64,000 nucleotides of DNA from Botryllus schlosseri. Lineage: Eukaryota. The position numbers and the translations under genes were made by a program. How positions within the stretch are numbered: the first letter of the stretch is position 1; each line of letters starts with the position of its first letter. Positions 1-64,000 of this stretch are shown piece by piece. The stretch spans positions 40,736,001 through 40,800,000 of the forward strand of contig CM119371.1 in NCBI GenBank assembly GCA_051294905.1. Direction: 5' to 3'. The notes beneath the pieces were generated by a model. It saw only the letters and a list, made by a program, of their open reading frames with translations. It was not told the DNA's origin and ran no database searches.

Positions 1-1300
1 CTTAGCTTGCTCTGCGTGAATTTCATTGTTCAAAACTATTGTTCACATGCGTACGTGCTTCCAAAAATCGATGCAATTTCTTTTGCATTGCTGGTCAAGC
101 TGGTATAAAGACCAATTTCAAGAACGTACTCTTTGTCAAAGTCATGCAGCGATATGCTCTTTGTATGAAATTTGTCATTCAATTCAACTGCATCGCAATT
201 CAGAAAGGCCCATTTGAAATTTTCAGGCAATGGTATTGGCGTACACATTGAACAGAGTACTGAATAGTCAGAATTCATTTTGTAGAGAAGGAATGTCGGA
301 AAAGCGGGTGAATATTCAGTAGTTAAATTTCGTATCACAGTTACAAATGTAGTGTTGGTACTAGGTTTTCTCTTCTCCAGTATAGGAAAGTGAGCATAAT
401 TTTCTTTGTACTGTTGACATTTCCAGAGTCACAGATTTGTTTTGAATGCGCCTCAACATCTCATGTATGTAGTTGTTTTTCCCCTGAAGTTGCAAGTTCA
501 ATTTGTTCAGATGTTCAGAAGTTAAATGTACCAGGAAAGCAAGATGAGATACCCATTTTCGATTACAAGATTGTGAGTCGGCGATATTTGTATTTTCGAG
601 GAAAGTTGCTATTTCATTTCTCAGTTCATACACTCGTGTTAAGCATAGCTTCTCGACTCAATGAGCGAACATGACAGATATAGCCCTACATGACATCGCC
701 ATATTGATTCTCTGCTTCTAGTAATATCTGACGTAACTGATTCAGTTGATGAGACAAAAATCATAATAACAGTTTTGACCATTTTGGCCAAAACACTATT
801 CAGGTTTTTTGTCTTGGCACACGATGCCTTCTGGAAAATCAAACTATAGACAGGCTAACTAACATACGGAGGCTAGTTATCTATAATTGAATAGTTTGAG
901 ATTCCGTCATCGCGTCTGAGATGCTCCAAGCGTTTTCGAAGCAAAGGAAGAACACCTTTATTGTCACGCCCCGTTAGAGTGATTGACCCTTAATAAAAAG
1001 CATGGAACACCTTCGGTTGCGAGATACATCCGATTGATAAGCACTGATCCAGTCTAGTCTATCTCCATCTCCTACTTCAACCACCTTCGTTTTATGGCGT
1101 AACAATAGACTAATACGATGTAGGCTACTATTATATCGTAGCCATGTCGCATATTTTTCATGCAGCGCTGCACTGCAGATTGAAACTCATTATGAAGAGG
1201 CGGGCCGTATTCTTGTGATAACTAATTATTATATCGCGGGCCGGACGATTTCGCTTGGCGGGCCGGATCCGGCCCGCGGGCCGTAGGTTGCCGACCCTTG
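1..1300 (-). mobile_element. Decayed hAT-superfamily (Buster/Charlie/GTF2IRD2-like) DNA transposon, runs off the window start
   Basis: Broken minus-strand frames give typical hAT transposase motifs: 'ELRNEIATFL..WVSHLAFLVHLTSEHLNKLNLQLQGK' (361-633) and the dimerisation motif 'IASIFGSTYACEQ' (36-338). The terminus at 1300 reads CAAGGGTCGGCAAC on the minus strand with GGCCCGCGGGCC subterminal motifs. Confidence 0.85.
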
Positions 1301-2191
1301 GAGTAGACCAACACCGACAGACGGCATTGTTGCGTCACAATACAAGCGCCGATTTAACCAGGTGCCGAGTTGAAGGTGCCGAGTTCACTGGCAACCATTA
1401 TAATAATATTCATGCATTTAATGTAATTATATGACTCCAGAAAGTTACTTGTATATGTTTGTATGCATATTCTTCTGTGATTGCTGACGCAGAGTCCAAG
1501 CCCACACTGGGAATACTCACAAGATGGAGTTATCACATTGTTGAACCTCATGAGGATATATTTCGTTATGATCATGAACTGCTGGAAGACTCGTGGTAGC
1601 TAGAAAGATTGTGCCGAAGCACAAGTAACACTGTATAGTGGAGTGCTGGTTGAAAGGGTATCGTGCAACTACTGCGGTAGCATGAAAGTCAGTTATGCAA
1701 CAAAGTGCGCAAAGAGGGATTTGACTAGTTGACTGCCACAACAACAACTTCGATGATTCTGGAGATTGTAGGCCTATTATGCCCTATTGTGACATTCGTC
1801 AGCCATGGCTTTAAAAACTACATGTCAAGGTGGAGAACAAATGCAGTTCTGCGAGTGATATTGAAGCAATACCTTCAATTTTGTGAATTTCAGACACAGC
1901 TCCGCGAGAATACCTTACTGAGGAGAGCTCACGTCTAATCATATTATCTTTTATCAGTTCTCATCTCACATATCGTTAGACTGGCAAGTATGGCATGTTT
2001 AATATGTTTTAGCAAATAAATGTGATAACATGACTGACCTTTGAGTATTGTCAACTCTTGAATGGTAGTGGGATAGTTGATTTATATTTTCTTGGACTTT
2101 TGACAAGCATTTTAGATTGATACCAGTCATAACTCAAGGTGTCAGCTGTCTGTATTTGATTATCAATTTGAAGACTTCGTTCTATTGGCCT

Positions 2192-4012
2192 GTCATCATC
2201 ATCATCATTGGTTTATTAGCAATTTTATCAGTTCAATACACCACAAAAAATGCGATACAATGAAAAGACAGGAAGGTGTCGAAGCGACAAGGAGCAGTCT
2301 ATGGAATCTGACACCCACCTTGGCCTAGGCGATATAAAGAGGAGGCATGCACACTGAATGAAAGTAAAGAAGATAGTATAGAAAAAAAAAGCGACAATAA
2401 ATAGGGCGGCATGTCATGGGAAGCGAGATCGATAGGTCAGTCGTGGTCCGGTAATCTTGAGGATGGACTGTATTTATTTAGTAGTAATTGCTTGTATTTC
2501 GACTTGAATGTGGACATGCTCGTCGACTGTCGGATGGCCGGCGGGATACTGTTCCACACATCAGGTCCGGCATATTTGATAGAGCGATGATCTTTTCGGT
2601 CGATCATATGATATTTGGACGACGTGGACGCGCGTGTGTTGTACTTGTGCGCTTTTGATTCCGAGGTAAAGAAGTCATTGAAATATTCGGGGCAACGACC
2701 GCAGTGGAACTGATACATAAACTTGGCGATTTCTAGTTTCCGCATATCTTCTATGTTTAGGACGCCGAATCTCTTCAGCAGCGACTTGTTGGATGGGCAG
2801 CCAGGCCCCTTTGGGGCCCTAGCTATGATTCGGAGTACTTTATGTTGTAGTTTTTGCAGTGGCTTGAGTGCAGTTTTACTGGCAGCCCCCCAACAGAGGA
2901 TGCCATAGTGTAACTTCGATTGGATTAAGGATTTAAAGAGTATCAGAAGAACCCATGCTGGCATGAAGCGCCTAAGGCTGTAGAACAGGCCGCACTTCGG
3001 TGATAATTTAGTTTCTAGGGACTGAATATGACTCTTCCAGGACATGTTCGAGTCCAGTAAAACCCCGAGATATTTGGCATTATCTGTGTTGGAAACGGGC
3101 TGACCAGCGATATCAACGGTTAGGTTATTTTTTGAATTTACTGTCAGCAATTGCGATTTCGAGGCGTTTATGCAGAGGTTGTTCTGGGCCGTCCACTCAT
3201 GGACTTTGGGCATTTGGTCACCAGTCAGGGCATCCAGCTCTGCCGTCGAAGATGCTGAAGAGAGAGGTGAGTATCATCAGCGAAAAGTGTGGTGCTCAAT
3301 GAAGAGGTTTCAAAAATGTCGTTGACATATAAGGTGAAAAGGACCGGTCCAAGTACTGAGCCTTGGGGCACACCACAGGTCACCAGGTGAGGAGAGGACA
3401 AGGTGTCTGAGATCGCAACCATTTGTTGGCGTCCAGTGAGGTAACTTTTCATGAGCTCAAGTTGTGGGCCCCGAAGTCCGTAGCGCGCCAATTTCGAGAT
3501 GAGAATTTTATGATCTACGCAGTCAAACGCTTTTTTTAGATCGAGAAAAATGCTACATCCCACATTTCGCTTCTCTGAGATATCATAATACTGTTCGGCC
3601 ACTGTTAGGAGGGCATGTGCGGTTTGGTGTTTGTTTCGGAAGCCAAATTGTTGAGGGGAAATGACAGACATTTTGGCGAGGAATGAGGACAGGCGGGAGA
3701 GGAGCAACTTTTCGAATACAACCCCGATGCATGGGATAACGGATATCGGACGGTAGTTGGTGACATTAGTTCTATCCCCAGCTTTGTGTACAGGGACTAC
3801 TCTGGCTTTTTTTAGATAGCTTGGGTAGACTCCATTTTCTATCATGAAGTTGAAAAAATGGGCCATATATTGACCGATATGCATGCTTATCATTTTTAAA
3901 AACCATGATGGGATTTGGTCATAGCCGTCGGCCTTGTGCGATTTCAGTTTGTGGATGGCTACTTCTACTTCGTATTTGGTCGTAGGTTCAAGCACAATTG
4001 ACTGGGATATCG
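2192..4012 (-). mobile_element. 5'-truncated CR1/L2-group LINE (RT and C-terminal region, one frameshift near 3215-3240)
   Basis: ORF 3225-4019 has RT motifs NYRPIS, QFGFR, FLDLKKAFD, GVPQGSVLGP, FADDT; ORF 2437-3213 continues it (KYLGVLLDSNMSWKSHI). The 3' UTR has a GGTGTC...GACACC hairpin (about 2274-2315), AATAAA and a (TGA)n tail at 2192-2207. Confidence 0.93.
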
Positions 4013-4487
4013 ATCTCACCTCTCACCATCAAATCTTACATCTGGTTACAGCCATCGGGAACTATCCGCATCAAATTTTCCAAAGAAATCTGCCATAATA
4101 TCCGACTGCCACATAATTGTCTAATATCCCCCCCCCCAACATTCCTCTTCTCCAAACTTAATCTAATGGGCCGTCTTCCCCAACCGTAATCTTGAGATAC
4201 ACTTACCCAACCGTAACCTTAACCCACCTTCAAACCCTATTATCCGTCATTTATAGATGCCATGGAGGAACACTGGACTGTTATGATATATACAGCTGGT
4301 ATCTGAGTGTAGCAGATGATGCTTGAGTGATACCTGACTATTTCGCATCCAAGACGTAGTATGCTTATTTTGCAGATAGATACCTGGGTGATACAGCTGA
4401 TACCCGAGAATATACACAGGGCCTATTTTCTGTATCGCCATCATTTCCATCTGTTTATGTATTTTGGTCGGATGAAATAGTGAAGAC

Positions 4488-4720
4488 TCTCTTTCTCTCT
4501 CTAATAACATACACCAATCGAGTCTCCTCACGTCCCGATAAAGCAACGGAAATGTCAAGCTCAAATGACTAATTACTGTTTATTTCACACCAATTCTACA
4601 CATTACATAACATGAAAATGCACTACATGAGGAAAATACAGTCGCCGATAATCCAGCCCCTTCACGCCAAGCCCAAGGTGAAAGTACTTGGAAGTCATTC
4701 ATCAAACCCTGGGTTGTGGA
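4488..4720 (-). mobile_element. Probable short 3'-end remnant of a CR1-like retroelement
   Basis: On the minus strand, a CCCAGGGT...ACCTTGGG stem encloses TGAATGACTTCCAAGTACTTTC, similar to the loops of the other LINE 3' hairpins here, and is followed by an (AG)n tract at about 4488-4502. Confidence 0.35.
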
Positions 4721-4741
4721 TATTATCAGTGTTGTCTCACA

Positions 4742-4999
4742 TAGGGTTTCAATACGTGTCCTCAGGGAGGGTGCCTAAATATCTAGTTAAATATATGTTA
4801 AAAATGTACTGAAATATAACGGATAAAGTGGGTGAATCAGGAGTCGAATCGACCTGATGACCTTTTTTTTTAGACAACCAACTTCTAACTAGAAATAAAT
4901 TTACGAATTTTCCCGGATATTTCTCCTGTACTGTAAGTACCGTACATAAATTCTTACGAAAGTGTCCTCTTTTCAGATTCCCAAAATATGGCAACCGTA
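4742..4999. mobile_element. MITE with TAGGGT...ACC(C/G)TA-type ends; related copy at about 43971-44362
   Basis: Ends TAGGGTTTCAATACGTGTCC and CCAAAATATGGCAACCGTA. The 3' part (AAGTGTCCTC...ATTCC(C)AAAATATGG) recurs at 44323-44362. Confidence 0.55.
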
Positions 5000-7900
5000 T
5001 TTCGTATCAATCACAAGATGTGTAATAATTGTCAACAACTACAAGCTATAGAATGTCAAGCAGTGAATCATAATAATTCTGTTATAAGTGAATAATGAAT
5101 CATATTTTAATAGTATATTCCTATTGAGATGAACCCGAATACTTTCGGCTGACATTCGTCAGGGTTGATCGTCAGCAACTAGTAGAGAATTGGAAGGAAT
5201 AAATATACTATTCAATTGTATCTTGAAGTTCACTACCTCCAAGAAGCTCTTTGAATCACATTTATACGGTTATCAGAAATTCCGATTATTATATATTTCG
5301 AAATTGTCTCTTAATCGGTTAACTCCAGTAGGCCCTATGGTAGGTCATTGAGAATTACACAGTTGCATTTCAATAATAAACCGGGTTACTGAGGGGTACA
5401 AGCCGATGATATTTTGGTTTGTGCATGTAGATGTAGAATCACCAAGGTCACAGAAAATGCAAACAACTGAACATCGATATGGACGCATTAAAAATCATTC
5501 GTTTCAAGTACAGCGACCGTCATTCTACAGCAGGATACCATCAGGGTTTTTGACGAGAATTATCCATGAAATAATTTGGCAATGGAAGTTATAAACCCGT
5601 TTACATTTATATTCACTTTTTCTGCTGACGTCAACTGCACTAAAGACAAAGAAATTGATCACAAGATGATGACAGAACATATAAGATACTACATAATTGA
5701 TTTTACATTGGGATTCATACATTAGACACACTCATGTTCAACAACAGTTTTTTTCATTTTTTTTTAGTTTATATTTTTTTGTATCATGATCAACCATCAA
5801 AAATGTAAACACACTACATACGCTACATGTGGGATTAGTATCATTTTTTTTATTCATTTTTCCATGTTTTTTATTTTCTTTGCACTTTTATCATATTCAA
5901 TTATTATTTAAAACTATAAGACTACCTGATTGATCACTAACACATATTGAGATTTTAGTCTTTATATACACATAACTACCTTCTACAATCATCGTGAAAG
6001 TTTGCATGAAATGTATATTGGCCTAGAAAAAGTAACATCACGAATATGCATGATAACGAGTGTAACAGCTGGCCGAAAGTATTGATCAGAGTTGGACAAC
6101 GATTGCTGATTTGACAAATAAAATCAAGCACAATTATATTTTGACATTCTACGACCTGATGATTTAGAAAGAGAACATTGGTTGCTACAACAAAACATAC
6201 AATAAGATAACAATAATTCATCATAGAAGACAGAAGATATCTATTTTGAAATGAATCTATTCCATTGTAACATGCGTATCAATCATGATAAATGCACCAA
6301 ATCCGACATAATGACGGCTCCAAGTCTACTCTAGTGGAAAAACTTTTCTGTTCAAATCCATTAAATCAGTAATTACCGCCTTAAAACACACATGTGATGA
6401 AAAGCGAGAATCGAAACGATATTTGCGGATATCAATGTTGTTTTCATTGTGTTTTTAAACTTGCACAACTTTTTCCAGTTACCTAACTGTGAAATGCACG
6501 ATATAAATCGCGTCATTACATTGTAACGTGTCAATTGTATCGATCAAACGCGAAATCGACTGCTTGAATTCTGAAATGCAACTCAGTCATTCTACTCGCA
6601 AGACGAATTGTTGGCGTTTGCGCATGATCAAAGTTGTCCCATCTGTCACTCTCCAAAACGCTCCCTGAAAAACAAGTACCTCTGAATAAATCAATATCCA
6701 GGTAAATCAAACACATCTGCAAACAATTTAGAATACGAGTCGAACGAAATGGAATTAGACTTATGGTAAAGGACCTTGGCTCATAGTCGGATGCATTGTA
6801 GGTCTTTGATTTACAGATAGACTATGGATTTAAATTTTCGCGAGACGCTTCGCCAGCTTCTTCGGCTCACAGTCCAGTATAGGGCAACATATCAATTTAG
6901 TACACGCCTTTTTTGAAAATAAACTTGCAGGCAATATATCGTATATCAGTGAGAGGCGTTGACGATATACTTCCTAGTGGACTTTCTTGACACTCTACAT
7001 TCCCATTACGTAAATTACAGTGCAGTGAAAAAATGTCGAGTGTCAATGACGCTTGGAAAGATAGGTCAGCACTTGGTTTGTGTGAAAGTGTCTTTTTATT
7101 GCCACTAGGATCATCTGTATGAGTGGAAAGGTCATTAAAAATAGGGTCGTGCATTTCTGCATTAAGGTAACCTTAAATGGGTGACAATATGTGTACTGCT
7201 ATCACACTTGGATAATTGGATAATTCTAGTTGTGTAATTAAACTAAATAGAGTGAAATGCCGGTAATCTAATTCGAATCTGATTTGTGAATTAATTCTTT
7301 GCTATCATTTTGATTTTCATTTAATTTCTGGTTTTCCTGTAAATGCTAATTAGAAAACAGTATAGTGTGAAACGAGCCAAGCTGGCAGACATTTTCTATT
7401 ATTTTGCTCATGAGCAGGAACCATGATTTGATATGACGGGACATGATGAAATGTCCAAGTTTTGCGAATGCATTCATTCTAATTCTAATCTAATTTGGAA
7501 AAAAGCTGAGTAGCTATCACTTTAATTTAATTCAATTTGGAAATAACTGTATAACTCTAGTTCTAATTTTACTACAGTTTGAAAAAGCTGGAAATGTTAT
7601 CGTTGTCCAAATCTGACTGTTATTGGTCACAAAATTGCGTCTACTTGCGGCTCAATTTTTGACAACACGTTGACCCATACGATACGTACGGAAAATTTGT
7701 AAGTTGTCACTTGCGATTACCTAAGAAAAATATGACACAACCCGTACAAATAATCGTATTTTAAATTCCCATACTTGAGTAATTTTCAACCTTCATTTAC
7801 AATACTTGTACCCAAGTAAAAATGGAGGGGATCACTCCAACTTCAGCACGAGTCGAATCAACGACTATATCAATAGTTTATACAAATCATGCGACCACAT

Positions 7901-9704
7901 ATTCCGACCATCCACTCTATTTTTAACTTCCAGCAGCTAAACAATGCGGACGGATTATTTTATACTTTTGCCGTGTTAATAATGCGAGCATCTCGTCAAA
8001 AGTCAAGCTTTATAATCCAATATTTTTCGCAAGAAAATGAGATCTACGTCAGTTGAATGCAGCAAGTAATCATGCAATGAAGTGACGCATGAATGACGAA
8101 GATCAACTTCAGTGTCATATATCGGCAGAGGTTGTCAGTAAGCAAGTACTTCAACTTTTTCCAATTATAAAAGTAATTTTGTCCAATTTTCCTACTTACT
8201 GGGATGCATGACATTGCTATTATATTCTTGTAGAATAAACAATGTTTTTCAACGACGTTTCGTTTGATGCACCGTGTGACATCGTTATGACGACACTGTC
8301 CGACACCGCAATAATATTTGAACTAACTTTTTTTACTGTGCATGAGAATGAACCGAGCATGGAATGGCAGGATAAATCTCAACACACATTTCTAGAACGA
8401 TCAGACTTCGCGACATCGACTCACCTGAAAAAAAATGCGACGTCGAGTCGCTCCCAGGCATCTCTTTCTCGATCCACTGAAATTAGAAAGAATTTAGAGA
8501 ATATATAATACCTGTTATTAAATGATGTAGCGCTGGTCTAAAATCCAAATCCTGTTACTGATTAGAATTTCAAATCGAAATCCAAAATTAATTTTGTTTC
8601 GGGGGTCAGTAACGAACTATTTCTACTTAATCAGGGTACTCAAGTAGTGTTGCCTACTTGCAACGCTTCATCAAGTCGTCACAATTTTAAAATACTTTCA
8701 TTTCTACTTGTTCCATCACTTGTTCGACAAAACTACTTACTTCGTAAAATTTGGATTTTGAAAAGTAGCAAGTAGTTCCAGAATGATTTTTCGTCATTTT
8801 TGTTTTGTGAAAGTGTCATAGGAGTCGTGTGAAATAGCCCATGTATCGCGGTAACTTAATATATATTTTACAATATTTCGTTCATTTGCCGTGTATTTAG
8901 TCATTTTGCATTAGTCGCGTTGATATATCAAGATTGCAATTTGGAAAGTAAATATCTTCTGTTAACCGCTAAAAGTAAGTGGCCCGTCAACTAAATTTAC
9001 TTTAGAAACGACTCAGTTGAACGCACCTACGATCATTCATGAACTCGTGTTAGCAACTTTCAGAACCAATGGGTGTCAGTATGATCACCAGATGTCGCAA
9101 AATAGAGCACTGTATTTTCTCAAATGGTTACGAAAATATTCGAGTCCCAAATTTTTTTGACTCAACGCCCCCTCATTAAGCACTATGTATCTTTATCACA
9201 ACCCCAAAAGCAAGGGTGTTATCCACTGTGAATCACTTCTACTTTTTCCTAATATTCAACCAGCTTATAGCGACTGGTGTACTTACTCAAGAAGTTTCAA
9301 TTGAATGCTATTTTTATCAGTTTTTTTAATGCTGGGCAACTGAATTTTGCATTCTTGATATTGTCAATTGAAAGTAGTTTTTAGACGCGCTTCAACGACG
9401 TCTTACTTCAAAATTGACAAGACCTCATAAACAAGTTCACGATCAGCGACGTATGGGAAATCATGCGTAAAACAATTATTCATATAAAATATCAAGTATA
9501 GGATATTGAATTACACTGCTATTCATTATTACCGAGTGTTATCAGGTTACCGTGGTAACGACGCTACGTCACACCATAGCATGCCATAACCACAAGATTT
9601 CAAGTTGCGTCAGCAACGCATCAGGCATGTTACGTGAAATGAGCATTTCATGCAAAATGATCGCAAAACTTATATCTATACGTAATATAACACCTATCCT
9701 AAAC

Positions 9705-9932
9705 CTAATAATATACCGAACCAAACCATGACTCACAATATAAAACTTCCAACTCAGCATCGATATCATTTGCAATCTTCTGGGCTTTCTTCAAATCGTC
9801 TCCTTTCAACACGTCATATTCACGATTGCATATCAATGTTACTTTCTTCAAAGTAGGGTTGTTGACGAGAGACGAAACGTCATCGACTGAAGCACGACAT
9901 CCAGCGGCAAATATGCATCTGATGCATTCGAT
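9705..9932 (-). CDS. Putative terminal exon of the NLR-like gene (IECIRCIFAAGC...WFGSVYY*)
   Basis: Acceptor ctcccgtcgcag|ATCGAA, phase 0, 75 open codons then stop. LRR-like 'LVNNPTLKKVTLIC'. Confidence 0.6.
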   Translation of the reverse strand: MECIRCIFAAGCRASVDDVSSLVNNPTLKKVTLICNREYDVLKGDDLKKAQKIANDIDAELEVLYCESWFGSVYY

Positions 9933-10038
9933 CTGCGACGGGAGAATATTACTATTAGTATTATATATTATAATGATGCTTCTTGCTATTGCTAGCCTTT
10001 TCACCAGGGGATATGATTTTTTACATGGTACTTTGGAT

Positions 10039-10653
10039 CAGGGGTGGCCAACCTTTTTGCCGTTCACGGCAAAATTTTGTCTACTGATGTCGTCTACAGC
10101 CGCCTTCCAAGAAATAGTCGTGATGAACTAAGTGGAAAACAAATAGCCTATCCATGTTAAACTGCCCATGTTCATTTCCGGTGAACTCAGGACTACTCTA
10201 TTGATACATATTGGCACGCGAATTTCTGGAACCAATTGAGGTCGCACGAGCCATGAAATTTTTTCCAGGTTCGGGAATGAATTTTGTCACTTTGTTGCAT
10301 CCTAACTGTTGTTATTCCACCTCCCATCAGGATTGTCGGTATATAGTGGAAATATATTGAAATCGCCCAATAGAACCGGAATCAATTATCTTTCGTGAGG
10401 CGCACACGATTCCAAGTTGGTATTTGTATAATGGGCCCTTCATTCTCATATGCTGTTCACATTTGTACTGCGGGGCTCAGATTGCAAAGGGCGCTCTTGA
10501 ATTAAAATTGCGCAAAAAATATTTCCAAATTGATCACTATCGGGAGTCAATTTGTAAATTGAATATGCATGTTGAAGGCCCCCAAAAAATAATTGAATTA
10601 CGTGTCGAAGGGCGCACAAATTCCATTTTACGGCCTCAGGTACGCTATCCCTG
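10039..10653. mobile_element. hAT-type MITE
   Basis: CAGGGGTGGCCAACC...TATCCCTG termini flanked by 8-bp TSD CTTTGGAT/CTTTAGAT. Confidence 0.8.
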
Positions 10654-10840
10654 CTTTAGATAAACTTATTGATAATATTACGAACTCCGCAACTGGGGTG
10701 GATATGTAGGACAAGGAAAATAAGCTACTTCATGTGAAGGGGATTCGAGATGAACGGCAGAATTAAATAATAAACGTGCGTTGGTGGAATATGTAGCCTA
10801 CATTGAATCTATGCAAATAACACCAGATCATAATTACTAC

Positions 10841-11008
10841 CTTCTTTTGCTTGCAAGCTTCAACGATATTTCTGAATTCATCTCTTCTTGTGAAGTAGAA
10901 CATTGCATGGATACTGACGAAAGCGGAAATTTCTCTGGCACAGTTCAAATGTCTGTTGTAATCCTCGACGGACATCTGGCCATTCACAGCAATTTCAAAG
11001 ACCTCCAT
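10841..11008 (-). CDS. Putative internal exon of the NLR-like gene (MEVFEIAVNG...EACKQKK)
   Basis: 168-bp open phase 0-0 exon between gcatttaag| and AAG|gtagta; the acceptor is weak. Confidence 0.5.
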
Positions 11009-11185
11009 CTTAAATGCGGAAGACATAAGTTGTTAAATCTTGAAACAAGATTCGGTAATTTGATTAAAGACAGTTATTCCCAGAAGTTAAGATAGACGCC
11101 TAAAGAATGATCAATTCCGATTCTCAAGATATAATGATAGGGGAATATATACACGTGTTTGAAAAAATTCCATGAGGAATCGTAC

Positions 11186-11266
11186 TTGATACTTTTTCCG
11201 GTAAGTTTCAATTACCGACCAATCGACATCTTCTTCCTCCGTGCAATCGAGCAAGATCTTGTTTAT
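11186..11266 (-). CDS. Putative internal exon of the NLR-like gene (INKILLDCTEEEDVDWSVIETYRKKYQ)
   Basis: Acceptor ttgtgttcag|, open phase 0, donor CAA|gtacga (alternative donor TCG|gtaatt). Confidence 0.5.
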
Positions 11267-11519
11267 CTGAACACAATTTTGGTTTCATGAGTAATGATGA
11301 CACCATCGTGACGTGATCATGTATTGAAATCAATATTCATATTTTTACAGCAGAATAGTGATTTGTCAAAATAATTTGATTTATATAATTCATGATCTCT
11401 CGATAGAATCTACCGATGAATATTCTTTGTATTGCATTAACAAATGATGCAAGTAGTGGTGGTCAAAGTCGTCGTTACTCAAGTAGAAGTAGCGAGATAC
11501 AAGTAAGTAAAAAAGTGAT

Positions 11520-11820
11520 TACTCCAGGCAAAAGAATTAGGATTACAGCTACACAGTTCTTTCCAAAATAGATTAGAATTAGAATTAGAGCTACACAGTT
11601 TTTTCCAAATTAGAATAGAATTTGAATTACAGCTACACAGTTTTTTCCAAATTAGAATAGAATTTGAATTCGATCCACACATTATTTTCCAAATTAGATT
11701 TGAGTTACAATTTGAGCTACACATTTTTTTCCAATTAAATCAGAATTAGAATTAGAGCTACACAGTTTTTTTTTAAATTAGTTTAGATTTAGAGTTGGAA
11801 CTATACAGTTTTTTCCAGAC
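11520..11820. repeat. Degenerate minisatellite of about 42-44 bp (GCTACACAGTTTTTTCCAAATTAGAATTAGA-type); related sequence inverted at about 7470-7620
   Basis: About 7 visible repeats of CTACACA(G)TTTTTTCCAAAT. The motif GTCCAAATCTGA/TTCCAAGTCTGA and GAAAAAGCTG units also occur at 7490-7620. Confidence 0.75.
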
Positions 11821-12107
11821 AGCGTCAAATAAAATTTCGCTCTAAATTAGTGAAATTAGACAACTAGAGTTATCTCGTTTTCCAAGTCTGATGGTGAGTA
11901 ACGATCTATTTCTACTTCTTAAAATGACGAGTTTAATATCGCAATTTCACACAAAATTAACCAATTTGACGTCATTAATCATTTTGCGTAGGTCGCAGAG
12001 AACCATCTCGCAATTTAAAAGGTAGCCATCACCAATGAACTGCCGAATATTTGCGAACCGTTGACTAATAATACTTTTGAAAACTATTTATTTTGAGTAC
12101 TCATAAG

Positions 12108-12560
12108 CAGGACTGGGCACAATGATTCAAATACTCGAATCTGAATCGAGTATTAATTTCAATGATTCAAGTCAGGTAGTAAAACACAATTTTTTCGAGC
12201 AATGCAATTATACACTCCCCGCCACTGAAAGTAAATTTATCAACGAGAATTATAGTTTCGATACTAATTTTCACTGTTGAAGATTAGCACAAGCCTTGAC
12301 ATCTTGATTGGCCGGTTTGTAGCACATTTCCGAAATCATGATCATCCCATAACATTGTCACCAAGTGCAATGAAATCGGTATGGTCGAAAAAATACCAAA
12401 GTATCTTCCACGTGATGGAGAACAGGCATTATATTCTTTGCGGTCGCCTAAAAGGTACACATTCGAACTTTGACATGTCACATTCTGTTATGACGTCATA
12501 ACGAGTGATACTCGATTACTCGAAGCGTATTACGTGATTCAGAATCGAATCACCCAGCCC
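12108..12560. mobile_element. MITE family of about 450-500 bp (GGGCTGGGCA/GGGCACAATGATTC ends), copy 1
   Basis: Shares long blocks (GCAATGAAAT.GGTATGGTCGAAAAAATACCAA; GAGTGATACTCGA; GTGATTCAGAATC) with 36418-36932 (same orientation) and 32974-33475 (inverted). Confidence 0.8.
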
Positions 12561-12732
12561 AGCCTACTTCCACTTTCACTTGAAGTAGTTTTAATAGGTA
12601 TTTTGAAGAGCCAGTTCTACTTGTAATCGCGTATAAATTCAAGAAGTTGCTTCTACTTCTACTTGATTAACAAGGCTGAGTACTTTGACCAGCTCTGCGT
12701 ACATTCGAGACTCGACTCGCAATATTGGAGAC

Positions 12733-14898
12733 TAGGGGTGTTCAAAAAAAGCTTTTTTTTTTCAAATTTCATCGGCTCAGTTGTCGAATCGCAAGTAACC
12801 TAAAAAAACGTTGCGCACCAAATTTGACTCAGTCCCAACCAGTAGATGCCGAGGTCACTCAAATTGCAATTTCGGTCATTTTTGAAATAATAGTAGTTCC
12901 AGGTATGCCTGAAGTGGTAGGCATGTATTTTCCACTTGCCTTCATCTGGACAAGGGCCTATGGTGGGGTTTGAACAGGGTTGTCATGACTTGACTCGAAT
13001 CCGGCTCGAGTCACGATTTTCTGATGACTTGACTTGACTCGAGTCATTTTGTCAAAGTTAGAAAATGACTCAACTCCACTCGAGTCACTGTGCATTGACT
13101 CAACTTGGACTAGAGTCATTGCGTATGACTCGAGACGCAGACGGCCAGTCAGCCAAGACCGATATTTCATTGTTAATTTCGAAAATAGTTAAGTAACCAC
13201 ACCATTGGGATTTCGCCTATTGGTAGTGGTACTTGAAAATGAGACCAGAAACTGCTAAAAGTGAGAAAAATTAGTATATTATAAATGCGAACCACTCGGT
13301 ATCATCAAACAGAGTTATAAAATGTGGGTTTAACAAGATTTTAACAGGTAACTGAGCAGTCAACAAAATGACTTGGACTCGACTCGAGTCATAATACTGT
13401 GACTCGGACTTGACTCGGTGATGACTTGAAAATGACTCGACTTGACTCAAGTCAAAACTGTAAATGTGAGATTGACTTGTGACTCGGAGCCTTGTGACTT
13501 GGTTACAACCCTGCGTTTGGATGAAGACATCGTCAGTAAACGAAAAAAGATATGACACAGATTACCTGAAAATTGGTCCACTTCATTGAAATCGACATGT
13601 TGAAAAGATAGTGAGATGATTTTGAAATAGAGTACTTTACACACTGAAATTACCGACCACGAAAAGGAAATGAACTGACAAGCAGGTAAAATACGGGTAA
13701 ATATATTTCTCAAGTGATAGTCAAGAAGTATATTTTGTCGGACCAATTTAGATTTCACGAAATCTATCCCAGTTATGCAAGACATACCGATGTCTCTCCG
13801 CCTTGATTCAAAGTTTTTATTGATTGCAAAGTCGCCATTCCCAAAATCTCATCCACAGAGACTTCAGTTGCATTCCTCAGCAGCTCCGTGTTCGAAAATC
13901 TCTCTGCTACTTGACATTAACTGATCCAGGGCGTTAAAAATGGTGCTGATTGTAATTCAGAATGGGTTATGCTACTGAATAGTATGTATGAGTAGAAAAA
14001 ACATTTCTGATACTTCACATAAGCGTTGATACTAGAGCTTTTTTATATGTGCTCGAAGCTTTGCGAGATTCAAGGAAACCAAATGGTAACCCAATGAGCT
14101 TATAAAGCACATTAGTCATTTTCTGGTCTTTCGATATCACCTGGGCCTCCTTGTCATAGAGTAATAAAAAGCATTGGTGTTTTACCACCATCTACGGATA
14201 CAATTAGATGGTAATAACCGAATATGGAGGATGACATGAAGAGAGGTCAAATTTTTGATAGGGAGAAGATATGTCACGATGCCCATTAGTCTTATCATTC
14301 ACCTGTGATATAGTACTATAGAAGTGCTGCAGAGCAAATAATAAAATATCAAATGGTATCGTGAAGAAATCTACATTGGACCGACAAAGATAATAGATAT
14401 TGACTATCACTTGAGAAATATATTTACCTGTATTTTACGTGCTTATTGTCAGTTCATGTCCTTTTCGTGGCCGTTAATTTTAGTGTCTAAAGTACTCTAT
14501 TTAAATATCTTCTCACCATCGTTTTAAGGTGTCTATTTCAATGAAGTGGACCAATTTCCAGGTAATCCGTGCCATATCTTTTTTTCGTTTACTGGCGATG
14601 TCTTCATCCAAACCCCACCATAAGCCCTTGTCAAGATCAAAACAAGTGGAAAATACATCCCTGCCACTTCAGGCACACCTGGAACACGATTTTTGGTCAT
14701 GTCGGTGTGACGAAATTGGTCACCGTAAGTAGGCCCTACTATTATTTCAAAAATGACCGAAATTTCAATTTGTCTGACCTCGGCTTCTACTGGTGGGAAT
14801 TGAGTCAAATTTGGTATGCAACGTTTTTTTAGGTAACCTGACGATTTGACAAACAAGCCGATGAAATTTGAAAAAAATTTTTTTTTTCAACATCCCTA
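12733..14898. mobile_element. Non-autonomous hAT-type element with roughly 500-bp TIRs
   Basis: TAGGGGTGTTCAAAAAAA...TTTTTTTCAACATCCCTA termini with 8-bp TSD TTGGAGAC/TTTGAGAC. 12733-12974 plus 13514-13760 is the reverse complement of about 14360-14898. Confidence 0.85.
12975..13513. mobile_element. Nested hAT-type MITE rich in GACTC/GAGTC motifs
   Basis: CAGGGTTGT...ACAACCCTG termini with TSD GGTTTGAA/CGTTTGGA, matching the empty site GGTTTGGA in the right TIR of the host element. Related fragments at about 25950-26090 and 39857-39975. Confidence 0.85.
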
Positions 14899-15355
14899 TT
14901 TGAGACGCAAGATGAGGAGGTATTGACAGCACAATTTTTAACTGAAAAATCCATCTCAATGAACTGTGCAACGTATCTTTATTGGAAATTTAAAATTAAA
15001 TATTTGATATGTTTTTCCCAATAAAAATAGTATAACTTGAGATTCCGAAACACCATATCAACTCTACTTGAATTGCAACGGAAAGTCATTCCGTGCAGAT
15101 CTGAAACACGTATGCACGTATGCTCACGAAACACCTCGAATTATGCTCGATTCAGGCGCGCATAAGAAATCGGTCTATTCCTGATATCTGTTATATAGTT
15201 AGACCATGAATACTTGATGACCTACTTGTGGAAAAAGTATGGATAAAAGTAGATTTAAATAGGATAAAAGAACTGGCTATCCACAATGTAATGCTCAAGT
15301 TTTAAAGCAAACTTGAAACTGTATATTTATGAGAAGAAAATTATCAGTAACTGAC

Positions 15356-15511
15356 CTTTTCCAATTTGCAATCTGATAACTGCCGCAAGTCATTCTGCTT
15401 GGCCAACAGTTGTCGTTGTTCGTCAAATTTGATAAATTGTGCATCGAAAAGTATCCGGAGAAATACCACGTCAGCTACGTAATCAACCCGGTCGATAGAC
15501 AGAGTTGACTT
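15356..15511 (-). CDS. Putative internal exon of the NLR-like gene (KSTLSIDRVDYVADVVFLRILF...DCKLEK)
   Basis: Good acceptor attttcacag|, 156-bp open phase 0-0, donor AAG|gtcagt. Confidence 0.6.
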
Positions 15512-16810
15512 CTGTGAAAATATTGTCAGTTACATCACATCCTACGTACGAGTCATTCTCAGAGATACGATCACTCATGAGAGAATATTGTCATTACATA
15601 TAGCCGCTGCAGGCAAGGGGATGAGATCTCGTTATCAGAACATAGCTTGCCAAACGAGTCGTTTGAAATTGCGCACACGAACCACGCAACCGCTACATGA
15701 ATTATATTGACTGAGACGTTATTGGAAATATATCAGCTCCCTCCATATCTATTTTCCGCGAAGTATCACCAAATTCTCGACTCTCCGTAAAAACAATCAC
15801 TGAATTTCTTCGTCATGGTCTCTCTCTCTCTTATTGGAAGTACATAATACTTGTTCTTTGCAAACTGTAAATGGCGAAAAGTAAGTTAGTAGGTCACAAA
15901 ATATGACAAAGTACAAGTAGAAGTAGAGCGGCGGAAATTTCATTTACTTGAGTGAGTACTGCAAGTAGAGGTAGATACTTGAGTACTTGGAAAAAGTAGA
16001 AGTTCCACCTCTGGATTTTAATTAATAGAATACTCCCAATCATCCTTTCATTGTACCACACGGTTATTTAAATAAAGTAAAGTCGACCAAAGTTTGATGA
16101 AAGGTGTTTTGAATTGAGTGAAATTAAATACCCGACTTCAAATCGCAGCCTTCTCTCGGGTATGACCTGATGATGATATTGTCAACTACTGCTTACGCCA
16201 TAATAACGCTCATAATAACGTCATAAGCTACCGCCTGGCTATACTACACCGTGAATCCATTGCTGTACGTGACTATTGTGTTGCTTTACAGCTTTGTAGT
16301 GAAGTCAGTGAAATGAAAAAAGATCTGATCATCAGCATGAACCCGGTAATATAAAATAATAAATTTTATTTTGCCCTTGGGTCTGGAACCCCCCTCAAAA
16401 TCAGCGCTGAATTTTGCATTGTGATGGAGTTCGGCATTGTGACACACCAATGCTGCCTGGCTCTTGCTTCCGAGCTGCAGTATCATTTGTCAGCCAACAT
16501 TGTTGCGCCACAATGCCCAACTACAACACTAAAACACAATGTTTTAGAGGGGTACCAGTGCCATGGGCAAAATAAAACTAATATTTTCGTAATGGGTACA
16601 GCAGTAGATTTCCATTGGTACACGTTTTATCAAATTTCCCACTCGACAAACCGCTCAAAATTGACCTTAGATTGCCTTTGGTCAAATGGAATGGATAAAA
16701 TAGCCCAAATGCAGTGGGCCATTCAATGTCACTGTGTCCACACCATATATAGGTCACTATGGTAAATTGAGCAAAGATCCGATCATTAGTAATGATGTAA
16801 TCATTCCAAC

Positions 16811-16909
16811 CTTGATGGCAAAGTGACCGCTAACAGGGCCAGTTATCTCGATGACATCTTCTCCGTTCTTCAAATCAAAACCCAATCCTACTGAAGACAG
16901 CTTGACAAC
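16811..16909 (-). CDS. Putative internal exon of the NLR-like gene (VVKLSSVGLGFDLKNGEDVIEITGPVSGHFAIK)
   Basis: Acceptor aattttcag|, 99-bp open phase 0-0, donor AAG|gttgga. Confidence 0.5.
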
Positions 16910-17244
16910 CTGAAAATTGTTCAGAAACTGGAGTATTCCATCATCCAAAAAATATTGTGACGTCATATCAGACATACAGTGATGACTACAGCATCGGAAT
17001 ACGTCACCGACACGGTTCACTGATTTAGCAAAAGCAATCGGTGAAAATTCTGCGTAATAAGCCAAAAGTCCCACTGGTTAATAGAGTTGACTTGTAACTA
17101 AACTGTAAGCACCGCAAACGGTATTCCAGCATTTACACTAATTTCCGAGACATTTTTCAGGGATTTTCGTCTTTATAATCGGCACACGAAATAGGACAGT
17201 TTGTGATTGTGAGCATGTATATAGGTAATTAATTAGATATATAT

Positions 17245-17835
17245 AAGGGTAGTTTGAAAATAACTTTTTTTTCGGATCCCCGGGATTCACTGATTACATC
17301 GTTAGGTTGCCGAAAAAAACGCTGCACACTAAATTTGGCTCAATTCCTACCAGTAGAGGCCGACGCAGAGACAGTTGAAATTTATTATTTCAAATAATAA
17401 TTACTGTAATCCTCGTGAAATTGTTGAGTTGTCTACGAAAACGATGCAAAACAAATTTGACGTAACTCCAACCCATAGAAGCCAAGTTATTCGAGTTTTT
17501 CAATAATAATTTTCGGTTTTCCACCGACAATGCTATTTTTGCAAATTCAAAACTTTCAACTGCAATAATTTTGCATTTGTCAGTTGGAATATAGCAACAA
17601 TTGTCATTTTTCGTTCTTTTAGGCAACTGAACAATTTTATGGAGTTGGCAGTAAAAGTTGAAAAATTAATTTTTCAAGTTTGGTATAATAAGTTCAAGAT
17701 TTCAATTGGCTCTGCGTCGGCTTATACTGGTTGTCATCGAGCCAAATTGGGTGTGCAGCGATTATTTAACCAACCTAACAATTTAATCAGTGAATCCCAG
17801 GAATCTGGAAAAAAAGTTATTTTTGAACAATCCTA
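17245..17835. mobile_element. Palindromic MITE of the same family as 12733-14898 and 21716-22338
   Basis: Arms 17255-17370 and 17705-17835 are inverted copies (TGCACAC.AAATTTGGCTC / GAGCCAAATTGGGTGTGCA). Confidence 0.7.
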
Positions 17836-19688
17836 ATGTATAGGCCTATAATATTGTATGCATGTATTATGAGCAGACCTGATATGGCATGATAGTGACT
17901 TCTACTTACACTGTTATTATCGGCAAACAATTTGCGGATGCGATGTCAGAGCTCACTCTAGAATTGCCGCGCTCCCAGTAATGTTGCTTGTTACCAAAGG
18001 TAGTCGGTGACGAAGTACTTCTACTTTTTGAAGTACACGAGTCGTTTTCGACTACTTCTAGTACTTACTCAAATATTTTACTGCTTCCACTTCTACTTCA
18101 TATTAGTTTGCGACTTACTTACTTTTCACTCTTTACAGTTTGTGAATTAAATGATTATATTATCACAATAGAGAGAGAGAGAGAGAAGGAGACTAAAAAA
18201 ATTTAGCGACGTTTTTTGCCGAGCATCAAAAATAATTTACGCATGACAAAAGTTCAAAAACTTGGGATTGTTTGTCGTGCTTTGAGCAAAATAGATATGG
18301 AGCGACAGGAATGTTTTCATGGAACTGTTGGTCAATATCATTTAGGTAGGTTCATTTCATAACATACTTTCGCCTATATGACACGTTTCATCACAGAAGA
18401 TATGGCTCAGAAAAAATATTCCGAACAATCTCATCGTAATTTTGCATTCTAGCCGTACAGCATGTGTTCAAACAGGGAAGAAGTGGTCCTTGACTTTTTA
18501 ACGCTAGACCGTTGTGCGGCAACCACCGTTGAAACCGTCTGAAACCTGTTTTAAATATTACAGTTGAATTTCTCTTCATGCACGGTATCATTAGAGTTGG
18601 TATTTTAATTAATCTTAGTTCTTTTGTCCTAAACACATGCACGTAGAAGTGTAATATTACGAAGTAAAGTTGAACGTGAATGGCATTTTACGATCTACCA
18701 TATTGTTGTTTCACGTAACAATCATCGCGCAAATCGGTAAATTCGTTTCTGATACAACTCCGTAGTGCTTTCGCCTCAACTGCAGGCCTTATAATACATA
18801 CATTACTCCATTACATTATCTGAAATCGAGCTCTGGGGCAAACAAAAGCTGAGAGCCGCTTCTCTGAAACAAAACTATCATTTGCATCCCATGACGTGGC
18901 CTATTTCTTATGTTAGGAAACTTTGTACTGAGCAGCACGAATCCAGCTCTCTGTACCATTCCAAGGGCCCAATTTCCGGCTTTTGTCAGCCAATGACAGC
19001 GTATTTACGACAGCTTCTCACAACTACTTACTTAATTGCTTAATTTAGTAGATTTTAGTGTCGCTACTCCTAATTCTACTTTGACGCAGTTTTAGGATGC
19101 TTAAAAAAGGACTACTTTTACTTGTACTCCAGTAAATTGTAGCTTCGCTACTTCTACTCCTACTTGAGTAGATTACTTGACTGCATTGACCACCTCTGCT
19201 TGTTACTCGCGCAGTGCATTTTGCAGCGGCACGTGGCGTTGGAACACGCAACTGCGACATAATTTGTAACAAATATTGATGCCCAGATTCTGAATTCATG
19301 CGAGTTGCCAATAAACTTGATCGCCGACTAACTGGCAGGTTTCGAGAACGCCAATATCGAACTTCAATCAATTGTGTATTCAGTAGAAAGCTGATTTCAG
19401 TGTTTAGGTCTCGACATGCGCTAAGCGCTCGAATTGCTGCCGCTACTCTACGTATCTCGCCATTTCACTGTTAAATTCAGTTGCATGGCTCGATATTGAT
19501 GAGACATGTGAGTATGAAAACATCAAATCGACGGTAAATGAATGCTGATGGCATGTAGCAAAACGCCTTCTCTAGCGACTATGACGTCACGGATCATGAG
19601 TGATTGTGACGTCACAAATCGCCGCATACCCACATGAAATTACGCCTACACTTGTTAGTACGCAACTAAATCTTAGAATCGCGCTCAC

Positions 19689-19793
19689 TTCCCAATCCAA
19701 ATTCCCAGATAGCGACTCAATCCAAAGATGTCCAAGTAATGAACGCAGTGCTGTTGATGAGAAATTGTTGCCTCTCAAATTCACATCTTTCAC
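19689..19793 (-). CDS. LRR exon of the NLR-like gene (VKDVNLRGNNFSSTALRSLLGHLWIESLSGNLDWE)
   Basis: Acceptor tcgtttcag|, LRR signature xxLxLxxNxF (VKDVNLRGNNF), 105 bp phase 0-0, donor GAA|gtgagc. Confidence 0.75.
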
Positions 19794-20516
19794 CTGAAAC
19801 GATGGAAACATAATATAAGTGTTGATCGAAACCAGTGAAAGTCAGTTTGAAATCAAATCATCAGCGCCGAAATACGAAGTAACTGAGCCGTAATATACTC
19901 GAATTACTAATATGGGATCTTCGATATAGCCTACGTTACAAGTCCATATCTCAAAGGTGGTGATGTGAGCGATTGTCAGATATTAAAATCTCCATTGTGA
20001 CTAAGGTCATGTAGCGATATCATGCAAATTCATTACCGTTATAATTGGAATAATTTCGAAATTCACATTGGCTTGCCTATGTAAACAATTTCAAGAATAG
20101 GAGTCGATTCCAGATTTACATAATTGTGCGTGTGATCCGCAATCCGCAATCCCATACGTATTGAACGATCAGAAAAAATGGGTCATACTGGAGATAACTA
20201 GAGAAATTTAGACCAACATTCTTGCGAAAATGATTCGACTCAGAGAGTAATGTTATTATGATACAGCAATGTGTTAAAAAAATACCCACATGGCACTGCG
20301 AGGAACGAAAGTCAATGCTCACATTAAAATGATTTTGTAAAGACACCAGCAACATTAATATAAAATAGGTCTACGACAGAAGATGGGAAAGTAGAGATTC
20401 CCCGATGAAATCAAACCAAAGAATCAATTTCATCAAATACACTGTCGTGGGGCACAAGGCCTGAACTGGCGATAATCGACACTGTTGTTGATGCATTGTA
20501 ATATTATTATTATTAC

Positions 20517-21409
20517 CAGGGGTCAGCAGCTCTCAGCCCGCCAATTGTTTCGCCCTGGCCCGGATTCAGTTGCACATGTAAGACGTTTGCGAGAAATCCA
20601 ACCTGATATGTCAGTGGTTCTCAAACTTTTTTGGACACGCCACCCTTGATGGATTTTGCCATTTAGTAATCGTCCAATATCAGCGGACCGTATTAGGTTA
20701 CGGTGAAAACAAGACTTATATTACGACGCATCAAAACCGATAGCAATTATGCTAATAAAACCAATGTGTACATTAATATCATAGCCGCTCGAAGCGCGAA
20801 ATTTTAAGGTAATGCATGAATTCCGTCAATAATAGTGGTATTTGCATATATTGCGGGTCGCCTCTGTATACCACTGAGCTCATTTGGCAAGGACCGGATT
20901 ATTCGGGGCCGGGGCATATCAATATCGAAGATTTCGGCGTACATGCGCCAATCATTTTGTGCCAAGGTTTCATCGCCGACGATCTTTCTGCAAGTATAGA
21001 CGCGAAGTCGCATGTTGGACGACAGGCTCTATCATAATTGCGACTAAAGCTAGACTCAATTCTGTAAATTGGGCGTATTTCAAATTTTAGGATGGGAACC
21101 AATATACTAAAAGCATGTAATCGAGTGACAACAAATCACAAGCACTAAGTTGAATATCTTTTTCGTGGTCATATAAGAAGATCTATGAAAAATGTGGCAG
21201 GGCACTGCCTACGCCAATGCGTTGGAGCTGATATTTTAGTCAGCAACATTTTGTATGTCCCGGTCAGGCTAATCAAGCTTTTGGTTGGCATTGCAAGTTA
21301 AAAATAAATTTCATGGGTAATTTACTTTTTCGATATTATAACTAATATCGAGAATAACCTCGCTGGCCACTCAAAATATCCTCGGGGGGCCACGGGTTGG
21401 TCGTCCCTG
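20517..21409. mobile_element. Degenerate, probably composite hAT-type element
   Basis: CAGGGGTCAGCA start and GGTTGGTCGTCCCTG end, with an internal second hAT end CAGTGGTTCTCAAAC at about 20612. TSD not convincing. Confidence 0.5.
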
Positions 21410-21715
21410 CTATAGACGGACTAATATTTATCAGCTAGGTGAATCGAGCGGAGCATGAAAAAAAATTCAATCTAGTGTCTAGTAACTTCTATTTACGAAC
21501 TTGGACTTGTGTCAAGCGTATACATGACCATAAGCAAAATCAAAACCCCATGGTGCGGCCATGTTTTAAGCCACTTTGATTTATATCCTCATTTCAAATA
21601 TCCAAAAGACTTGTTTAAATCATGGCATATGGCACGAGCCTATAAGTAAATATATTATTTCTCCATACCGTAACGTTGTGTCTTTTTAGTTACCGGTACT
21701 ATGTTCTTTGTACAG

Positions 21716-22338
21716 TAGGGGTGTTCAAAAGTAACATTTTTTCTTCAAATTTCACGAGCTACTTGATAAAATTGTTTGGTTATCTTAAAAAAAAACTCTA
21801 CACACCAAATTTGGTACAATTCCAACCAGTAGCCGCATTGCAACAAGAGAAGAACACATATATTGAGTAAAAATTGTTTTCAATTATCTGTTCACTCCAC
21901 AAAATTGTTAGGTTGTCTACAGAAACGGTGCTCACCAAATTTGACTGAATTCCAACCAGTGCAAGCGGAGTTATTGCCGTTTAAAAATTTGGATATGATA
22001 AAATAGTAACCTGGCCAACCGTAATTTATACTATTTTATTCGAATCCCAATTTTCCAACTACAATAACTCTGCTTGCACTGGTTGGAATTCAGCCAAATT
22101 CCGCGACCATCGTTTCTGTACACAACCTAACAATATCAAGCGATGAACAGAAAATTTCAAATAAAATAAAAAATATTTTATATTATAAATAAAAATAAAA
22201 AGTTCCTTCTCTTGTAGCAAGGCAGCTACTGGTTGGAATTAAACCTAATTTGGTGTGCAGCCATTGGTTAGGTAACATATATAACAATTTTTCCATTAGC
22301 CAGCGCAATTTGAAAAAATACATTTTTAGGCACCCCCA
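21716..22338. mobile_element. hAT-type palindromic MITE
   Basis: TAGGGGTG...CACCCCCA termini, perfect 8-bp TSD TTGTACAG, internal inverted arms. Partial relatives at about 24183-24580 and 25350-25660. Confidence 0.85.
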
Positions 22339-22898
22339 TTGTACAGACAGGCTATAAAAGCACTAGGTACAAGTCTCGAAGACTTATCATCATTTTTTTA
22401 GATTATAATTTATAATCACCAATAATGACGCAACTTTCGTCACGCAAGTGTTTTTCCTAATTCAACAATACTAAATTTCCTTTAAAAAAATTAATATTAA
22501 AATAACTGTTGCAGTGACCGCCACCGAAGTATAGAAAGTAGGTTAATGTGGACATGTAGGCTACATCACAACCTCAAGATTTAACCTATTATGATTTTGA
22601 CTTTGGACTTTGAAGAGCAGGTACAGAAATTTAATATGCGATTGAATAATGTATTCACATTGACATACACCCGATTATTTTTGACTGACACTCCTTAGAA
22701 GTAATCGTCAGCAACTGGAAGAGAATGGAAAAGGACATTTATTATCGACAGTCGTATCACCAAATACACCAACGCGATATTTTCTCGGGTTAGGCTACAC
22801 GTCAAAATTTTCGACTAAATTTTTACAAGTCATAGACGTTAAGCCAGGGTATGGTGAGTATGCTGCATTTACCCTGTATTTTTCAGTAAGCCTATGCG

Positions 22899-24162
22899 CA
22901 GGCCGTGTTATTTTTGGCATATGCCAAAACTGCCAAAAATAACTTATTTTTGGCATTTTTCGATTTTTATTTTTGGCAGTTTTGGCATCGTCCTCTAAAT
23001 AGATAGTTTCAGCCTCGAATTAGTCACAAAAACGCTTTTATTGGGCTAGTTTGTCAAAAGACACCACAAAATGTGCAGTATCCATCGGAATCGGTGCCAA
23101 TAAGCAAAAAAAATAGAAAGAAAAGCCTAGCAAACACGCTCCACAGCTGATTGTCACAGCTGTTGAATAGACTTAAATCGTTTGCACTGTAGCAGTGCTT
23201 CCAAACTCAGGTCAGTTAAGTTTCTCCTATATTCATTTCTCGCCCAGCGAATCTGGGAAATATCGGCTTCAACAGTAGCCGCTGAGGGAAAGAATGTTGC
23301 CAGTCATCCGCAAAAGGTTTTCAGAGCTTCAAAAACTTTGGAGGGCCGAACCGGCTTCCATGCATCATGAAAAGAGATCACTTCGCCAGCGCCATCGATC
23401 TCATCGCGGAAATAATTCTCTTCCTGATCCTTTTCCAGGAGTTTCCTGTCTTGTCTCTCAACACATTCTATTTAGTAGCCCGACTATCATTTCTCCTTCA
23501 GTCTACCGATATATTTTCGGAGGACATTTTTTCACTTCAGGTGGCTTTAATATTACCAACTCGCATGGAAGAGTCCTGGGAAGGTTAGCTTGTTTAAGAA
23601 CATTGACGCAACAAGACTGCCTGGCAAAACGAGACTATGCAGCTCAGAAACAGCCAGACAATTTGTTGCGTCACAATGTTCAACTCGATCACAATGCCAA
23701 AATCGTGGTTGGTTTCGGGAGTTCCAGTTCCATGAGCAGAATATAATTTATATTTTAATAATCGGTACTGCGGCAGCTTCTCATTGATACCCGTTTTATC
23801 AAATTCAGCGCTAGACAAGCCGGTCAAAAATGGTCGTAAAATTACCTTTGGACAAATGGAAAGTATGACGTAAACTAAATGCAGTCAGCCGTTCAATCTT
23901 GCTGTGCCCACACCATTTAGGACACCATGCTTTCACCCCTAATGGGTGGGCTGGACCCAGATTAAGAAACCGGCCTTTAACAAACGCTCTTCTCGCTTGT
24001 ACCGCGGTCCTGTTAACACAACACCATGAACAAAATACACTATTTGGCAGGCCGTGTTATTTTTGGCATATGCCAAAAATTGCTTATTTTTGGCATTTTC
24101 AAATTTTTATTTTTGGCAGTTTTGGCATCTGGCTCCTGAAATGCCAAAAATAACACGGCCTG
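22899..24162. mobile_element. Non-autonomous DNA transposon (hAT- or P-like) whose right end is itself a complete mini-element
   Basis: TIRs CAGGCCGTGTTATTTTTGGCA / TGCCAAAAATAACACGGCCTG with perfect 8-bp TSD CCTATGCG. The left-end 90 bp is repeated directly at 24048. Confidence 0.85.
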
Positions 24163-27100
24163 CCTATGCGGCATACCTACAATAGGAGTGGTGTTGAAAA
24201 ATGATTTTTTTTTAAATCGTACTGGCTACTTGACAAAATTGTTACGTTACCTAATTTAAGGCTGCACACCAAATTTGCTTCCATTCCATTCAGTAGCCGT
24301 ATTGATAAAAAAGAATAAAGTTTTGGATTTACTATATAAAAAATAAATAAAAACGATTTCAAGATTTTCTGTTGACCCGTCATGAAATTGTTGGGTTGTA
24401 TATAGACACCATGTTCAGCAAATTTGGCTCTATTTCAACCAGTCGAAGCGGAGTTAATGCAGTCAAAAAATTTGGATTTGAATGTAATAGTATTCACGAT
24501 GGCCAGTTTGAGAATTAGCCACCACAAATACTATTTTATTCAAAGCCAAATTTTTCGACTGCAATAACTTCGCTCCCACTGTCGACCCGTGGCACTTGTT
24601 AGTGCGTTACTCAGACGGCGCGATGTGCGACAATTACGTTGTCAAATATTCATGCAACAGCAAATTAAATTTTCATCGGCACAAATTCGCACCTAATGGT
24701 GTCGAAATCAATTATGGCAAGTACGGCGTATTGAAATTTGAAGCGGTTATATTTGTTATATTGACCAAGGCTTTTGTACTGTATCGAAGCAGCTCAAAAC
24801 TATTTCAAGTGGAGGTCGAATTGCTATCTTTCAAAACTACTCGAGTAAGTAAGTAGTTGTGTTTTTGGTAATAGCGCAATTAAAAATCAATTGCCCCACA
24901 TGATTCAGTTCACAGCCAGTTTGTATTTGAATGAATTCCATCCCTGTTCAATGTCTTGTGCCAGTAGGCTATGACATCACAATCACAGTAGACGCGATAG
25001 TTCCAGCAGACGTGCCATATATCATATTTCCACACAGCAGATGACAATTGTTACATTTCAGGCCTATAGAAATAGACATCTTTTTAGTATTCAGGTTTCG
25101 GTCTTGCTGACTCGCGTCGGGTCTTCTAATTACTCGCATTCGATCAATGTATTGCTGCTGATTTATTCATGTGAGCAGCAGCCTTGCGAAATACATTGCT
25201 GATTTCTAAATCGCACAATTCATTAACTAGTCAAGCAGTTACATGCGCAATGTAATTCGGGGTATGATGCATGCTCAAAAAAATTCCTAGGTATGCGCGG
25301 CACACGAATCATACCTGATTCAGCACCTGTGCCGACCACAATGAGCACTGTGGGGTTGTTCAAAAATGACTTTTTCTTTCAAATTTCACTGGCTATGTTA
25401 TACAAGTGTTATGTTGGCTAAAACAATACTGTACACCAAATTTGGTTCAATTCCAACCAGTAGAAGCAAGGTTCTTGCTGTAGAAAGTTTTGAATTTATT
25501 ACATAAAAAATACAAAAATAAAATTGAAATTTTCTGCAGACACCATAAAATTGTTACGCTGTCAGTAGAGATGATGCACACCAAATTTGACTCAATTCCA
25601 ACCAGTAAGAGCATAGTTATTGCAGTAGAAAAAATCGGATTTGGATAAAATACCCTAGTATTTACGGTAGTCTACTCTTTCATTATTTATTAGAAAATCA
25701 TAGAATTAGAAATTGAGCACTTGAGCAGTCATTAGAAGAGACATATTTAGCCTTTAGATTATTTTACTAGGCTACTATAGTTTGGGAGCTCCGATCACTT
25801 CGTTTGCGGTCAATTTATTTGTGATAGAAGAATGGAGACCCAGTAAAACGCACAATCTTTGAGTGATTGCTCAGTGCTCACGCTCCTAGGTTACACCAGC
25901 GTATCGAGAACAATCCGAATATATGCAAGATCCGTCATTTTGATAGACACCGTTACTTGACAACTTGAAATTGACTCGTAAATTTTGCTCCGAGTCACGA
26001 GTCAATCCACATTTCTGAAACGACGAGTCAAGTCAAGTCATTTTTGCAAAGTGACTCGAGTCTGACTCAATCGAGTCATCCCAACACTGCCTCTTGATAT
26101 ACATAGCCAATGCCAGTATCCGTACCACAGCCGACAACGAACTAGGGCGGTCCATACACAGCGACGCAGTGACATCTGAACGCATGTGCCTGGAAACCAG
26201 CGCGATACCGTTCGTTTTCAACCTTATCAGCTAGAAAAAGCCTAGAAGTTGGCCGTGCTACAAGTCGGCAGATACAGAAACATAATAAAGAATATCGGTC
26301 TGGCGTAAATGACTGATGCAGTCGAAAAACGTCATGATTACACGAAACTATATATAACTTGGCTGTGTCGATGTTTGAGATTCACATATCCAATCGAACG
26401 CGCAAATGGTAACTTTTCATATTTCATAGAGCAGTATCGCAGCAAGGCATACACACTCTTTTATCTTCATTTATAAACAATGATCAGGATGAAAACTGAT
26501 TACCGTGAATTATACTTGGCCAATTCGCCTTTAGTAAAGTTGAATATATTTCGAATGACAAGTGAAAACTGTGGGTGTGATCTGTGACTGGCAGCCTGGT
26601 AAACTAATTTTGCAATTTACATAAACAAGTTTGCAATTGTGGAGGAATTGAAGCGTCGCCCACAGAGTTAACATTGGTATAATATCTGTTGTGGAGACGA
26701 AAGAGTCCATCACACCAATGTGACGTCGACCAGCTTCAGATATATATATATCATATTTGAAACGGTTGCTAATTTGCTGTTCACGTCAAATATGATTTTG
26801 AAAATTGCAATCGTTCCTACAATAAACCCAAACTACCGGTAGGCCTACATCAGATTATTGCTCCTTTACGATTACCGGTACTAGATCCGTACAGTGGGGC
26901 AAAAGTTGAAAATTGTGTATGATAACTGAATCGGGAAGACGTCACAATGATGAGCTTCGATGAACTCATGATAACTCGAGAGGTGACATTGCTATTCTAA
27001 CTCAAGTTCACATACAGTACGAATGTTTTCATTTAAATTGCAATATAGTGTGAGATAAATAGCCAGTCACATAGTCAAATATCCACCGAAAAGCAAATCT

Positions 27101-27352
27101 GTTTCGCTCGTCTTGTCAAATGGAATTTAATCGCCTAATCGGGTTTGGATACTGAAGGCAATGTAGGGAATGAAATTGTTAAGTTTGGCTTAATGAATGC
27201 TCGTTAGTGCTGTTTTTTTTTGTGCTAGGAATGCATGCATGCATGGGGATTACAATCAACGAATCCAGTCTGGGGTAACGGAAGGCATCACTTTGAAAAA
27301 CGCATCAGCTATAATGATGAATCTAGAAAACCGCTATTTGTTGTTTTCCAAC

Positions 27353-27387
<35 letters not shown>

Positions 27388-27704
27388 TATTCGGTCCATG
27401 AACATTGATAATACACATGGTATAGATAAATACAAAGGAAAGTATATATAATTCAGAACCAGGCTGTAGCGAAGGGATCGGGAGATCATCAAGTCAGCTA
27501 CAGCCTGAAAGGATGGTTGTAATATGAAACTTATCACATAATATAACACATTTGCAAGCAAAAAATATAACATATACGCAATGTATCAGAAACAGATGAA
27601 AAAATAAGTGGGATCACAGTAGGTAACCTGAATAGACGAGATAAAACAATTGCACTGGCTACAGGAACACAAACTAGACAAAGAGACGCTGATTGACACA
27701 TTTA

Positions 27705-30700
27705 TTAAGAATGTTCATATTTGCCTACAAGATATTCGTGAAACACTTGTTTAAAGATATGGAGTGGTTTATCTTTAATATGGGGTGGAATGGAGTTCCA
27801 TATACGAGGACCTTGGAAACTGATAGTCTTAGGATGTTCTCGGGGTAAGAATAGATTCATAGAAGAGCCTCGGGTATTGTGTGAATGGTGACTGGTGATA
27901 TGAGTGAAATAGTCTAGGAAGATTTCTGGTAGGCTCTCATTGTAGTAGCCATGCATGAGCTTACCTATTTCATAAAAGTGAATATCTTCAACTTTTAAGA
28001 TGTTCAAGCGACTATATAAAGGATTTACACTATCTCTGCGATTGGCGAGACAAGTCAATTTAATTGCTTTATTCTGCAGGCTTTTAATCCGATTCAAGTA
28101 TTTGGCTTTAGCTGAACCCCACAATACGACCCCATAAGTCAAGTGCGAGTGGAAGAGTGTGTGATATATTGTTAGTCGTGTGGAAAGTGGTAATAGGAAA
28201 CGAACTTTTCTTAAGATTCCTATGGCTTTCGATAGTTTAATGCAAATTGAATTAATGTGATCACCCCAGGATAGCTTATTATCTATAATTATGCCAAGAT
28301 AGGATAGAGACGTCTGGAAAGTAAGTCTTTCATTATTGAGCTTCAGTACTATGTCTTTTGGAGTACCTTTACCAAAGAACATACAGTGTGTTTTTGAAGT
28401 ATTTATTGTTAGTCTATTGCTACACATCCAGTCATATATTTTTATTAGATTTGCATTACATGAATACTCAAGGTCAGCCGTATTACAAGATGAGAGCATG
28501 AGAGATGTATCATCTACAAACAGTTGAATTGTGAAGTCCGATACATTGTCTATATCATTAATATAAATTAAAAATAGGAAAGGACCCAGAACTGATCCTT
28601 GAGGTACACCCATTTCAATTTCGAGCTTATCTGTTGAGACTTCACCATTTTTAACAAATTGCCATCTATTACATAAATAGGACTGTAGTAGCTTATACAT
28701 GTTACCCCTAACTCCATAGTGGGATAATTTCTCCAAGAGTATTGATCTATCCACTGTATCAAATGCCTTTTTTAGATCTAGAAAGATGCAGATGGTGGAT
28801 AGATTACTGAAAAGGTTTTTAGAGATGTTATTTATACTATCTATAACTGCATGCTGGGTTGAGTGACGCTCTCTGAAACCAAATTGTTTTCTGGATATTA
28901 TGCTAAATTTCTCAACGAAGCAAGTTAGCCTTTTAAGTATTAATTTTTCTATAATTTTAGAAAAAATAGGCAAAATAGAGATTGGTCTATAATTGGTGAG
29001 ATCTTTAGGATTGCCTTTCTTCAGAACAGGCGTGACTCTGGCTATTTTCAAAATATCATGGAAGATCCCAAGCTCGAAGCATTTATTGATCAGTTTAGTG
29101 AGTATAGGTAATATTGTATATATGATCTCTTTCAGAATAAAGACTGGAATACAATCTGGGCCTGTGGCTGTATCATTCTTAAATGAGTGAACTATCGCGA
29201 TGACTTCATTCTCAACGACTGGCTGGACAAAGGTAGAGTTCTGTTGTGGTTTATCGAGATATTTCTTGTAGTTATTGGTAGGCACATGTTTGTCAGCAAG
29301 GTTTCTGCCAATATTTGCAAAGTATTGGTTGAAAGCCTTGCATATGTCAAGTTCAGATGTTACGGTTGTATTGCCTATGCTGATTTTAGTTGGAAATTTT
29401 TTTTGCTCAGTTGATTTAAAAAGTTTATTAAAGAGCCCCCATGTTTTTGTTTGATCACCTTGGTTCTTATAAAATTGATCCTTGTAATAGTTGCTCTTCG
29501 ACTTTTTCTTCAATTTGGTGAATATATTTGTGTAATTTTTATACAGTTCCACTTTGCTATCTACACCGGAAAGAAAATGACTCTTGTAGAGTTTGCGTCG
29601 AGTCGCTATTGAGATTCGGATTGCAGAGGTCAGCCATGGTTTATTTGCGTATCTCATCTCCCTGCGAGTTTTTTTGCGGAGAGGTGCATGTTTTTCAATT
29701 AGGGAGTTGATGGTATTAATTAGAGATGAAAAGTTATTATTTATATCATCAGTTTGAGTTCTACTTTCGACTTCAAGGTCATTTATTGCATCAAAAAGTT
29801 CATTCGAGAAGTTGTCCTCCGAGAGATTTCTATAGTTACGAGTGTAGGCTATTTTGTGTTTCACTCCTACTGAAGCATTCATGATTTTACAGAAAGTTGG
29901 TAAGTGATCAGATATATCGCTTCTTAATATTCCGGATTGGTGCTCGACCTGATTGTTGGTGAATATGAGGTCAATTAGTGTCCTTGAGTTATGAGTTATT
30001 CTAGTTGGATCTTTAATTGATGAAAGACACGAGAAACATGATATTAGGTTGGACAGATCCACAGAATATTTGTTATCTGATTTAAGGAGGTCTATGTTGA
30101 AGTCTCCCAACAAGTAAAAAGTTTTTTGTTGTAGGGTCAACTTCTCGAAGCAATTTTCCATTGCATCTATGAATTGAGCCATCGATTGGTGAGGGTGTCT
30201 GTAGATTGCACCTATTATGATGTTTTCTCTCTTTTTTTTATTCACCAAAGTTATTTCAATCCACAGGTCTTCACAGCCTTGAAGATTCAGGCCAAACTCT
30301 GAAGTGATATGGAATTGGACATTGTTCCTAATATAGAACCCCACTCCACCCACTACTGTGGGAGAATTTGCATTGATAAATGTATATCCATCAATATGGA
30401 CGTCAAAAGGAAGGACAGTAGATAATCTCGTTTCACTTATGGCAAGTATGTCAGGATGTCTAGAAAACTCAGAAATTAACAAAGTGACTAAGCCACTGTT
30501 TTTAGGAAGTGATCTTACATTAGCATGTAGCATAGTAATATAAGGGCTATCATCAGTAGGAGCATTAAATTCTTCTATACTATAATAATTATAGAATCCC
30601 TTAGGTATGTCAGAGCTAGATAAATTTTTGACATAAGATAATTCCCTAGTTAGTTGCATGTTGTCAAGTGATGAAAATGGTAACTCCGAGTTTAGGCATT

Positions 30701-30866
30701 GGCAGCAATAATAATACTCATCAGTAGTTCCGATAAGATTGAATTGCGGTGTCGTCAGTTTGGTGCACTTCAAATGAGTCCAGTAGTCACAGATATCACA
30801 GCAAATGCAAGGCTGATTTGACTTGCATGGTTTGTTGCAATAGCCACATGGAAATAAGACGGGCAT
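27705..30866 (-). CDS. LINE ORF2: PHD finger + APE endonuclease + reverse transcriptase (1053 aa)
   Basis: N-terminal C4HC3 pattern (CGYC..CICCDIC..WTHLKC..CCQC), EN motifs (NVRSL, ISETRL, GDFNID, SDHLP) and RT motifs (NYRPIS, LDLKKAFD, GVPQGSVLGP, FVDDT). Confidence 0.95.
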   Translation of the reverse strand: MPVLFPCGYCNKPCKSNQPCICCDICDYWTHLKCTKLTTPQFNLIGTTDEYYYCCQCLNSELPFSSLDNMQLTRELSYVKNLSSSDIPKGFYNYYSIEEFNAPTDDSPYITMLHANVRSLPKNSGLVTLLISEFSRHPDILAISETRLSTVLPFDVHIDGYTFINANSPTVVGGVGFYIRNNVQFHITSEFGLNLQGCEDLWIEITLVNKKKRENIIIGAIYRHPHQSMAQFIDAMENCFEKLTLQQKTFYLLGDFNIDLLKSDNKYSVDLSNLISCFSCLSSIKDPTRITHNSRTLIDLIFTNNQVEHQSGILRSDISDHLPTFCKIMNASVGVKHKIAYTRNYRNLSEDNFSNELFDAINDLEVESRTQTDDINNNFSSLINTINSLIEKHAPLRKKTRREMRYANKPWLTSAIRISIATRRKLYKSHFLSGVDSKVELYKNYTNIFTKLKKKSKSNYYKDQFYKNQGDQTKTWGLFNKLFKSTEQKKFPTKISIGNTTVTSELDICKAFNQYFANIGRNLADKHVPTNNYKKYLDKPQQNSTFVQPVVENEVIAIVHSFKNDTATGPDCIPVFILKEIIYTILPILTKLINKCFELGIFHDILKIARVTPVLKKGNPKDLTNYRPISILPIFSKIIEKLILKRLTCFVEKFSIISRKQFGFRERHSTQHAVIDSINNISKNLFSNLSTICIFLDLKKAFDTVDRSILLEKLSHYGVRGNMYKLLQSYLCNRWQFVKNGEVSTDKLEIEMGVPQGSVLGPFLFLIYINDIDNVSDFTIQLFVDDTSLMLSSCNTADLEYSCNANLIKIYDWMCSNRLTINTSKTHCMFFGKGTPKDIVLKLNNERLTFQTSLSYLGIIIDNKLSWGDHINSICIKLSKAIGILRKVRFLLPLSTRLTIYHTLFHSHLTYGVVLWGSAKAKYLNRIKSLQNKAIKLTCLANRRDSVNPLYSRLNILKVEDIHFYEIGKLMHGYYNESLPEIFLDYFTHITSHHSHNTRGSSMNLFLPREHPKTISFQGPRIWNSIPPHIKDKPLHIFKQVFHEYLVGKYEHS

Positions 30867-30906
30867 TTTCTTATCTATTGATCAAGGCTGAATTAGTGGT
30901 TACAGT

Positions 30907-31698
30907 TCATTCTAGGGGGATGCCATACCTTGGCAGATCATCATCACTTCTGATTGTCCAAATTTGGCTTTCGTCGTCCTTTCTCAAGTAGGATACTCCT
31001 TGCCTTGTCCATATGTATTTGAACTTGTTGGCTCTTTTGAATTTTAGGCATGCATTGAATCTTTTTCGGTTAGTCTTCGTAAGGCTCTCATTGATGTATA
31101 TTGTTTCTTTAGTTTTGTGCAGTATTGATCTGCTGTTGTAGATCATGTCACGAACTCTTCTCGAGCAAAATTTGACTATCAAGATAGGATCAGGATAGTC
31201 TTCAGTTGGTTGAGCTAGTCTATGACAAGCACTTATATCGTGCTTTGTGACTGTCACATCTACTTTTTTGGCAACTGACATTACAAGATCTTCAGTACAC
31301 TCCTTCTCGTGGTAGGGTATTCCTTGCAATTCAATGCATTCTCTTCTTCCATATTGCTCCAGATCGTTTATTGCTCTATTGGTCTCTCTGTTGGATGTTT
31401 GGAGGTCGTGTACAATTTTCTTCAGGTAGTTATTTTCCGATTCGACCTTCGACAGTTGCTTGCTCGTAGTATCAAGTTTACCTTTTATCTCCTCATATTT
31501 TTCGTTTAGGAATTCGGCACTCTTTTTGAGTTCTATGATTTCCTTCATGAGTTCAGAGAACTTCTGGCCATTTTGTAGTTTTTGATCATCCATCTTGTCT
31601 GAAAGTGCATCCAGCTTCGATAGTATAGTTCGTAATCCACATTCTTTTTGGACGAGGATCTTTGTGACATTTTCTAGCATCACAGTGCAGCAGTGCAT
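30907..31698 (-). CDS. LINE ORF1: coiled coil + RRM-like / baculovirus FP25K-like C-terminal domain
   Basis: Heptad-rich N-terminal half, then LEQYGRRECIELQGIP, DISACHRL, ILIVKF, IYINESLT, FKYIWTRQG, typical of this ORF1 class. Lies 40 bp upstream of ORF2. Confidence 0.9.
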   Translation of the reverse strand: MHCCTVMLENVTKILVQKECGLRTILSKLDALSDKMDDQKLQNGQKFSELMKEIIELKKSAEFLNEKYEEIKGKLDTTSKQLSKVESENNYLKKIVHDLQTSNRETNRAINDLEQYGRRECIELQGIPYHEKECTEDLVMSVAKKVDVTVTKHDISACHRLAQPTEDYPDPILIVKFCSRRVRDMIYNSRSILHKTKETIYINESLTKTNRKRFNACLKFKRANKFKYIWTRQGVSYLRKDDESQIWTIRSDDDLPRYGIPLE

Positions 31699-31838
31699 AT
31701 AATGATATAAGTTATCAATCTGCTGTATTAGGGCTGGCTATATGCATCTCAATTTCTCATCTGAGATCTGCATCTTATCACAATTAATATCATTATAGAG
31801 CTATCGTTATAAAGCTATGATTTGATGAAGTGACTCAC

Positions 31839-32254
31839 TTGAATTGTATTCTTTATGCACCTTGTGATGATGCCCAACAGCTCATCGTCGATACTGCAGT
31901 TGTTTAAATTCAAAGACCGAAGGCTCTGACTTCTTGCTGCAAGCGATCCAACGACGTGAGCTTGATCGCGACTCAGTGAGATGCGAGATGCTTCGATGAC
32001 GTCAAGACCTTTCATGAGATCGTCGTCGTCTGATTCATAGATCGTTGTGTAAAGCTCCATGAGAGTGCTGCGGTCATCGAAGGCGTCAAGACCTTTCATG
32101 AGCTTGCCGTTGTCTGATACATAGTTCAATGAGCGGAGTAAAACACGAAAACGGTCAGTGGCTTCGTAAATGCCTTCGTTTCTCCCTGCAATCTTCTCGG
32201 GTTGAAGGCAGAGTGATTGCGCCAAAACCTGTTTCTTTTCCGTTCCATCGGAGA
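31839..32254 (-). CDS. Post-NACHT / first LRR exon of the NLR-like gene
   Basis: Acceptor ctcgacacag| in phase 1 (matches the NACHT exon donor), 416 bp open, ribonuclease-inhibitor-type LRR 'SLRSLNLNNCSIDDELLGII', donor CAA|gtgagt. Confidence 0.85.
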
Positions 32255-32357
32255 CTGTGTCGAGACAAGAAATATCAAGGTAACCGTTGACGGCACATCG
32301 TTACGTAACAATTAACAATTGGACGATGTGCGCCGCTACGACAAAACCATGTCCCTC

Positions 32358-34028
32358 CAGGGTTGCCAGATTGGCCCTTTCGGGGCCAAATTCGTGAAAT
32401 TTGGCCTTTTTTGGAGGCAGTTGGCCCCAAAATAATAATTTGGCCCCTTGACCCTTTATTTTCAATTTTTGGCCCTTTTTGGAAGCAGTTGAGACATACC
32501 GTCAAACTAAGTATTCAAATAAATCTATCTCGCAAATTGAGCTGACAATGTTTATGCCAATGTCAAAGATTCGAGTGGAAACACTCTAGATCAGGGGTGT
32601 CAAACATCCTGCCCGCGGGCCGTATCCGGCCCACCAAGCAATTCTGAGTAGATTGAACAAATCTTATATTTTTCAGCACAGCATTTGCAGCAAATATTGA
32701 GATTTTTTGCAGGAAATACGTCCTTGTTCATAGGGTCCATTATAACCACCCAACTACGGCAACGTGGTTTCACTCTAGTTACCGCTATAGTGATATGTCG
32801 GTGAAATTGATATCCAATTTCAAGAAGACAAAAAGTGAACACTAAATTTAAAGTTATTTACACAAGGTGAAACGCCAATGCGGAACCTTTATATGCAGTT
32901 TACGTGGAGAGAATATTAGTTGCACAAATGCATTATAAAAATATCTGCAGTCGCACTGCCGTGTCACTTTCGACTAGGGCTGGGCAAAATCGAGTACCTG
33001 AGTGATTCGATTCTGAATCACGAAATATGCTTCGAGTCGAGTAATCGAGTATCACTCATTATGACTTCATAACAGAATGTAATACGCCAAATATCAAATA
33101 TGTATCGTTTATACGTCACCACAAAGAGTATAATGCCTGTTATCCATCTCATAATACATACTTGGCTATTTTTTCGACCATACCGATTTCATTCCTCTTG
33201 GTGATAATCTTGCGGGATAATCATGACTTCGGAAATGTGTTACGTCCTGCAATCTTCATATATAGATTCGTGCCATATGTTTCGTACGCCAATCGAGGTT
33301 TCGATGCATAACAGTGAAAATTAGTTCCGAAACTATAACTGTCGTTAATAAATTACCTTTCAGAGGGAAGAACCCTATAATTTCAGTACTCGAGAAAAAT
33401 CGTATTTTACTACTCGACTCGAATCATTAAAATTAATACTAGATTCATATTCGATGTACTTGAGTCATTGTGCCTACTTTGTTTTTGTAGAATGTAGACT
33501 GTGTTGGAATTGTAAATACAGATTTGTGAACAGTGGACGAAAAAGCATCGAACATGACTGGAAGCTATGTAGCAGAAAAAGTCTGAAGAAGAGCACCCTT
33601 ATAGTACTTAATGATTGATAGAAATTTCAAAGAAAAAAATTCAACATAACCGTAGAGTTTTTTGGTGAAAAACCTAAAAATTAGGGATATAAGTTGGATA
33701 AGTTTCAAATGTAAAGAAACTATTCTCTCAATGTTTAATTAAAATTCATAAAATTTAATCACTCTCATATTACAGCACAAAAAGTTAAATTTTACGATTT
33801 TATATTCAGTCGGAAGAGGCTTGAAATAATGCGAAGCAGTTATGTTAGTTGGATCCAGTGTAGTTGCAGGTAGTGGATTTGGTGTCCTACAACACTATCG
33901 ACAATATAAAACTGGATTTCCAGGTGTCTTTGGGTAATGTTGCAACGTTATTGAACAATTTGGCCCTTTTTTGGCCCCTTTTCCGGCGCTGTTTGGCCCT
34001 TTTTCGCTAAAGATGTCTGGCAACCCTG
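32358..34028. mobile_element. Non-autonomous DNA transposon (P- or hAT-like) with nested insertions
   Basis: TIRs CAGGGTTGCCAGA / TCTGGCAACCCTG, perfect 8-bp TSD TGTCCCTC, subterminal TTGGCCC repeats. Contains a hAT end at 32592 and a MITE at 32974-33475. Confidence 0.88.
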
Positions 34029-34041
34029 TGTCCCTCGGAAA

Positions 34042-34560
34042 ATGAGAATAAATAATGTTTCTCCAACTCCTTCATCGCAGTCTGTTGACACACTGCGTGA
34101 TTATGAACAAGTCACTGCTTGTAATTCGGCTATTGGACAGCATCTCTTATCCCATCCAGAATGTGCTGATCACTACAATGACAGTCAATTTTCTATACTT
34201 GCTCGTGGCCGTTCTCTTTTTCATTTAAAGGTCCTGGAATCTACGATCATAAAGCTACGAAAGCCGATTCTCTGTCGCCAGAAGGAACGCCTCTACACTC
34301 TTGGAATATTTCATTAATGTTATGTGTTGTGTTTTCGGTTATTTATAACCGAATATGTACTCGTTAACGTTTGTTTTGTACCGTTACTACCGTATCTAGC
34401 CCGTCTACCAGTTGTTTGTTTTTGTTATTATTACGTCATACAGACAAAATATTTCTTACATTTCGAATTTGATTCATCCCATCACTAACGTTCGCTACTA
34501 ATGAGAGTTAGTCGAAAAGCTTCTAGCGAATAAATTAACAATATGAAGTTATTGTTTCGC
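34042..34560 (+). mobile_element. Penelope-like retroelement 3' remnant (C-terminal part of GIY-YIG endonuclease + 3' UTR)
   Basis: SAIGQHLL..PECA..Y....FSILARGRSLFHLKVLESTII...KPILCRQKE is the characteristic C-terminus of Penelope-like GIY-YIG domains. It is followed by a hammerhead motif and AATAAA. Confidence 0.85.
34491..34530 (+). ncRNA. Minimal type I hammerhead ribozyme motif with a core G-to-A substitution
   Basis: TTCGCTA-CTAATGA-GAGTTAGTC-GAAA-AGCT-TC-TAGCGAA: 7-bp stem I, core CUAAUGA (consensus CUGAUGA), short stem II, GAAA, palindromic stem III, UC cleavage site. Confidence 0.75.
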
Positions 34561-34652
34561 GTTATTCTGAAGTTCTGTACCACAAATCACTTGTTCAGCA
34601 AGAAGAGACGCTGTGTGCCGATGCGTAACCGCCAGGAGTTGAGTATCTAACG

Positions 34653-35826
34653 CAGAGGTCTCAAACACGCGGCCCGCGGGCCGCATGCGGCCCCCGACAA
34701 CATTTTGTGCGGCCCGCGAAGGCATTTGGGAATTTCAAGTTATCGACAATATATTCAAGTGTCATATAACTTGAAATTCACTCTTAAACTACTACAAAAA
34801 CCTGACATTTAAACAAACTTCACCATCACATCACCTCTAAAATCTATCACGCGGTCCAAGATCGGTATTATGTCACATTTCCGGTTCATGATGATAAAAC
34901 ATGACCCGTTGATGATTCGTGACTGAAAATTTCTTCAAATTACTCGATTTTGGATTGTCTGGGTAAACTGAAAATGACTCGAGTTTAGTAGAGTTAAACC
35001 TTGCGCCTCGTGACTTGGAAATCCTACGGACGCAACAATCTATGAAACTGTCATGGGGAATAGCAATATATCAAAAGTCTGTAGCTTGCGTTGCCCTTGC
35101 ATTCTATAACCCCGTGACGTGTATTTGGTTACGTCCTGGATGTTGTTTGTTCTCTTTATCCATGTTATTATCGGTGGCGAGTAAAGTAGTGGTACGCTCC
35201 ACAGCTGTAACACCAATGGATTCTTCGGCGATTGGTCATTTCTATTCCGGGGGTTCTTAACCAGGGGTCGGTTGTAGCCCCTTCGTGGTGCGAAGCACCA
35301 CATCAGGGGGTACGAGATGCATTGTGGAAATAGGCCTATATGCTGTGGAATATTTTCGGGGCTAATTTATGCAATTGGGAAATATTCGTCGTGCTACGCG
35401 CGATTTTACGGGAATAGGCTTTCCGATTTCTAAATAGGTACCATCAGCGGTGTCTTATAAAAAGCAACGAATTGAGACGTGCTACAAGTGGGTAAATACG
35501 GAATTTTCGGCCTGATGTAAGATGGCCAATGTAGTCGAAACACGATCAATAACAAAAAAAATCATCAGAAATTGTGTTGAAAATGGACAGGGGGCACGGG
35601 AGATCTTATTGAAACATAAGCGGTACGATCGCTGAAAGGTTAAGAAAGAATGCTGTAACTATGGCACAATAATGATTATATTTAAATTGTTATTGATCTG
35701 TTCCAATGTTAACTGGAGATCACTGGGATATTATACATTGAATACCCATATTATTGATGCTGCGGCCCGCGACGTCATCAAAATTAGGAAATTGGCCCGC
35801 GAACACATTTGAGTTTGAGACCTCTG
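34653..35826. mobile_element. hAT-type non-autonomous element with a nested hAT MITE (about 35250-35650)
   Basis: TIRs CAGAGGTCTCAAAC / GTTTGAGACCTCTG with perfect 8-bp TSD ATCTAACG. Confidence 0.9.
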
Positions 35827-36417
35827 ATCTAACGGTTAGGTTAGTAATCTATCCTTAATTTCAGTATATATAGCCTACTATTATCGGAGTCTGCACTCTG
35901 GTGGCAGATGAGTCGCCAGTCGTCGGCCAGAACCGATCTTTATTAGATATTTTCGGTATAAAGCGCTAAACAATCGCTAAATACCTTTTCAAAAATCGCT
36001 AGATTTATCGCTAGGCGCTAGATCCATATTTTTAGCGCTAAACCTGATGAAAAATCGCAAAAATCGCTAAATTGGCAACACAGTGTGAGATCGGGCGCTC
36101 TAGGCCGAGGTGGATGTTAGAGTAAAGGATCGCTACTGATGCGTGTCGTTAGACATCCTCCTATCTGTTCATGACATCGCATTGTGTCTTATCGCATTGT
36201 ACATTGTGTGTGACTTGTTCAGATAAAAATAATAACCCAACAATGTTATGTTATGTTATGTTCAAGTCCTATGAATATATGACTGTAATTAATGACTGTC
36301 AGTTTCCATTTCCTCAGCTTCCGCATAGGAATTTCAGTGAAATATAGGAACTGGGTTTTCCTGTGGGTTTATTTAGCGTCCACATCTGGGTTTTTCAAAA
36401 ATATCCCAGTGGCATAT

Positions 36418-36932
36418 CTAGGGCACAATGATTCGAGTACTCGTTTCTGAATCCAGTATTAATTTTCATGATTCGAGTCGAGTAATATAATACGATTTTT
36501 TCGAGTAGAATACCATGTGTTACGCTCCTCGCTACTGAATGTTGATTTACTAACGAGAATTATCGTTTTGATACTATTTTTCAATGATAAGGCCTTGAAA
36601 CCTTGATTGGCCGTGTCGCAGCATACGAGAGATAGTAAAAAGTTACGAACGTAGCTCGAAATACCACATTTTCGAAGTCATGATCGTCCCACAACATTGT
36701 CAAGAAGTGCAATGAAATTGGTATGGTCGAAAAAATACCAATGTATCTTTAATGTGATGGATAACAGCCATTACGTTCTTTGCGGTGGCATAAAAGATAC
36801 ATATTTGAACTTTGACATTGTATATTCTGTTGTAACGTTATAATGAGTGATACTCGAATACTCGACTCGACTCGAAGGGTAATTCGTGATTCAGAATCTA
36901 ATCACTCAAGTACTCGATTTTGTCCAGCCCTA
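36418..36932. mobile_element. MITE, same family as 12108-12560 and 32974-33475
   Basis: TAGGGCACAATGATTCGAG...TTGTCCAGCCCTA with long shared internal blocks. Confidence 0.8.
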
Positions 36933-37038
36933 CCTACGACTAGATGTCTGCGCGGTTACATAATTTCTAGAATCCACACTCTTCATAAACGTATAGTCGT
37001 GTATTAACTGGCTGACCGTGCGCAAAATTTAATCAAGC

Positions 37039-39372
37039 CAGTGGCGGCTCGTCCTATAGGGCAACTGGGGCATTGCCCCACCTAAAATTCTGTTCAATAA
37101 CAATTTAACCATTTATAGACGCACAGCAATCAGTATATACCGAGATCACAGCGAAACCCGCATTATTCTTGTGCTTTCGCTAACAAATGCCCATACATAG
37201 CGAAGTCTCTGCGAAAATCGAATTCTCTTCTGTGTTTTCGCTTTGTGAATGCCTAGCCGGGGCTTGCCCCGGTAGCGCTCATAACAAGCTTTCACTATCT
37301 ATTCTCTCAAAGCCGCGCACAATAAAAAAACGGTGATTTACTCTCTCTTATTCGTAAAATGGCCGAGCAAGTGGGGCAACTATGCCTGTCGCCCTTAAGG
37401 TGTGATGTAACAATCGTATCTATATCTGAACTCGGTTACCATGATATGCGTTGAGTCGACCTTTGCTGGTATATGTCGATTTTGACGGTGTTTCGCACCA
37501 TGATAATTCTTGAAACTTGGTATGATATGTCGTGAAGGTAGTATTTAGCACTGCTCCAAGTTTCAGGCTTGCTACTTAAAGATAAGGGTAGTAATTTCGT
37601 TTCCGAAGTTCAGTGTGTGCTGATCTATCATGTACATTGTACAGCAAACAGATTTTACTCAAAAACCGGCATTGGTCTCCATTGATTTTGACGTTCCATA
37701 CCGAGATCGGTCATGACATTTGGCACAGTAAGTCTTAATGTTAGTATCGACCGCTGTAACAAGTTTTAAGTTTGTCACTGAACTATGTGGGTGGTAATTT
37801 CGTTTCCAAAGTCGAGTGAGAGCTGACTCTTCATTTATCGCTAACAGATTTACGCAAAAGCCGTTATTGGTCTCTATTGATTTTAACGATGTTCCATACC
37901 TAGATCTGTCATGAGCTTTTGCACGGTATGTCTTGATTTTAGTATCGAACGCGGTGCCAAGTCTTAAAGTTGACGCTCAATGATTGAGGCAGTTATTTCG
38001 TTTTCGAGGTCGAGTATGGTAGAGATGCGCGCTGATCAGATACTTAGCCTACCCACATCATTGCGGACCTCACGCAAAAGCCGGTGTCTGTCTGTGCTAA
38101 TCTAGTCTGCGTTCCATAACGAGATCGGTGATGATATTTCCAATGGTATATCTCGATGATCGCATGAAACAGCTAACTAAGTTTCTCGGTTTGCATTCAA
38201 ATATTCACATAATTTTATGTTCGCCAATGTGCATTTCACTGTGAAATTGTGGCCTTCAAACCATTTGCTTACAATCCCCTGTCAAATGCGATAGCTATTT
38301 CATTTTCGATGTCGGCTAACAGCTGATCATTCGATCAGCCTATTCCTCGATCTATTTTACTCAAAGTTCGGTGTTCGTCTGTTTGTATTGATTTTGACAG
38401 TGTACCATGCCGGAATGGGTTATGAGATTGCGAATGCTACTTCTCGATGATTTCATGTAACAGTATGCTAAGTTTACGGCTTTCATTCATGTATTTATTG
38501 ATTAATAAATATATTTTCCAACGGCTATTTCGCAGCAGACTTATAGACAGTAAGCCGTATGTGTTGCGTCACAATCTCCAGTTTCAAGGCCAAAATGTAC
38601 TATGTTGTTCCGAGACCGAAGTTCCGAGGCTGCTGTCCTTAGTTCTTCAAAGACCATTCAAATTGATGTTCTGCTGGATTCAATATGACAGGCCCAATCT
38701 ATGAGATAACAATTGCGTATGTGTCCGAAGTCGTTGACCTTTGCAGTTAGGCTTACGCAATCTCTCGAGTTCTAGTCATTGGAATTAGTCTGGTCAAGTC
38801 AAGTGCGAACATGAATCGTATTGAATCTTTGCTCCGTACGTAGGCTAGTTTACGCAGTTGCCTTTAGAGCGAAAATTAAAGGTCTAGAAATTGTCCAGTC
38901 CATTGATCCAATCGTACGCCGGGTACCTCCGCTTTGGTTGCCTATCACCTGTTCGTAACTCGTAACCACCAGCTCAGTGGTCGTAACACACCAGGATCGT
39001 GTACGAAACACTTTCGGACGGCCTATCGATTTGCGTAATCTCTAACTCTACCATGAAATCATAACGCATGCTACTAAGGATGACCTGATAATTGATTCGT
39101 GGCATAGGGACGATTCTTAGTTCACGTACATTATGTAAAATAATCCTTTGATTAAAAAAAATGAATAAAACATTTGTTACCACACTTCAAGTCACGGCTC
39201 ACCGGCAAACCTCTCGCGGCACCTACGTTAAAATCACTGTTGTCGGGAAATTCAGGTGACCATCATATTAAAGTTACTTTTTAACGTTGGAAAACGCCAT
39301 TGTGACGTCATGTTGATAAAAGTCGCTCGCAGCCCTTGCCCCACCGCCCGACATTGTCACGAGCCGCCACTG
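37039..39372. mobile_element. 2.3-kb non-autonomous hAT-type element with internal repeats of about 200 bp
   Basis: TIRs CAGTGGCGGCTCGT / ACGAGCCGCCACTG, perfect 8-bp TSD AATCAAGC, subterminal TTGCCCC motifs. Confidence 0.9.
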
Positions 39373-40735
39373 AATCAAGCCATCCCTGAAGTAACACTCA
39401 ATCCGAACATATTAATTGCAATCACCCAACCGCGTCGGAACCTATCCAACATCGGATGAGTTTTCCACTGATTTGATTGCTATTGCTGCGTCTACCCGTC
39501 TTTCAGGGCCGGTAAGCGGTAGTAGGTCTCAAAAATCGGGCACGGTCTCTTACGAATCGATGTCGTAGTTGCGCTATTCAGACTGCTGTTGTCGACAGTC
39601 GGAGTACTGAAATTGACTTCAAAGACTACCGATGCAGAGATTGAAATCGCTGATTCAGAGATAGGTGAATTTTGTGCGAAAGTCGGAGATTGAGATAAAA
39701 ACAATAAAAGAACGTGGGATGAATGAGGACCATACCAATTAATATAATGGAGAATATCGAATCAACTCAATAATTCGCAGCTCGCAGGCACTCTCAGAAA
39801 TGGGTCGCCAGAATCGCCATTAAACTGTTCCCAGATATGTTGAATAGGGCGGGTGCAGGGTTGCAGGTCAGCAGGTTCTGAGTCATAAGTCAGTCTCACT
39901 TTCACAGTTTTGAATCGAGTCAGGTTGAGTCAGTTTCAAATCACCACCGAGTCAAGTCCTAGTCGGAGTCATGATGTAGGACTGGCATTATATTTTTGTG
40001 GTTGCAAATAGTGTATATATTTCAATTTTCTAGGTCAATTATGGAGTTGTTATTTCAATAATGTGTGATACTCGAATACTTGACTAGACGCCAAATGCGC
40101 GATTCAGAATCGAATCCTTCAGGAAATCGATTTCGATCAGCCCTGATGTTGAGTAAAGTCTGAATTATCTGTAACAATTACAGATGTGTAGCATGAGTAT
40201 CATTGATGATATCTGTAGTGGTTTCTGGATGCGAAGAACTATGTCCGGTTTATGTACATTGCACATGGTTATTAAATAATAAACCACATTCACACAACTT
40301 CAAAGAAAATGAAGCAGCAGCGAAAATATAAAAAGTCAGCGCGGAGGAATTAAATCAAATATCATGGGTTAATACATGATATAAATCGACCTGAATTAAA
40401 TCCGCCTTAAAGATTTAATATCGGAGTGAATGGGGCAATATTGAATATTTTCCAAATACGTAACATTTCTTATAGTGCAACACGTTGTAGATTTTTCCAT
40501 GGTAATGTAAGTAGGCCTACATTGCAGATCATTGATATCACGATGAGCCATTGTTTACTAGGTTGGAGTGAAAACCACATTTTAAATCGAAAGAAGGGTT
40601 CTTAAATCCCGAAAACTTGAATAAAAATTGACATTACGGATGGCCTCCATTTTCCAGCTGGTGACCACTCAATTTCGGCACGCAAGGGGATAAAAATGCA
40701 CATTACAAAACTAAATTAAATATAACATATCTAAC

Positions 40736-42130
40736 CTTTGTAAAGATCGTTTTGTGATTTGGAGAAGACGACGCCTGCCACGAATCGACGCACAACGGAC
40801 CATCGTTCTCCATGGAGATGTTCTTCATCGAAGCGAGAGAACTCGTTGATCTTCATTTCTGTTATAAAAATCGCTGCCAGATATTCTTGAAGGCTTTGAT
40901 GACAGAAAAATAATGTGAAATTCCCTTCCATCAAATGTCGGCTTAGTAGGTTGTTCCCCGGAACTTTAGTCATCAAATCTTGGACTTCATCTGCCGAAAT
41001 TCCAAATTCCTTCAAGACCGTCTCTTTGAACACGACCCGTCCTTCACTCATGCCTCGAAATGCCAATGCCTTCAGTTTGTTGACGATCGATAAAATTTGT
41101 TCCCGATTTCGAATGTTTTCGACGCTCTGTAGAGATGATATGATCCTGTTGTATAGCTCTGTCACCGTTGTTGGAGGAGGTTTATCTGGATCCCTGCCCA
41201 TCACAACTGCCGTTAGAATCAGGAAAACGGGCACAGAGATCAAATTGAGCAATCTTGGTGACATGGTTTCAATTTTCTGCCAGAGCTTCTCACCATTCTC
41301 TTTGAGTAAAAATGCAAATAGCCTATGCGCGTCTTCATACATAAGGCCATTTAGCGTGATGATGGTTTCGGGTCGCGCCATCGCCGGTAACTCTGAAACC
41401 TTGAACTCACGTGAAGCTATGTAGACATTAACGTGACGCAGGATATTCCGGGATAAAATGTTGTGCATGACTGTCCCGCAGCTTGCTTTTTCGTACTGTT
41501 TTATTTTGCGTGGATTTTTCTCAAAATCCCACCTTGTTTGATCAAGCCCGTCAAATATTAGGAGTGCCTCGGATTGATGTTTATCCAGCCATTTGAATGC
41601 CTGATCCTCTTCAAATTCACTTTCGAAGAGCCCTCCAAATAAAAATTTTGATGGTTTAATATCGTCCTTCACTTCAACGTCTTTCAATTCAATATAATGA
41701 ACCATTCTTTTACCGAAAGAGGGCAGATCTTCAAAATGCTCAATTTTCGGGGATGCGCCGAGAGCTCGTCGAGCTATTCTCCGTGTAAGTGTAGATTTTC
41801 CCGATCCTGCAGATGCCACAATAGCGGTTATACCAACTGTTCCTGAAGAGCCTGATTTTTTCTTTTGCCACATGGATGCCACTACGTCATCGATGCCGAT
41901 ATCTTTCGCTTCAATCGTGTCCTTCCGAAGAAATCCAACTTCCTGTGTCAGCTGATTATGGCCATAGCGACCTTTGTAATAATCATCAACGTCAATTTGA
42001 CGCATTTGTGGGTTAACTTCAAAGTCAGGTTGCTGAAGCTTTTCATGTCGAAAATCATCAAGGATATCAATGGCCGTCACTTTCATGGTGTTTTCGTTGC
42101 AAATTTGTACAAACTTTTCCTCGCTAATAT
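40736..42130 (-). CDS. NACHT NTPase exon of an NLR-like protein
   Basis: 1395-bp phase 1-1 exon (tttttcag| ... AAAG|gttag). Walker A ASAGSGKST, Walker B LLIFDGLDQ, sensor IASR, LISVPVFL, LAFRGM and winged-helix FCHQSLQEYLAA are all standard NACHT landmarks. Confidence 0.93.
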
Positions 42131-42764
42131 CTGAAAAATAAGATATGGCAATTATATATATGAATGATAGAGAAAAATTCAAATCTATTCATAGATACAG
42201 TTTGACGAGCAATTGTTGTCATACGGTAAATTGACTGCAGATGCACGCAGGCAATAAGACTTTGTTTGTCAGGACTGGCAATATATAGCTGAAAGGTAAC
42301 ATCCCCAGGAATGATAATGCATTTACGCACAAGGAAAACAATAATTACAGTGGCAGTCGTCCATATTTTCTACGCTAACGCGAATATCAGGTTGGGATAG
42401 CTATTAGTTGTCCGGTATATGAGCATGTGAAATATTGAATACGACACAAAACCTGCTGTAATTGCTTGGTATCACAAGATAAGTTGACTGGCTAAAGAGG
42501 TAATGAGTATTCCTTGTGAAAGAGCGTTCAGTTTGTGTGGAAATATGTTTGTTTATAATAAAATATATTCTGTCATTCCACAAGTTCAAATCGGGGTTTC
42601 TCACACTATTTCACCCGATCCTCCCCTTGCCGCGAACCAGGTATCAACGTCCCCAAACCTGCGACACGATCGTTACCACATCGCTATTTTGAGACTAGAT
42701 TCAGCCTAAAGAAATCGCATAAAACATAGTGAGCATTGAAACAGCGACAGCAAGTATATCCCAC

Positions 42765-42905
42765 CTTTGTTTGGTGCTGAATGTTCGGCACCGTTGGCGT
42801 GATGATGGTGTTGAATAATCTGGTTCCCAGCTATGACGTTTACCGAGCTATTTTCGAATGTTTGAGCAATTTGTCCCTCGGCTAATTTCGCAGATTTTGC
42901 AGAAC
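42765..42905 (-). CDS. Exon just upstream of NACHT with a RHIM-like motif (GSAKSAKLAEGQIAQTFENSSVNVIAGNQIIQHHHH...PNK)
   Basis: Acceptor ctcttcacag|, 141-bp phase 1-1, donor AAAG|gtggga. In frame with the NACHT exon and homologous to exon 51729-51875. Confidence 0.7.
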
Positions 42906-45326
42906 CTGTGAAGAGTTCGACGTGTGAAGTCGGGTACAGGCTGTTCGGATGATAAATGCAAGATGCTATCTCTCTATTCGGTCTTTTCGGTGCTTTCTCG
43001 CTACGCCCGTATAGTTTGATGTTCAATTTAGTACAGCATTTCACATACCTCAAGCGAATTTCACGCTATGACTTTCATAACGTAGAACGTAATTGGTCTC
43101 TGTCAGCTTCGTGAGTCCATTAGGAATATCATCTAGTCTAAATAGCACCTCATTCGATGTTTTTAAATTAATATTTTGAAAAAAAACGGCTTTCTTGTGT
43201 GGTGATCAGCCATTTTGGTTGCCCCGAAGATGCAACTTGCAATTTCAAGAGTATATAGCACTGCCTCGAGAGTATAGTACAGCCTCACTTTTGTTTTCAT
43301 TTGCTTTTATTCACTATTTAAATCAGTATTTCTTCTAACTCCACTTGAATTGGTTTTACATTTATTCGGATGGACTACGTTTACTCGTATGTAAATTGTG
43401 GTGTTACTTTTCTCTGTACTTGAGTACAACGGCTGTTTACGTTGTCAACTTAGGAACAAACCGATTGATGACTATACGCCTGAAAAAAACTATTACTTTG
43501 ATCCGTTTCCAATGAAGTTGATGGTCTCTTTAAAATTTCGTCATCGTCTCCTCGAATATTCTTCAATGAATATGAATAATATGACTCAATTTATAGCTGA
43601 AAAAGATTACACGAAAGCCAGATGATTATTTGCACAAGTAACATTGATGTCATATTTTATTTTTGTTATTGGAATTCTGGCTCTGCCCTAAGGCTTACAA
43701 ACCCCAGAACAATGGTTCCAATGTGAATGATATCGCTGCCCTGGATACGATTTTGCGAAAGAGCCAAAAAAGTGTTTAAATTTACCTAGTCTACAGGCAA
43801 AACTGCACGAGCAGGTGGCCACAACATATAACCTACTTTAAAAGAAACAGTAAACAAAAATAACATCACCGATGTCGGCTAGTCTCTAAAGGGGCGATAA
43901 AGATATGCTAGGCTTGATAAGGAGGCGATGATGGAGAATCTTCCTGAACTACCGGTCAATAACCTATATATATGGTTACCATAAACGTCTCCCTTTTTCA
44001 GTTTTTAAAAATGTTCTCCGAGGATGTCCAAATGTCCTCATTTTTGGGAATTTTTCCTCCTTTACAGCTTCAAGAGCTAATGATAGTGGATAGATTCGAA
44101 GGGAAATGAGCATAAATAACGCTAAATAAAAAAATCGTGGTTCGACGAAAATGACGACCTTTTTTTAGTCAACCAACGTAAAGTGCAAGGAAAAACTGTG
44201 TTCCTGGAGTTGAGCCGGGGAGTTTTCCTTTTACTAATTTTTAGTCAGACGGCCAAGAAGTGGGAAAAATTTACCATTTTTCCGCATTGTGCTCCACAAT
44301 TCTAAGTCTAAAAATTAAAAAAAAGTGTCCTCCTTTCCCGATTCCAAAATATGGTAACCCTACACTTTGGAATACTACGTCAAGTATAGTATGTACGGTG
44401 TAAGTGAGACTTAACGAGCGCAAGTTACGAGCACACAGTCAAACGCATGCAGGCTACAAAAACGACAATGAGGCTTAAAGATGCATATCACCAATACAAA
44501 GAAGTGCGATGATTTGGAAGAGATGTTGCGTGACATGATCATTTCCATTGATTTTGTCTGTCCTGGATTTCCTACAAAATGTGAATCGGACGTTGCGATA
44601 ACAGCGTATATTGGGCTGCTTATAAATTAGATCCACACGAAATAGTGCGGTGCAAGGGCATTGTGTAAAGCCAGTGTGGTAAACACTGAATTAAACTGTA
44701 ATTTCGGACTGAATTATCTTCGTTTACCTATTACAGTGGATTATACAATGTTGACGTCCGGTGTGTTATCAAATATTTCGTAAATTCAGAATTTCGTATG
44801 GTATATTATAAAATCTTTTTGCAATACTAATACAAACGAGGATCGTATATTCACTATCATTATGATTTTTCAAAAAGCTTCCTGTCACATTTTGTAATTC
44901 TACTGCAATGGTATGCTTTCACGAACGGAGATTGGCCCAATGAGTAATTGCATACATAATATTTGCAACACTCTCATATGGAATAATTAAAGTCCAACCA
45001 AATAATAGTGAACATGCCATCATTACAGTTTTGCGTCAGTTTGATGCTGATTAGTCGACAGGTTGAATGTTATGATGTCGAAGTACGAACATTTCTTATC
45101 AACTATTTTACATCTTTGTACAAGTTCTGCAGAAGTACCTATTATCGTATTCGATTGCAAAATGAGCAGAGTGCTACGATTGCATATTCACACCGAATAC
45201 ATTGAATTATCAGACGCTTCGCTGTTCAATTGTACAAATATATTTACTAACTGGTAAATATATGATTTCAGAGCTTGTGTAGATATCGTAAATAGATGCA
45301 TATTTGGACCATTAACAGACATCATC

Positions 45327-45712
45327 GTTTGTATTTGTATTTCATCGAACAATTTTTTTGGCCCTTATCGCCGATAAGGTCATTTACGCCCGATCATGTA
45401 TTGTCCATGATTGTCCTTTGCTTTGTCTTTGCTTGTAGTGCGATATTTGCGAACGATTACCAGTCACACTCTTTTCCACTCTCTCACGCCCGAGTCCTCG
45501 TCAGAGTCAGTTGACAGTAACTTTTCGTTAGCTCGACCCTACTTGCTTCATCTGGGCTTCATGCACGACACTGCATATGCACTTTATGCAGTGAGATCAG
45601 AGATGAGGAGTCCAGATAAATGTCCGACCGACACATAGAAGTAGGTCCGAACCGGAATTGGAACCTCTGCCATTGGTGTCGTGACTCTGGTACATAACCA
45701 ACTGTGCCACTT
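45327..45712 (-). mobile_element. tRNA-derived SINE (older copy)
   Basis: The minus-strand head GTGGCACAGTTGGTT...GGTTCCAATTCCGG resembles A and B boxes. The body is homologous to 56480-56600 (GATGAGGAG.CCAGATAAA, GACACATAGAAGT, CCATTGGTGTCGTGAC). Confidence 0.7.
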
Positions 45713-48099
45713 GCTTCCCAGACATCAGACATAATCACAAGTTGTTTATTGGATTACTGACGATGATTACTGGTGCGGTGTGGTTGATAATTATACCAGA
45801 CACACGAACGAGTGACTCTATTCACGCTATAGTTATCATCAAACATTGCATACATTAAGTAAAAGCTAAATCATGTACCATTGTGCGTTGCATCATGCTC
45901 AGACAATATCACGCATTTCTCCGATTAGGCGACCGCGCCATCGGTGTTTTGGCTGGTTCTTGCAAATATTGGAAACTTTCTATTGTAGGTTAAAGTTTCT
46001 GCATGGTTTACCAGTCATATCCACCCTCCACTCGTTTCTACACATCCTGCTGCTTGGTTTTATATCGAAATGCCGAAACAGATAGTTGTGAGGAATTAAT
46101 CGACTCAGCGAATCCATCAGGAGCCTTTCTGATGCAAACTTTATGTGGGGTTTGTAAATATTGGATCATGATTTCCTTCTTATTGCAATCCGGTTTAGTA
46201 TATATTACAGTTTAAATCGTGAATTTAACCACTTAAAATTATCACACCACAATTCACACAATATATTCACGGCCAAACCGTCAAAAAAGTGAATGAATAA
46301 GGTCCCGAGTCTGCCAATGGCCATACTTATAATCTCGCGCTTAAGCGCCACATTTTGAGTTCGACTTCAACCTTACACCGTCCTCAAATACCATAGCCCG
46401 CCAAATATAACTCGAGGGAACACTGAGAGAGCAATAAACATGGTCAAATACCACGTGCTCTACTTGAAAACATTTGCATGCCACTAGATTTGTCCACGTA
46501 GGGTACCAAAGTTTAAGAAACACCGCCTTACATGAAAAACTTCATCAGCATGAATATTGGTTAGTTGAAATACTGATAAGCGAAAAACGAGATTTTCCAC
46601 GAACTTCTTGACTTTTTTAATTCGACTTCACGCGTAATCTCTACGGTTATCCTATACATGCGTTGATGAGACTCATTGCTGCTAATCCATGTATCACCCC
46701 TGTATTCTTCTTATAATTTGCTCAGCATTTATTGTTACTTATTGGCATTTGGACGGAGATAATAAAGTTCGCGGATGCGGGAGAATGCTAATCCTATGAA
46801 TAAATACTTCTAATTGCGACGAGTAAAGTTGGAAAAGGTTACGCACGATGGTTGGCCGAGGTGTCCCGAGTTTTCAATCAAGAGGCGTTATCTGTTGCAT
46901 CATAATGCGAAAACGCGTTATAGGCTGGAAAGTGTCAATTTGTTGAATGAAACAGCAGCCTGCTGAAAACTATTCTGCCACTGCAATAGGTAGAATTATC
47001 ATCACTGCGAAATGAAAGTCGTGTCCAATTCGTACGGTACAGCTAAGAAACGGATTATAGAATGGTGATATCGCTCTGCAATAGCGGGTACATAATTCGT
47101 TGATTGTTTAGTGAAGATATCACCCTCTAGGACAGACCTGGGCAAAGTGCGGCCCGCGGGCCAAATGCGGCCTGCGAAGCTATTCTGTGCGGCCCGCAAA
47201 AGATTGCTTGGAATTCAAAACATAGAACTTGCTTTTCGAATGACTGGCAGGCTGCATCAAATGAAATTCGTTTACTTTGAAGCCTGTCCAAGTGTCCATT
47301 AAAATGCCACGATTACGCCGCCTATACGCACCTCGTGTGAGTTATCCAGATTCAAAACAAAGGCAATGTGGCAGAGTGTGGGTAGCAATTTAAGACACAA
47401 TAAATCACTCTTTCTCTCTCTATATATTTTTAAACCTTCTTTGTTGCCATTGTCACATTATACGCATTCAAATTGTTACGGCATACGTTACCAAATCCCT
47501 AATCTCGCGAATACTGTTATTTGAGTCATCATGTCTATCACCCATGAAGGTTGCGCGGGCATGTGAAAATAAAAAAGCCGAAAAATGAAATTCAAAGAAG
47601 GTTTAGAGAAGTGGTTCCCGACATTTCCGACTCCTCGTTCCCTTATCAAGCTCAACACAAATTTTCGCCCACTTATTTACGGATCCGATATACGGGGTAT
47701 ATCAACGGGTTATTTATTCACCACAATTTGATCGCTGGGCATTTGGCAAAAAAAAGAAAGGTAATTTTTCCGAGTAGGTATTCCGACAACCGGTTTCTGC
47801 GACCGAGTCTACTTTCCATTGAGTTGACCTTATTTTTCGTCAACTTTCCAATCATATGGAGAATTAGCCGTCTTCACTTGCATTTTTGGCCGTGTTCATT
47901 AAATATATCTCACAAGACGTTCTAACATTTTCGTCCTCCGTCGCCCACTTTGGTATTTTCGACCCTTTTATTTTTCAAAATCACCCACGTTAGGAACCAC
48001 TGGTTTAGAGCACCAAATATTTGTATACTGAAGTCAGGGACGAACCAGTCCTTTTTTGCCGAGCATGTCGCCGAAATTAAGGATTTTAATTGAAGTCGG

Positions 48100-50730
48100 A
48101 AGATAATTACTGAACCCACAAGAATAACTGATCAATCCAAAACTCTACTAGATCACTTCTACTGCAACACTCATCAATATCACCTGTCCCCTTTTGTGCT
48201 CCAACACAGTATGACTGATCACTATCCCATCATCTGCCACATGAAATTGGCCCTGCCACATAGTGTTAAAGAATTTGAATCTCGAACGCCCTTAAACCCA
48301 CGCGGTATAGAGGAGTATATTGAAATTGTCAGCAATACCTTCAACAACTACAAAATTCCTCCACTCACAACTGACAACTACAACTGCCATTTTGAAAAAT
48401 TTATTGAGGAACTGCGGGCAGCCCTCGACACATCTTTCCCAATTAGGAAAGTCAACCGCAATGCAAGGCGCTTGAAATCGAAACCCTGGATTGGTCATGA
48501 CATACTAGTTGCAATCAAAACAAGGGATTGGATGCATAAGCACTACTATCTGCAAGGCACCATCGAAGGCAAAAAAGTGTACAAAAAATATGCAAACCAA
48601 GTGACGCATATGAAAGGAAATGCCAAAAAAACATACTTCCAAAAAAGATTCGAAGAGTGCTCCAAAGATCCCAAGAACACATGGAAAACCATTGGAGAAA
48701 TTATCAACCTAACTAAAGGTAATGCTCCCAAGAGTACTGATGACATCGAGCTACTCGAGAATGGCAGCACCATCAAAGACCAGCTTGCAGTAGCAGAAAA
48801 GTTCAATCAGTATTTTTGCAACATTGGTCCGGATCTTGCAGCTTCAATACCAAACTCCTCCGATGACTTTCTCTCGTACTTGAGTCCTGGCCCTCAGAAA
48901 TCCATTTTTCTTGAGCCGACAAGTGAAGGAGAAGTTGCGATCGTATTATCTGAAATGGAAAGTAACAAAGCAGTAGGACCCGATCTCATCCCAACTCACT
49001 TTCTGAAGCTAGTCTTTAATATTATTGGTGATGTTATATGCATTTTCTTTAATGAGTCGATACGTCTAGGCATTTTCCCAGATGCACTGAAAACTGCCAG
49101 AGTAATGCCATTGTTTAAGAAAGGCTGTAAAAAGCTAATTTCTAACTACCGACCAATATCTGTTTTGCCAAATCTTGCCACGGTTTTTGAGAAACTGATT
49201 GACTGCCGACTTAAGAACTTTTTTGAATTGAATGCAGTACTGTCTCCGACCCAGCATGGATTCAGATCCAACCACAACACCAACCATGCAATACTATCAA
49301 TTGTAACGGACTATTACAAAACCATCAAGCAAAAAGAAAGTGGCAGCAGCATTTTTATCGATCTCCGCAAAGCTTTCGACACAGTTAACCACAGAATCTT
49401 AAGATACAAGCTAGAACACTATGGAATCAGGGGTATTGCAGCAACTCTACTTGAAAGCTACCTGGCAAACCGCAAACAATTTGTTAAACTTGGGACATTA
49501 AGAACGACTACCAGAGATATAACTTGTGGAGTGCCACAAGGCTCAGTCATTGGACCGACTTTTTTCTTCATTTATATTAACGACATTGTTAATGCATCTT
49601 TATTCCGCACAACGCTATTTGCTGATGATACTCACCTCTTCATAACCTCCAACACTGTCGATGATTTGCATGCATCTGTGAATAGGGAACTCCCAAAAGT
49701 GTCGAGATGGCTGCAAGCAAACAAACTAAGTTTGAATGCAGATAAGACCGAGATGCTCGTTTTAAATAATGCCAGTCATAATTTCACTGTGAACATCAAT
49801 CATAAACAAATCTCACTATGTGACTCAGCAAAATATCTCGTCGTCACCATTGATTCCAAATTGTCTTGGAAGCAGCATATTGAATGCACAATATCAAAAC
49901 TAGCTCGGTGTGTGGGAATAATGACCCGTCTCCAATCTTTGGTTTCCAGATCAGTACTACGAACCATCTACTTCTCTCTTTTCCACTCGCATCTGCAATA
50001 TGGAATCGTAGTATGGGGAAATGCATGTACAACATTTTTGTGCAGAATTCGAACCCTGCAAAACCGTGCGATACGGCTGATCTCATCTGTACCTTTACGT
50101 ACCAATTTATCGCCTTACTACCGTAAGCATCGAATTTTGCGAGTTGATGAACTGTATCGCTTCGAAGTATCAAAAGTTGTTCACAAATATTTTTCCAATA
50201 GTCTCCCTCCTGTGTTTGATGACTTTTTCATACCTGCTAAACATGTCCATTCCCATTACACGAGATCTTCGTCTAAAGGAAACGTCTACTTACCCCAACC
50301 CAATAGCAACCTAACTAAGAGATCTATCGACTACTCGGGACCTATCATCTGGAATGCATTACCATCACATATCCGTGAATTGCCTTATAATAGATTCAAA
50401 AAAGCCCTACTTGATCACCTCTTGTCGTTACACTAACACTGTTGCCCTACCTCGCCCAGACATTGCTTCATTGATCATTTGCTACCATTGTTTAATTTTT
50501 TTTATATTTTCCTTTCCTAACTAAACATTTTTTCACAGCCAGACTGTTCTGAGTCAAGTGTACCTGTTTGATGCTGGTGTGATCAGACTAGATGACCTTC
50601 ACGGTCTTATCGATCATTCCTATCTAATACCGAATACTGTGCACGCATATTTTCTGTACCACCATCACTGCCGTTTGTTATGTATTTTGGTTCGATGAAA
50701 ATAAAGACTCTCTCTCTCTCTCTCTCTCTC
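48100..50730 (+). mobile_element. 5'-truncated CR1/L2-group LINE
   Basis: Frame opens near 48100 (IITEPTRITDQSKTLLDHF...TDHYPI, end of EN). 3' hairpin TGATC-AGACTAGATGACCTTCACGGTCTTATC-GATCA (50580-50616), AATAAA and a (CT)n tail to 50730. Confidence 0.93.
48196..50436 (+). CDS. LINE ORF2 remnant: end of endonuclease + intact reverse transcriptase
   Basis: KPWI, NYRPIS, QHGFR, IDLRKAFDTV, GVPQGSVIGP, FADDT; 746 aa uninterrupted. Confidence 0.9.
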   Translation: MLQHSMTDHYPIICHMKLALPHSVKEFESRTPLNPRGIEEYIEIVSNTFNNYKIPPLTTDNYNCHFEKFIEELRAALDTSFPIRKVNRNARRLKSKPWIGHDILVAIKTRDWMHKHYYLQGTIEGKKVYKKYANQVTHMKGNAKKTYFQKRFEECSKDPKNTWKTIGEIINLTKGNAPKSTDDIELLENGSTIKDQLAVAEKFNQYFCNIGPDLAASIPNSSDDFLSYLSPGPQKSIFLEPTSEGEVAIVLSEMESNKAVGPDLIPTHFLKLVFNIIGDVICIFFNESIRLGIFPDALKTARVMPLFKKGCKKLISNYRPISVLPNLATVFEKLIDCRLKNFFELNAVLSPTQHGFRSNHNTNHAILSIVTDYYKTIKQKESGSSIFIDLRKAFDTVNHRILRYKLEHYGIRGIAATLLESYLANRKQFVKLGTLRTTTRDITCGVPQGSVIGPTFFFIYINDIVNASLFRTTLFADDTHLFITSNTVDDLHASVNRELPKVSRWLQANKLSLNADKTEMLVLNNASHNFTVNINHKQISLCDSAKYLVVTIDSKLSWKQHIECTISKLARCVGIMTRLQSLVSRSVLRTIYFSLFHSHLQYGIVVWGNACTTFLCRIRTLQNRAIRLISSVPLRTNLSPYYRKHRILRVDELYRFEVSKVVHKYFSNSLPPVFDDFFIPAKHVHSHYTRSSSKGNVYLPQPNSNLTKRSIDYSGPIIWNALPSHIRELPYNRFKKALLDHLLSLH

Positions 50731-50864
50731 TTATAGCGAAAAGACGAAACACTTTTCAGAAAAACTGCAAGCTTCGCTCAACATCAAGACTGTTTAAGCT
50801 GTACACTGATCGGAAGGCAGTGACCAGGAAAATAAGATTTGTGCTATCGATATACATTTCAGTG

Positions 50865-51148
50865 CAGTGGTTCTCGAACTGGCGGCGTGAAAGCATCTGA
50901 TTTGGGGCGTGAAACCGACGTTTACTGAAAGATTTGTTCGTGCTTCGCGCCATTTAATTCCAGCTTCTGGTTGTTATCCTGTGCATTATCCGACTTTGAT
51001 ATTTCATAATTCTCTCATCAACAGCGAAAACCTTCCATGCTAGCGTTCTGGTTGCGCCTTTTAATATTTTGTGATATCATTATAAGTGGGCGCGCAATTT
51101 TTCACTATCATAAAAGCAGGCGTGCTTAAAGAAGTTTGAGAACCACTG
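50865..51148. mobile_element. hAT-type MITE nested in 47133-51412
   Basis: CAGTGGTTCTC(G)AACT / AGTTTGAGAACCACTG TIRs with TSD TTTCAGTG/TTTTAGTG. Confidence 0.85.
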
Positions 51149-51728
51149 TTTTAGTGTCTTAATAGAATAACGTAGATGGATAGGGGTTTACAGAGATTTA
51201 AAATTGTATCAGGTTTAACATTGTTTCGAACCATGACGGCAAATACACATTACCTAACATCAACACAACCACCGAGCAGCATTTAATATCAATGTAATTT
51301 AGAAATAAAATCAAAATACGCTGGGGAATATACCTAGAATTTTTCTGTTGGCCCGCCAACGTATTTTCTACTTCTCATTTGGCCCGCGGAGGAAAATAAC
51401 TGCCCACCCCTGCTCTAGGAGACAATCGGCACGGTCATTATCGGGAATAATTGTGCGTATAGGAATGGTTCGCAGTGTACGTCGTTTTTACAGTTGGTTA
51501 TCTATAGTTTGTTCCGTCGAAACGCAGAGCTTACTGGAGTTTCCAATCATTGTATTGATATCATTGGTTCCGGCTTGTTAAATCATGAGATTAACACTGA
51601 CTTTTCTTCGCTGCGACTGGTTTCCTTAATCCTGGGTTGATATATTCTGACGACCGCGATAACTGACTTCATTGATCCAACATAATTATCTCTGATCTTA
51701 GAGTTGAATAAACGGTCATTACACAAAC

Positions 51729-51875
51729 CTTCGTGTACGTCACTGGCTTCTCCCTCCGTGTTGATTATATTGCGAACACCTTTGATTGGGAGGATCTGAT
51801 CTCCAGCCATCACGTTGACAGTGCTATTTATGAAACTTTGTTCCACATTGTCACCTTCAGCCAACGTTGCGGCTC
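51729..51875 (-). CDS. Exon with a RHIM-like motif (GAATLAEGDNVEQSFINSTVNVMAGDQILPIKG...DVHE)
   Basis: Acceptor tttatactag|, 147-bp phase 1-1, donor GAAG|gtttgt. Clear paralogy with exon 42765-42905. Confidence 0.65.
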
Positions 51876-52337
51876 CTAGTATAAACATGATTGTTGTTAT
51901 GCCCGCAAGGATAAGGAAGATGGCATAATAACAAAATACGGTATGTTGAAAACCTTTTCCATCTCTTATTGGCCAATATTTAGTTATGGCTTGTTTGCAG
52001 TCGGATCAAGATTCGATGATTACACATTGCTAATATTAATATTGATGTTGAGTATGCATTCCAATATGACGTGCATTACTAACCGCATGTCTGGGCAGAT
52101 ATTGGTGCAGACATTGCATCGGACACAGCAGAGCTTTGATCTTGATCCTTTGCCGACATGGTATTATTCACTTGATACTAAATTACAGGCGTGTTATACA
52201 ATACTAAAGATAAACGGATAGGAAATACAGAATATCATTAATTTTATTTGTGTAACAGCTCGATACTAAGAATTCCGGTGCATATAAAAATATTTCAGAA
52301 TAGTCATTAGAATTCGAAGTTGTACACATCCCCGTAC

Positions 52338-52368
52338 CCAAAAATGCGTAACTCCATAAATCCTCTGG
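52338..52368 (-). CDS. Possible 31-bp exon (PEDLWSYAFL) linking the death-domain-like exons to the RHIM-like exon
   Basis: ctacatttcag| ... TTGG|gtacgg supplies the needed phase 0-to-1 link. Inferred from phase compatibility only. Confidence 0.25.
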
Positions 52369-52462
52369 CTGAAATGTAGTTGCAGTTTTTCTGGCCAAAA
52401 TAAAATTATTACCTTTTCGGTAATGAGACACAATCCTGCTTAAGTTGACCCCAATAGAGAGC

Positions 52463-52640
52463 AGGGCTGTGGAGTCGGAGTCGGTGCAGTCGGAGTCGGA
52501 GTTTGGCTAATTTTCTCTTGATGGAGTCGGAGTCGGGAAAACTATAATGGCTGGAGTCGGAGTCGTGGGTAAAATACTGACTGGAGTCGGAGTCAGAGTT
52601 TGGGAAAATGACCCTGACTTCGACTCCGACTCCGACTCCA
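52463..52640. mobile_element. MITE built from GGAGTC/GACTCC repeats
   Basis: CAGGGCTGTGGAGTCGGAGTCGG start, with inverted CTCCGACTCCGACTCCA at the end. Confidence 0.7.
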
Positions 52641-53177
52641 ACTTATCAATCATGAAAACAATTGCTTTCAAAGGATTTTCAATAGAATTTTTATGTACCA
52701 CCAATCTCTGTTATTAATAATCATTCAGATCAGGTGCGGCCAACTCGTGTCACGCAGGCCAAATGTGGCCCGCAAGAAGGTTTTGTGTGGTCTGCGAGGT
52801 AATTCCCGAAATTATTTATAACATCAGGTAAAATTGCAAGGCCAACCAAAATTTGATCATCCTGACCGCGAAATTTGATGATGACTAAGACATCAGCCAG
52901 CTCTGACACATTGGCGTATCCGGGGACCAGCCACATGTATCGCAGGTCTTCGTATATGACCAATTGACTGTAAAGTAGAATATTTCGTAGCAGATTTATT
53001 TGACTTGAAATTTTTCTCGGTACTTCGCATGATTTATTGTCACTGGATTATTTGCATTCAATATTGGAGCTCCCTCTGAAAATCGTAAATACATATTATT
53101 TACAGAATTGAGTCTAACTATATTCGCAATTAGTAGATAACGTGTCGTCCAACATACGGCTTAGCTGGTTCACTCAC

Positions 53178-53274
53178 AGCGAGATCGTCGTCGACGAAAT
53201 ATTTGCACAAAATGATAGAGGCATATTCACCGAAACTGTCGATATTGCTATGTCTAACGTCGAATAATTCTGTC
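53178..53274 (-). CDS. Putative exon, death-domain-like (TELFDVRHSNIDSFGEYASIILCKYFVDDDLA)
   Basis: Acceptor atttggctag| in phase 2, strong donor GCT|gtgagt. Joins the upstream exon in frame. Confidence 0.4.
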
Positions 53275-53542
53275 CTAGCCAAATAAGCCCAGTGGTATAC
53301 AGATGCGACCCCCAATATATGTTGGTAAGAGTAACATATTTATTGATAGAATTCTGTCATTACCTTGAAAAAAATTTCGCGTGATCCAGATCGTGAAGCA
53401 ATTATTGAGCTTACGTGTACTATTTCTGCTCGATGCCGGTTTTGGCGGTAGCCACTTAAACTTGTACTTAAATAGAAATTGAAGTCGTTACTTTAATTCC
53501 ATTTGATTTTTAACGAGGACTATCCTGAGCACCTTTAATCAC

Positions 53543-53625
53543 CGACAAAACTTCGTAAACCTTATCCCAATATTATGACAGATTACGCGGACTAGCATCT
53601 CTAAAGTCGTTACATCTTGAGCCAT
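53543..53625 (-). CDS. Putative first coding exon, death-domain-like (MAQDVTTLEMLVRVICHNIGIRFTKFCR)
   Basis: ATG in good context (CAGTATGG). 'ICHNIGIRFTKFCR' resembles the death-domain helix 1-2 pattern IxxxIGxxWxxfxR. Donor CG|gtgatt. Confidence 0.4.
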
Positions 53626-54229
53626 ACTGACATTCTTGAAGTACGCTGCTCACTGACAAGACCGGTACAAATATTTGATTAACAACACGAATGGAGTATC
53701 GAGATTGACAGTGTTGAGTCTTCGGTCATATGCCTCACCAATAGGTATACGCAATATACGACATATGCGCGGAAAAAGCGTCAATCTACCTTACGTAACA
53801 ATCTTAATATTTTTCAAAGCACGGGAAATAAAGACATTCTGTGAGCTATATAATAGGTTCACCACACTTTCACCAAATCATAACAGTTAGTTTACCGAGA
53901 TAGAAACCAGCTGATTTTGAATTACTCACTGCACATGTTGTGTTGACTAAAAAATGCCATCACTTTTGATAGACCCCCGAATCACCTGCTTTTTGACGTT
54001 TCTCTGGTGCTGTTGACTTGAAAAAAAAAGATAAAAACGTCGTCACTGATTCGAATCCCAAATGACTTTCACGAACGTCCACATTGCCTAACGTCCACAA
54101 GGATAGGCTTAATGATTCAAGTGAAGATCTAATAATTTAAAAGCTTATCGACGAAAGTGTTTAAGTGGATTATATTTATTTGCCAAAATGTCCTTTCAAT
54201 TGGAATAATACAAAATGTGAGTAGGTATA

Positions 54230-56240
54230 TAGATCGGTCTGGGGGTGCCTGGGGCTCTTATGGGTGCGGTGGCACGGTGCCGAGAAACTCGTGGTGGCAC
54301 GGTGACCCTTATCTCTTATGGGTGCGGTGGCACGGTGCCATTGTGTCTTATGGCTGTGGTGGCATGGTTACCTTTTCGGGTATAGGCTGCGGCGGCACGG
54401 TGCCGTGAAAACTCGTGGTGGCATGGTTACCTTTTCGGGTATAGGCTGTGGCGGCACGGTGCCGTGAAAACTCGTGGCGGAATGGTTACCTTTTCGGGTA
54501 TAGGCGCGGTGACATGGTGACCTTTCAGGTAGAGATGATTTGACTAACGTTGTGGGTATAGGCGGCGGCGGCACGGTGTTGAATATGTATCAAGTAAATA
54601 GTCACGTGATTGACTCTTAGTTAATCTGTATATCCCAAATTATTATATATGACCGATTCGAGTTAATCCTAACGTTTACGGCGAGTGCGACTTTAATATA
54701 TCGTTATTCTTATGGATGCGGCGATGATTCGTACTTTCGTTTATAGACTGCGGGCGGCATGTCGTACTTTCACCAAAAAAGGGTGTGAAATAGTTTGCTA
54801 AATCTAGGAATCGACCGCATGGTAATGTTTTGGTAATTAGTTTACCACAAAACCGGCGTAGACGGCGATTCGAATACCAACAATAACCGCGTTCACAGAC
54901 TAACACTCCAAAAAGGTGTGAAATATTGGTAAAATCCCGCGATCGCTCACAAGATAATACCTAAGACATAACCATCGCTCGCGACTCGCTGTTACATACA
55001 TGCCGATCGTTGACAATGTAATATTTTGGTAATTAGTTTACCACAGAGCCCGCGTAGACGGCAATACCAACAATAGCCGCGTTCACAAACTAACACTTCA
55101 AAAAGGTGTGAAATAGGTTGCAAATCCCACGATCACTCACGTGATAACACCTAAGACATAGCCATCCCTCACAACTTGTTGTTACATACATTCCAATCGC
55201 CACAATGTAATATTTTGATAATCGGTATGTCACAGGAACTGGATTTCACTGGTAAAATTTAATAAGTAACGAATAACAGAACCGTCGCAGACGATGATTC
55301 GAATACCGACAAATTCTCACTTATTTCTGATCCCACCCTAATCCTTTGCGAAGTTGACGCTTATTCGAAAAGGTGTGAAATAATTGTAAAACCCTACGTC
55401 GCTGACAGGATAATGCATCAGACATAGCGATCTAGTTATAGCACGGGTCGGAATCCATTCGGGTTCTATAGGTAAATTGAGATAATCCGAAACCGAATAT
55501 TTTGACTTTGGCGTAGTGTGAATTGAAATAGGATTGACTAACAAGACTACCAAATTTCAACCCGGTCATATTTAGAAATTATACGCATATTGATTTGAAA
55601 CAAGTAATGAAACCTTACAACTCTATTCACGATCTGGCTTTCTGTTTGTCAAAGAGACATTTTAACATCTTACCATACTCAAAAGAATTATTCATAATAT
55701 CAACCGGTGTTAAAAATATAGTTTTCACTGACTTGATTATACCACTACAACTCGCAAACTTGAATTAATTCATCCTGGTTGTATTCATATGACCGATAAT
55801 TTTTATTCAACTGTAAAGGTCGTTACTACACTGCAAGACAAAGTATTTACTAATCGGTACATATACGACTTGACATAACCTATTACATTTTGAGTATACG
55901 AGATTTGAATGTCTGAACAATAACTGAGAATTAAATGATCACGAGTGAATCCGTATATTACAGCGTAAAAGATGTTGGAATGTCAGCAACTCTGTACGGT
56001 CATAGTTACTACCACTAATTTACCCGGCCAACTCGTCATGATCATTCCTGAAATCTACACAAACATGACCACTGACTAGAGTTAACCACAAAATAGCATC
56101 GAGTTTTAAATCCAGTTGTAGCTTACGTATTATTTGAATGCGGGGTATGTTTTGTTATAATTGGGTGTACGGATAAAGTATTAGGTCTCGACATTTTAAC
56201 ATTTTGCCATACTCAGTCAATCAGGAAAACATTGGCAAGT
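54230..56240. repeat. Left TIR (2011 bp)
   Basis: Begins TAGATCGGTCTGGGGGTGCC and ends GAAAACATTGGCAAGT. Contains GC-rich GGCACGGTG/GGCATGGT repeats and longer AAGGTGTGAAATA-anchored repeats. Confidence 0.95.
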
Positions 56241-56604
56241 TTGTTTGTTTGTTTATTTAACACATACAACAGTGGTGTTCATCGCCTATTAAGGTCATGT
56301 ACACCACGACAATGATATTAGTAATGTTCAGGTTCTTTGCTTTTCGTATTCTTTCCGGACGACTTCCACACTCGCGCGCTTCCAACTTCAGTCTCTCTCT
56401 CTTTCATGCATCCGGACTTTTCTTTACTGCCGACTTCGTACTGGCGCGGCTCACCATCATACTGGGCTTTTTGAGACACTGCTAATGCAGTGAGGTTAGC
56501 GATGAGGAGCCCAGATAAACCTCCGACACATAGAAGTTGGTTCGAACCGGGATTCGAACCACAGCCATTGGTGTCGTGACGCTGGCGCTTAACCAACTTC
56601 TATG
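56241..56604 (-). mobile_element. tRNA-derived SINE at the inner edge of the left TIR
   Basis: B box GGTTCGAATCC (56550-56560, minus strand), A-box-like TGGTTAAGCG, 3' hairpin GTGGTGT...ACACCAC and an AATAAA(CAAA)n tail at 56241-56258. Confidence 0.8.
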
Positions 56605-57339
56605 TATGACATAGTTATCGGGTGTGATCACATTCGATCTACATCAAAACTACCGGCTATGATAATGTCTGTGGATCGAAGGCTTACTCCGCGATGTTTC
56701 TATACCAACACATTGCATGCAATGTCACACACCTCCATTTACGTGTATACTGTTGTGGGCAAACAAGCGCGACGTATGTCTGGATGGTATTTTTTCGTGG
56801 AAACACAGGGTGTAACATGTTTACTTTGAATATTGTTCATTGGTTTATCGATTCAGAGTTGATATCCGGATCCGGTTACGTACTTTATCAGGGTTTCCGA
56901 TTTCAAACTGAATGTCGAGACATACACTGACCAATAAAGACACAATATAGTAAACATGCAGTGGGGAAAACTCGACCTGGAGTTGTTATCACGATGGGTA
57001 ACATAAATCCAACCGTTTTCCGAACACCGTTATCCACATACCAACCATCGTCGAGGAGGTGTTTTATTCAGACATTTTGACTCTGGAAAATCCAAAGCAT
57101 GAACCCGGACATCACAGAACTATCGAAGCCTATTGTCCAATTTTCCGAAACATACATTTCTGTGTACAAGAGTATATTGTATGTGGTTAACCGATGATAT
57201 TGATGTGATACGACCGATGGATGTATAGCCTACTCTGTAACCGGTAGTCCGTGTATATTTCCGTCACTGTTCGTTGTAATCTATTTCAAACTATCGTCAA
57301 TACAACAAATACCAAATTGTCAGGTGTGTTTGTCAGATT

Positions 57340-57990
57340 TCAAAATGAAAATGGTTTTGTTACTCTAGGAAAAGCTAGATGACCAAGAGAAAATTTATTG
57401 TTACACTAGGTAAACGCCGGATCTCCAAAGGAAAATGATATTTTTACTAAGGTAAACGACGACCCGCCAAGTGAAAATGGTTTGTTGCTCAGGGAAAAAA
57501 CATATTTCCAAGTGAAAAAGGTTTGTTACCCAGAGAAAAAATATATTTCCATGCGAAAAAAGGTTTGTTACCCAGAGAAAAAATATATTTCCAAGTGAAA
57601 AAGGTTTGTTACCAAGAGAAAAAATATATTTCCAAGTGAAAAAGGTTTGTTACCAAGAGAAAAAATATATTTCCAAGTGAAAAAGGTTTGTTACCAAGAG
57701 AAAAAATATATTTCCAAGTGAAAAAGGTTTGTTATCCAGGACAAAAATAGATTTCCAAGTGAAAAAGGTTTGTTACCAAGAGAAAAATATATTTCCAAGT
57801 GAAAAAGGTTTGTTATCCAGGACAAAAATAGATTTCCAAGTGAAAAGGGGTTTGTTATCCAGGGCAAAAATATATTTCCAAGTGAAAAGGGGATTGTTAC
57901 ACTGGGTAAACGATAAATCTCCAAAGGACAATGGTATTTTAGTTAGGTGACGGTGGACCTCTAGGTGAAAATGATAATTTTACTTGGGTA
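57340..57990. repeat. Minisatellite of about 41 bp, roughly 15 copies, homogeneous in the centre and degenerate at both edges
   Basis: Unit AAGGTTTGTTACCAAGAGAAAAAATATATTTCCAAGTGAAA starts at 57601, 57642 and 57683. Confidence 0.92.
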
Positions 57991-60809
57991 GGTATCTTGT
58001 GTTCAACGCTGGTAGTGTGATTGGTCTTGTTAAACGTAGTTACCGAGTTGTACAATTATGAAGGGGCGGAAAATGAAATTGCTATTATGATCGTCAGAAG
58101 ATTGTTGTATGTAGATTTGACAGTAACCCTATCATTCGCATATGACAAACACAATCATGGTCATTAACTAACTTGCTCGGTCTAGATCAATGCAAAAGAG
58201 ATGATTCGTTTTTTGAAACCGTAGCGAAGACCACATGTAAATCTATGCGATAGACTTCTATCTCCTTACAGTCAGTCGTGTCGTGTCCATTTTAATACGG
58301 GCCCACATGTATGACATGCACACACTAACACCGTAAACAGATGTCGATGATTTTGACTATTAAAAATATTTCTTGACTACACCGGAATGTCTATGTTGTA
58401 GAAAGTAAATACTATAATGGTGTTGTGTGTTTAATGAAAGCGATTGGTTACAAGTATGTTTTGGGAAATTAAATTTATTTTTCTGTATGTGACAGTTTGC
58501 GAGGAAATGAAAATAGATTCGTGGTTTTAATTTGATTGTGACTGTGTTGTTTTAATGTACGTTTCAACAGGTAGACTTGACACTGAACAACAATTCGACC
58601 CACAAAACATATTCGTTGTATGATTTGTTACTGGTGTGTAAAGGGTTAGGAATATTTTGAATGATAATATCTACTAGCTGTTTTGTTGTGAGAGCGATCA
58701 TGTGATGACTCAGCACTTTTCGTTAGCAAAGTAGATTGATCTATGTGAAAGATGTAAGGACCGTGACTAGAAACATATGTACTTTGTTGTTGGGGTACTG
58801 CTATGGCATTGACATAACCCTCTGGGAGTGAGTATGCTTTTCTTTCACGAAAGTTTACGTGGCTCCGTTGTAATGAATTTGTGTTAACTAAACTCGGATG
58901 GATACCGCAATTGTGCTGGACTTACACATGGTATTCGCATACTGTGCACATATACAAACTTTTGTGTAAACAGCTCTGTGATGTTTCTGTTAGTACTAGT
59001 TCTAGTTCTGTGTTGAACTATTTGATTATTAAGATACATGAACACCCATTCAGACAATAAAGGTCTTGTGATATCGAAACAGTTTGTAGAGTCTAACCAG
59101 CCATTCTTTAGTTTCTTAATGTGAGAATATCGAGTAAAGTTAATTACTTAGTGCGATGTTAATATCCTTCGTACTTTTGTAAGAGTTGTGGGGTAACATA
59201 CAAAGTAACTAATTGACACAAACAAAATGGTGATATTGTGAAGATGATGCCACAACAACACAACAAGTAATATTTTGTATCGGGTGTTTGTACTTTAGGA
59301 ATAGCGGAGTGTGCGATATTTTGGATATGTGTGCACGGTTGTAAACTACGGTTGTTCTTGGGTCTTGCGTCGAGTAAATCATAACTATATCTAGAATTCA
59401 AACACATCCAAGTAAGTTCTTTAGCGACTATGATTACATCTACTTTGACGAGAGGAAATGGAAAAATTCAAATGGATACTACTGACGAACAAAAAGTGCA
59501 AAATGGTTTTATCAGATTTAGGTGTAGGATATCTTTTCGATTTCTTTACCAGAGTGTGTTTTACAAATATTTCTAGTATACCAAAGTATAGGGTACATTT
59601 ATCAAACGTCGTACAAATTGTTTATGCGACGGCAACGACTTTGGGTTACTTGGTTTCGATCCTTTTCTAAAAGATTGTCGGACAATGGTGTTATAATCTT
59701 CTGTAATGATCGAGGTACGTGATCAAGTTTCCAATCAATTAATAATCGGACATATGACTTTGGTTTAACGAATCATAATATTTCTAAAATGCTTGCTGGT
59801 ATCATAAGACACAAATCGAAATTCATATCAATCAAGACCTTTGCATGCTCTGAGTTTTGTGATGGTGTTTATTTCACCTGATAGAAATGAACTTGTATCA
59901 ATAGTAGTACGAAACGCATTTATCATTTTCGGTGTTGGTTGTGTTCCTGATTTCTTTGTTGGTATGCACTCTACAAATAATTTCTGCATACTGAGGTATG
60001 ATGCGTTTGACGAATATCATAGAAATCGTTTTTTGTGTTGGTAATGACTTTGAGTAGTTTGGTTTTATCATTACAATTACTTTAGAAGATTCAAATGATA
60101 ATGCATGATCGCTACTAGCAACAATACAAACACATTTTGTAGATTTCAGTGTAGCACATATTTTGAGCCAGTAAAGATAGTCCAAATTGCTCTTGTGCTG
60201 ATCAAAGTCTTAGAGAGTTTAACCTCGTAATGTTTTACATTTAGCACGTACAACAGCGAGTCACTGAAAGGATTAAGTATTGTTCACCCACTTCGACTGG
60301 TACTCGATGCCAAAAGTGATATTTTCTAATAACCTTTACCACAACATCGGGTCTAATTATCGCGAATAATTTAATAATCAAGTCGTGGTCGGACATTACA
60401 AAATCTCATATATCAAATCAATGTGTCAATCCTTATGTTTACAGTATGATACCTTTCAATGTAACACCGGCGTTTGATTGTAAGAAATGAATTCTCAACT
60501 ACGTTGGTCAGACATTCAAATCCGGTATACTCAAATGTAATATGTTAAGCTCAAGTCCCCTGTACCAAAGAGTAATTACTTTTGTCTTACAAAATATACC
60601 GAGTAATAATTAGTTTGTCTTGCAGAATATACCGCGTAGTAATTCCTCTATCTTACAGAATAGTAACGACTTTTCAAGTTGAATAAAAAAGATGCGTAGG
60701 GATATGAATACAACCGAGCTTGTTATGGATTTTAGGTTTTAGTGATTGTATGGACTCGTGTATGCTTGGCTGACTGCTGGAGTTGGTCGGGTAAGTTACA
60801 AACGGATTT

Positions 60810-62820
60810 ACTTGCCAATGTTTTTCTGATTGACTGAGTATGGCAAAATGTTAAAATGTCGAGACCTAATACTTTATCCGTACACCCAATTATAACAAAA
60901 CATACCCCGCATTCAAATAATACGTAAGCTACAACTGGATTTAAAACTCGATGCTATTTTGTGGTTAACTCTAGTCAGTGGTCATGTTTGTGTAGATTTC
61001 AGGAATGATCATGACGAGTTGGCCGGGTAAATTAGTGGTAGTAACTATGACCGTACAGAGTTGCTGACATTCCAACATCTTTTACGCTGTAATATACGGA
61101 TTCACTCGTGATCATTTAATTCTCAGTTATTGTTCAGACATTCAAATCTCGTTTACTCAAAATGTAATAGGTTATGTCAAGTCGTATATGTACCGATTAG
61201 TAAATACTTTGTCTTGCAGTGTAGTAACGACCTTTACAGTTGAATAAAAATTATCGGTCATATGAATACAACCAGGATGAATTAATTCAAGTTTGCGAGT
61301 TGTAGTGGTATAATCAAGTCAGTGAAAACTATATTTTTAACACCGGTTGATATTATGAATAATTCTTTTGAGTATGGTAAGATGTTAAAATGTCTCTTTG
61401 ACAAACAGAAAGCCAGATCGTGAATAGAGTTGTAAGGTTTCATTACTTGTTTCAAATCAATATGCGTATAATTTCTAAATATGACCGGGTTGAAATTTGG
61501 TAGTCTTGTTAGTCAATCCTATTTCAATTCACACTACGCCAAAGTCAAAATAATCGGTTTCGGATTATCTCAATTTACCTATAGAACCCGAATGGATTTC
61601 GACCCGTGCTATAACTAGATCGCTATGTCTGATGCATTATCCTGTCAGCGACGTAGGGTTTTACAATTATTTCACACCTTTTCGAATAAGCGTCAACTTC
61701 GCAAAGGATTAGGGTGGGATCAGAAATAAGTGAGAATTTGTCGGTATTCGAATCATCGTCTGCAACGGTTCTGTTATTCGTTACTTATTAAATTTTACCA
61801 GTGAAATCCAGTTCCTGTGACATACCGATTATCAAAATATTACATTGTGGCGATTGGAATGTATGTAACAACAAGTTGTGAGGGATGGCTATGTCTTAGG
61901 TGTTATCTCGTGAGTGATCGTGGAATTTGCAACCTATTTCACACCTTTTTGAAGTGTTAGTTTGTGAACGCGGTTATTGTTGGTATTGCCGTCTACGCGG
62001 GCTCTGTGGTAAACTAATTACCAAAATATTACATTGTCAACGATCGGCATGTATGTAACAGCGAGTCGCGAGCGATGGTTATGTCTTAGGTATTATCTTG
62101 TGAGCGATCGCGGGATTTTACCAATATTTCACACCTTTTTGGAGTGTTAGTCTGTGAACGCGGTTATTGTTGGTATTCGAATCGCCGTCTACGCCGGTTT
62201 TGTGGTAAACTAATTACCAAAACATTACCATGCGGTCGATTCCTAGATTTAGCAAACTATTTCACACCCTTTTTTGGTGAAAGTACGACATGCCGCCCGC
62301 AGTCTATAAACGAAAGTACGAATCATCGCCGCATCCATAAGAATAACGATATATTAAAGTCGCACTCGCCGTAAACGTTAGGATTAACTCGAATCGGTCA
62401 TATATAATAATTTGGGATATACAGATTAACTAAGAGTCAATCACGTGACTATTTACTTGATACATATTCAACACCGTGCCGCCGCCGCCTATACCCACAA
62501 CGTTAGTCAAATCATCTCTACCTGAAAGGTCACCATGTCACCGCGCCTATACCCGAAAAGGTAACCATGCCGCCACGAGTTTTCACGGCACCGTGCCGCC
62601 ACAGCCTATACCCGAAAAGGTAACCATGCCACCACGAGTTTTCACGGCACCGTGCCGCCGCAGCCTATACCCGAAAAGGTAACCATGCCACCACAGCCAT
62701 AAGACACAATGGCACCGTGCCACCGCACCCATAAGAGATAAGGGTCACCGTGCCACCACGAGTTTCTCGGCACCGTGCCACCGCACCCATAAGAGCCCCA
62801 GGCACCCCCAGACCGATTTA
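60810..62820. repeat. Right TIR (2011 bp)
   Basis: Begins ACTTGCCAATGTTTT and ends GGCACCCCCAGACCGATTTA. Confidence 0.95.
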
Positions 62821-63657
62821 TATAACTACTAATGTGTTCCGATATCAATATTTAAAATGCATTTCTTCACCTGAATACTGCGTTAAGACGAACGGTATTG
62901 GTAATAGTCGAAGGAAGTCTGATAACTGATAATGACGAAACGTGAGTTATCTACGAAGGGGCTGTGTTCAACAATGCCCAAATTGCCCATGTTTTACACA
63001 CATTAGTGTTATAATAGATTTTTCGGTGATTCATTTTATAGTGTGACAAATTTCCAAAAAATTGGATTTAATTGAACTCATTTTGTTGCAAGCCCATTTT
63101 ATTCTATGTTTCATACAGTCGTGAAGCAATGACATAGTGGCGACCCTGGTCTCCAGTATGGTGTTATGATAGCGAGAGACGCTATCGATTTCTAGTTGTG
63201 CATATTCTCCTTATTTAATAGGTCGAAGCGGGACCTACGATATCGTAGGCCCCGGTCGAAGAATTAATTATTGGTATTGACGTGAATTTGGATGAGTTGA
63301 AACTTTACATTGTGAAATTTGTAAATGCAAATCGAAGTTTTTTTCTTCTAATTTTGTGATGGCACGAGCTCAATACCGCTAACCTATACAGCGCCCGTTC
63401 AAGCGGATGCAACGTAGTTGTCTAATGAATGGGACATCGACCTTCATTCCGTCATACTGAGTAGAGTGCAAACATATGCTGTGTTTCCAGAGTGCACAGT
63501 TACGTTTGGTGTTTGCAAGATCGCGAGTGAAACGTGTTCAACCGCAAAGCAATTAATTTCGGATTTGTTAGTCGTGTAAGCATTTGATTAATGCCATTTC
63601 GTGACAGGTGCCAACTTTACGGACGAATAGGTTTAAATTATTTTTGATTCTAACAGT

Positions 63658-63731
63658 TCATCATTGGTTTATTAGCAATTTTTATCAGTTCAATACACCA
63701 CAAAAATGCGATACAATGAAAAGACAGGAAG
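63658..63731 (-). mobile_element. 74-bp extreme 3' fragment of the LINE family at 2192-4012
   Basis: Nearly identical to 2202-2275 (TCATCATTGGTTTATTAGCAA...GAAAAGACAGGAAG). Confidence 0.9.
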
Positions 63732-64000
63732 TTTATATCTCAATTTTCATGACAAAAAGTGCGTGAGAGAAAACCAGAATTTTACTATGAACGTCCCTTC
63801 GTAAATTATTTCTGTGGTTCGGAGTCATTTCAGGATTGGGTATGGAAGGCAAGCAGACACACTGACGAAATATGCGGATTACATAAGTAGTCACCACGCT
63901 GATCGGTTATTTGGTAGCATTTTACACCCAGATCTTAAACCATAGATTTAGCGCGAACGTTCGCCTTTTGTATGCCAACCGCCATGATGTTCGGAAAACA

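Follow-up and report, generated by a model that had tools for sequence, protein, structure and literature searches.

Gene structure

The window, a stretch of 64,000 nucleotides from Botryllus schlosseri, carries on its minus strand what is, on sequence grounds, an NLR-type sensor belonging to an extensive family in ascidians, predicted to consist of a leader, two copies of a short motif, a NACHT domain, about three leucine-rich repeats (LRRs) and a variable tail. The initial annotation had proposed 13 exons here, and recomputation from the letters confirmed for all 13 segments AG..GT edges and chained phases, with a total of 3147 nt (1048 aa plus stop). Edges and phases alone are insufficient as proof of exons; confirmation of exons 6-13 came from a comparison of paralogs. 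As judged from these letters, this is a real gene, and all but three of the 13 proposed exons stand: exons 4-13 recur in paralogs, but exons 1-3 are either part of a repeat or present only in one duplicate (B). Two exons had been overlooked, an ATG exon (52159-52084) and a decayed small exon (43571-43497). The revised features are as follows (exon numbers are those of the proposed model):

52462..53381, no strand: dispersed ~920-bp repeat, non-coding part of the locus; holds exon 2 (53274-53178)
52084..52159, minus: first coding exon (ATG); 25 low-complexity codons, phase-1 donor; absent from the proposed model
51729..51875, minus: motif exon 1, phase 1-1; core of 25 residues, 51870-51796; exon 4
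43497..43571, minus: remnant of a small spacer exon, phase 1-1; acceptor and 5' part lost; absent from the proposed model
42765..42905, minus: motif exon 2, phase 1-1; core one residue shorter; exon 5
40736..42130, minus: NACHT exon with Walker A, Walker B (DGLDQ), PVF motif and putative winged helix (FCHQ); exon 6
31839..32254, minus: last part of the helical region, then the first LRRs; 13/14 paralogs; exon 7
19689..19793, minus: LRR exon, phase 0, 105 nt; 10/14 paralogs, 105 nt in all; exon 8
16811..16909, minus: tail exon, phase 0; 9/14 paralogs; exon 9
15356..15511, minus: tail exon, phase 0; 9/14 paralogs; exon 10
11186..11266, minus: tail exon, phase 0, 81 nt; 14/14 paralogs, 81-84 nt; exon 11
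10841..11008, minus: tail exon, phase 0, 168 nt; 13/14 paralogs; exon 12
9705..9932, minus: last exon and stop; beta-alpha-beta-alpha-beta unit; 111 genome matches; exon 13

Exons 6, 11 and 13 occur in order at all 14 paralogous loci examined, followed in frequency by exons 7 and 12 (13 loci each), exon 8 (10) and exons 9 and 10 (9 each), and exons 8-12 of these loci have AG/GT edges and almost constant lengths. The order of exons 6-13 (NACHT, about three LRRs, variable beta/alpha tail) recurs in paralogs within a NACHT family of at least 91 loci in this genome, and the last exon lies on the same strand up to 70 kb downstream at 72 of the 91 scored NACHT loci, as against 9 of 91 upstream. Paralogs A and B confirm exons 4 and 5; the donor of exon 4 is used by one contig joint of the RNA-like run X1, and contig 9 of run X14 breaks at 42906, the acceptor of exon 5. 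RNA reads were mapped to 41900-61899 alone. Of the joints 15 out of 186 were listed, and of the rows between joints 12 out of 70; the absence of the proposed junctions 1-2, 2-3, 3-4, 4-5 and 5-6 from this listing carries little weight. The revised frame of 3012 nt has no internal stop and yields a predicted protein of 1003 aa, whose domains were called exon by exon and not on the joined protein. A search aimed at full-length, spliced homologs gave 10 close matches, every one about as long as the NACHT exon alone.

The N-terminus

Exons 1-3 had been read as a death-domain-like N-terminus, ahead of two RHIM-like units. In its strict form, a death-fold domain followed by two true RHIMs, this arrangement has an open frame with GT-AG edges and is present in duplicate B too, but we regard it as very improbable. 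Exon 2 lies within a high-copy repeat (3844 candidates, 40 of them scored, with matches on all 16 large contigs, C1-C16), and in paralog A the same ~920-bp repeat sits in another intron. Exons 1 and 3 matched, among three paralogs tested, only the near-identical duplicate B. As coding sequence, exons 1 (53625-53543), 2 and 3 (52368-52338) were rejected together with the repeat. A scan of exons 1, 2, 4 and 5 against death-fold Pfam families gave no match (exon 3 is too short for scanning), 70 residues are short for a six-helix death fold, and a RHIM match is likewise absent.

What takes the place of these exons is the ATG exon, which lies between exons 3 and 4 and was found with its phase-1 donor at 11 of the 17 motif loci examined, the window counted as one. 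An in-frame stop lies at most 16 codons upstream of it in 10 of these 11 loci, and because of this stop no other N-terminal domain appears to be encoded. Its acceptor is likely at about 52203, leaving 44 nt of 5' UTR; no joint of this exon was seen among the 15 of 186 mapped-read joints listed. The N-terminus of the revised protein comprises ~120 residues of leader and motif.

NACHT domain, LRRs and tail

The proposed NACHT domain is well founded, its Pfam match of 56.1 bits (E 5e-15) being far above the cut-off of 26.7. Walker A and Walker B are identical at 15 of 15 loci; Walker A has Ala in place of its first Gly, and in Walker B the second Asp is followed by Gln. The putative winged helix reaches 22 bits with NOD2_WH (E 1.8e-4), slightly below the cut-off of 23.1, and has the FCHQ motif. 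The description of the gene as an invertebrate NLR, fast-evolving in its tail, also agrees with our estimates, in which omega is 0.27 for the NACHT domain (range 0.27-0.35), 0.62 for exon 12 (7 close copies) and 0.81 for the last exon (9 close copies).

The annotated LRR tail is correct in part. About three LRRs appear recognisable: ~80 residues fit NLR LRR profiles (E 7e-4, probability 27%), and Pfam LRR_6 matches exon 7, which is longer here than in paralogs and contains an apparent duplication, at E 0.028, below cut-off. The last ~240 residues were not recognised as LRRs and have no detectable family, and self-alignment of the tail profile found no internal repeat. The last exon is modelled as a beta-alpha-beta-alpha-beta unit (pLDDT 84) with hypervariable positions following the strands. 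Foldseek gave no match at E<=0.001 for this 75-residue piece, on which a solenoid and a compact domain are indistinguishable, and VIA aligned it best to generic alpha/beta proteins (Z 6.4, rmsd 2.5, 71 aligned), with no LRR entry among the fold matches listed.

A conserved 25-residue motif

The revised protein contains two copies of the motif, at residues about 28-52 and 79-102, and motif exon 1 has 146 matches in the genome at E<=1. The core is rich in Val, Asn, Ala, Gly and Gln, with 0.3% Pro and alternating hydrophobic positions. Its pS of 0.71 and pN of 0.24 (35 copies, 595 pairs) indicate purifying selection; Leu3 and Gly23 are invariant in 35 of 35 copies, and the motif is 76% identical between genes whose NACHT domains are only 23% identical. 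A monomer model of the motif exon (pLDDT 59, pTM 0.21) shows no globular fold of the exon alone, and a four-copy complex prediction scored 0.09 against a mark of 0.32, a result without weight either way. Between the two motif exons, run X1 has a joint 51727-43571 that involves the spacer exon; the letters of this joint fit paralog A (L040; 4 mismatches in 22), not the window, and omission of the spacer preserves the frame.

Two RHIM-like units had been annotated at these exons, and here the two motif exons proved real and conserved, but their RHIM character did not hold. None of 34 motif members matched Pfam RHIM (PF12721), and a genome search with PF12721, a model that may miss divergent RHIMs, gave three matches below cut-off, none at a motif locus. 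The core tetrad of RHIMs is V/I-Q-V/I-G (PMC12119088, accessible part); it is absent from the motif, where the four residues up to the invariant Gly are mostly V-V-A-G and Gln is not among the residues listed for the second position. The comparison with RHIM, cRHIM and HET-s rests on Pfam and PDB searches, in which no known amyloid motif matched; the motif profile had no match among PDB sequences at E<=10. Against 1.84 billion representatives the profile gave 18 matches, no named carrier among them: 13 were short unnamed proteins resembling single-exon translations, and the other five were long repeat proteins with scores summed from weak pieces.

Distribution of the motif

The motif lies up to 25 kb upstream at 50 of 91 NACHT loci, as against 3 of 91 downstream, and 114 of its 146 matches were assigned to NACHT genes by position. 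Sixty-two matches are without a clade-1 NACHT: 30 lie upstream of members of other NACHT clades (21-29% identity), another six stand 1.2-5.2 kb ahead of exons for IRE1-like kinases, and 26 received no assignment from the position test. Single loci have the motif upstream of exons for SH2 plus tyrosine kinase, another kinase, RING, TPR and NHL, and the RING, TPR, NHL and kinase loci are not adjacent to NLRs. In every carrier examined the motif is upstream of the remaining domains, and none was found to have it C-terminally on a death effector. A search with MLKL_N was uninformative, giving nothing in the genome and nothing in controls either.

Proximity and phase suggest a linkage of motif and kinase, with the motif donor and the kinase acceptor both in phase 1 at the two loci checked. 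The kinase-linked copies have retained the protein pattern, with a saturated pS of 0.78-0.94 and a pN of 0.21-0.25 relative to the window. The motif was detected at only 6 of the 70 IRE1-like kinase loci, and none was found up to 6 kb upstream of 15 further such loci. The kinases are IRE1-like by their best PDB matches (E 2.5e-28); the kinase piece at C5:24.94 Mb had no PDB match at E<=1e-8. In IRE1 and RNase L the kinase is followed by a KEN ribonuclease domain; here four ORFs downstream of the kinase, in a region with exons modelled in part, gave no Pfam match at E<=0.05.

Possible signalling role of the motif

The observations as a whole are best explained, with a slight balance of probability in favour, by a homotypic and possibly amyloid-like motif that couples NLRs to kinases. 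A role in homotypic interaction is probable, and for an amyloid-type fold the chances are a little short of even. The explanation is favoured by the purifying selection on the motif, by its position ahead of several NACHT clades and of kinase exons, by its beta-prone composition and by the precedent of fungal NLRs that have N-terminal amyloid motifs. By analogy with NLRs in general, the variable tail would sense a ligand, the NACHT domain would oligomerise and the clustered motifs would stack as short beta strands; going by the common motif, this stack may recruit other carriers of it. The most likely recruits would be the IRE1-like kinases, switched on by proximity, and the motif would fill the role of a death-fold domain or RHIM. 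An omega of 1.29 for exon 4 as a whole, from few sites among the three closest copies, counts against this explanation, as do the low number of kinase loci with a detected motif, the failure to find a C-terminal copy on a death effector, the lack of Pfam or PDB matches to amyloid motifs and the weak plain-HMM score of the Styela stretch described below.

Alternatively, NLRs and kinases might not stack on each other at all but dock, by a short linear motif, onto one common globular partner such as an adaptor, ubiquitin ligase, chaperone or protease. We think this unlikely, although it is favoured by the position of the motif, always ahead of the other domains in the carriers examined and never C-terminal on an effector, by the lack of similarity to known amyloid motifs, and by the invariant Leu and Gly, which at 20 residues apart would fit a fixed binding surface. 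However, 25 conserved residues are long for a docking motif, and the motif is proline-free and beta-prone. Tandem copies on separate exons also argue against docking, being described for amyloid signalling motifs (PMC9815663, in the part available). Still less probable is a role in cis, in which the motif packs on the NACHT domain and keeps it inactive, and copies outside NACHT genes are by-products of the shuffling of symmetric phase-1 exons. The preponderance of NACHT genes among carriers, the easily shuffled 1-1 phase of the motif exon and the retention of the NLR-type first exon in some carriers, e.g., the NHL locus, would fit; but the kinase-linked copies keep their protein pattern despite saturated synonymous sites, and the motif is far better conserved than the NACHT domains that it would have to fit.

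Compatible with any of these readings, the gene copy in the window might be decaying or silent, which we consider improbable. The small spacer exon without acceptor, an intact-looking LINE 27 nt past the donor of exon 7 and raw RNA reads that cover the beginning of the NACHT exon at a depth of about 1.3 (X18) and 0 (X22), with listed reads that differ from the window, would speak for decay or silence. The 3012-nt frame free of internal stops, the intact splice edges and the low omega of the NACHT domain speak against it, as does the origin of the runs, which come from other individuals and of which 6-13% each was read.

Returning to the coupling of NLRs to kinases, we propose tentatively, and with the chances rather against it, that in styelid ascidians an amyloid-type motif of their own takes the place of death-fold domains in well over a hundred NLRs belonging to several deep clades, that it couples these receptors to IRE1-like kinases, themselves an expanded family, and that the link of kinase and motif is older than the split from Styela. 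XP_039257913.1 of Styela clava, to which the kinase matches best, contains a motif-like stretch (residues 54-79) ahead of its kinase domain. In a two-block test, designed post hoc after the stretch had been seen, this stretch scored 35.1, reached by none of 5000 shuffles and by none of 156 other proteins (best 22.5), and lower than all 33 family members (41.6-62.2). With the plain HMM it reached only 3.6 bits, which 16 of 2000 shuffles equalled. The motif was not found in the closest Styela NACHT protein (P0001), and an atlas search with the Styela stretch gave nothing usable.

Comparison with known systems

NLR signalling is poorly described in tunicates, the sister group of vertebrates. A literature search, mostly outside subscription journals, found no description of this family or motif. 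An NLR family with a non-RHIM motif, together with kinases carrying the same motif, would mark the two ends of a candidate pathway. If amyloid, the motif would extend NLR signalling motifs in metazoans beyond the RHIM class. Vertebrate NLRC3/NOD-type proteins, coral NLRs and Styela clava XP_039262434.1, matched at 22-27% identity, have a combination of NACHT, winged helix and ribonuclease-inhibitor-type LRRs that the present protein appears to share. As differences from this group, CARD, PYD, DED and FISNA are absent here, and only about three recognisable LRRs precede a ~240-residue tail without a family.

In amphioxus, the accessible text of Kajava et al. (2014, PMC4262963) describes BF82280 of Branchiostoma floridae, a RHIM-NACHT-repeat protein, among other RHIM proteins, and reports RHIMs as apparently missing from tunicates. 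BF82280 and the present family are both animal NACHT receptors with a short non-globular motif at the usual death-fold position, and each motif is common to heterogeneous immune proteins, but the present one fails RHIM tests and sits at over a hundred loci. In the RIPK1/RIPK3 necrosome, too, clustering through a short common motif could activate a kinase, whereas the kinases here are IRE1-like, have the motif before and not after the kinase domain, and lack the tetrad; a RIPK1 homolog was not found in tunicates (PMC12119088, in its available part).

Fungal NLRs have N-terminal amyloid motifs in common with effectors (PMC9815663, accessible part). Unlike in these systems, neither an adjacent effector gene nor a C-terminal copy on a HeLo/MLKL-type effector was found here, the candidate partners being kinases with an N-terminal motif, and the fungal motifs in Pfam or PDB have no sequence match to ours. 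As far as the available text of PMC9815663 and PMC12881547 goes, NWD2/HET-S, PP and PUASM combine, in an apparently similar way, an N-terminal short motif, a NACHT receptor and variable C-terminal repeats, the motif copies are single or doubled in both cases, and the G-N/D-x ending of the present motif resembles the GND pattern of PUASM and HRAM1.

Gene structure

The initial annotation had proposed a single minus-strand NLR-like gene of 13 exons, numbered here from exon 1 (53625-53543) to exon 13 (9932-9705), and of this model the exon edges, the phases and the 3' part stood, whereas exons 1-3 did not. Each of the 13 segments is bounded by AG and GT, the phases are compatible throughout, and the total length is 3147 nt (1048 aa plus stop). 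Exon 6 (42130-40736) matches Pfam NACHT (E 5e-15), as expected for a NACHT-bearing NLR-like gene, with a winged-helix match slightly below the Pfam cut-off; its best named match is a Styela clava protein (27% identity). The window spans C1:40736001-40800000 of a 495.5-Mb genome, to which all genome-wide counts refer. Of 219 candidate loci for exon 6, 91 were scored and gave 115 matches; the last exon has 111. At 72 of the 91 NACHT loci a last exon follows on the same strand no more than 70 kb downstream, vs nine with one upstream. Fourteen paralogs taken from the genome keep the order of exons 6-13, bounded by AG and GT (6, 11 and 13 in all 14; 7 and 12 in 13; 8 in 10; 9 and 10 in nine), which bears out their assignment to one gene. 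Most of the missing exons fall in four divergent copies, and exon 7 is absent from duplicate B, a near-identical second copy (L042-L050, C1:40.06-40.15 Mb); because exons 6 (phase 1) and 8 (phase 0) could not be joined in frame, duplicate B may be a pseudogene. Since most introns between exons 6-13 are short in the compact paralogs, leaving little space for missed exons, we infer that few or none were overlooked in this region.

The 5' part had been given with caution and is wrong. Exon 2 sits inside a dispersed repeat of ~920 bp (52462-53381; 3844 candidates, 40 scored, on contigs C1-C16), which also occurs in paralog A (the L040 locus), but in a tail intron; exons 1 and 3 have a counterpart only in duplicate B among the three paralogs tested, and the sequence of duplicate B in this region, introns included, is 93-95% identical to the window. 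The death-domain-like N-terminus that these exons were thought to encode was therefore abandoned in favor of another, previously missed exon:

52159-52084, minus strand: first coding exon, with ATG, 25 codons and a phase-1 donor

An ATG exon of this layout is present at 11 of 17 loci with the motif described below, and in 10 of these an in-frame stop precedes it by at most 16 codons, so that no coding exon is expected before it. The revised model (3012 nt, 1003 aa) is free of internal stops. RNA support, from runs of other individuals, is thin: a contig from X1 (presumed to be an RNA run) connects the exon 4 donor with a small exon at 43571 that is whole in paralog A and truncated in the window; an X14 contig breaks at the exon 5 acceptor, yet extends 62 nt into the next intron; and raw reads cover the beginning of the NACHT exon to a depth of ~1.3 in X18 and 0 in X22. 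The window locus is a real gene, with its 5' end corrected.

A doubled motif upstream of NACHT

Exons 4 (51875-51729) and 5 (42905-42765) each code for one 25-residue core with the consensus A-T-L-A-E-G-E/D-N-V-x-Q-x-F-x-N-S-x-V-N-V-V-A-G-D-Q. In 35 ungapped copies (36 were collected; the window's exon 5 was left out for an indel), pS is 0.71, with synonymous sites near saturation, vs a pN of 0.24. Two RHIM-like units had been annotated here; the two exons and their conserved core hold, but not the RHIM identity, as Pfam RHIM matched none of 34 members and the V/I-Q-V/I-G tetrad, the RHIM core according to PMC12119088, is absent. A RHIM search of the genome gave zero matches above cut-off, and tunicates apparently are without RHIMs, according to Kajava et al. 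(PMC4262963). The closest precedent is the amphioxus RHIM-NACHT protein of that paper, from which the motif here differs in being non-RHIM. As judged from sequence, the NTPase places the window protein among NACHT-class NLRs, and the protein is not a death-fold NLR; it has no predicted death domain, and its non-RHIM motif is shared with kinases. No account of the NLR family or the motif was found in the literature searched, and the accessible parts of PMC8662601 and PMC9505182 do not describe the family.

The motif has 146 genome matches at E<=1 (150 of 157 candidates scored), 84 of them upstream of a NACHT of the window gene's clade (clade 1) or of a last exon. The remaining 62 were compared by position with 37 NACHT and 30 of 70 kinase positions (regions near matches): 30 precede other NACHT loci by at most 35 kb, mostly loci of clades only 21-29% identical to clade 1 or to one another; six precede single-exon IRE1-like kinase domains by 1.2-5.2 kb; and 26 have no position-based assignment. 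The flanks of these 26 include, downstream of the motif:

C10:27.53 Mb: SH2 and tyrosine kinase
C5:24.95 Mb: another kinase
C3:16.43 Mb: RING
C3:34.95 Mb: TPR
C8:3.86 Mb: NHL

Several others of the 26 flanks showed no recognisable downstream domain. At both kinase loci examined for phase, the donor of the motif exon and the acceptor of the kinase exon are phase 1; 15 further IRE1-like kinase loci had no motif within 6 kb upstream, which counts against the generality of the link.

The motif profile, run against 1.84 billion representatives, returned 13 short unnamed proteins and five repeat artefacts. The best match of the IRE1-like kinase, S. clava XP_039257913.1 (37% identity), carries both conserved motif blocks before its kinase domain (residues 54-79), with a spacer one residue shorter. 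This stretch scores 3.6 bits with the plain HMM (equalled by 16 of 2000 shuffles) and 35.1 with a two-block matrix built post hoc, once the stretch had been noticed (0 of 5000 shuffles; 156 other proteins <=22.5; family members 41.6-62.2), which is suggestive, though not proof, of an old motif-kinase link.

The motif is more strongly conserved than its NACHT domains and is shared with signalling enzymes, which is most simply explained by a homotypic role. The variable tail would bind a ligand, the NACHT domain would then oligomerise, and the doubled motif, thus clustered, would recruit motif-bearing kinases. Amyloid stacking might be envisaged from the motif's composition and by analogy with fungal NLRs (PMC9815663; PMC12881547). 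The main rival is that the motif serves as a docking motif for one common globular partner.

Variable tail

A divergent LRR tail had been predicted, and about 80 residues over exons 7 and 8 do match LRR profiles of retrieved NLRs (E 7e-4); the other ~240 tail residues match nothing. The last exon is predicted to fold as beta-alpha-beta-alpha-beta (pLDDT 84), and in nine close paralogs 5-8 different residues occur in each of the columns just after the first two strands, vs 1-3 in nearly all others. Fast evolution was borne out for the tail: among close paralogs omega is 0.81 in the last exon and 0.62 in exon 12, vs 0.27 in NACHT, and never exceeds 1 for whole exons in larger sets. This would fit a ligand-binding surface under diversification.

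Additional observations

Single-exon IRE1-like kinase domains (70 loci at E<=1e-20, clustered on C3 at 16.1-17.6 and 20.0-21.7 Mb, C10 and C4) are a large expansion in this genome; one, at C1:39.287 Mb, lies 66 kb from the NLR cluster holding the window. On the strand opposite the kinase, L126 (C3:20.75 Mb) has a two-block motif score of 25.4, where none of the other 29 strand scans exceeds 17.2; it may be a diverged motif belonging to an adjacent gene. The motif-linked SH2/tyrosine kinase (L076:2850-3182, C10:27.52 Mb) may be a pseudokinase, because Asn replaces the usual catalytic Asp and DFG is absent, at what we take to be these positions. Duplicated small exons downstream of the kinase at C5:3.177 Mb (L092-L093) presumably resemble, by eye, the KH-type repeats of PARP14/DTX3L; a Pfam scan of three ORFs from this region gave no matches. 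A GH116 glucosylceramidase-like gene with two long ORFs, ~14 kb downstream of a motif match (L084-L085, C3:21.63 Mb), is probably unrelated to the motif. The S. clava NACHT-LRR protein XP_039262434.1 has long extra C-terminal domains, and its last 40 residues are Asn/Gln/Gly/Ile-rich with a Q-I-N-I element; they do not match the 25-residue motif and are possibly a different low-complexity motif.

The window also contains the following elements:

27357-31812, minus strand: LINE ending in a (CT)n tail, both ORFs open (ORF1, 276 aa; ORF2, 1058 aa, with PHD-like, endonuclease and reverse transcriptase parts)
~54219-62830: 8.6-kb insertion
48094-50436, plus strand: LINE fragment, 780-aa ORF with reverse transcriptase
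2437-4022, minus strand: further LINE reverse transcriptase region, in two frames

The first LINE lies 27 nt past the exon 7 donor in the orientation of the NLR gene, and paralog A is without it there. The 8.6-kb insertion, which duplicate B is without, has 2080-nt terminal inverted repeats (98% complementary), AGTAG..CTACT ends, presumably reminiscent of Polinton/Maverick elements, and an apparent 6-bp target duplication; it holds no ORF of at least 120 aa and looks non-autonomous. Within the LINE fragment, 170 RNA reads in X18 and 801 in X22 skip 686 nt (48949-49636) bounded by GT-AG on the minus strand, at a depth far exceeding that of the NLR exons; this probably reflects splicing of an antisense LINE piece into an abundant transcript of another copy.

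What the first reader, a model, noticed from the sequence alone, without database searches (positions are those of the whole stretch)
42765..51875. Two homologous symmetric exons encode a RHIM-like, possibly amyloid-forming motif upstream of the NACHT
Seen: exons 51729-51875 and 42765-42905 lie 9 kb apart, are both phase 1-1, and share LAEG-x(3-4)-Q-[ST]-F-x-NS-[ST]-VNV-[IM]-AG-[ND]-QI (LAEGDNVEQSFINSTVNVMAGDQIL vs LAEGQIAQTFENSSVNVIAGNQII) while their flanks differ. Known: RHIM and insect cryptic-RHIM motifs are short beta-prone N/Q/G/V-rich segments (NS..V.xG..) that signal by amyloid templating, and fungal and bacterial NLRs activate adjacent effector genes through a shared amyloid motif. 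Inference: either one NLR with two skippable amyloid modules, or a two-gene system (small death-domain + motif adaptor next to a motif-NACHT-LRR receptor) resembling fungal NLR-amyloid pairs in an animal. The match to RHIM is loose: there is no exact (I/V)Q(I/V)G core.
Basis: partly seen in the sequence, partly recalled or inferred. Interest (0 to 1): 0.8.

Follow-up and report, generated by a model that had tools for sequence, protein, structure and literature searches.

The report
Motif shared by NLRs and kinases
The two exons are duplicate copies of a short strand-prone peptide that starts one sea-squirt immune receptor gene; the same peptide starts about a hundred sister receptors and also several IRE1-like kinases, which points to an untested receptor-to-kinase signalling link, possibly of the amyloid type.

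Summary
Both exons are real, homologous (15 of 24 core residues; 0 of 200 shuffles match as well) and phase 1-1. They belong to one NLR gene (short start exon, motif, linker, motif, NACHT, LRR). No death-domain adaptor was found. An RNA-type contig from an allele or close paralogue joins both exons. The motif is not a RHIM (no tetrad, no Pfam hit). It is a genome-wide module: 120 of 164 copies lie upstream of a NACHT exon, in three subfamilies only about 30% identical. This scan had already noted the motif on NLRs at other loci. New here: 6 of the 164 copies lie 1-5 kb upstream of IRE1-like kinase exons, all six with in-frame splice sites; one is followed by a second kinase and a KEN ribonuclease. 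Between receptor and kinase copies synonymous sites are saturated while the protein is kept. Best reading: a homotypic beta-assembly motif that lets oligomerised NLRs cluster and activate these kinases, as RHIM does for RIPK3. Binding, fibrils, direction of signal and kinase-side splicing are unshown. Two copies per gene is common (15 of 105), and skipping is unproven.

The parts
52084..52159 (-). Predicted first coding exon (ATG, 25 codons + 1 nt, phase-1 donor); no domain. Whether more coding exons lie upstream is not excluded.
   Evidence: Read from sequence; splices in frame to 51875; not shown by RNA
51729..51875 (-). Motif exon 1 (long type, 48 whole codons), phase 1-1; first 27 residues are the conserved core
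   Evidence: its 3' end is joined in an X1 contig
47117..51414 (+). 4.3-kb insertion in the intron, holding a LINE reverse-transcriptase ORF (48094-50436); absent from the closest paralogue and from some contigs
   Evidence: ORF; joint 47116-51415; paralogue alignment gap. LINE label is from my reading of the translation, not from a family search
43497..43571 (-). Linker exon, phase 1-1. In this copy the acceptor reads CAT, not CAG; an in-frame AG at 43551 or skipping both keep the frame
   Evidence: X1 contig covers 43571-43498 and joins it to 42906
42765..42905 (-). Motif exon 2 (46 whole codons), phase 1-1, one-codon deletion in the core
   Evidence: 5' end joined in an X1 contig
40737..42130 (-). 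NACHT + winged-helix exon, phase-1 acceptor, open frame
   Evidence: PF05729 E 5.6e-15, NOD2_WH E 2e-4; acceptor; 91 full-length relatives scored in the genome
31827..32105 (-). HD2/first-LRR exon of the same NLR (limits approximate)
   Evidence: tblastn with a Styela NLR, E 5e-8; weak LRR_6/LRR_1

Best explanation
The window holds one NLR gene of an ascidian whose N-terminus is two copies of a 27-residue module (consensus ATLAEGENVNQxFxNSxVNVVAGDQI), each on its own phase 1-1 exon; the second copy arose by exon duplication. The module is the family's signalling end and is also the N-terminal module of a small set of IRE1-derived Ser/Thr kinases. Mechanism: ligand-driven NACHT oligomerisation (inferred from NLR biology) crowds the motifs, which stack as beta-arches (inferred); the stack recruits and templates the matching motif of the kinases (inferred); clustering drives trans-autophosphorylation and, where a KEN domain is attached, RNA cleavage (by analogy with IRE1, which oligomerisation alone activates, PMC12858354 abstract). 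Two motif copies would raise nucleation efficiency. Shown: exons, copy number, placement before NACHT and kinase exons, in-frame splice sites, purifying selection. Not shown: binding, fibrils, direction, kinase-side transcripts.
For: 120 of 164 motif places have a same-strand NACHT within 40 kb downstream, against 4, 1 and 0 in the three control orientations. The motif precedes NACHTs only 28-33% identical to each other yet keeps 63% core identity between two subfamilies. 6 of 164 places have an IRE1-like kinase within 5.1 kb downstream, against 0, 0, 0 in controls; no listed NACHT lies within 3.8 Mb downstream of them. In 6 of 6 the motif exon is phase 1-1 and the kinase exon has an in-frame phase-1 acceptor. 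The kinase's best solved relatives are IRE1 (E 1e-24); both full kinase exons read keep the Lys, HRD and D(F/M)G motifs. One gene continues into a second kinase and two KEN exons over the Pfam cut-off. Receptor-kinase pairs: pS 0.85 (saturated), pN 0.27; kinase-kinase dN/dS 0.30; receptor-receptor 0.25. The core is 30% Val+Asn, nearly proline-free, with conserved and variable positions alternating at 7-12 and invariant-like NS and G turns. Known amyloid signalling motifs are defined by being shared between an NLR N-terminus and an effector (PMC5485727, passages).
Against: No experiment or RNA join on the kinase side. No similarity to RHIM or any Pfam amyloid motif or solved structure. In fungi and bacteria the effector gene is adjacent and carries the motif at its C-terminus; here neither holds. 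One of the six kinases has an internal stop. The link from kinase 1 to kinase 2-KEN (4.2 kb) has no identified bridging exon, and the KEN copy has Thr where this genome's IRE1-type KEN has Tyr before the DLLR motif (catalytic role recalled). 70 of 175 listed NACHT loci have no motif hit within 40 kb, and 68 of 75 listed kinases have none. 37 of 164 motif places have no assigned gene; two that I read further (8.4 and 4.9 kb) showed neither kinase nor NACHT. Raw-read depth over the window's exons is near zero.
Confidence: 0.55

Rival explanations
1. The motif is a linear docking peptide that binds a third, folded protein (a common adaptor, chaperone or inhibitor) by beta-augmentation; NLRs and kinases share a partner but do not co-assemble, and no amyloid forms.
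For: Strong conservation across unrelated host proteins fits any shared ligand; the N-terminal xATLAEG part is the most invariant stretch and is not a typical amyloid segment; no match to known amyloid motifs.
Against: About 27 conserved residues is long for a docking motif; Asn/Gln/Gly/Val make-up and alternating conservation; repeated tandem duplication (15 of 105 NACHT genes); Styela NLRs carry N-terminal Asn/Gln/Val/Ile repeats, one array of which AlphaFold2 folds as stacked strands at pLDDT 50-68.
Confidence: 0.18
2. Same homotypic motif, opposite direction: the kinases (some tandem) are sensors or baits and the NLRs are executors or guards, as with wheat tandem kinases and their helper NLRs.
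For: The kinase family is large and varied (75 matches, 266 candidates), and some motif genes hold two kinases in a row. Wheat precedent seen only as search listing and abstract starts (10.1101/2024.08.30.610287).
Against: The NLRs have no other N-terminal output domain, and many receptors to few kinases (105 against 6-7) is the usual sensor-to-effector ratio (inference).
Confidence: 0.1
3. The exon is a leader module that kinases picked up by exon shuffling (a single-exon kinase landing behind an NLR promoter and first exons). It is kept for localisation, turnover or autoinhibition, not for signalling between the two families.
For: All junctions are phase 1, so shuffling is free; the kinase domains read are single exons; linker exons come and go between near paralogues; most kinases of the family lack the motif.
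Against: Synonymous sites between kinase and receptor copies are saturated while 54% of core residues are identical, and kinase copies are themselves under purifying selection; motif-bearing kinases are only 34-81% identical to one another's reference, so the link is old.
Confidence: 0.13
4. One reading: two genes, a small death-domain + motif adaptor beside a motif-NACHT-LRR receptor.
For: 9 kb and a LINE separate the exons; the joining contig is not from this exact copy.
Against: No death-domain exon found; continuous frame; exon 1, linker and exon 2 are joined in one contig; exon 1 is the family-typical copy, and the same pair precedes one NACHT in two close paralogues.
Confidence: 0.04

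Closest known systems
RHIM signalling (RIPK1/RIPK3, ZBP1, TRIF; amphioxus RHIM-NACHT protein BF82280; PMC4262963 parts 1-2 of 4 read, PMC12119088 passages)
   Same: Short Asn/Gln/Val/Gly segment shared by sensors and kinases; occurs singly or as two copies joined by an unfolded linker; stands where a death-fold domain normally stands, also before a NACHT.
   Different: No V/I-Q-V/I-G tetrad and no PF12721 hit; motif is N-terminal to the kinase; the kinase is IRE1-derived, not a RIP kinase; lineage reported to lack RHIMs (PMC4262963) and RIPK1 (PMC12119088); about 100 receptors share it.
Fungal and bacterial NLR amyloid signalling (NWD2/HET-S, PP, sigma, BASS1-10; PMC5485727 and bioRxiv 2020.01.06.895854, passages)
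   Same: NLR with a short N-terminal motif instead of a folded effector domain; same motif on a non-NLR enzyme; repeat unit of similar length (21 residues for HET-s, about 27 here).
   Different: Partners are on other chromosomes, not adjacent; motif is N-terminal on the partner; partner is a kinase (one beside a KEN RNase), not HeLo/Bell; sensor domain is LRR; amyloid state untested.
IRE1 / RNase L kinase-KEN enzymes
   Same: Kinase domain most like IRE1; KEN exons downstream in one gene; IRE1 is activated by clustering (PMC12858354 abstract).
   Different: No luminal sensor, membrane helix or ankyrin repeats were seen between motif and kinase; KEN found near only 1 of 6 motif-kinase genes; an extra kinase lies in between; one RNase-site residue differs.
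Styela clava NLRs with domain-less N-termini (e.g. XP_077969750, XP_077972295, XP_039258506)
   Same: Nearest named relatives (33-36% in NACHT); N-termini made of strand-prone repeats; one group has two tandem units that align with the motif.
   Different: Homology of the units is weak (hhalign E 0.02; 0 of 100 column shuffles for one group, 4 of 100 for the other); no Styela motif-kinase was found (a weak search).

Membership tests
RHIM (PF12721) | Core tetrad V/I-Q-V/I-G (PMC12119088) | tested here: not met
   0 of 31 members of A1 and 0 of 6 kinase-side cores, also for xQ[VILFS]G
RHIM (PF12721) | Match to the family profile | tested here: not met
   0 of 31 members; genome-wide 3 weak matches under the cut-off, none at a motif place
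RHIM (PF12721) | Shared by sensor and kinase | tested here: met
   NACHT genes and 6 kinase genes; by gene structure only
NLR-associated amyloid signalling motif | Short motif at the NLR N-terminus in place of a folded effector domain | tested here: met
NLR-associated amyloid signalling motif | Same motif on an effector protein | tested here: met
   11-15 of 24 core residues identical between the window's two copies and six kinase copies; effector role itself inferred
NLR-associated amyloid signalling motif | Effector gene adjacent, motif at its C-terminus | tested here: not met
   Kinase genes lie on C3 and C5, megabases from listed NACHTs downstream; motif precedes the kinase
NLR-associated amyloid signalling motif | Forms cross-beta fibrils and templates the partner | not testable with these tools
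   Only composition and periodicity could be scored
Animal NLR (NACHT-LRR) | NACHT domain | tested here: met
   PF05729 56 bits, cut-off 26.7
Animal NLR (NACHT-LRR) | C-terminal leucine-rich repeats | tested here: inconclusive
   One HD2/LRR exon, Pfam LRR under cut-off; further LRR exons not modelled
Animal NLR (NACHT-LRR) | N-terminal death-fold domain (usual, not required) | tested here: not met
   Profile of 8 Styela death-like units over six frames of the window: best E 1.7
IRE1/RNase L kinase-KEN (partner genes) | IRE1-type kinase domain with catalytic motifs | tested here: met
   13 of the 16 solved sequences at E<=1e-20 head the list as IRE1, 15 of 16 in all; motifs in 2 of 2 exons read in full; Gly-rich loop absent in both
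IRE1/RNase L kinase-KEN (partner genes) | KEN ribonuclease in the same protein | tested here: inconclusive
   KEN exons 8-9 kb downstream of 1 of 6 motif-kinases, behind a second kinase; bridging exon not found

The most novel reading that the evidence does not exclude
Ascidians, reported to lack RHIM and RIPK1, run an independent amyloid-type pathway: about a hundred NLRs signal through a lineage-specific beta-motif to IRE1-derived kinases, at least one of which ends in a KEN ribonuclease, so that pathogen or non-self sensing switches on phosphorylation and RNA cleavage without death-fold domains or caspases.
Probability: 0.3. Interest if true: 0.92.

Novelty: new variant of a known kind. Interest (0 to 1): 0.78.

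Why it matters
The output of the large domain-less NLR repertoires of invertebrate chordates is unknown. A motif shared with a handful of kinases names candidate effectors and turns the question into a direct experiment (two 30-residue peptides and one kinase construct). If the assembly is amyloid, it is a second animal amyloid-signalling motif family besides RHIM, in the vertebrates' sister group, coupled to an IRE1/RNase L-type enzyme rather than a RIP kinase or pore former. The two-exon arrangement in this window is by itself a common duplication.

Tried and rejected
Complex prediction of the window's motif with a kinase-side motif: no verdict (score 0.01, alignment not used, controls not folded); no evidence either way. 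AlphaFold2 of the motif exon alone: pLDDT 54, no secondary structure; uninformative. Fold search of the Styela repeat-protein model: nothing at E<=0.001. ESM Atlas: motif gives only hits under 0.8; kinase gives generic kinases. Motif profile against the protein database: 3 hits, all exon fragments of the same family; kinase search for longer relatives: none; both searches are weak. PDB sequence search with the motif: 2 chance aldolase hits. Sequencing runs: no RNA holder on record; raw-read runs X21, X22, X24 gave near-zero depth on the exons. My first linker-exon model (acceptor at 43595) was wrong: it hits a stop. The 22 extra letters of the X1 contig are in neither the window nor 76 loci. 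Candidate ORFs downstream of two motif exons gave no Pfam family. Rejected: RHIM membership, death-domain adaptor, transposon origin or recent spread of the exon (saturated synonymous sites; between three loci from different clusters only the 69-81 nt core aligns around the exon).
Full report
Setting. The window is G000:C1:40736001-40800000 of a 495.5-Mb animal assembly. The nearest named relatives of its NACHT protein are from Styela clava, so I take it for an ascidian (inference).

Observation. Both exons are as described: 147 and 141 nt, minus strand, AG/GT, phase 1-1. They match each other at 57% over 28 residues, beyond 200 of 200 shuffles.

One gene. An ATG exon at 52159-52084 ends in phase 1. 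Splicing it to exon 1, exon 2 and the NACHT exon gives 586 codons without a stop; leaving out exon 1, or both motif exons, or adding the linker from its downstream acceptor also stays open. A contig of run X1 (RNA is the tool's guess) shows two joints of equal depth, 14.4: exon 1 through 22 other letters to 43571, and 43498 to 42906. These sit at the predicted splice boundaries, so exon 1, a linker and exon 2 are on one spliced molecule. The 22 letters are not in the window, and the window's linker acceptor reads CAT, so the contig comes from an allele or close paralogue. The join from exon 2 to NACHT and any skipping join were not among the 15 of 79 joints shown; raw-read depth on the exons was near zero. 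No death-domain exon was found with 152 related proteins or a profile of 8 Styela death-like units.

A genome-wide module. Exon 1 as query gave 150 matches of 157 candidates at E<=10. In the 30 best loci an AG stands at the same phase-1 position in 29. Four queries give 164 places; four NACHT searches give 175 loci (21 partial rows dropped as fragments of listed genes; all lists are lower bounds because only part of the candidates is scored). 120 of 164 places have a same-strand NACHT within 40 kb downstream, against 4, 1 and 0 for the other orientations; 105 NACHT loci have at least one copy and 15 have two. The motif precedes three NACHT subfamilies that are 28-33% identical; for the third this rests on positions only. 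Exon 2 has close copies only in two neighbouring paralogues (98% and 72%), so this duplication is local, and others arose separately (inference).

The partner. Reading DNA behind unassigned copies, one locus (L065, C3:20.18 Mb) showed a 293-codon kinase frame 2.7 kb downstream: Pkinase E 2e-37, best solved relatives IRE1. The motif exon is phase 1-1 and the kinase exon begins at an in-frame phase-1 AG. The kinase family has 75 matches (134 of 266 candidates scored). Six motif places have such a kinase within 5.1 kb downstream, none in control orientations, a seventh at 28.8 kb (not verified), and no listed NACHT follows within 3.8 Mb. All six have the same splice geometry; one kinase has an internal stop. 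At C3:57.9 kb the motif exon is followed by a single-exon kinase, a multi-exon second kinase and two KEN exons (35 and 37.5 bits, cut-off 23.3). I could not find the exon that bridges the two kinases, so motif-kinase and kinase-KEN may be two genes. Two other unassigned copies showed neither kinase nor NACHT in the 8.4 and 4.9 kb read; three showed NACHT. 37 places remain unassigned.

Selection. Over 24 core codons: 23 long-type exons (18 with a listed NACHT) pS 0.50, pN 0.18, dN/dS 0.25; these against 6 kinase copies pS 0.85, pN 0.27, 54% identity; kinase copies among themselves dN/dS 0.30. Pairs are not independent, the copies were picked by similarity, and exon 2 was left out because of its one-codon gap; still, saturation of silent sites with a kept protein argues against a recent passenger. 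Conserved positions alternate with variable ones in the first strand, Asn-Ser and Gly sit where turns would be, and proline is 0.4%: compatible with a beta-arch, not proof of one.

Mechanism. I favour homotypic beta-assembly from oligomerised NLR to motif-kinase, with activation by clustering as for IRE1 (PMC12858354, abstract and outline seen). That the motif mediates NLR-kinase contact I put at about 0.65; that it does so as an amyloid with the NLR upstream at 0.55. Rivals are a docking peptide for a third protein, the reverse direction, and a shuffled leader.

Comparison with the known. It works like RHIM and fungal or bacterial amyloid motifs by architecture, but is not a RHIM. Kajava et al. 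(PMC4262963, parts 1-2 of 4 read; figures not visible) report RHIM-NACHT proteins in amphioxus and say tunicates appear to lack RHIMs; PMC12119088 (passages) found no RIPK1 in tunicates. In fungi and bacteria the effector is adjacent and carries the motif C-terminally (PMC5485727 and bioRxiv 2020.01.06.895854, passages). PMC12261475 (passages) does not mention tunicates; PMC9505182 (passages) gave nothing on this. Seven searches aimed at a prior description listed none; the library lacks most subscription papers, and I did not see the motif logos in figures and supplements of the fungal and bacterial papers, which could hold a similar motif. Styela NLRs have strand-prone N-terminal repeats; one group aligns weakly with this motif (6.9 bits against a shuffled maximum of 6.1 for one profile, not above shuffles for the other; hhalign E 0.02), and AlphaFold2 folds another group's array as stacked strands at modest confidence.

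Earlier notes of this scan describe the motif before NLRs at many loci and IRE1-type kinases fused to other immune modules; none of the notes shown names a motif-bearing kinase.

Verdict. Real, one gene, not a RHIM; the duplication is ordinary, the shared NLR-kinase module is the finding. New variant of a known kind; interest 0.78.

Noticed in passing
window 47117-51414: A 4.3-kb insertion with a LINE ORF between the two motif exons; contigs without it exist and the closest paralogue lacks it, so it is recent or polymorphic.
   Followed up: partly
window 54173-62877: An 8.7-kb element with 2080-nt terminal inverted repeats (98% complementary) and internal tandem repeats, just upstream of the gene; no long ORF inside.
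   Followed up: no
window 27705-31737 (-) and 2437-4022 (-): A LINE with two ORFs (276 and 1058 aa, the second open and starting with a Cys-rich finger) and a broken LINE, in introns or downstream of the NLR (labels from reading the translations).
   Followed up: no
window 48950-49635: A 686-nt CT..AC skip supported by 170 reads in X24, 24 in X22 and a contig: an antisense spliced transcript of the LINE family, probably from other copies.
   Followed up: no
window 9705-10037 (-): A 110-codon frame ending in a stop that may be the last exon of the NLR; no Pfam match.
   Followed up: partly
window 36084-36231: A short repeat with very high read depth (about 1500-fold in X24 and X22), likely a SINE or part of abundant transcripts.
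   Followed up: no
P0001 (Styela clava NACHT-LRR-ZU5 protein), last 35 residues: An Asn/Gly/Gln/Ile-rich C-terminal tail where a death domain might be expected; resembles amyloid signalling motifs by composition only.
   Followed up: no
P0009, P0061, P0016 (Styela clava NLR N-termini): 33-residue Asn/Gln/Val/Ile repeats, about nine in P0061, modelled as stacked strands at pLDDT 50-68.
   Followed up: partly
G000 C3:13.05-13.79 Mb, C2:8.95 Mb, C16:2.82 Mb, C7:13.6 Mb, C14:12.4 Mb: 28 KEN matches over the Pfam cut-off genome-wide, with a cluster of about 600-codon frames on C3 and three kinase-KEN frames of 1140-1198 codons without introns.
   Followed up: no
G000 C8:3.86-4.01 Mb, C3:34.4-35.0 Mb, C5:24.96-24.99 Mb, C3:25.4 Mb: Clusters of motif exons with no listed NACHT or kinase downstream; they may hide further partner types.
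   Followed up: no

Follow-up and report, generated by a model that had tools for sequence, protein, structure and literature searches.

The window, as we call the whole 64,000-nucleotide stretch of DNA that was analysed, contains an element of 8611 bp (54220-62830) with two long inverted arms, Maverick (Polinton)-type ends and a 6-bp target-site duplication (TSD), and this element is very probably Maverick-derived. We lean towards the reading that it is a helper-dependent palindromic Maverick satellite, a larger palindrome from which the loop and the inner two thirds of the left arm would have been deleted at a SINE. The 8.6-kb copy is probably a damaged member of its family.

The limits of the element were set by a base-by-base comparison of the arms in the window, in which the inverted pair that dominates the output of a repeat search has its centre in the interval first proposed (54230-62820). 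The left arm (54220-56240, plus strand) and the right arm (60810-62830, minus strand) are 2021 bp each and, with one of them inverted, align without gaps and with 11 mismatches (0.54%); the inverted repeat makes up 47% of the element. The equal, near-identical arms of the original prediction were thus confirmed, and their length was corrected from 2011 bp, since the identity runs 10 bp further outward. Arm matching is 9 of 10 at 54220-54229 and drops to 14 of 30 positions further outward and to 12 of 30 past the inner end. The termini are therefore not TAG...TTA, as had been proposed, but AGTAG...CTACT: the left arm starts with AGTAGG, one change from (AGT)2, and the right arm ends with ACTACT, an exact (ACT)2 motif. 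The 12-base terminal word is present in the window at the two ends of the element only.

A perfect 6-bp direct repeat, AATGTG, flanks these limits at one locus, with its left copy at 54214-54219 and its right copy at 62831-62836 (both plus strand). Each of the 40 symmetric boundaries between 54205 and 54244 was examined for a flanking direct repeat, and five (54219, 54220, 54230, 54231 and 54232) had one of at least 4 bp. The AATGTG boundary, 54220/62830, coincides with the limit of arm identity, and the probability of a 6-bp match by chance at any given boundary is about 3e-4. The 4-bp repeat at boundary 54219 is a shadow of the 54220 site, and boundaries 54230, 54231 and 54232 are TA-palindromes within the arm. 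The apparent 6-bp duplication at 54232/62818, TATATA, was discarded, being palindromic and within the arm. The TATA sequence that had been taken for the TSD is likewise self-reverse-complementary and only mimics a duplication because it lies at mirror positions inside the arms. A palindromic word within a terminal inverted repeat (TIR) can pass for a TSD, which calls for caution.

The arms are internally repetitive. In the left arm, GC-rich subterminal repeats of 59/32 bp lie at about 54255-54590, and a 190-bp tandem pair occupies 54822-55222. The subterminal 350 bp (54233-54580 and its mirror), in which the 59/32-bp repeats lie, have 58% GC versus 37%, and the motif around AAAAAGGTGTGAAATA occurs there four times per arm. 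The CpG observed/expected ratio is 1.29 in the arm versus 1.0 elsewhere. Judged from their sequence, the subterminal GC-rich repeats are candidate protein-binding sites.

The assignment to Mavericks follows from the TSD and the terminal motif together, which are the criteria of Repbase for non-autonomous elements (PMC4455052), the one on termini being that bases 1-11 align, with 1 mismatch, to those of another member. In the parts of the literature that describe these features, vertebrate Mavericks have 6-bp TSDs and 5'-(AGT)2//(ACT)2-3' as their commonest end motif (PMC8097293), and the Polinton TSD is given as 6 bp (PMC10045372, PMC4196379) or as a range of 5-8 bp (bioRxiv 10.1101/2023.08.22.554363). 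AATGTG lies on both sides of the single locus, and of the two Maverick end motifs, (AGT)2//(ACT)2 and (AG)3//(CT)3, the former is matched exactly on the right and at five of six positions on the left. The single-base deviation at the left end counts against the Maverick reading. With its 6-bp TSD, the TSD length of the superfamily, and its ends compared with the published 6-bp motif, the element would be filed under the Repbase rule as a non-autonomous Polinton/Maverick derivative. It is neither an autonomous Polinton nor an Academ. An autonomous Maverick has a length of 13-25 kb and genes for pPolB, integrase, ATPase, protease and capsid, and here there are 8.6 kb with none of these genes detected. 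The likeness to Mavericks and Polintons as they are described in part in PMC8097293 and PMC3014272 lies in the 6-bp TSD, the (AGT)2//(ACT)2 ends and, less clearly, the long TIRs, and the difference lies in size, since the elements described there are 12.7-24.6 kb long with TIRs of 46-1447 bp. The 2021-bp TIR is above the Polinton range of about 100-1500 bp and near the TIRs of about 2 kb of butterfly Polintons.

Ginger TSDs are 4-5 bp long. Academ elements resemble the present one as TIR DNA transposons, but they were ruled out by TSD length, which is 3-4 bp for AcademX and 9-10 bp for AcademH in the relevant part of PMC10045372. IS3EU/GingerRoot elements share TIRs and a 6-bp TSD with it and were rejected on their terminal bases, TA..TA or TG..CA in the same source, as against AG..CT here. 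The original prediction had offered an Academ-like element or a linear virus-like element; the second option agrees with the Maverick ends and the 6-bp TSD, and the first does not. It had also set Polintons aside for having 6-bp TSDs and AG...CT ends, which is exactly the signature found here. Repbase lists some non-autonomous Polinton families.

No recognisable transposase had been seen in the element, and our searches agree, as Pfam and PHROGs name nothing on the read-through frames. The longest stop-free frame in the element is 103 aa. The Pfam scan of 12 frames from the core and arm, read through with X, gave one match (E 0.1, below the cut-off), and the PHROGs scan of six core frames read in the same way gave none. 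The Pfam library did recognise the LINE and NACHT ORFs of the window, which are intact, and is thereby controlled for intact genes and not for decayed ones. Known Mavericks carry core genes, and none was detected in these 8.6 kb. In 57990-60809 there are 13 stop-free frames of at least 60 aa; Markov controls average 6.1, and none of 300 reached 13. The longest frame there, also 103 aa, is not unusual. An old decayed gene in this segment is possible: the earlier description of the core as decayed coding-like DNA is weakly favoured by the excess of frames but finds nothing in the ordinary longest frame and in the homology searches. Protein searches gave no significant match for the minus frame 56907-57229, or for two of the minus frames in 57990-60809, which were compared with proteins of up to about 515 aa. 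A third minus frame of 57990-60809 gave two matches among 1.84 billion representatives. One is a 39-aa fragment with 95% identity on one 3.7-kb contig, which we read as another copy of the family rather than as a sign of a gene. The second is a repetitive protein. For the plus strand of the core, the frames were covered by the Pfam and PHROGs scans only, except that one 100-aa frame was searched further. Two frames of about 100 aa fell in the Atlas into unnamed hypothetical clusters only (0.92 and 0.79), which were not counted as evidence, and Rfam gave one chance-level match. A tblastn search of viral contigs with a 51-aa frame had 0 of 46 matches confirmed, and scans for the exact terminal and subterminal motifs gave none in viral contigs and none in JGI metagenome contigs. 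A single match to the motif in a prokaryote genome agrees over a 24-bp word only and was dismissed as chance.

To judge abundance we used sequencing runs. Part of 53200-60809 was present in 21 of the 24 runs listed; seawater and other runs with 0.17-0.28 of the words were set aside as evidence. Contig depth was obtained on 57950-64000 from four runs of four studies, X1 (which may be the assembly's own sample), X16, X6 and X5. Over the element the depth is 3e4-3e5 in X1 and 2e4-3e5 in X16, compared with 20-90 in most flank bins, and it collapses in the bin containing 62830. Relative to the median of four flank bins the arm is 2693-fold deeper in X1, 1840-fold in X16 and 8017-fold in X6; in X5 the flank has a depth of 0. 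The element thus belongs to a very high-copy family, of the order of a thousand by summed contig depth, which differs from copy number and is read only to that order. Since the depth is about a thousandfold or more over that of the flank, a single-locus duplication or an assembly artefact, either of which would have spoken against the original prediction, is excluded by the four runs. Its description as a recently mobile, multi-copy, non-autonomous derivative of a large element is upheld. In the right flank, 63658-63731 is a short repeat that is itself very high-copy (depth 5e5-6e5 in X1 and X16) and has 97% identity over 75 bp to 2202-2275. Mavericks have a median of 8 and a maximum of 287 copies per vertebrate genome in the counts given in PMC8097293, and the present family seems far more abundant. 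We found no paper on a very abundant gene-less Maverick-ended family in the open-licence literature. The section of PMC3014272 on the anole Polinton describes non-autonomous copies as apparently absent, as opposed to the gene-less copy found here. Butterfly Polintons, in the portion of bioRxiv 10.1101/2025.02.07.637071 that concerns them, are alike in their TIRs of about 2 kb and in polB-less derivatives with LINE/LTR cargo; their TIRs encode hexon and protease and other genes are kept, whereas arms and core here are without a recognisable gene.

Between the arms, the left side of the core is a 5'-truncated tRNA-type SINE with an (AAAC)n tail (56239-56605, minus strand), whose A and B boxes were read directly from the sequence. 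As noted earlier, the core does hold a SINE; another copy, at 45586-45703, is 83% identical to it across 118 bp, and ARAGORN gives no tRNA gene. The (AAAC)n tail adjoins the inner end of the left arm exactly, with 2 nt of microhomology, and no TSD of at least 7 bp was found around 56239-56605. At the 5' junction of the SINE there is a 7-nt inversion (56599-56605) whose template lies in the SINE itself. Within 56528-56605, a perfect inverted repeat of 15 bp pairs this junction with an internal SINE segment and exceeds the A/B-box complementarity by 7 bases; its sequence suggests a template switch at insertion. The rest of the core (56606-60809) is continuous with the right arm and has no gene identified. 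It includes the predicted 41-bp minisatellite, a 41/42-bp array with degenerate edges at 57341-57980 and a main array of 10.5 copies with 90% matches at 57467-57900. A second 42-bp minisatellite in the window, at 11533-11817, is unrelated to it. Older direct duplicates (about 78%, plus strand) of 61118-61273 in the right arm occupy 60490-60715 and straddle the apparent TIR boundary, tying the core to the right arm, and it is on these duplicates that the continuity of arm and core rests. Residual inverted homology within the core does not go beyond 15-16 bp.

Depth along the core was then compared with that of the arm. Both arms stack onto the one arm in 57950-64000, and therefore a unique core between 2-kb TIRs would have 0.5 of the arm depth. 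The core/arm ratio is 1.87, 1.29, 1.28 and 1.28 in the four runs at 57950-59161 and 1.28, 1.12, 1.07 and 1.04 at 60374-60777, so that these two segments behave like arm sequence. At 59162-60373 it is 0.50, 0.30, 0.32 and 0.32, values that fit a unique core and a variable insert equally and do not discriminate between them; a 342-bp skip, 59935-60278, is present in all four runs. For the whole core within 57950-60809, three runs have a ratio of 0.84 and the fourth has 1.2, and the depth in the four runs identifies 57950-60809 as high-copy family sequence. No loose end or joint was seen at 60810 among the best 24 of 2328 loose ends and the best 15 of 226 joints.

The variants of the family bear on how the two arms came to be so similar. 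Among the best 40 of 554 variants, 18 lie in the arm, and at 14 of these 18 sites both arms have the same letter. At seven of the 14, another letter takes at least 86% of the family depth in both X1 and X16, and at 61320 the letter of the arms is nearly absent elsewhere (the other letter has 43099.5 of 43106.5 in X1). Because such rare variants are common to both arms, the arms appear to have been templated from one another after their lineage left the family majority. The remaining four of the 18 sites are arm mismatches at which the alternative family letter is that of the left arm (near-fixed at three, mixed at one), and hence it is the right arm that changed. The arms have since drifted without full correction, with 11 differences, 4 of them assignable to the right arm. 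The common rare variants point to joint copying before insertion as their source. The original prediction had proposed active homogenisation of the arms beside a decayed core, which is not needed, as core and arms are equally high in copy number and 11 differences were left uncorrected. Joint copying in a protein-primed, racket-like replication could explain arm identity with no continuing homogenisation; the identity may also stem from gene conversion at the locus. Polinton replication by protein priming on a racket-like intermediate is a proposed model in the section of PMC4196379 that deals with it, and the Maverick end repeats are said to serve jumping-back priming in that of PMC8097293.

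In the sequence of events that we propose, the protein-primed polymerase of a helper Maverick would start at the (AGT)2 ends, so that the arms would be templated together and acquire common lineage-specific variants, and the retrovirus-like integrase of the helper would then insert the copy with a 6-bp duplication. A SINE would have inserted 2021 bp into the left arm and deleted roughly 4-5 kb, the remainder being 2021 bp, the SINE and 6225 bp of right arm, the length of the sequence right of the SINE; afterwards the arms would have drifted apart to 0.54%. Mobilisation in trans by a complete Maverick, which we infer, is likely. Deletion from a palindrome, in which the present left arm would be the truncated remainder of a longer one, is favoured by the left arm stopping exactly at the SINE tail and the right arm running on into the core. 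A deletion at a retroelement insertion has a precedent among the cases presented in PMC4229983.

We weighed this reading against three others. The element could belong to a non-autonomous Maverick family of its own, normally about 8 kb long with TIRs of 2 kb, produced by internal deletion or TIR expansion and mobile in this form with or without the SINE. The ends and the TSD would be the same, Polintons with TIRs of about 2 kb exist according to the part of bioRxiv 10.1101/2025.02.07.637071 that covers them, and 59162-60373 has 0.3-0.5 of the arm depth, as such a core should. Two core segments are nevertheless at or above arm depth in all four runs, half of the junctions should diverge at 60810 and none of the best-supported ones does, and it would take a coincidence for a TIR to end exactly at the tail of a SINE. 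We regard such a family as unlikely, though it is the strongest of the three alternatives.

It is improbable that the element is a foldback derivative from some other cut-and-paste superfamily that makes 6-bp TSDs (IS3EU/GingerRoot), or from an unclassified one, with AGT-repeat ends by chance. The passages cited above show that IS3EU/GingerRoot makes 6-bp TSDs (PMC10045372), internally repetitive long TIRs are presented as typical of foldback elements such as Galileo in PMC3573991, and no Polinton gene remnant links this copy to Mavericks; its AG..CT ends with an exact (ACT)2 are set against the TA..TA or TG..CA of IS3EU/GingerRoot. Least credible of all, and very improbable, is an Academ-like element with a TATA duplication or, alternatively, an inverted duplication confined to one locus or an artefact of assembly. 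There is indeed a TATA on either side of 54230-62820, but it is palindromic and inside arms that agree for 10 bp more, and a perfect 6-bp duplication stands at the true end. The arms also show 11 differences, which a path duplicated in assembly would not, and a single locus is at odds with the high copy number in four runs from four studies.

Under the palindromic-satellite reading we tentatively suggest a gene-less Maverick satellite at the order of a thousand copies, with arms re-synchronised at each copying (a nearly private variant is in both), a hairpin that can be reduced with its ends intact, and an 8.6-kb SINE form that may still move. If this were true, satellites would carry SINEs as cargo and would offer a natural read-out for the panhandle model of Polinton replication, which is untested. 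The abundance of a gene-less Maverick-ended family points to efficient complementation in trans. Arm pairs record jointly copied versus post-insertion variants, and hence genome data alone would be enough to test the replication model. The 8.6-kb copy matters mainly as a deletion variant, which could show whether mobility needs the full hairpin.

Several other features were observed in the window. About 2.2 kb to the left of the insertion, 51583-52005 (minus strand) is a 140-aa frame with a hydrophobic segment and no Pfam match; from its sequence it is possibly a host membrane-protein exon. A 485-aa NACHT/winged-helix exon of an NLR-like gene lies at 40731-42188 (minus strand), and further downstream of it a 161-aa frame (31815-32300, minus strand) is LRR-like by eye, with no Pfam match. 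Judged by the NACHT exon and the LINEs of the window, the host is an animal. An apparently intact non-LTR retrotransposon occupies 27705-31737 (minus strand), with an ORF1 of 276 aa that has a Baculo_FP_2nd domain and an ORF2 of 1058 aa with endonuclease and RT. LINE-like RT sequences were also found as a 780-aa ORF (RVT_1) at 48094-50436 (plus strand) and as a putative copy at 2437-4022 (minus strand) split into frames of 265 and 278 aa. The nested inverted-repeat element at 12733-14898 ends in TAGGG...CCCTA and is flanked by an 8-bp duplication that has one mismatch; we take it to be hAT-like, and it has short relatives at about 17240-17840 and 21700-25650.
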